From: Desulfobacterales bacterium
GTDB lineage: Bacteria; Desulfobacterota; Desulfobacteria; Desulfobacterales; C00003060
Direction: 5' to 3'
DNA: 27,782 nucleotides
NCBI GenBank assembly: GCA_020347085.1
Contig: CP070769.1
Location: 2,290,595 to 2,318,376, forward strand
This document shows positions 1 through 27,782 of this stretch, piece after piece. Each line of letters opens with the position of its first letter. The first letter of the stretch is position 1. The notes beneath the pieces are model-generated. The model was not told the DNA's origin. It made no database searches and saw only the letters and a list, made by a program, of their open reading frames with translations. The position numbers and the translations under genes were made by a program.

Positions 1-11
1 TTTCTTGTCAT
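1..11 (-). CDS. 5' end of a gene that runs off the window (MTRK...)
   Basis: Minus strand reads AAAGGAGA-aacgat-ATG ACA AGA AA: strong SD at normal spacing. Only 3 full codons visible, product unknown. Confidence 0.4.
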
Positions 12-54
12 ATCGTTTCTCCTTTAATAATTTTACAAATCTAAATAGCTGTAA

Positions 55-259
55 AGAGACCTTTGCATAACCCGTTTTCACTTTTGTATGACCTTTTTGA
101 TCTGCCTGAGGCGGACTATGCTCACTAAATCCTAAAAACTCGGCCTAACGGCCTCAATCAGTTTAGGATTTGCCCACTGACGTGGGCCGTTCACTTCGCC
201 CGGATGGGTACCCCAAAAACCTCACGAGGGGCGTTCCAAGGAGTTATGTAAAGGTCTCT
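55..259. mobile_element. MITE-like element 1 (~205 bp, non-autonomous)
   Basis: 17-bp terminal inverted repeats with 1 mismatch: AGAGACCTTTGCATAAC (55-71) / GTTATGTAAAGGTCTCT (243-259). Internal stems AAATCCTAAA (127-136) / TTTAGGATTT (162-171) and GCCCAC/GTGGGC (172-187). No ORF, no clear TSD. Ends recall IS5-family (IS1106-type) GAGACCTTTGCA termini from memory; not checked. Confidence 0.75.
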
Positions 260-503
260 CGTCATGACCTCCTTTTGGCCAAGCCTGTAGTTGATGCCCT
301 CACCGGGGGCGGGGGGGTCCATCCCCCTTTGCCTTAATGTCATAGAATCACCCCCTTTCTATTTGGGTTTTGCCCCGCTCCGTCTTAGACACTTAAATTC
401 CCGTCCGCATTTTTCCCCCAAAAAACGAGTATCTTTCCCAATTGCCTTAACCGAGGATTTCTGGCATAGCACATAGCAAATCCGATGCGGAGGTTGTATC
501 GTC

Positions 504-878
504 ATGAACAGAAAAGAGCGTGTCGAGCGGAGGAAGCATAAACGATACGAAGTCCACAACGATACACTTGTTATTCTCAGGTCCAGCAATACGAGAATCG
601 GCTCAATCACCGATGTGAGTCCGGGTGGCCTTGGGTTTCGTTATATAGGTAGTGAAAAGTCGATTGGTGAATCGGCCCAATTAAGCATATTACCAGCCCA
701 GAACCTCTTTTATTTGTACCACACACCGTGTAAATATGTTTGGGATAGCAAAGCCAGCAAAGACCATTACAGCTCTATAACCATGAGGCGGTGCGGTGTG
801 CAATTTGGGGAGTTGACGCCTGAGCAGATACGTCTAGTGGAATATTTTATTAAGAACTACACGATAGAGGCAGCTTAA
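504..878 (+). CDS. Standalone PilZ-domain protein, likely c-di-GMP receptor (124 aa)
   Basis: RxxxR (RKHKR) and DxSxGG (DVSPGG) motifs, C-terminal RRCGVQF, SD GGAGG. Paralog at 17307. Confidence 0.9.
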   Translation: MNRKERVERRKHKRYEVHNDTLVILRSSNTRIGSITDVSPGGLGFRYIGSEKSIGESAQLSILPAQNLFYLYHTPCKYVWDSKASKDHYSSITMRRCGVQFGELTPEQIRLVEYFIKNYTIEAA

Positions 879-1223
879 GAACTTAGTCTATATTGAATTG
901 TCAGCATGGCAGGGTCAGCAACAGCTCTGCCTTTAACCTGAAAGCCCCGAATCAGGACCCTTCTCAACCTACATGGGAGATTGGTGGCGTCTGGTTTGGG
1001 GTGAAGCCTCGGCAGTTGTGGATTATCCCCCCCAATCATCCCTTTCTGTTTGGGTCTTCTTTGGTAATTTTCCCTTAAAGAAATGGTGTTTTACCCTCAA
1101 AAAATCAGGGTTGCCCTGTATAGATGTTTCGTTAAGCTTCTAATAAAATGAATGAAACAGTCTTGCAAACAACTTCAGCGCATGTACAGAATGCCAAAGG
1201 AGATCTCACAGGGAACATGACCT

Positions 1224-1406
1224 ATGCAGCAATTAGAAGAAGTCATAAAAACAAAGCAAACAACCTGGGCAGTAAAACTACTGATAACATCTGACAAATG
1301 TCCCCAGCGATACATGAACTTAAGACCGCCAGGTAATAAATGGCTTTGCAGGCTCACCACAGAACCCTGCATGGCTCAAAAATGTAGGCTCAAGCCAAAA
1401 AAATGA
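1224..1406 (+). CDS. Putative 60-aa microprotein with four Cys (C-x15-C-x6-C-x4-C)
   Basis: AGGGA 9 nt before ATG, Cys clustered in the C-terminal half. No family recognised. Confidence 0.4.
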   Translation: MQQLEEVIKTKQTTWAVKLLITSDKCPQRYMNLRPPGNKWLCRLTTEPCMAQKCRLKPKK

Positions 1407-1469
1407 CCTCGAGCTTAATCATAAACACACAGTGAAAAGGCTTTGAGTCCAGGAATTGCCTTAATCCAT

Positions 1470-1615
1470 ATAAGGCCATACGGTTCTTCCTACCCCCTCC
1501 TTCTACAGGCCCCAAAAAAGAGAACCTTGTGGCCTTTCTTATTTTGGCTTTTCTCATAGCTTCCCATGCTCCGGTATGAACCCCCTTTCTGTGATTTGGC
1601 ATTTTATGTTTGCAT
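1470..1615. repeat. Non-coding block homologous to 3515-3655
   Basis: Shared anchors ATAAGGCCAT (1470-1479 / 3515-3524), GGTTCT-CCTACC and ATTTGGCATTT (1594-1604 / 3633-3643) at similar spacing (124 vs 118 nt). Confidence 0.6.
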
Positions 1616-1730
1616 CTTGGCTTAATTCCCGCCAAAGGGGTGGGAAACGATGCGTCCTCTGCCCCTCATTCCTCTTCTTATTCATTGTTTCTATACGATA
1701 AGGCGGCCCCCCTGTACGGCTAATTTTCGA

Positions 1731-1791
1731 TTGAATCTCCCGGCAGTCCCGATAAATCGGGACAGGGAATGCGCTCGCTGTTGCAGTTCAA
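1731..1791 (+). repeat. 61-nt hairpin element, copy A
   Basis: TTGAATCTCCCGGCA-GTCCCGAT-AA-ATCGGGAC-AGGGAATGCGCTCGCTGTTGCAGTTCAA; 51/61 identical to 17169-17229. Confidence 0.85.
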
Positions 1792-1891
1792 TCGGCCTTA
1801 CTTTCTGGCCATGCGGGTATTCCTACCTACGAAATACATTGCTTTTTGTCGCAAAATACGGTGTTGACCCCACTTTCCTGAACAAAAAATG

Positions 1892-2031
1892 TGCTTAGTT
1901 TGACATACAGGATGGGCCGTTGGTCAGTTTGGCCCTCAGTCACAATCCTACCTTCCAACCCCCTGGGAACTGCGACCTGGCCAGAAAGGTTCAACCCCCT
2001 TCCTGCCGCTATATCCTCCAGTTCCCAGGGA
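1892..2031 (+). promoter_or_regulatory. Conserved upstream region with long inverted repeat, copy 1
   Basis: Aligns with 18190-18330. GCTATATCCTCCAGTTCCCAGGGA (2008-2031) is identical at 18307-18330. Stem CCCTGGGAACTG (1961-1972) / CAGTTCCCAGGG (2019-2030). Confidence 0.7.
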
Positions 2032-2092
2032 TGCTATTTCGGCGGCTTCAAAGAATTTTGCCGCAGCCAAATATTTGCAAAGGGGGCATGAG

Positions 2093-2335
2093 ATGGAACA
2101 AGCATATAATGGGGGCAAGAAAAAAATCACAGACGGACTGATATTGCCCAAAGACTGCAAATGCTACGAGCCGGGATTCGGGGTTACTTGCAAAGCACAA
2201 GATATTGGACTCCAGTCATATGTTAAGTGTCTGGAGAAAGATCCATACAGTTGCTCGTTCTCTGTGTCTTTTGGTTATTCCCATTACTGTAAATGTCCTG
2301 TTCGTGTCCATATCGCTAAGAAATTCAAGAAGTGA
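2093..2335 (+). CDS. Cys-rich microprotein, paralog 1 (80 aa, C-x12-C-x7-C-x11-C-x-C)
   Basis: ATG at 2093 after AAAGGGGG fits better than the track start at 2075. Clear homology to 2955-3197 and 18392-18629. Confidence 0.85.
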   Translation: MEQAYNGGKKKITDGLILPKDCKCYEPGFGVTCKAQDIGLQSYVKCLEKDPYSCSFSVSFGYSHYCKCPVRVHIAKKFKK

Positions 2336-2411
2336 CCAACGGGATGACCTGTCCTAACAAATGGTTCAGGCGGGTTGTATCCCAATAGGGAAGTCTCGGG
2401 TCGGCGGCGAC

Positions 2412-2515
2412 AAATTTTCTCTCTGCACACAAAAGAAAAAGCCTGAGAAGAGAAAAATGACCCCGATCTGGGATTTTCCTTAGCCCACATCAGGCCACGG
2501 GGTGTACCCTTTCCC
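2412..2515. repeat. Non-coding block homologous to 3440-3540
   Basis: AAATTTTCTCTCTGCACA is identical at 2412-2429 and 3440-3457, followed by CCTGAGA and GGATTT-CC-TAGC-CA-AT-AGGCCA-GGG in both. Confidence 0.7.
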
Positions 2516-2954
2516 CTAAGTCTCGTCATGCTTAAACCGTAACCCACTGAAGCTCATCCTCTTCTTGATATCCTCCGCGCATCCTCTCTCTTTGGCGGGC
2601 CTATCGGTGACCCCTTGCTCGAATGTGATTAAGACCCTCTTTGTGTTCGGGTTTTCATTCGTATTTTTTTGGTGAAAAAACGGTATTTTACCCCTGAGAA
2701 ATTGGTATTGTCCTATATAGCATAAGGTCAAATTCCTGATTAAAATAACTGCAGACACCTTATCCGCTTATAAGGAGTTCCAGAGAAAGATGTTGAACTG
2801 GCCGAGAAATATCCTAGCCGAACCATTGAGGTCAAAAACCCGATTACGGCAATTATCCAGACCGGAAAATGGCTCAAGAATAGAAAGCGTGAAAGAGGGG
2901 GGCGCAGGTGTGAATGGTCTCGGTGCCCATTCACCGTGCCAAAGGGGATCACGG

Positions 2955-3197
2955 ACGGAAGGAGCACATTTGCAGGAAGTAGAAAAAGCCATAAACGGAC
3001 TAAGGATGCCCAAAAATTTTAAATGGTTCAAGCCGGGATTCGGGTTTACCTGTAAAGCAAAAGATATTGGACTCGGATCATTTGCCAAGTGTCTGGAAAC
3101 ACAATCGTACATGTGCCCATTCTCGGTGTCCTTTGACAATTCGTATTACTGTAAATGTTTCCCTCGTGTGTATATCGCTACGGAACTGAAGAAGTGA
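2955..3197 (+). CDS. Cys-rich microprotein, paralog 2 (80 aa), apparent ACG start or mutated start
   Basis: Homology to paralog 1 begins at ACG 2955, after SD AAAGGGGA. Length 243 nt, same as paralog 1, with all five Cys conserved. The track N-terminal extension from 2790 has no counterpart in the paralogs. Confidence 0.75.
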   Translation, partial: TEGAHLQEVEKAINGLRMPKNFKWFKPGFGFTCKAKDIGLGSFAKCLETQSYMCPFSVSFDNSYYCKCFPRVYIATELKK

Positions 3198-3245
3198 CCT
3201 GCGGAATCACCTCCATGTTTACAACTAAGAAAGGAGGTTTTGCCA

Positions 3246-3395
3246 ACGTCACTATACACAACCATCCAAAACATTATTGTGTCATTATCACCACTTGATG
3301 CCATCAATCTCTTGGTAACCGGTTTTGTGATTTTAATTCCTGTTCTTTGTCTCGCCTTTGAGTCCTCCCCCTAGTACGGGTGGTGCTGATAGCTA
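3246..3395 (+). CDS. Putative 49-aa single-TM microprotein with ACG start (not in ORF track)
   Basis: AAGGAGG (3231-3237), 8-nt spacer, ACG, then 48 sense codons to TAG: (M)SLYTTIQNIIVSLSPLDAINLLVTGFVILIPVLCLAFESSPSTGGADS, with one ~20-aa hydrophobic segment. Confidence 0.4.
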
Positions 3396-3439
3396 GGTTG
3401 TTGTTTAGTGCTGAATGCAAGCCTGGGGGCAGTGGAGAA

Positions 3440-3655
3440 AAATTTTCTCTCTGCACATAAAATCGCACCCCTGAGACCAGAATACACGCTTACCCCGGAT
3501 TTCCCATAGCTCAAATAAGGCCATGGGTTCTCCCTACCTCCGTTCCTCGGATACTTGAAAAGAGGGGTTTTGCCTTATTTACTTTGCCCTTTCTTTTTGT
3601 TCCTAATGGTCAGGGATCTCCTCCTTTCCGTCATTTGGCATTTAAGGGTTGCATT
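3440..3655. repeat. Non-coding block; 5' part matches 2412-2515, 3' part matches 1470-1615
   Basis: Same anchor sequences as listed for the partner blocks. Confidence 0.65.
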
Positions 3656-4087
3656 TTGTTTCATTTCCTATTAAACAACTACAAATTGCAAAGGAAGGAA
3701 CCGGAGCGAAAAGCACGCTTTCTTTCGGGATGCCGACACTTCACTGCCCCCACGAGGAAGCGCTTCCAGCTTCAGGCACCCACTTCCGGCCCCTTTTTTG
3801 CTCACGCTTTATTCCCCATACGCATACTTTCTCACTGAAATACCGGCTTCTGTATGGCCTGTTTTGGTTAAAACCGTTACCCGCATGGTATATAACCTCA
3901 AGAAGTACCAAAAGAAGGCTGACAAACAGCCCTTATCGGCTTCGCCAACAGCATTCTACTGAATTTTCCTCCGTATTTTATCCGGTGGCAAAATAGTATT
4001 GTTTTTGAAACAACTTGTGGTAAATAGGAGGCATTCCAGAATCACCCGCTCACCCATAGCCAAGAGGATACTATGAGCCCAATATGC

Positions 4088-4125
4088 AAACCCCATTTCT
4101 CATAGATAGGTGGGGTTTCCTGTTT
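4088..4125 (+). terminator. Possible intrinsic terminator or attenuator hairpin
   Basis: AAACCCCA (4088-4095) / TGGGGTTT (4111-4118), followed by CCTGTTT. The U-tract is imperfect. Confidence 0.35.
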
Positions 4126-4319
4126 GAAGAGACCGTATCAGAAAAATGATTGAAAAGCCCAAGAACAAAGAATGAAACGCTGTTTTCCTTGAGTAAGTAC
4201 TCCACCCACCTCAGCATGATGTGGCAGGAGAGCAATTTCGTGAAGAGATAATATCACGATGAACAGAGACTCCCCTGCGCAAATAAAAAGTTAGCTGTGA
4301 TACCAGAGCAAACGTAGCT

Positions 4320-4850
4320 ATGAAATACATTGTCGTTAACGAAAACAATTTAACTGTGGATGTCGTCGATGATTATCCTGAATCAGGATTTTTTGTCCCC
4401 ACTGAACTTAAGCCACTCCATCGAAAATTGTCTCCTCTGGAGAGGATGGTCTACTATGACTTTTTGTATCCGGCCAGATATGAAGAGGATAAAATTAAGT
4501 ACCCCGGACTGAAGCAGAAACGAATACATATAAAGTACAAACTCATCGAACCACCTCCTTGGATGATCGCCATGGCCTATATAATGTGGGAAGGCATCAT
4601 GCAAGGTCTCACCTGGGATGCTGTTAAGCCAATGGTTTGGTCAGCTATGGCTAAGCTGGCTTCGTTTGGAGTGGCTCCCGGAAGAGAGAAAGCCGAGGTG
4701 AAGACCCATGTCAGCTTCCCCTGGGCGAGATACGGCACTGACGAAAAGAAACAACGTGACATGTTCATAGGGCTTAAGAGAATCTATATGAAAATGTCAG
4801 AGCATCGGCGACGAGGTGTTGCTAACTCTGTCATTGCGGAGAATTCGTGA
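4320..4850 (+). CDS. Hypothetical protein (176 aa), no recognised family
   Basis: Longest ORF of the region, protein-like composition, one amphipathic/hydrophobic helix (WMIAMAYIMWEGIMQGLTWDAVK). No clear SD, so the start is uncertain. Confidence 0.65.
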   Translation: MKYIVVNENNLTVDVVDDYPESGFFVPTELKPLHRKLSPLERMVYYDFLYPARYEEDKIKYPGLKQKRIHIKYKLIEPPPWMIAMAYIMWEGIMQGLTWDAVKPMVWSAMAKLASFGVAPGREKAEVKTHVSFPWARYGTDEKKQRDMFIGLKRIYMKMSEHRRRGVANSVIAENS

Positions 4851-4853
4851 TTA

Positions 4854-5099
4854 GAGCTGGTTTCAAAACCCTTTAACGAGTCCATTTTGACCATTTTGGC
4901 TAAAAGTCCTTAGCGAGGCGAAGCGCAAAAATTGGAACTGTTTGAGGGCGTTAGCCGAGTTTAGCGCAGAGTTGCACCTGACGGCTTGACACAAAGTGAA
5001 GCTTCCGCCAAAAGAGGCACTTTGTGCCCAATTTTAGCAGAGTGAGTTTAGGACTCTCCAAAATGGTCAAACAAGCGAGAAAACGGGTTTTGAAACCAC
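4854..5099. mobile_element. MITE-like element 2 (~245 bp)
   Basis: Perfect 14-bp IR TGGTTTCAAAACCC (4858-4871) / GGGTTTTGAAACCA (5085-5098), plus subterminal 14-bp IR TTTGACCATTTTGG (4886-4899) / CCAAAATGGTCAAA (5058-5071). Possible TTA duplication (4851-4853 / 5100-5102). Exact ends uncertain. Confidence 0.75.
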
Positions 5100-5163
5100 T
5101 TATAAAAAATGAAGGGAGTATGTTCGTAACTCCCGTTCCTGAGACACAGAAGAAAAAATAGAG

Positions 5164-5655
5164 ATGGGCAAACGACCATTTGTTGTTCTCATGGCCGAGG
5201 ACAATGAGCACGACATTATAGCTACCAAACGGGCGTGGAAGAAGCATCGCATCGCCAACCCGCTCTACGTTGTCAATGACGGTGAAGAGTGCTTAGACTT
5301 CCTCCACGGGCAAGGAAAGTATAGCGATCTTGAGGCCGCCCCGTGGCCTGGCATTCTTCTACTAGATATCAATATGCCTAAGATGGATGGCTTGAAAGTT
5401 CTGAAGCATATCAGAGAGCAAACTGAGGATAAGGATTTGCGCCGCTTGCCTGTCATCATCCTCACCATATCAAGAGCTGAAGAGGATCGATTCAAAAGCT
5501 ACGATATCGGGGCCAACGCCTTCATCGTGAAACCAGTTGGCTTCGAGAACTTCTGTGAAGCAGTGAGGACCATCAATGCTTTCTGGCAATTGGTGGAACT
5601 TCCCAGATCGGGTGATGGTTTCATCCATACTGTAATACATGCTCCATCGAAGTAA
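5164..5655 (+). CDS. Single-domain response regulator (CheY-like, Rcp1-type)
   Basis: AEDN acidic pocket, ILLDINMPKMDG phospho-Asp motif, conserved Thr (ILTIS) and KP. Confidence 0.92.
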   Translation: MGKRPFVVLMAEDNEHDIIATKRAWKKHRIANPLYVVNDGEECLDFLHGQGKYSDLEAAPWPGILLLDINMPKMDGLKVLKHIREQTEDKDLRRLPVIILTISRAEEDRFKSYDIGANAFIVKPVGFENFCEAVRTINAFWQLVELPRSGDGFIHTVIHAPSK

Positions 5656-5810
5656 TCCCTGATATTTGCTTGATCATAGCTTGAATGGACAGGGCTAACG
5701 GACAAACTTGGTTTGGTCATTTAGATCTCAATTCCGACCGAGGCTACAACCGCCGCTCATGATTCAGGGTGACATAGCGTAGAGGACGCCCGACAACCCT
5801 TGCTTCCCAA

Positions 5811-7250
5811 TTATGTGATTTCAATAACCCGCAACAAGTTCGTGCCTCCAGGGACACCCACTGGAACACCTGCTGTAACGATCAAATAATCTCCTGGCTT
5901 AGCAAGGCCTTGACCCACAGCCCATGACGCAGCCAAGGCAAACATCTCTTCCGTGTTGGAAAAGGATGCTACCGAGGCCGGGATTACCCCCCAAGACAGG
6001 GTCAGCTGGCGTTCCGTTTCCAGATTCGGCGTCAACCCAACGATAGGACATGACGGCCTGAATCTAGCAACCAAACGAGCCGTACTCCCAGACGTTGTGC
6101 CCGCCATAATCGCAGCTGCCCGAAGATCTTCGGCCATTTGGCAGGCAGCCCGACTGATCGACGATTCCGTCATAGGCAACAGATTGGAGAGGGGTTCGCT
6201 AATGTACAAACGTCGATCCAGATGGGCTTCGGTTGCTTTGGCGATCCTATCCAATATGCGCACGGCTTCAACGGGATAGTTCCCCATGGCTGTTTCCTCG
6301 GACAGCATGAGGCCGTCCGTGCCGTCCAAGATCGCATTTGCCACATCAGTGGCTTCCGCGCGGGTTGGACGTGGACTGCTGACCATTGACCGAAGCATCT
6401 GCGTTGCTGTGATTACGGGTTTACCGGATTGGCGAGCAATTTGAATAATCTTCTTCTGAATTATGGGCACCTCTTCCAGTGGCGTTTCAACACCTAGATC
6501 GCCCCGGGCAACCATAAGACCATCCACTTGTGCCAGAATGGCCTCCAATCTGCTGATCGCCTGGGCTTTTTCTATCTTAGCAATCAACAAAGGAGGACAG
6601 GCAGCCTCACTCAAAACGTTTTGAACAGGGTCTATATCCCCCTCATGGCGAACAAAGGAAAGGGCCACAAAATCGACCTTTTCTTCCAGTCCAACCGCCA
6701 GGTCGCCTCGATCCTTCTCTGTAAAGGCAGGTACGCTCAAGCTGCTGGATGGCAAGTTAATTCCCTTGTACGATTGAACCGTGCCACCGACCAACACCCG
6801 GCAAACCACCTTGTCCACTGCTTTCTCTTCCACTTCGAGTTCCACCAGCCCGTCTGCCAGCAGAATGCGTTCACCGGTATTCACATCGTCAACAATATAC
6901 GGGTAATTGACAGGAAGCGCTGATGGGTCAGACTCATCGTTGGGGCTGAGGACAATCCTTTCACCTGCCTCCAGCCTCTTTTCTTCAACCGCGAGTTTAT
7001 CCAGGCGAATCTTTGGGCCTCCAAGATCCTGAAGTATTCCCACCTGTTTGCCCAGTTCCTGGGATATTCGCCTGATGGTCCGGATGGTCTCTCGGTGACT
7101 GTCGCGGTCTCCATGGGAGAAATTGAGTCGAGCCACATCCATTCCCCCAAGAGCGAGTCTTCTGATTTGCGCTTCTGAGGAAGTAGCCGGTCCAATGGTG
7201 CACACGATCTTCGTTCTTCGAAGTCCAGCGCGTCGCTTTAAGTCTACCAT
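5811..7250 (-). CDS. pyk: Pyruvate kinase
   Basis: RRTKIVCTIGPA, ARLNFSHG, DLGGPKIR, IAKIE, MVARGDLGVE, ATQML, RAEATDVANA, GTDGLMLSEETA. Confidence 0.97.
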   Translation of the reverse strand: MVDLKRRAGLRRTKIVCTIGPATSSEAQIRRLALGGMDVARLNFSHGDRDSHRETIRTIRRISQELGKQVGILQDLGGPKIRLDKLAVEEKRLEAGERIVLSPNDESDPSALPVNYPYIVDDVNTGERILLADGLVELEVEEKAVDKVVCRVLVGGTVQSYKGINLPSSSLSVPAFTEKDRGDLAVGLEEKVDFVALSFVRHEGDIDPVQNVLSEAACPPLLIAKIEKAQAISRLEAILAQVDGLMVARGDLGVETPLEEVPIIQKKIIQIARQSGKPVITATQMLRSMVSSPRPTRAEATDVANAILDGTDGLMLSEETAMGNYPVEAVRILDRIAKATEAHLDRRLYISEPLSNLLPMTESSISRAACQMAEDLRAAAIMAGTTSGSTARLVARFRPSCPIVGLTPNLETERQLTLSWGVIPASVASFSNTEEMFALAASWAVGQGLAKPGDYLIVTAGVPVGVPGGTNLLRVIEIT

Positions 7251-7337
7251 GCCTTCCTCCTGAATTCTTCAGAGAAGATATTCTCTTGCCTGCACGCTAC
7301 CACCGAGGACCTATATCTATTCTTGTAGACTTTTCTG

Positions 7338-8687
7338 TTACTTCCGGTCCACTAGAAAAATGCGCACGTCCATCACATTAGTCCTGGTAGGTCCTGTCAT
7401 CAGCAGGTCCTTCAACGCTTCGAAGAAGGGATACGCATCGTTTCGGCGCAAGTAATCATACGGATCAAGGCCCTTTCCACGGGCGCGCTCCACGGTGTGA
7501 CCATCAGCAATTGCACCAGCTGCATCCGTCGGCCCATCGGTTCCATCTGTCCCCCCACTCAGAACAATCACATCTCTTTCTCCAGCCAGAGCAATGGCTG
7601 AAGCCAGCGCGAATTCTTGGTTTCGACCTCCTCGACCTTGTCCTTGCAGGGTAACCGTCGTCTCCCCACCGGACAAGATGCAGGCAGGGAGTGGTATAGG
7701 ATTTTCCGAATCACGTATCTCTTTGGCAATAGCTGCATGGACTTTGGCGACCTCCCGCGTTTCCCCCTCGATCCTTGCAGACAAGATCAACGCCCTGTAA
7801 CCTAAAAGTTGTGCCTCCTTGCTGGCAGCTATGAGTGCCTGAAGATTAGTTCCTACAAGTTGCCAGGACGAATGTTCGAAAGCAGGATCTTTGGGCTTAG
7901 GAGTTTCTGCTATTTCTCCCCTCTCCCCCTTGTCTACCCGGTCACGAACAGATGGAGGGACACGATCCCATATCTTGTAACGCTTCAGTACTTCTACAAC
8001 ATCTTTAAACGTACTGGAATCGGGAACCGTAGGTCCGGAAGCGATCACATCCAGATCATCGCCCACAACGTCTGAGAGCACAAGGCTGACTACAGTGGCC
8101 GGATAGGCCAAACGCGCCAACCCACCCCCCTTAACCCTGGAAAGGTGCTTACGCACAGTGTTGATCTCGTGAATGGTCGCCCCACAGGCCAGAAGAAGCT
8201 GTGTGACCTTCTGTTTGTCCTCCAGGGTTATCCCTTCAGCGGGGGCCACGAGAAGGGCGGATCCGCCTCCCGACATCACGCATATGATCAGATCAGCCCG
8301 CCCTGCATGTTCTACGAGAGAAAGGAGCTCCTCGGTCCCCTGAACGCCTCGTGCATTAGGAACCGGATGGCTGGCTTCCCTTACCTGGACCTTTCGGAGA
8401 GAAAGTCCATGTCCTTCTTTGACTACAATGACCCCGTCTTCAATTCTGTCTCTGAGAAGGCTCTCGAGGGCCTTTGCCATGGGGGCGTCTGCCTTGCCAG
8501 CACCGACCACGAAGACTCTGTCATAGTCCGTGAGCTTGAATTGTCGCTCACCAATCGACAGGGTGTCATCCTGAAACTTGACGTGCCGAAGGATCGCTTC
8601 CTCTGGATCGACTGCCCGAAGGGCAGCCTGAAAAATGTCATGGGCCTCACGACGCATTCTGTCCAAGGTTGACTCACTCTTCGCCAT
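7338..8687 (-). CDS. Glycerate kinase class II (TtuD/GckA/MOFRL family, glycerate 2-kinase-like)
   Basis: VVGAGKA, ASHPVP, SGGGSAL, NTVRKHLSRVKGG, SDVVGDDLDVIASGPT, GGETTV, GGRNQE, GTDGTDGPT, TGPTRTNVMD. Confidence 0.92.
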   Translation of the reverse strand: MAKSESTLDRMRREAHDIFQAALRAVDPEEAILRHVKFQDDTLSIGERQFKLTDYDRVFVVGAGKADAPMAKALESLLRDRIEDGVIVVKEGHGLSLRKVQVREASHPVPNARGVQGTEELLSLVEHAGRADLIICVMSGGGSALLVAPAEGITLEDKQKVTQLLLACGATIHEINTVRKHLSRVKGGGLARLAYPATVVSLVLSDVVGDDLDVIASGPTVPDSSTFKDVVEVLKRYKIWDRVPPSVRDRVDKGERGEIAETPKPKDPAFEHSSWQLVGTNLQALIAASKEAQLLGYRALILSARIEGETREVAKVHAAIAKEIRDSENPIPLPACILSGGETTVTLQGQGRGGRNQEFALASAIALAGERDVIVLSGGTDGTDGPTDAAGAIADGHTVERARGKGLDPYDYLRRNDAYPFFEALKDLLMTGPTRTNVMDVRIFLVDRK

Positions 8688-8730
8688 GGCACCGCTCCTT
8701 TCAGCTATCTATCATGACTAGACGTTTTGT

Positions 8731-10656
8731 CTAGAGATCTTCACACTTGAGGAAGACGACTCCGAGGGGAGGTAACGTTACTGTTAGGGTGTGGGGACGG
8801 CCGTGATGTGAGACAGGAGTTGCCTCAATTCGTCCAAGATTACCGATGCCACTCCCTCCATAATCTTCGGCATCGCTGTTTAGTATCTCCTGCCAAAAGC
8901 CCTCCCTGGGCGCACCGACTCGATAATCGAAGCGGGGCACAGGTGTGAAATTGCACACAATGATTATCACATCGTCACTCCCGTGTCCCTTGCGCATCAG
9001 GCTAAGCGTGCTCTGCATTGCGTCGTTGCAATCGATCCACTCAAAGCCGCCGCCGTCAAAATCAAGTTGATGCAGGGCCGGTTCGTTTTGATAGGCGCGA
9101 TTCAGATCACCAACCCAACGCTGGAGACCTGCATGAAGAGGATAATCGAGGAGGTGCCAGTCCAAACCAGTCTCGTGATACCACTCACTCCACTGGCCGA
9201 ACTCCCCGCCCATAAAAAGAAGCTTTTTGCCCGGCTGCGCATACATGTAGCCAAACAGAAGCCGCAGATTGGCAAACTTCTGCCAGTCATCTCCCGGCAT
9301 CTTTGCCAGAAGGGAGCCCTTTCCGTGAACCACCTCATCGTGAGAAAGCGGAAGAATGAAATTTTCATGAAACGCATAGAGCATGCGAAATGTCAGCTTG
9401 TTGTGATGGTATGTTCTATGAACAGGGTCATTTGACATGTACTCCAGTGTGTCGTGCATCCAACCCATGTCCCACTTCATGCCAAAGCCAAGACCGCCCA
9501 CGTACGTGGGACGTGACACCATGGGCCACGCTGTGGACTCCTCCGCCACAGTCTGCACCTGCGGATAGCCTTTGTATACCTCCTGGTTGAAGCGCCGAAG
9601 AAAGTCAATGGCTTCAATATTCTCCTTTCCACCATATTTATTTGGAATCCACTCGTCTTCATTCCGACCGTAGTCCAAGTAAAGCATGGAGGCGACAGCA
9701 TCTACCCGGAAGCCGTCCACGTGATACTTATCAAGCCAAAACAGGGCACTGCTGATCAGAAAGCTTCGTATCTCATTGCGACCGTAGTTGAAGATAAGGC
9801 TGTCCCAATCCGGATGGATGCGCTGATTAGGGTCCGAGTGCTCAAAGAGGTGGGTACCATCGAAGAAGCCAAGGCCGTACTCATCACTTGGAAAGTGCGA
9901 TGGGACCCAATCCAGGATGACTCCAATGCCCCTTTGGTGCAGACACTCGATCAGGTACATAAAATCCTGTGGCTGCCCATATCTGCTCGTGGGAGCAAAG
10001 TACCCTACGCACTGATAGCCCCAAGAGCCGTAGAAGGGGTGCTCCATCACCGGAAGGAACTGAACATGTGTAAAGCCCATATTACCCGCATATTCAGCCA
10101 GCTTTGGAGCCAGTTCCCGATAAGAAAGTGAGCGATTTCCCTCCTCTGCAACCCGCATCCAAGAACCAAGATGCACCTCGTAGATAGCCATGGGCGCTTC
10201 GGCGCGGTTTTGGTCACCTCTGTTGTTCATCCAATCCTGGTCATGCCAGTCGTAACTCAGATCCCAAACAACGGAAGCTGTCTTGGGAGGCACCTCACTA
10301 AAAAAAGCAAAGGGGTCAGCCTTCTCCACCCGGTAGCCGGCGTAGCGGGATTGAATATGATACTTGTATGCTGCGCTAGCGCCGAGATTGGGAATGAAGC
10401 CTTGCCAAATTCCTGACTGTCCCTTGGGGCGCAGTTGGTGGCTGTCCTTGTTCCAGTCATTGAAATCTCCCATAACGCATAGCCTCTCAGCATCTGGCGC
10501 CCATACAGCAAAGTAAATTCCCTCGATGCCATCGTGCGATGCCAGGTGAGCACCCATTTTCTCATAAAGATGAAAATGGCTCCCTTCGTTAAAAAGGTAG
10601 AGGTCGTCATTGGATAGGAGGCTAAAATCGTAAAATACCGTGTGTTGAGAAGTCAT
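8731..10656 (-). CDS. glgB: 1,4-alpha-glucan branching enzyme (GH13)
   Basis: FAVWAP, IYEVHLGSW, SWGYQ, DWVPSHFP, DGFRVDAVASMLY, AEESTAWP, KWDMGWMHD, LSHDEVVHGKGSL. Confidence 0.97.
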   Translation of the reverse strand: MTSQHTVFYDFSLLSNDDLYLFNEGSHFHLYEKMGAHLASHDGIEGIYFAVWAPDAERLCVMGDFNDWNKDSHQLRPKGQSGIWQGFIPNLGASAAYKYHIQSRYAGYRVEKADPFAFFSEVPPKTASVVWDLSYDWHDQDWMNNRGDQNRAEAPMAIYEVHLGSWMRVAEEGNRSLSYRELAPKLAEYAGNMGFTHVQFLPVMEHPFYGSWGYQCVGYFAPTSRYGQPQDFMYLIECLHQRGIGVILDWVPSHFPSDEYGLGFFDGTHLFEHSDPNQRIHPDWDSLIFNYGRNEIRSFLISSALFWLDKYHVDGFRVDAVASMLYLDYGRNEDEWIPNKYGGKENIEAIDFLRRFNQEVYKGYPQVQTVAEESTAWPMVSRPTYVGGLGFGMKWDMGWMHDTLEYMSNDPVHRTYHHNKLTFRMLYAFHENFILPLSHDEVVHGKGSLLAKMPGDDWQKFANLRLLFGYMYAQPGKKLLFMGGEFGQWSEWYHETGLDWHLLDYPLHAGLQRWVGDLNRAYQNEPALHQLDFDGGGFEWIDCNDAMQSTLSLMRKGHGSDDVIIIVCNFTPVPRFDYRVGAPREGFWQEILNSDAEDYGGSGIGNLGRIEATPVSHHGRPHTLTVTLPPLGVVFLKCEDL

Positions 10657-10661
10657 TCTTC

Positions 10662-12131
10662 CTAGGCTCCCTTAAATAGTGATCGATAGAGTTCCAGGTA
10701 GCTCTTGGCAGACCGATCCCAGGAAAAGTCCGCCTTCATCCCGTTTGCCATGAGTGTCTTCCAAGCTCTGTAATCATTGAAGAGCTTTACGGCCTGTTGG
10801 ATAGTCTCAAACAACGTCTTCGCCTCATACGGTTCAAACTTGAATCCATTGCCCTCTCCCGTCTCTGGATCAAACGGGACAATCGTGTCGTCTAATCCGC
10901 CTGTGGCACGCACTACAGGCACTGTTCCGTACCTCAAGGCATACATCTGGGTCAAGCCACAGGGCTCATATTGAGACGGAACAAGAAAAATGTCCGCCCC
11001 CGCCATGATACGATGTGCCAGCGGCTCATCAAAGCCGATCTTTATCCCCATGTGTCCGGAATGTCGATCAGCCGCCTCTTGAATAGCTTCTTGAATTTCC
11101 TCATCCCCTAAACCCAAAACCACGAGGCCTAAGTCTAATGCCAGGATTTCATCCAGAATCTGCACCAGCAAATCAAGTCCCTTCTGCGCGCTGAGTCGGG
11201 AAATCATCCCCAAAACTGGCCGGTTCATGAGAGTAAGATCAAGGTTCATTTCCTTTATCAAGAATTCCTTGGAACGCTTTTTTCCAGCCAGCTTTTCGAG
11301 GGAGTAATTGGCTGGCACGTGGGTATCAGTTTGCGGACTCCACAAGCCGTAGTCAACCCCGTTCAGTATTCCGTGCAAAAAAGTTCTTCGGTGGTGAAGG
11401 ATACCCTCCATGCCCATACCGTATTCAGAAGTCTGAATCTCTCGGCTATACTTCGGGCTTACGGTTGTGATGGCATCGGAGTACATGATGCCCGCTTTCA
11501 ACAGACTGATGTTGCCCCAGTATTCAATGCCTCCTGGATGCAACTCGCTGGATGGAAGACTGCAGGTGGGTAATCTCTCTCTCGGAAAGATGCCCTGGTA
11601 TCCTATGTTGTGAATTGTAAACACAGAAACAGCGGCTGAGAAGAAGGAATCCGTCTTGTAGAGTGTTTTGAGATAGGCAGGAACCAATCCAGTCTGCCAG
11701 TCATGGCAGTGGACGACGTCAAAATCAAAGTCCACCTCTCTGGCAAAAAGGAGAGCAGCACGACAAAAATATGTGAATCGCTCCAAGTTGTCATAGTAGT
11801 CACCTTCCGGGGTGCCATACAAATTTGGTCGATCAAAAAGGTCTTCCCGTTCGAAGAAATAGACGGGGAGCCCGTCTTCAGTCTCTGTCTCGAGTACATC
11901 CCCTCGTAGGATGAGGTGTCCAAGGGGGACCTCGAGGCGCTCTGAAGCTATTCTAGTCGCGATACCCTTTTCTTTGATCATGCGGTAATAAGGAAGCCCA
12001 ATCCTGACGTCTGCTCCCAGTCTGTGCAAGGCACTGGGCAGGGAGCCTGCTACGTCTGCCAGCCCACCGGTCTTTGCAAAAGGAACTACCTCAGGCGCGA
12101 GAAAGAGAACTTTGAGTGTATCTTTGACCAT
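10662..12131 (-). CDS. glgA: Glycogen synthase (GT5)
   Basis: KTGGLADV, HCHDWQTG, TIHNIGYQG, ITTVSPKY, GILNGVD, PSQYEPCGLTQMYA, TGGLDDT. Confidence 0.97.
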   Translation of the reverse strand: MVKDTLKVLFLAPEVVPFAKTGGLADVAGSLPSALHRLGADVRIGLPYYRMIKEKGIATRIASERLEVPLGHLILRGDVLETETEDGLPVYFFEREDLFDRPNLYGTPEGDYYDNLERFTYFCRAALLFAREVDFDFDVVHCHDWQTGLVPAYLKTLYKTDSFFSAAVSVFTIHNIGYQGIFPRERLPTCSLPSSELHPGGIEYWGNISLLKAGIMYSDAITTVSPKYSREIQTSEYGMGMEGILHHRRTFLHGILNGVDYGLWSPQTDTHVPANYSLEKLAGKKRSKEFLIKEMNLDLTLMNRPVLGMISRLSAQKGLDLLVQILDEILALDLGLVVLGLGDEEIQEAIQEAADRHSGHMGIKIGFDEPLAHRIMAGADIFLVPSQYEPCGLTQMYALRYGTVPVVRATGGLDDTIVPFDPETGEGNGFKFEPYEAKTLFETIQQAVKLFNDYRAWKTLMANGMKADFSWDRSAKSYLELYRSLFKGA

Positions 12132-12248
12132 GCATCCTCCATGTCAATTTCTTATAGCCATACTCTCTCTTGAAATGAACTGCCATTGCAACAACTAGCA
12201 TGCACTGAAACCAAGATAGCCATGCGACCACGTGCGTGCGGCCAGCGG

Positions 12249-13616
12249 TTATCTGACATAAAGCCCCTTTTCCTTTTCCACAACGTCAATGATGTCATAG
12301 AGAATGTTTGGCATTTTTCGCTCAACCCTCTCCCAAGAGACCGTGTGGGGCGTTTCAAAGAGTTGGTCTCGCGTCTTGCGGGCTGTTGCGGAAATTGCCT
12401 GTAACAAGCCAGAGGCTACAAAGGGTTCGAAGGCTTCATGGCTTCCCACAAAAGTACTAAACCGGTCCGCAAGTCGATAAGGCGAAACCAGCAGATCCCC
12501 AGCATACAGGATCGCATCTTTCACTACACTGTGAACGACTGCCTCTTCCGCGTTGGCTTCATACTCTAAGCCGGAAAAGGCAGCATTTTCGGCATACATT
12601 TTGATGAGGTTATCCGCTACGTCCAAATAGGTGACTGTTAGATCTCGCATGAAATGATCCGAAATCTCCAACCCTTCCTCGATAACCAAGGCACTCAAGA
12701 GTGTCGTCACAATATCGACTACCATTTTGTGGAGGCCTTTTTCCCTGTCTGCTTCTGACACCGATTGATGTTTATGATCGAAGGAGCCATGAGAAATTTC
12801 CACTTGAGCGACATTCGTTGCCTTGCGAAAGACTTCTATAAGCGTGAAGATCTCCACTCCCCAGTTCATGGCAAAATGCATACGTTTGAGCAGGTTAACG
12901 TCAAAAACGACTTCTCCTGAAAGCTGGTAGTTAAAATTCAGCAGATAATCGACCAGTCGCAAGATTTTTTCTTCTTTGGTATCCGTGAATTTTCGTTTGA
13001 GCGCAATAAGCAAAGGGTCAAGCAACAGCCTTTTTACCCGGCCGTATATCTGTCCGTCCTTCAGACGAGCGTAGAAAGCTTTAGAGAATTGATAATTCAG
13101 GACTTGGACCGGATAGAAAAGCCGATCCAGATGCTCTCGCCGGAAAGTGCGGATATCCGCATCAAGGAGACCCACACTTCGGGCGCCTAAGGCGATTGCG
13201 ATGCCAAAGGAAAGGAACATATTTTTTCCTTTCCCTCGCACAGCAAGGTTAAACCCAGCCTGTGACAACTTGTCATAAATGGCGGAAAAACCAGGGCCGT
13301 CATTGTGCTGGATGAGGCAATTCTTTAACTCGTAGCGATCAAGAAGGCGAGCCAGTTCCCGGACGTCGTCCGTGTCAGCCTGGTCCAGTCCAAGAATAAT
13401 TCGAGAAAGGTAAGAAGCGGAGCGGAGCTGTCTGAGAATATTTTCAAAGACCGGTCGGTTTTCAGGATCCATGTACTCGGATGCCAGAAGAGGCATAACA
13501 AGTACGGCTTTTTTCCACTTTGAGTGGTGACGGAGCTCTGATTTCAAGTGGGGATTAGATTTCGTAAGAAGGTAAAAAGCTGTAATTTTAGTGTGTTTTT
13601 GAGCAAAATTCGACAT
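12249..13616 (-). CDS. gpgS: Glucosyl-3-phosphoglycerate synthase-like glycosyltransferase (GT-A fold, 455 aa)
   Basis: GKGKN, DADI (DxD), RLFYP, KAFYAR, GRVKRLLLDPLL, YQLSGE, WGVEI match the GpgS-type pattern. Sugar donor (glucosyl vs mannosyl) cannot be proven from sequence. Confidence 0.72.
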   Translation of the reverse strand: MSNFAQKHTKITAFYLLTKSNPHLKSELRHHSKWKKAVLVMPLLASEYMDPENRPVFENILRQLRSASYLSRIILGLDQADTDDVRELARLLDRYELKNCLIQHNDGPGFSAIYDKLSQAGFNLAVRGKGKNMFLSFGIAIALGARSVGLLDADIRTFRREHLDRLFYPVQVLNYQFSKAFYARLKDGQIYGRVKRLLLDPLLIALKRKFTDTKEEKILRLVDYLLNFNYQLSGEVVFDVNLLKRMHFAMNWGVEIFTLIEVFRKATNVAQVEISHGSFDHKHQSVSEADREKGLHKMVVDIVTTLLSALVIEEGLEISDHFMRDLTVTYLDVADNLIKMYAENAAFSGLEYEANAEEAVVHSVVKDAILYAGDLLVSPYRLADRFSTFVGSHEAFEPFVASGLLQAISATARKTRDQLFETPHTVSWERVERKMPNILYDIIDVVEKEKGLYVR

Positions 13617-13619
13617 GGG

Positions 13620-14870
13620 TTATCTCCTTTGGTAATCATGTGCGTCATAGATTTTTGCGAGGTAGTCCTTTTGGTCTTCAAACACCTGAGCCTGTTCCTC
13701 CACTACTTCTTCAGCCTGGACTGAACTCATTTTTTTGGTCTGGTTGATGAAAGAAGCAACACGACCAAGATAGAGTGGGGTAATGAGGTTTACGAGTTGC
13801 GTCCTGTTGAGAGTCCAGGCATGGAAGGTTGCTGCGGTCTCATAAAGAACCATGACCCAAGTCTGTACGGGCATGACAAACTTGGTCTTCGCTTTGGCAG
13901 CGCACTTCTTGAGTTCTTCGTAACAATCGGAGCAAAATATGCTCTTGTAGAGACCCTTAAACTGACGGAAGCCTGTCTTGTACTCTGTAACCAATCGGCC
14001 TAGGTCAATCTGGATTGGCTCCGGTTCCTTGAAATCCTCAAGTCCAAACATGGGCACGGTCCGGCTACCTCGCACAGCCTTCCAGTAATCCTCATGCTCT
14101 TCCATAAGTACAAAAAGGGTGTGAACCACCTGGCGAAACATAGGCCCCAGTGACTCAGCGGGATCCTTGGCGTCATGTATCTTAACGCCCAGGTTGGACT
14201 GACAGATTCTAAAGTTGCTGACTATGGCGTTGGTGGTCATCCAGATGTCAATGCCATAGCGAGATACGTCCGTTTCCCATACATCCTGTTCAATATAATA
14301 TGACGCCAATTCGCCTACGAAAGCAAAGTCCCCGCCAATGGGCTGACGGATTCGGAGACCGTAAAGAGCACGAGTTAAATTGTAAACGATATTGTTGGTG
14401 ATCGTCCCATCATACTTGTAGCGAGAATATACGGGGGAAACGTATTGGAAGCCCTTTTTCAGGATCGGCTCCAAAAGATATTTAACCCAATCGCTGGTAA
14501 TGGAACGCAAGTCTGAGTCAACGACCATGCAGGCTTTCACCTTGAGACGCTTGGCCGCTTCGAAGATGGACCGAAAAGCAGAACCCTTGCCGCCGGGTCC
14601 TCGGTAGATAGACACGATCTTTTCCTGCCAAGGCTTGATCTGGAATTCCTTGGTTACCTCCCGCGTGTCGTCCGTAGAACCCCCGTCTGCGACCATGATG
14701 ACAGATCGCAAATCCTTGTAGTGTTTGTGAAGCCCATGCGTCACCATCTGGAGTACGTGCATAATAGTTGCCTGGTTGTTGTAACAAGGGATACCTACGA
14801 GGATATCCGCCACCTCAACTTCTTCTATCCTCTTTGAAGTATAGGCCCTCAGTCCCGTGTCGTAACGCAT
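13620..14870 (-). CDS. Glucosylglycerate synthase (Ggs)-like / mannosylglycerate synthase-related glycosyltransferase (416 aa)
   Basis: VGIPCYNN, DGGSTDDT, GKGSAF, VDSDLRSI (DxD), RYKYDGTITN, RQPIGGDF, YGIDIWMTT. The QPxGGD/E and GID motifs are shared with single-step glycosylglycerate synthases. Confidence 0.72.
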   Translation of the reverse strand: MRYDTGLRAYTSKRIEEVEVADILVGIPCYNNQATIMHVLQMVTHGLHKHYKDLRSVIMVADGGSTDDTREVTKEFQIKPWQEKIVSIYRGPGGKGSAFRSIFEAAKRLKVKACMVVDSDLRSITSDWVKYLLEPILKKGFQYVSPVYSRYKYDGTITNNIVYNLTRALYGLRIRQPIGGDFAFVGELASYYIEQDVWETDVSRYGIDIWMTTNAIVSNFRICQSNLGVKIHDAKDPAESLGPMFRQVVHTLFVLMEEHEDYWKAVRGSRTVPMFGLEDFKEPEPIQIDLGRLVTEYKTGFRQFKGLYKSIFCSDCYEELKKCAAKAKTKFVMPVQTWVMVLYETAATFHAWTLNRTQLVNLITPLYLGRVASFINQTKKMSSVQAEEVVEEQAQVFEDQKDYLAKIYDAHDYQRR

Positions 14871-14886
14871 TGCTTATCGCCTCCTT

Positions 14887-14910
14887 ACTATCAACCTAAC
14901 TATCAACCTA
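14887..14910. repeat. Perfect 12-bp tandem duplication ACTATCAACCTA x2
   Basis: Copies at 14887-14898 and 14899-14910, directly upstream of the AAGGAG SD of the Ggs-like gene. Confidence 0.85.
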
Positions 14911-15308
14911 CTTAGGGACCATCCGTGAATCAGGCGGTTTTCTTTACACGGTTGGAAAGATGGTTTGTCATATTACCGAATCTCAAACGTATTTCAAGAG
15001 TAATAGAGCCCGTCGTAGCCGATTTTGAATTTCTTTTTTGGCCATCCAGCATTGCTGATAAGGTGGTCACTGAGTCTGGATGCTCCGAATTTCCGGGACA
15101 TGAACCTCGGTAGGCCACGACTGGCATCTGTCAGACTTGCGGGTTTGTTATCCTGGTGGACGTAGATGCATTCTTTAGCAAGCCCTGTCAACGCTCAGTC
15201 ACGGGTCCTCCCTTGACGCCTAAGCTGTTTGGCTCTATATTGACACAATGACGTCAGCGGACCCCATTGGTTCCGATGGATAATCTTCATAAACTTTTAA
15301 AAAGCTAC

Positions 15309-15344
15309 TGAAGCTCCCTACAGTCCCGATATATCGGGACTGTA
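15309..15344 (+). repeat. Hairpin element, partial copy D
   Basis: TGAAGCTCCC followed by a perfect 26-bp palindrome TACAGTCCCGATATATCGGGACTGTA (15319-15344). Lacks the 3' tail. Confidence 0.75.
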
Positions 15345-15483
15345 AGAAAGTTTACCATTTTTGGATTGTTTCCATCCCCTTGCTCAGCAAGGGCATACAA
15401 ACTTAAACCATAGCACTTCATGCTTCTTTGTTTTGTGGCTTGCAGCCTCTCAACAAAGCCACCTGACACATGTGGTTATTTAG

Positions 15484-15547
15484 GCGCTCGCTACCCCTGC
15501 AGTCCTGATGAATCGGGACAGGGAATGTGCTCGCTGTTCCAGTTCAA
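15484..15547 (+). repeat. Hairpin element, copy B (subtype with 5' GCGCTCGC)
   Basis: GCGCTCGCTACCCCTGCA-GTCCTGAT-GA-ATCGGGAC-AGGGAATGTGCTCGCTGTTCCAGTTCAA; ends 23 nt before the mscS ATG. Confidence 0.85.
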
Positions 15548-15570
15548 TCCAAAAGAATGGAGGCACAGCA

Positions 15571-16950
15571 ATGAAGGTTAAGCGTGTTCTCTGGGTGCTA
15601 CTCCTGCTGACCGTTTTTTTTGAATTGACCGGCCCACACACACTGTTGAGCCAAACTGAAATCCAGCCAGAGGGAACGGAGGCTGTCAGCCAGCCGGCGG
15701 CCGACCATGAGCCTGCCACAACTCCTATCAAGACGACAAAAATTGGTGAAGCTGGCAAGAAGATAGGCAAAGGGATCGACCGACTCGGTGAGAAGGCTTC
15801 TTCACACCTGGGAAGTTGGATCAATACAAAGGTCTTTGCAGGCATTACGTGGCTGAAACTCAGTGTTTGTCTCCTCCTGGTCTTTTCCGTACTCCTTGCG
15901 GAGCGTATCGTGGGATGGATGGTCAACGCACAAATCCGTCGATTCGCCCCACAGGAGGGGGCTGTTTCCTGGAAAAGTTTACTGCTCTCTGCTCTCTCCA
16001 GGCCTCTTTCCCTCTTTATCTGGGCCTACGGAATATACTGGGCTATCTCGCCCTTGTTTATCCATTTCCGAACCCCAGAGGGGGCTAATCTTGTCGAGCT
16101 TGTATCTCAGAAAGCGGCCAATATGGCAGGCGCTTTCGCCATTCTTTGGTTCATCTATCGCCTGATTGCCATAGTAGACGTCCAGATCAAGAAATGGGCA
16201 GCTTCTACGGAAAGCACCATAGATGATGTGCTAGCGCCTCTTGTAGGGAAAACTCTCCGTGTCTTCATCATTGTGATCGGAGGCATTATCATCATTCAGA
16301 ACTTAACTGGGATAAAAATAGGCCCTTTGCTTGCCTCTCTGGGAATAGGTGGTCTGGCAGTGGCATTGGCTGCGAGAGAACCTATTGCGAACTTCTTTGG
16401 TACACTGACGATCCTGTTTGACAAGCCCTTCCAAGTGGGGGAAAGAATCGTCGTTGACAACCACGATGGCGTCGTAGAATCGGTCGGGTTTAGGAGTTCT
16501 CGGATTCGGACGTTGAACGGCCACCTGGTTTCTATTCCAAATGAAAAGATAGTCAATTCCAATGTAGAAAACATTGGCCAAAGGCCTTACATCCGTTGGC
16601 TGACCAACATCACGATCACCTACGACACAGCGCCGGACAAAGTTGAAAAGGCCGTTCAAATCATCCGGGAAATCCTCGAAAACCATGAAGGCATGAAAGA
16701 GGATTTTCCTCCAAGGGTATTCTTTAACGGCTTCAATGATTGGAGCCTTAACATCTTAGTCATTGCCTGGTATCATTCGCCCGACTACTGGGCCTACCAG
16801 GGCTGGCTGCAAAAAACGTGTCTCGAAATCATGCACAGGTTTGAAGCGGAAGGCATTGAGTTTGCATTTCCAACCCATACGGTCTATGTGGCGAACGACG
16901 ATAAACGGCAACTCAAACTGCAAATGTTGGCAGGGAAAAAGGTCGTATAG
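15571..16950 (+). CDS. mscS: MscS-family mechanosensitive channel (459 aa, extended N-terminal membrane region)
   Basis: LLASLGIGGLAVALAA, ANFFG, DKPFQVGERI, VESVGFRSSRIRT, IPNEKI, GIEFAFPT. Start moved to ATG 15571 (SD GGAGG); the track start at 15508 lies inside repeat B. Confidence 0.93.
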   Translation: MKVKRVLWVLLLLTVFFELTGPHTLLSQTEIQPEGTEAVSQPAADHEPATTPIKTTKIGEAGKKIGKGIDRLGEKASSHLGSWINTKVFAGITWLKLSVCLLLVFSVLLAERIVGWMVNAQIRRFAPQEGAVSWKSLLLSALSRPLSLFIWAYGIYWAISPLFIHFRTPEGANLVELVSQKAANMAGAFAILWFIYRLIAIVDVQIKKWAASTESTIDDVLAPLVGKTLRVFIIVIGGIIIIQNLTGIKIGPLLASLGIGGLAVALAAREPIANFFGTLTILFDKPFQVGERIVVDNHDGVVESVGFRSSRIRTLNGHLVSIPNEKIVNSNVENIGQRPYIRWLTNITITYDTAPDKVEKAVQIIREILENHEGMKEDFPPRVFFNGFNDWSLNILVIAWYHSPDYWAYQGWLQKTCLEIMHRFEAEGIEFAFPTHTVYVANDDKRQLKLQMLAGKKVV

Positions 16951-17168
16951 CCGGTCAAATCTTGACGTTCCGTTGAAGGACCCCAAACATGACGCAAATG
17001 CCTCCCCTTGGCTTTCCGGAGTGTACATCCCTTGTGTGGCAATTCGCGTAACCCCACTTCATTATATTACTGCCATTTTCCTCCACCCCACGTAGGCCAT
17101 TGGTCACTTTTCATGACTCTTTCACGTCTTGAACCGCCATACCCTTGTTGAGACCAAGCGACCGTAAG

Positions 17169-17229
17169 TTGAAGCTCCCTGCAGTCTTGACAAGTCAGGA
17201 CGGAGAATGCGCTCGCTGTTGCAGTTCAT
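17169..17229 (+). repeat. 61-nt hairpin element, copy C
   Basis: TTGAAGCTCCCTGCA-GTCTTGAC-AA-GTCAGGAC-GGAGAATGCGCTCGCTGTTGCAGTTCAT; the stem has compensatory changes relative to copy A. Confidence 0.85.
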
Positions 17230-17234
17230 TCACG

Positions 17235-17250
17235 TGGCATGACTTTTGCT
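17235..17250 (+). promoter_or_regulatory. sigma54 (-24/-12) promoter for the second PilZ gene
   Basis: TGGCATGACTTTTGCT: GG-N10-GC with TGGCA and TTGC consensus, 56 nt before the ATG. Confidence 0.7.
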
Positions 17251-17306
17251 TGCCATAACAGACATTTCTGCCCTCTCGATAATAAATATAGTGAAGAGGT
17301 TGCCAC

Positions 17307-17684
17307 ATGACGAATACAAAAGAGCGCGTCGAGCGACGCAAACACAGGCGCTTCCTGGTCCAGGAGGGTGCTTATGTCATACTCAGCCCTTCTGATACCG
17401 GAGCGGGTCGACTAAAAAATATTAGCATGGGTGGACTTATGTTTGAGTATGTGAGTCTGAAAGCGCCATCAATCAACGCAACCGAGCTGGAGATATTTGT
17501 CACCGACAGTCTTTTTCGTTTGCATCAAATACCATGTCAAAGCGTTTGGGATTTGCCAATCTACAAAAGTCCCACATTTTCCTTACAGAAGAGGCGATGT
17601 GGCGTGCAATTTGGGGACCTGTCGCCTCACCAGTTATCTCGGTTGGAATATTTTATCCAGAACCACACGACAGGCGAGGCGTGA
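17307..17684 (+). CDS. Standalone PilZ-domain protein, paralog 2 (125 aa)
   Basis: RKHRR (RxxxR), NISMGG, RRCGVQFG, SD GAGG. Colinear with 504-878. Confidence 0.9.
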   Translation: MTNTKERVERRKHRRFLVQEGAYVILSPSDTGAGRLKNISMGGLMFEYVSLKAPSINATELEIFVTDSLFRLHQIPCQSVWDLPIYKSPTFSLQKRRCGVQFGDLSPHQLSRLEYFIQNHTTGEA

Positions 17685-18189
17685 GGTCACGAGCCAGTTC
17701 AACGGTGAAGCCTCCCAGCCCTGAATGACAGGGGTTCTAACTAAAGGCAGCGCGTCGATGCTGATGACTCTGTGTATCTTGGTGCTGTTTCTAGGATTAT
17801 AGCTCCAAGCTCTTGAAATGACAAAGAATATCGGTTTACTCCTGAAGCGGAAAGCCTTGACGTTAATGTGCGCCTTCGACCAAATTGCCACATTCTAATG
17901 TCAAAGAACTGACGCAAAGCCAGTAATGGTTGTCCTTGAGCTTACCAGCTCTGAACTCCAAGCACCCCTACTACCCATAGACTACCGGAGCCCCCTCAGC
18001 AGTACTGGGTTTACTTGGATCTTCTATGTCAGCATCCTGACGTTCCCCTGGTTTTTAAAACACGGACACCTATGAAGCCTGACGTTTTTCTCTTTTCGCC
18101 ATGGCCTCCTTTCCTGATGCCCTTCGTGACTGTCTACCCATCCTTGAGGCTTTTTTGCGCCCTCTGCTTCCTTGACTTTTTTTGCATTA

Positions 18190-18330
18190 TGCTTACTTTG
18201 ACATAGAAGATCGGCTGTTGGCCAACGTGGCCCTCTGCCGTTTTCCTTTTTCCTCTCTTATCCCTGGGGGCTGCGATATAGTCTGAAAGGCTTCCCCCCT
18301 TCCCCTGCTATATCCTCCAGTTCCCAGGGA
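18190..18330 (+). promoter_or_regulatory. Conserved upstream region with long inverted repeat, copy 2
   Basis: Aligns with 1892-2031. TCCCTGGGGGCTG-C-GATATAG pairs with CTATATC-CTC-CAGTTCCCAGGGA (two G-U pairs). Confidence 0.7.
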
Positions 18331-18391
18331 CCATTTTTTCGTGATGGCCAACCGTCTCACCGCACCTGAAACATGTCCAAGGTGGCTGGGG

Positions 18392-18629
18392 ATGGATCAA
18401 GAACATAGGCTGGAAATAGAGGAGATCATAGATAGCTTGGAATGCCCCTACGATTTCAAATGGTACAAACAGGAAAGCGAGAATCTCTGCAAGGCACGAG
18501 ATGTTGGACTGGAAACATTCGTGGAGTGCCTCGAAGAACATCCCCATGAGTGCCCATTTTCAATGTATCTTGCTGGTATCCATTATTGCAAATGGCCCTG
18601 TCTACATCGTTAAGAAACTGAAAAGGTAA
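18392..18629 (+). pseudogene. Cys-rich microprotein, paralog 3, frameshifted near the C-terminus
   Basis: MDQEHRLEIEEII...CKARDVGLETFVECLEEHPHECPFS...HYCKWP stops at 18613. The family tail VYIVKKLKR-stop continues in another frame to 18629. 238 nt versus 243 nt implies a 5-nt deletion. Confidence 0.75.
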
Positions 18630-18783
18630 CATGTAGTTTTTCTTCACTCAACGGCTTGTCTATACTTGTTACTAAAAACTTCCATGCCTTTCCTTTCTGT
18701 CACCCTCGCCTGAATGTTCTAGAATCATGCTCTTTCTGTTCGTTGTTTTAAGGCTTTCGCAAATATGTCGGATAAGGACAACT

Positions 18784-18799
18784 TGGCATGAATTATGCA
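18784..18799 (+). promoter_or_regulatory. sigma54 (-24/-12) promoter
   Basis: TGGCATGAATTATGCA: GG (18785-86)-N10-GC (18797-98), 29 nt before ATG 18829. Confidence 0.65.
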
Positions 18800-18828
18800 T
18801 ATTCCAGGCAAACATAAAGGAGCCTATC

Positions 18829-19155
18829 ATGTGGTCAGACCTCTTCTTGGCACTGAAAGCCATGGATTTCGAACAGGCCAATAAGATCCTCTCCGGTATG
18901 GATGCCCTGGCGACTTTGATGAATCCATGGGTAATTGCTGTCATAGTCATTATCTCTATTGTCCTGTTAATGCGCTACGGAGACCGGGCGGTGATAACTT
19001 TTTTGTCATTTCCTGCGTTTATGGTCCTGTTTCAGAAGACAGTTCAAGGCATGGATGTCATGCAACTGGAACACAGTAGCCAAAATTTGCTGATTTTCAT
19101 TGGTGGATTTCTGGTCATTGCAGGAGTAAATGTTTACTTCCACTTTGTTCGTTGA
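18829..19155 (+). CDS. Small integral membrane protein (108 aa, ~3 TM segments), unknown function
   Basis: SD AAAGGAG before ATG 18829 (track start at 18727 overlaps the promoter). Three hydrophobic stretches. Confidence 0.8.
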   Translation: MWSDLFLALKAMDFEQANKILSGMDALATLMNPWVIAVIVIISIVLLMRYGDRAVITFLSFPAFMVLFQKTVQGMDVMQLEHSSQNLLIFIGGFLVIAGVNVYFHFVR

Positions 19156-19230
19156 TTGCCCACTGTGTTGCCTACCTCCATATTCAGCCTTCTGTGCGAA
19201 ATAACGGCCTCTGCGGGTCCTGTTTTCGGC

Positions 19231-19243
19231 TTGAAGCTCCCTG
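19231..19243 (+). repeat. Hairpin element, 5' fragment E
   Basis: TTGAAGCTCCCTG is identical to the first 13 nt of copy C, then diverges. Confidence 0.45.
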
Positions 19244-19395
19244 TATTATAAACGTTAACCCCGGCTGAGTTTAGAGATCGTCCAGTGGTTTTAGAGCGTC
19301 AAGACGTCATCTTTCGATGGGTTTCCTGGATTAGCAAGGAAAGGTGTGGAATGAATATGCAGTGGATGGGGTCCTTCTTGTCCTACGACCCGTGT

Positions 19396-21147
19396 CTACT
19401 TTTGCTTTTGCTCTTTCTTCTCAATCTTGGCCCATGAATCGCGCAACGTAACAGTCCGATTAAACATAAGGGTTTTGTCGGACGAATCAACGGAATCGAC
19501 ACAGAAATAGCCAAGTCTTTCAAACTGGTAGACGCTTCCTGGTTCTGCATGTGATAGACTAGGTTCAATGGCGCATGACGTCACCACCTGCAAGGAGTTC
19601 GGATTCAAATAAGTCTTGAAATCGGCACCATCCTTTTCTCCGTCTGGATTCGCTATTTCAAAGAGACGATCGTACAGGCGCACTTCAGCCTCGAGCGAAT
19701 GAGCAGCCGAAACCCAGTGAAGTGTTCCTCTCACCTTCCGTCCGTCTTTTGACCAGCCACCTCGCGTCTCGGGATCATAGGTGCAGTGCAGCTCAGCGAC
19801 TTCGCCGGTCTGCTCATCCTTAACCACTCCCACACATGTGATATAATACGCGTATCTTAGCCGCACCTCACGACCCGGGGCCAAACGGAAGAACTTTTTC
19901 GGTGGATCCTCACGAAAATCCTCTCGTTCGATGTACAGCACTTGGGAGAAAGGAACCTTACGTGTACCCATACTGGGATCCTCCGGGTTGTTTATGGCGT
20001 CCAACTCCTCCACCTGGTCTTCTGGATAATTGTCAATGACTACACGAAGTGGGCGCAACACGCCCATGACACGTGGCGCTCGCTTGTTTAAATCTTCGCG
20101 GACACAATACTCGAGTAAAGCCATGTCGACGATACTATCCCTCTTGGCTACTCCGATGCGCTCACAAAAGTTTCGAATCGACTCTGGTGTGTAGCCCCGC
20201 CTCCGCATACCCGATATAGTAGGCATCCGCGGATCATCCCACCCGGAGACATCCCCCTGCTCTACCAATTGAACGAGCTTTCTCTTACTCAAAACGGTGT
20301 AGCTGAGATTGAGACGAGCAAATTCAATCTGCTGTGGATGACAATCCACGTTCAATTGGTCAAGGATCCAGTCGTACAAAGGGCGATTATCTTCGAATTC
20401 TAGGGTGCAAATAGAATGCGTGATCCCTTCAATGGAATCCGAAAGGCAATGACTAAAGTCGTACATCGGATAAATGCACCATTTACTGCCCGTCCGATGA
20501 TGATCGACCTTTCGGATGCGGTAGATAGTTGGATCTCGCATGTTCAAATTTGGAGATGTCATATCAATCTTTGCTCGAAGCACGTGAGCGCCGTCCTCGA
20601 ATTCTCCTGCCCGCATGCGCTCGAACAAGTCCAAGTTCTCTTCGACCGAACGTGGACGATACGGACTGTCCTTGCCCGGCTTAGTCAAGGTACCTCGATA
20701 CTCTCTGATTTGATCTGCGCTCAAACTGCAAACATACGCCTTGCCATCCTTGATCAGCTGCACGGCATATTCATAAAGTTGATCAAAGTAGTCAGACGTG
20801 TAGAACAGCCGATCACCCCAATCGAATCCAATCCACCGAACGTCTGACTTGATTGATTCTACATATTCAACGTCCTCTTTGGTAGGATTGGTATCATCGA
20901 ATCGTACATTGCAAAGGCCGCCGAATTCAGCTGCCAGGCTGAAATTGAGGCAGATTGATTTGGCGTGTCCAATGTGCAAATACCCATTAGGCTCCGGTGG
21001 GAACCGCGTATGAACTCGGCCATTGTTCTTTTTTGCCTCAACGTCTTCAGCAATGATATTGCGGATGAAATTGGGCGGAGGGGTAAACTTGGTTGCAGTC
21101 ACATTCACAGCATTTTTCTCACTTGGCCTCTTGAGAAACCCTGTCAT
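19396..21147 (-). CDS. glnS: Glutaminyl-tRNA synthetase
   Basis: [74 protein letters not shown]. No C-terminal YqeY domain. The start could be a later GTG. Confidence 0.97.
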
Positions 21148-21186
21148 CCGGCTACGCCTGTTACCAAGATATCTAGCGGTGCCTTA

Positions 21187-22662
21187 CTAAAAGAATGTTA
21201 CAGCCTTCCGCAAGCGCTCTACCACACGACGCTGTCCCACGGCTATGAGCACATCAAACAACCCTGGACCTTTTGCCAGGCCCGTGACCGCCGCGCGAAT
21301 GCCATTAATCAATATCCCCGCTTTGATTTCAAACTCTTCAGCCATCTCACGGATCACATGTTCAGCCTCTTCGGCCGTGAACGTTTTCAAGGCTTCCAAG
21401 CGATCCGCCAGGATAGGAAACCACGCTTTCAGTCCTTCGTGCTTCAGGATATTCTTCTCCAGGGCCTTCGGCTCGACAGGGTAGTCTTCTGAAAAATAAG
21501 GGCGACCCAGGGTCACAAAATCGGTGGTCACATGATATCTGCTTCGAATCACGTCGACTGTATGAAGAAACCAATCGCGCTTCATCCCCTCAAAATCCGG
21601 ATCCCACATCCCCGCCTTTTCCAACTCTGCCCTGACGTAAGGCTCAATCTCTTCAACCGGAAGATTTCTCAGGTAATGTGTATTGATACTAATCGCCTTT
21701 GGGTCGGTAAAGAATTTTGGATCGTCCTTCCTCACATCAAAGATGGCATTAGCGCGACTTATGCCTTCGAGAGAAAATGCCTCGATCAGATCTTCCTTAG
21801 AAAAGATCTCTCTTGAATCAGAGGTGGACCATCCCAGAAGGGCCAGATAGTTTACAAATGCCCAGGGCAGGAAACCGTGTTCCTTGTAGAAGTGGACGGC
21901 AACCAATTCGCCGTGCGTCCTTTTTGAGATCTTTGCCTTTTTGGGATCCAAAGTGAGGGACATATGGGCAAATCTTGGAATGGGTGCACCAAGAGCCCTG
22001 TATATCAAGATTTGCTTGGGCGTATTTGCAAGCCCATCCTGTCCGCGAATGACATGGGTGATTCGGTCTCGGATGTCATCCACAGCATTCGAAAGGACAT
22101 ACAGAGGCCGACCATTGGAACGGACGATGACAAAATCTTCTATGTCTTCATACTTTTTCTCAATAAAGCCATAGACCATGTCTTCGAAAAGGACCGAGCC
22201 TTTCCCACGGGGCACCTTCAAACGAACGGTGTACGGCATCCCGGCGGCTTCCTTTTTGCTAATCTCCTCAGATGTTAACCTGCGACAAGTGCCATCGTAC
22301 TGTAACGCAGACTTTTTCTTGCGCGCCTCTTCGCGCTTTTTATCAAGCTCCTCTTTTGTACAAAAACACTTGTATGCATGCCCCAACTGGATGAGTTTCT
22401 GCGCAGCTGCCACATGCTCATTGATGAACTGAGACTGAAAATAAGGGCCTTCATCCCAGGTAATGCTCAACCATTTGAGGCTTTCAATGATCCCACGGAT
22501 CGACTCTTCAGAAGACCTTTCCGCGTCGGTATCCTCGATCCTCAAGATCAACTTGCCACCCGTCTTTTGGGCAAAGAGCCAGTTGAATATGGCTGTTCGG
22601 GCACCCCCGATATGAAGGTATCCACTGGGGCTCGGGGGAAACCGGGTTCGAACCTCTTCCAT
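21187..22662 (-). CDS. gltX: Glutamyl-tRNA synthetase
   Basis: RTRFPPSPSGYLHIGGART, LRIEDTD, WDEGPYFQS, THVIRGQD, KISKR (KMSKS-like). Confidence 0.96.
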   Translation of the reverse strand: MEEVRTRFPPSPSGYLHIGGARTAIFNWLFAQKTGGKLILRIEDTDAERSSEESIRGIIESLKWLSITWDEGPYFQSQFINEHVAAAQKLIQLGHAYKCFCTKEELDKKREEARKKKSALQYDGTCRRLTSEEISKKEAAGMPYTVRLKVPRGKGSVLFEDMVYGFIEKKYEDIEDFVIVRSNGRPLYVLSNAVDDIRDRITHVIRGQDGLANTPKQILIYRALGAPIPRFAHMSLTLDPKKAKISKRTHGELVAVHFYKEHGFLPWAFVNYLALLGWSTSDSREIFSKEDLIEAFSLEGISRANAIFDVRKDDPKFFTDPKAISINTHYLRNLPVEEIEPYVRAELEKAGMWDPDFEGMKRDWFLHTVDVIRSRYHVTTDFVTLGRPYFSEDYPVEPKALEKNILKHEGLKAWFPILADRLEALKTFTAEEAEHVIREMAEEFEIKAGILINGIRAAVTGLAKGPGLFDVLIAVGQRRVVERLRKAVTFF

Positions 22663-22738
22663 GATATGGAGTCCTTTAGTTGTAAAATCCGTGCCTTTGC
22701 TTGTCTCTCACAGAGCCCACAGAGCCTCAGAGCTTGTC

Positions 22739-22769
22739 AAGCTGAATTGCTGAGAGGGCAATTCAGCCT
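22739..22769 (-). terminator. Hairpin, probably the original amrB terminator
   Basis: GCTGAATTGC (22741-22750) / GCAATTCAGC (22758-22767), a perfect 10-bp stem. It would lie ~10 nt after the amrB stop if the MITE is removed. Short U-tract. Confidence 0.5.
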
Positions 22770-22781
22770 AAATCCCGCCTA

Positions 22782-22971
22782 GCGAGACTGACGCAGGAGT
22801 TTTTGTCTGGGTATAAATGCGCCGGCAGGAGCCGAGCATTTGGTCTGACTTTTCCCTCTCAAAAAATCAGACCCAAGATTATCTCGGTGATGTCTGTGGA
22901 CTCGCGTGACCCCGATCGATCGGGAGAGCGGGCGAGAGAGCCCTCTTTGCTGCCGAGTCATACTGTCTCGC
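22782..22971. mobile_element. MITE-like element 3 (190 bp) with TA target duplication
   Basis: TA-GCGAGAC...GTCTCGC-TA; pairing extends with bulges (TGAC/GTCA, GCAG/CTGC). Internal stems GGTCTGA/TCAGACC and palindrome CCCGATCGATCGGG (22911-22924). Confidence 0.65.
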
Positions 22972-23783
22972 TAATAGACAATGAAGCCTGCATATCCAAC
23001 AACCTGGGCATAATCGCCGGTCACATCTCCTGATGTAGCATACTGAACCAGCTCGGCCCTGTCTGCACCCAAGAACTTGCATGCCTCAAGCACGATCGTC
23101 GTGGGAATGACCCCACACATAGATATCCCATGCTTGGATACAGTTTCATAAAGCCCCTGGGGGTCCAAATCAAGGATACGGTCGATAGCCAACTTATCTT
23201 TGGCCTTTGCTGTCTCCTGAGACTCGTAATGGGTCATATCCGTGCTGGCCACCAGAAGAACTTCTTTGCCATAATCCTGAATACCTTGTACCAAGGCCTG
23301 ACCAATCTCTTGACATGCATCGTAAGTTAAGTGGGACAGCCCGATCGGTACAATGCTTACTTCAGGCCGTAAAAATTGAAGAAATGGAACCTGAACTTCG
23401 ATGGAATGCTCCATGGTGTGCGCCCCGGGATCGTCTTCTATCCTGACAACAGAGGTCGAGACTTGCAGAATTGATTTCGCCAGTACTTCGTTGATTGGAA
23501 CAGACCCCAACGGCATGTCCCATATCCCGGAGGCAGTCAGAGCAACCCTTGCCCCTATGCCCCTATGGTTGGGCCCCAGGATCACCACCGCGTCCGGAAT
23601 GCTGATTTGAGAAAAAACGGCACCTGCCACGCCACCGGAGTACATATAACCTGCATGTGGCGAAATGGCAGCCATCACCTTTTTTGGCTCTGGTGCCGGT
23701 CGGACAAATGAGTCCAGCTGCTCCTTCAGCCGCTCCTTTTCACCAGGATAGAACATGTTGGCCACAGCGGGTATGCGAGACAT
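22971..23783 (-). CDS. amrB: MEMO1-family protein (AmmeMemoRadiSam system protein B)
   Basis: R-PAVA-MFYP, SPHAGYMYSG, LGPNH, EHSIEVQVPFLQ, ASTDMTHYE, SMCG, YATSGDVTGD--QVVGYA. Confidence 0.92.
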   Translation of the reverse strand: MSRIPAVANMFYPGEKERLKEQLDSFVRPAPEPKKVMAAISPHAGYMYSGGVAGAVFSQISIPDAVVILGPNHRGIGARVALTASGIWDMPLGSVPINEVLAKSILQVSTSVVRIEDDPGAHTMEHSIEVQVPFLQFLRPEVSIVPIGLSHLTYDACQEIGQALVQGIQDYGKEVLLVASTDMTHYESQETAKAKDKLAIDRILDLDPQGLYETVSKHGISMCGVIPTTIVLEACKFLGADRAELVQYATSGDVTGDYAQVVGYAGFIVY

Positions 23784-24016
23784 GTCACACCTCCATTGCT
23801 CGTGATTCCAGATTCATTATACGATTTTTGATCTGCGACTTATCCGGTTTCCCCAGCATATTTTACGTTGTAGCCTGAGTTAACTTATAAACATAACACA
23901 AACGGATCATTCGGACAAGCCGTGTACCTGCCCATGCACAGGGCGTCGGCTAACGGTCTGCAGGCCAGAATTGGCCTCAGTATGGGCAATACGCAAAAAG
24001 GGGAGGCCTAAAGGGC

Positions 24017-24044
24017 TTGACAAAACGGTTTTTTTGTCTATAGT
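24017..24044 (+). promoter_or_regulatory. sigma70-type promoter upstream of rpmF
   Basis: TTGACA (24017-24022), 16-nt spacer, TATAGT (24039-24044). Confidence 0.6.
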
Positions 24045-24222
24045 AGGTACCTCATTTTTTATTTTTTTGAAGTAACGTGACAAAAAAACTTGAAATACTA
24101 ATAGGTTAGCAACGACTTTTTGCTCCATATGATTGATTTTTCATGACAATTTGTAGTCAATTGAGATTCTCTGCAGCTCGCTGTGGAGAATCTCCAATTC
24201 CAAGGAACTTGATCATTTTTTG

Positions 24223-24287
24223 ATGCGCTCGCCAACCCCGCAACCCCGATAAAAGGGGATCGGGAATGCGCTCGCCTGTGCAGTTCA
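24223..24287 (+). repeat. Hairpin element, copy F (diverged, subtype of copy B)
   Basis: ATGCGCTCGCCAACCCCGCAACCCCGATAAAAGGGGATCGGGAATGCGCTCGCCTGTGCAGTTCA; ends 37 nt before the rpmF ATG. Confidence 0.75.
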
Positions 24288-24324
24288 CCAAGACGATGAG
24301 TCGTACCGAATAAGGAGATTACCC

Positions 24325-24507
24325 ATGGCATTACCCAAGCGAAAGGTTTCCAAATCCAGGGGCAGAAAGCGCAGAACCCATCAGAAGGCAACACTTGTGA
24401 ATCTGACGAGTTGCCCCCAGTGTAATGAGCCCAAGTTGCCGCATCACGTCTGCCCAAACTGCGGCTACTACAAGGGGCGTCCCGTCATCGAAACCGAAGA
24501 AATGTAG
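24325..24507 (+). CDS. rpmF: 50S ribosomal protein L32 (Zn-binding type)
   Basis: MALPKRKVSKSR, CPQC...PHHVCPNCGYYKG; SD AAGGAG. Confidence 0.97.
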   Translation: MALPKRKVSKSRGRKRRTHQKATLVNLTSCPQCNEPKLPHHVCPNCGYYKGRPVIETEEM

Positions 24508-24610
24508 CTGCCCTATCAGCAACGGATGCATACCAATCGAAACAAGCTGAAAACTTCATCTCAGAAAAGCAAGCTTCAGGCCACATGGCAGCAGACAGGG
24601 GAGATACACA

Positions 24611-25360
24611 ATGACTAACGACGCCGAGCGTGTGGTGGTAGTGACTGGGGGATCCAGAGGTATTGGCCGTGCCATCGGAGTGCGCATGGCTGATGCTAAC
24701 ACAACGATCTATTTCAATTACTCCACCAAGAATAGCACAGATGCTGAAGAGACCGCGAGGCTTGTTGAGGATGCCGGGGCGACAGTACGTGGAGCCCTTG
24801 TCAATATTGCGTTACGGGAAGAGGTGCAAGGGTTCTTCAGCCAAATTGTGAAGGAATGCGGCCGTGTGGATGTGCTGGTAAATAATGCGGGCATCGCCAG
24901 AGACGGACTTCTGGTGCGCATGAAGGAAGAGGATTGGGATCGCGTCCTGGGCATCAATCTCAAAGGAGCTTTTTGTTGCATACAGGCTGTGGCCAAGACC
25001 ATGATGAAGCAGCGGTTCGGACGGATCATCAATATAGCGTCTGTGGTTGGCGTTATGGGAAACGCCGGACAGGCCAACTATGTTGCATCCAAGGCTGGCA
25101 TGATTGGCTTGACGAAGACAGCAGCAAGGGAATTGGCCCCAAGAGGGATTACGGTTAATGCTGTGGCGCCCGGATTTATCGACACATCTATGACAGCCGA
25201 CCTTGCCGAAAAAGTTAAGGAGGCCATGCTGGCCCAGGTTCCCTTGGGACGAATGGGGCAACCACAAGACGTGGCGGAGGTGGTTGCTTTCCTTGCGTCA
25301 GAAAAGGCTTCTTATATTACGGGTCAGGTTATCCATGTGAATGGAGGCATGTATATGTAG
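24611..25360 (+). CDS. fabG: 3-oxoacyl-ACP reductase
   Basis: TGGSRGIG, VNNAGI, NYVASK (YxxxK), NAVAPGFI, GQVIHVNGGMYM; adjacent to acpP. Confidence 0.95.
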   Translation: MTNDAERVVVVTGGSRGIGRAIGVRMADANTTIYFNYSTKNSTDAEETARLVEDAGATVRGALVNIALREEVQGFFSQIVKECGRVDVLVNNAGIARDGLLVRMKEEDWDRVLGINLKGAFCCIQAVAKTMMKQRFGRIINIASVVGVMGNAGQANYVASKAGMIGLTKTAARELAPRGITVNAVAPGFIDTSMTADLAEKVKEAMLAQVPLGRMGQPQDVAEVVAFLASEKASYITGQVIHVNGGMYM

Positions 25361-25418
25361 TGAGAGATGTAACTGCGAAGGCTTAAGGCTTAAGGGACGC
25401 GGATTATGGATTACGCCT

Positions 25419-25443
25419 GGCCCTGGACCTTATTCCCAGGGCC
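25419..25443. other. GC-rich hairpin between fabG and acpP
   Basis: GGCCCTGG / CCAGGGCC 8-bp stem with a 9-nt loop, no clear U-tract. Confidence 0.35.
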
Positions 25444-25549
25444 CTGCTTTATGCTGTTGTCCACAAGCCTCCCTGTTGCGGGATGAAGCTTAGACAACCA
25501 TTATTGCCAAAAATCATCACAGACTTTAAGATGAAGGAGGTGATAGCAC

Positions 25550-25780
25550 GTGTCAGTTGAAGAAAAGGTAAAAAACATCATTGTTGAAAAGCTGAGCGTT
25601 GAACCGGATGAGGTCGTAATGGAGGCATCTTTTGTGGATGACCTCGGTGCCGACTCACTCGATCTCGTTGAACTAATCATGGCCATGGAAGAGGCATTTG
25701 ACATGGAGATCTCTGATGATCAGGCTGAAAAACTTCAAACGGTTCAAGATGCCATCAATTATATAAAAAAACATGCTTAA
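25550..25780 (+). CDS. acpP: Acyl carrier protein
   Basis: [18 protein letters not shown] (phosphopantetheine Ser), GTG start, SD AAGGAGG. Confidence 0.97.
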
Positions 25781-25797
25781 GAAGGGCAGTCAGGCGT

Positions 25798-25835
25798 GTT
25801 CGGTTCGGGAGGCTCAAACGGCTTCCCGAACGAAC
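25798..25835 (+). terminator. Hairpin after acpP (terminator or stabilising stem)
   Basis: GTTCG-G-TTCGGGAGGC / GCTTCCCGAA-CGAAC, ~15 bp with one bulge, no U-tract. Confidence 0.4.
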
Positions 25836-25930
25836 CAATCCATGAATTGCCTGTGATAGAGATTCTCACAAAATGAGTTTCCAAATAAACCATCCTTATC
25901 TAACTATAGAATGATGAAGGTCGTTTGAAG

Positions 25931-26362
25931 ATGAAGGTGATTATCGGGTCTGATCATGCAGGTTATCAAATGAAGGAGAAGGTGATTGCCCATCTCCGCC
26001 AGCGGGGCGTTGAGGTCGAAGACGTCGGGACTCACGGTGAAGAATCTGTGGATTACACAGACTTTGGGAAAAAAGTGGCCAGCAAAGTCTCAGATGCTTC
26101 TTTTGATCGCGGGATTTTGATCTGCGGCACTGGGCTTGGCATGTCGATGGTTGCCAATCGCTTTCGCGGTGTGCGCGCTGCCCGGGCTAACGATCTTTTT
26201 TCGGCCATCATGAGCAGGCGCCACAATGACTCCAATATATTGGCCATGGGCGGGCGACTGATCGGAGACACGCTGGCTTTGCAGTTAGTAGATACGTGGC
26301 TCGATACCCCTTTTGAAGGGGGACGCCACCAACGCCGTCTTGAAAAGATGGACACTGAGTAA
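25931..26362 (+). CDS. rpiB: Ribose-5-phosphate isomerase B
   Basis: IGSDHAG, SVDY, GILICGTGLGMSM-ANRF-GVRAA, RHNDSNIL, FEGGRHQRR. Confidence 0.96.
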   Translation: MKVIIGSDHAGYQMKEKVIAHLRQRGVEVEDVGTHGEESVDYTDFGKKVASKVSDASFDRGILICGTGLGMSMVANRFRGVRAARANDLFSAIMSRRHNDSNILAMGGRLIGDTLALQLVDTWLDTPFEGGRHQRRLEKMDTE

Positions 26363-26534
26363 CAGCGTGGGGTTCAGTGGAAGGTCGAGATCGCAAGAGA
26401 GGAATTGGAGCGATTTAACAAAAGGCCACGGGATTGGAGTTTAAGCGACCTAGATTCCTGTTGAATGCGCTGGGACAGATAAGCCGATTTTTTGAGACGT
26501 TCTCATTATGTGTAATGAAGTATGAGTCCTTCGT

Positions 26535-26984
26535 ATGAGCCGTCCTTCCTGGAAAGAGTATTTTATGGATATTGCCTTGCTGGTGGCAAAGCGCTCTACG
26601 TGCCGCCGCCGCCGGGTTGGAGCTATTACCGTAAGAGACAAACGAATTCTTGCAACCGGCTATAACGGGGCCCCTACGGGGTTGCCTCATTGTCTCGATA
26701 TCGGATGCCTACGTGAGGAGCTGGAGGTGCCTTCTGGTGAGCGACATGAACTATGCCGAGGACTTCATGCCGAACAAAACGTCATCATTCAAGCTGCGTA
26801 CCACGGAGTTTCCATTAAAGGAGCTACGCTCTATTGCACCAACCTCCCTTGTTCCATCTGTTCCAAAATGCTTATCAATGCAGGTATCCGTGACATCATA
26901 TATCAGGAGGGTTATGCAGACCATATGACAGAGGAAATGCTGAGGGCTGCACGGGTGAAACTTGTGCAGATCGATGGAGGGTGA
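26535..26984 (+). CDS. Deoxycytidylate deaminase (ComEB-like Zn deaminase)
   Basis: [26 protein letters not shown] Zn motifs. Confidence 0.93.
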
Positions 26985-27156
26985 GCGAAAGAATCGTGAG
27001 TCGAAAATCGTAAACCGGGTGCCCGACGTTCTTTAGCCCTCGACCGTTTCACGCTCATATCGAGATAGCCACAAGAGATGAGGTATCCGGCCAAGATGAC
27101 GATTATCCGACAACGAGTAACCGCTCCTCAACGACGAACACCAGGAGGCCAAGCAT

Positions 27157-27642
27157 ATGAAATGCCCATATTGCCGTGAGCTAGAAAACAAGGTGATCGA
27201 TTCGAGGATGACTAAGGAGGGTAACGCCGTCAGGCGTCGCCGTGAATGCATAGCCTGTAATCACCGATTCACCACCTATGAACGGGTTGAGGAATTGCCG
27301 CTCGTTCTGATCAAGAAGGATGGGAGGCGCGAGACCTTTGATCGGACTAAAGTCCTTGTAGGAATGCAGAAGGCCTGTGAAAAGCGAAACATCAGCATAA
27401 ACACGCTCGAAGCGTTTGTGGATGAACTTGAGCGGGAACTCCAGGAGATGGGAGAAAAGGAGATTCCTGCCGCTGAAGTAGGCAGTCGCGTCATGACGAA
27501 ACTCCATGAGTTAGACGATGTCGCCTATGTCCGGTTTGCTTCAGTGTACCGAGAGTTCAAAGACATCAACGACTTTATGTCCGAACTGAAAGATCTGCTT
27601 GATGCTCCCAAGAAAAGAACGGAATTGCCCGTAGACAAGTAA
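27157..27642 (+). CDS. nrdR: Transcriptional repressor NrdR
   Basis: [29 protein letters not shown]-cone (KKDGRRE-FDR-K), [13 protein letters not shown]. Confidence 0.97.
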
Positions 27643-27671
27643 AAGGCAACCGTTCAAGGTCTTTGATAATC

Positions 27672-27782
27672 GTGGACGAAACCTACATGAGAATGGCCCT
27701 TGAGTTGGCTGAACAGGGTCGTGGTTGGACGTCCCCTAACCCTATGGTGGGTGCAGTCATTGTTAAGGGCAGCCAGGTTGTG
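27672..27782 (+). CDS. ribD: Riboflavin biosynthesis protein RibD, 5' fragment (runs off the window)
   Basis: GTG start; MDETYMRMALELAEQGRGWTSPNPMVGAVIVK; follows nrdR as usual. Confidence 0.92.
   Translation, partial: MDETYMRMALELAEQGRGWTSPNPMVGAVIVKGSQVV

Follow-up and report, generated by a model that had tools for sequence, protein, structure and literature searches.

Hairpin repeats of a Desulfobacterales genome as probable non-autonomous elements of the IS200/IS605 family

The window, by which we mean the whole stretch of 27,782 nt analyzed here, belongs to a 2.38-Mb Desulfobacterales MAG and carries, beside genes for MscS-like, PilZ and L32 proteins, four full copies of a dispersed hairpin repeat, referred to as A (1731-1791), B (15484-15547), C (17169-17229) and F (24223-24287). 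A first-pass annotation, made from the letters alone, had proposed these coordinates and gene neighbors, and both were borne out: the four copies form a single repeat family, with nhmmer E-values between 1e-16 and 1e-20. Likewise, a reading of the sequences agrees that two compensatory pair swaps and one G-T wobble distinguish the stems of copies A and C, while their 24-nt tails are identical. The features of the window are collected in Table 1.

Table 1. Repeat copies, adjoining target motifs and a short partial match in the window
Feature	Positions	Strand	Basis
Copy A, one-hairpin short form (56 nt, target excluded); order on the - strand: CTGCAACAGCGAGCGCATT, hairpin CCCT/GTCCCGAT..ATCGGGAC/..GGG, AGATTCAA	1731..1786	-	Repeat search (nhmmer), alignment; DNA fold z -2.7
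Retained target of copy A, TTGAA on - (TTCAA on +)	1787..1791	-	Analogy with empty sites elsewhere
Long form uniting the partial match 15309-15344 with copy B; two hairpins plus internal hairpin modules	15308..15542	-	DNA fold z -5.6
Retained target TTCAA adjoining copy B	15543..15547	-	Sequence and empty-site model
Copy C, short form with degenerate hairpin (GTCTTGAC..GTCAGGAC)	17169..17224	-	Orthologue in G005
Retained target TTCA adjoining copy C	17225..17228	-	Sequence
Copy F, complete but degenerate two-hairpin long form, 123 nt	24161..24283	-	End-to-end alignment with the canonical 120-nt form
Retained target TTCA adjoining copy F	24284..24287	-	Empty site in G004, ..GTAGTCAA-TTCA-GCAGG..
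13-nt match TTGAAGCTCCCTG	19231..19243	+	Diverged form in G005

Not all copies are what they had seemed. The partial copy reported at 15309-15344 is real, but it is not a separate element; it is the other end of a 235-nt long form that includes copy B. Copies B and F, which had been assigned to a second subtype, each make up the tail side of a long form with two hairpins, of 235 and 123 nt, respectively. The second partial copy, at 19231, exists as a 13-nt match that also occurs in the closest relative, G005; its shortness precludes a call, and it may be an old element stub or a chance match. The relative also documents how individual copies have changed: at the orthologous site of the 235-nt long form, G005 has a one-hairpin short form, its orthologue of copy C has a tail with a 4-nt deletion, and its orthologue of copy F has lost 43 internal nucleotides between direct repeats of ATGCGCTCGCC. 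The DNA fold of copy C, with its degenerate hairpin, is no better than those of shuffled sequences.

A genome-wide search recovered approximately 188 copies of the repeat, 89% of them intergenic. The tail alone is found 125-137 times per genome in the host and in G005, and it is patchily distributed across the order, being present in 31 of the 151 genomes sampled (25 of 109 genera). Each species has a tail variant of its own; the family was amplified separately, lineage by lineage. No specific description of such a Desulfobacterales repeat came to light in a search of the literature.

Within the window, the repeats had been described as always lying on the + strand, which is true only of the window's contig: genome-wide, 105 copies lie on the + and 83 on the - strand. 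Insertions of IS200/IS605 elements usually follow the direction of replication. However, the host assembly consists of about 480 short, unordered contigs joined by runs of N, and we therefore abandoned the analysis of replication-strand bias from genome coordinates. Within these contigs no co-orientation is seen, which would count against an IS200/IS605 element: 9 of 20 pairs of copies more than 2 kb apart are co-oriented, and among the tails listed in the survey of the order, 10 same-contig cases are in the same and 8 in the opposite orientation. The uniform orientation in the window is a matter of local chance.

The polarity of the element follows from its boundaries. As the first-pass annotation had noted, conservation stops sharply at GTTCA(A), and this holds across 79 aligned copies genome-wide, in which both element ends are sharp; TTCA directly follows 118 of 136 tails. 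Empty and filled orthologous sites could be compared in four pairs (loci L038 and L043 versus the host genome, copy F versus G004, and host copy 2181499 versus G005). In these pairs, (A)TTCA(A) is retained beside the tail and a target duplication is absent, although one base is missing in the G005 comparison, and a further 'empty' site, L016, is discordant in having TGCAG in place of TTCAA. For copy A itself, no empty site was found. Since the target TTCA(A) is retained beside the element without duplication, the top strand of the transposon is the complement of the strand on which the repeat was originally read. It runs from (T)TGAA, which stays in the flank, through CTGCAACAGCGAGCGCATT and a hairpin to GATT, a second hairpin and AGCTTCAA, and insertion occurs directly 3' of (T)TGAA. 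Consequently, what had been read as the conserved 'tail' corresponds, in complement, to the left end, and its TTCA(A) is not a right-end cleavage site but the target that has been kept. Three other readings of this end were rejected: the target TGA is the stop codon of a neighboring gene in only 5 of 136 tails, the tail consensus lacks the -24 GG of a sigma-54 promoter at the right spacing, and GTTCAA is incompatible with the GTTRRRY of integron attC sites.

On its top strand, the long element thus reads (T)TGAA, CTGCAACAGCGAGCGCATT, the hairpin CCCYGYAG-CTTG-CTRCRGGG, TTAGCGAGCGAATC, internal hairpin modules, GAAGATT, the same hairpin again and AGCTTCAA. The canonical long form measures 120 nt and bears subterminal imperfect palindromes at both ends instead of terminal inverted repeats, while the short forms (52-61 nt) have one hairpin, mostly with the apex GTCCCGAY..RTCGGGAC. 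The stem covaries, with pair 14-27 being UA in 16, CG in 9 and UG in 5 cases and pair 16-25 being CG in 14 and UA in 8; none of 500 shuffles reached its covariation score. The spacing is asymmetric: 19 nt separate the left cleavage site from the hairpin foot on its 5' side, and TCAA, the right site, follows the hairpin at a distance of 8 nt. The four nucleotides 5' of each hairpin foot, the guide, pair with the cleavage tetranucleotide, TGAA with CATT on the left and TCAA with GATT on the right, in a fully Watson-Crick manner and by the same rule as in IS608 (C1-G2, C2-G1, C4-G4). Many long forms have CATT instead of GATT as their right guide (17 versus 12 exact copies), which leaves one pair mismatched, so that the right-end rule does not hold in them; short one-hairpin forms have the CATT guide only. 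The first-pass annotation had also seen a guide in the 'GAAT-hairpin...TCAA' of copy A, but this arrangement is no guide; it is a variant, private to copy A, of the consensus TTGAAGCT.

In IS608, the left and right spacings are 19 and 10 nt, and guide and cleavage sequences pair by this rule (PMC3201880, PMC5934647). IS608 and the element both have subterminal imperfect hairpins at either end, a left cleavage site, identical to the target, that lies outside the transposon and is separated by 19 nt from the 5' side of the hairpin foot, a right cleavage site TCAA inside the transposon a few nucleotides 3' of the hairpin, 4-nt guides 5' of the feet, a C directly after the left cut and no target duplication. 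Unlike IS608, the element contains neither tnpA nor tnpB, its target is TGAA instead of TTAC, its right spacing is 8 instead of 10 nt, its hairpin sequence is unrelated and its commonest form has a single hairpin.

Relatives that do encode a transposase were found in two genomes (G095:C164, G140:C107) and at 30 metagenome loci (within L239-L318). These IS200 elements have the identical hairpin, CCCYGYAG-CTTG-CTRCRGGG, on the tnpA strand, encode a TnpA of 147-150 aa where the element is gene-less, and share its pairing rule and its 8-nt right-end spacer (AGCTTCAT in the relatives, AGCTTCAA in the element); in both, the left end starts with CT. Their right end, GATA-hairpin-AGCTTCAT, differs from the element's GATT-hairpin-AGCTTCAA by a compensated pair. 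In these relatives, the pairing code holds at 26/26, 21/26 and 25/26 loci at the left end and at 27/30, 28/30 and 28/30 loci at the right end, and the left-end total was matched by none of 2000 guide shuffles. By contrast, their left linker has 9-10 nt, compared with 19 nt in the element, and their target/guide combinations (TTAA/AATT, TCAA/GATT, CTAA/AGTT) are unlike the element's. As none of the tnpA-bearing relatives has the GCGAGCGC linker, the direct parent was not found. Likewise, an autonomous copy, with a gene between both ends and a 19-nt left linker, was absent from about 45 Y1 loci of five element-rich genomes, 30 loci of the order and 80 metagenome loci, and the apex GTCCCGAY..RTCGGGAC was not seen beside any tnpA. 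A canonical TnpA_IS200 was found neither in the host assembly nor in G005, G004, G009, G006 or G142, all of them MAGs of 76-96% completeness.

We consider it probable that the repeats are non-autonomous, PATE-like members of the IS200/IS605 family that are related to an IS200 subgroup and constitute a new family. Their mobility would rest on single-strand 'peel and paste' transposition, carried out by a Y1 (HUH) TnpA that acts in trans and recognizes the hairpin, with cleavage and target sites being chosen by the element's own guide bases. The transposase gene may lie outside the assembled portions of these MAGs, or may have been lost recently. The initial suggestion of IS200/IS605 ends spread by a trans-acting HUH transposase is thereby supported in its essence, with two corrections: the copies are complete miniature elements with both cleavage sites and not solo right ends, and their polarity is reversed.

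PATEs, the palindrome-associated transposable elements of Haloquadratum and Halanaerobium, are ends-only derivatives of IS200/IS605 elements (PMC3119063, PMC7290912). Like the element, they lack genes, have kept nothing but the ends with their hairpins and presumably rely on a transposase acting in trans. The element differs from them in its far higher copy number (well over a hundred tails per genome in the host and G005), in its shrinkage to 52-61 nt with one hairpin and in that a parent IS is not seen in the same genomes. REP sequences and REPINs, which are associated with RAYT (TnpA-REP), are likewise high-copy intergenic hairpins with cleavage motifs on both sides of one hairpin, and are thought to descend from IS200/IS605 ends. 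Unlike them, the element lacks a GTAG or CGTC head and is not flanked by a RAYT gene, its copies are not arranged in inverted pairs, and its conservation reaches 19 nt and 8 nt past the hairpin to cleavage sites of the IS608 type.

It is nevertheless conceivable, if improbable, that the copies are REP-like sequences mobilized or maintained by genes with Y1 and HTH domains (RAYT-like, TIRYT), the sole HUH transposase genes found in the genus. Two such genes are present in the host genome, at least one occurs in all 14 sampled genomes with at least ten copies, and in four cases (L002, L011, L131, L148) such a gene is preceded by an element at a distance of no more than 350 nt. However, these adjacent elements are inconsistent in orientation, and the gene is found in 104 of 151 genomes with or without the element: G007 has 17 gene matches and no element, while G009 has 33 elements and no Y1 match at all. 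Furthermore, the genes have 26-nt inverted repeats of their own (ATAGGGGGACGCCTATGATTTTATGC), which occur only about four times in the host genome and are unrelated to the element; a derivation of the element from these ends was rejected for want of similarity. The genes also fit the published TIRYT subclass 2.1, near which no REPs have been found (PMC6006769). Neither a RAYT flanked by its own REPs nor co-occurrence of gene and repeat, by which REP/RAYT systems are recognized, was observed here. The least plausible of the alternatives, and a very improbable one, holds the element to be a conventional MITE of the DDE type, bounded by terminal inverted repeats of 5 nt (TTGAA...TTCAA) and flanked by a short duplication of its target. 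TTGAA and TTCAA are indeed mutually reverse-complementary, and the 2-nt TT overlap at the junction could be read as a duplication, but the inversion ends after these 5 nt (GCTCCC versus CTGCAA), and empty sites always retain the TTCAA version rather than an arbitrary duplicated sequence. Nor would a MITE account for the geometry of the ends, for the pairing of guides with cleavage sites or for a hairpin identical to that of tnpA(Y1) elements.

The first-pass annotation had offered a co-opted leader or a TnpB/TldR guide-RNA scaffold as another option, and a functional RNA, be it a 5' leader, a small RNA or such a scaffold reading into the flank, would account for the stem covariation, for the position of three window copies directly upstream of genes and for the approximately 20 of 75 copies with a start codon no more than 50 nt downstream. 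We regard this as quite unlikely, somewhat more so than the TIRYT alternative. A DNA hairpin explains the covariation equally well, and orientation to genes is unbiased: 75 copies share the strand of their downstream gene and 68 lie on the opposite one, and between co-directional genes there are 34 sense and 40 antisense copies. Close relatives differ in whether a copy occupies a given orthologous site. Rfam yielded only chance hairpin matches, at gathering thresholds on the whole window and at E-value thresholds on the long form. No tnpB (PF07282) was found in the host or in four element-bearing genomes, three of the genus and one of another family (G005, G142, G009, G095); one further element-bearing genome, G047, has one tnpB-like gene. 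Finally, the end with the variable flank is the left-end, target side, where omega RNAs do not end.

Within the preferred interpretation as non-autonomous IS200/IS605-family elements, no new mechanism is revealed, but in this uncultured lineage the family puts the IS608 guide/cleavage rule to a clean natural test, and the element's guide CATT suffices to read off its target, TGAA. Furthermore, long forms collapse in place to the one-hairpin forms by deletion between the repeated hairpin regions, and this shrinkage to forms that number more than 100 copies bears on the origin of REP-like repeats from IS200/IS605 ends. Whether the one-hairpin form is itself mobile is more doubtful, and we think it rather unlikely. 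If it were, a single subterminal hairpin, with a left site 19 nt upstream and a right site 8 nt downstream, would suffice for 'peel and paste' by a Y1 transposase, the family would be a living intermediate, standing between IS200 derivatives with two ends and REP sequences, and it would be amplifying in genomes without a findable cognate transposase gene. On a practical note, contig ends of the host MAG fall inside element copies, and some elements lie only a few bases from start or stop codons; as they break assemblies and sit this close to genes, masking or annotating them is advisable in genomes of the Desulfobacterales.

The repeated hairpin element constitutes a new non-autonomous family of the IS200/IS605 type. 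Its kind had been recognized correctly in the first-pass annotation, as empty insertion sites, guide pairing and tnpA-bearing relatives with the same hairpin indicate; an RNA or guide function, offered there as an alternative, found no support. Of most interest is the question whether the one-hairpin form can transpose alone.

All four full copies (A, B, C and F) are present and form one direct-repeat family (D2). With an nhmmer profile built from them (one iteration, E<1e-3), we found 188 copies in the host assembly (2.38 Mb, ~480 contigs joined by 100-N spacers, completeness 76%), 105 on the + and 83 on the - strand. By a crude gene call based on ORFs, 167 of them are intergenic, against a non-coding share of only ~20% of the genome. 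When 79 full-length copies are aligned, both flanks are random and conservation ends sharply, 3' at GTTCA(A), as first described, and 5' at (A)TTGAAG; TTCA directly follows the tail, the conserved stretch at the 3' side of the strand first read, in 118 of 136 tails. The impression that the element always lies on the + strand does not generalize: strand is arbitrary between contigs, and there is no bias within contigs (9 of 20 same-contig pairs >2 kb apart are co-oriented) or towards genes (downstream gene co-oriented with 75 copies and opposed to 68; between co-directional genes, 34 copies sense and 40 antisense).

The compensatory changes noted between copies A and C are correct, and the 24-nt tail is identical in both. 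In 32 copies taken from different genomes, 93% of the cells of the 8-bp stem are paired and two of its pairs covary (UA 16, CG 9, UG 5; and CG 14, UA 8), with a covariation score reached by none of 500 shuffles. As ssDNA, copy A (z -2.7) and the long form at B (z -5.6) fold better than shuffled sequences, copy C no better than these.

Close same-strand pairs are the two ends of longer elements, whose canonical form of 120 nt reads, on the strand first read, ATTGAAGCT-CCCTGCAG-CAAG-CTGCAGGG-AATCTTCGACTGTAAGGAAGGGTACCATTTTTAGATTCGCTCGCTAA-CCCTGCAG-CAAG-CTACAGGG-AATGCGCTCGCTGTTGCAG-TTCAA; still longer versions carry additional hairpin modules. In the window, the partial match at 15309 is real, yet not a separate copy, as it forms a single 235-nt element with copy B, and copy F is the tail-bearing part of a 123-nt element that is degenerate. 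Because B and F belong to these elements, the duplicated GCGCTCGC, once taken to define a second subtype, is the inner part of long forms. At site B, the 235-nt form here stands against a one-hairpin short form in the closest relative, G005, with a private tail substitution common to both; at site F, 43 nt between direct repeats are gone in G005. The short forms fall into sub-families by hairpin apex (CAAG, TAAA and TGAA, with 12, 7 and 4 complete copies), and a 52-nt form with a simple hairpin occurs in other genomes.

The polarity of the element follows from its insertion sites. At two loci where contigs from a relative carry an element (L038, L043), the orthologous sites in this genome are empty (..GTGTA-ATTCAA-GGTCC.. 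and ..CCACC-ATTCAA-AATGG..), the filled sites being ..ATTGAAKC...GCAG-TTCAA... The congener G004 is empty at site F (..GTAGTCAA-TTCA-GCAGG..), and the copy at 2181499 is missing from G005, where the empty site is one base off prediction. In all four comparisons, the tail-side TTCA(A) is kept, with zero duplication. At another G005 site, the junction likewise reads ATTCAA, although there ~810 nt next to the element are lost in this genome, and one locus (L016) is discordant, with TGCAG where TTCAA is expected. On the active strand of IS200/IS605 elements, the left end has the target at its 5' side. Since the kept TTCA(A) adjoins the tail, the top strand is the complement of the one first read, (T)TGAA|CTGCAACAGCGAGCGCATT-hairpin...hairpin-AGCTTCAA|T, and the polarity originally proposed is wrong.

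This arrangement can be compared with IS608, which is cleaved on the left 3' of TTAC, at a site outside the element that precedes the hairpin foot by 19 nt, and on the right at TCAA, inside the element and 10 nt 3' of the foot, with the tetranucleotide preceding each foot directing cleavage via base pairing (PMC3201880), including the pairs T-4:A+17 and T-3:A+16 (PMC5934647). The left linker of our element is exactly 19 nt, as in IS608. A third IS608 pair, C-1:G+19, was reportedly described in earlier structural work, and all three are consistent with the IS608 right end (TCAA/GAAT) and with the tnpA-bearing relatives. Numbered by position, the three pairs are C1-G2, C2-G1 and C4-G4; under this rule, the left end (TGAA/CATT) and the right end of the 120-nt class (TCAA/GATT) each have three of three pairs Watson-Crick, and where the cleavage sites differ from each other, at a single G/C position, the guides carry the compensating change.

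Relatives with a transposase gene carry the same hairpin. One related genome, G095 (L143/L187), encodes an IS200-type TnpA of 147 aa with a 72% identical homologue in G140, and both genes have CCCCGCAGCTTGCTGCGGGG and CCCTGCAGCTTGCTGCAGGG in their flanks on the tnpA strand. These sequences are the hairpin of the element, oriented as the empty sites had predicted. Five TnpAs of this kind were aligned and used to scan metagenomes, which yielded 80 loci, many of which end in GATA-hairpin-AGCTTCAT where the element ends in GATT-hairpin-AGCTTCAA, a compensated change at pair C4-G4. In the tnpA-bearing elements, C1-G2, C2-G1 and C4-G4 pair in 26, 21 and 25 of 26 left ends and in 27, 28 and 28 of 30 right ends; site and guide covary (TTAA/AATT, TCAA/GATT, CTAA/AGTT, TAAA/TATT), and in 2000 shuffles of the guides, the left-end total was never as high as observed. 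With hairpin, right-end spacing and pairing rule in common, the element belongs with this IS200 subgroup, whose left linker is shorter (9-10 nt against 19); an exact tnpA-bearing parent was not among the elements scanned.

The exact 26-nt tail occurs in >81 contigs from many Desulfobacterales/Desulfobacteria MAGs. With up to three mismatches, it is carried by 31 of the 151 genomes sampled from the order and by 25 of 109 genera, in 1 to >100 copies per genome, and a reversed-pattern control gave zero matches. G005 has 137 tails, its congeners G004, G006, G009, G007 and G019 have 51, 37, 33, 0 and 0; the dominant variant differs by species (e.g. GCTTTTGCAG in G009, GCTATTGCAG in G006). Such patchy spread and lineage-specific consensus are what a mobile family would give.

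The transposase is the missing piece of this family. Only two genes in this genome match PF01797; each combines a Y1 domain with a C-terminal DnaA_C-like helix-turn-helix, and they fit subclass 2.1 of the TIRYT class (PMC6006769). The 26-nt inverted repeats bounding the longer gene, which also bound its homologues in the distant order member G082, have no relation to the element and are rare in the genome. Of the 151 genomes from the order, 104 have the Y1+HTH family, and elements lie near four of its genes; G007 has 17 matches to it and no element, and G009, with its 33 elements, has zero Y1 matches. IS200-type TnpA was not detected in this genome or five others of the genus, nor tnpB in this genome or the three genus genomes searched. 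Fragmented MAGs often leave multi-copy or plasmid-borne genes unassembled or unbinned, so this does not prove TnpA absent.

Coordinates of copies, candidate genes and neighboring features
Feature	Location	Remarks
Copy A	window 1731-1791	
Copy B	window 15484-15547	
Copy C	window 17169-17229	
Copy F	window 24223-24287	
123-nt element	window 24161-24283	
Repeat region around copy A	window 1400-3700	~3 copies of a ~1.0-kb unit, 70-78% alike (families D1, D5, D6, D7); small ORFs only, without Pfam match
Paralogous PilZ-domain genes	window 504-878 and 17307-17684	124 and 125 aa; 83-nt stretch 78% alike (family D4)
Sigma-54-like motif	window, about 17234-17249	TGGCAT-N5-TTGCT, shortly past copy C
TIRYT-type gene	G000:C1:621946-623057 (L001)	336 aa; bounded by 26-nt inverted repeats ATAGGGGGACGCCTATGATTTTATGC
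TIRYT-type gene	L002 889-1863	324 aa; shorter related motif only in flanks (TAGGGGACG upstream)
Solo 26-nt TIRYT repeats	779251 and 2178014	
TIRYT cluster of G082	G082:C1:3849487-3888517	at least 10 genes, one strand, within 40 kb; ~63% identical to this genome's gene
Element copy beside ~810-nt loss	G000:C1:255593-255659 vs G005:C154:2320-3140	most of a 264-aa radical-SAM-like gene of G005, truncated here
Symmetrical mini-structure	L147 (G047:C99)	TTGAAGAA-CCCTGTCG-CAAG-CTACAGGG-TTCTTCAA; symmetry perfect; 3' of tnpA pseudogene (IS200, two stop codons)
4.5-kb segment	L171 11811-16292 (G000:C1:2184910-2189391)	TauE/SafE sulfite exporter and CBS-domain protein
Dispersed repeat, ~315 nt	L174 4435-4750 (G000:C1:258035-258350)	
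Dispersed repeat, ~190 nt	L171 3037-3230	

The 4.5-kb segment is found in this genome and G005 only, being missing from G004, G006, G007 and G009. An element copy lies at both of its edges, each followed by the same ATCTCCCTTSACAA, which suggests gain or loss through recombination between element-plus-flank repeats. The two other dispersed repeat families have many copies each in this genome, G005 and G009.
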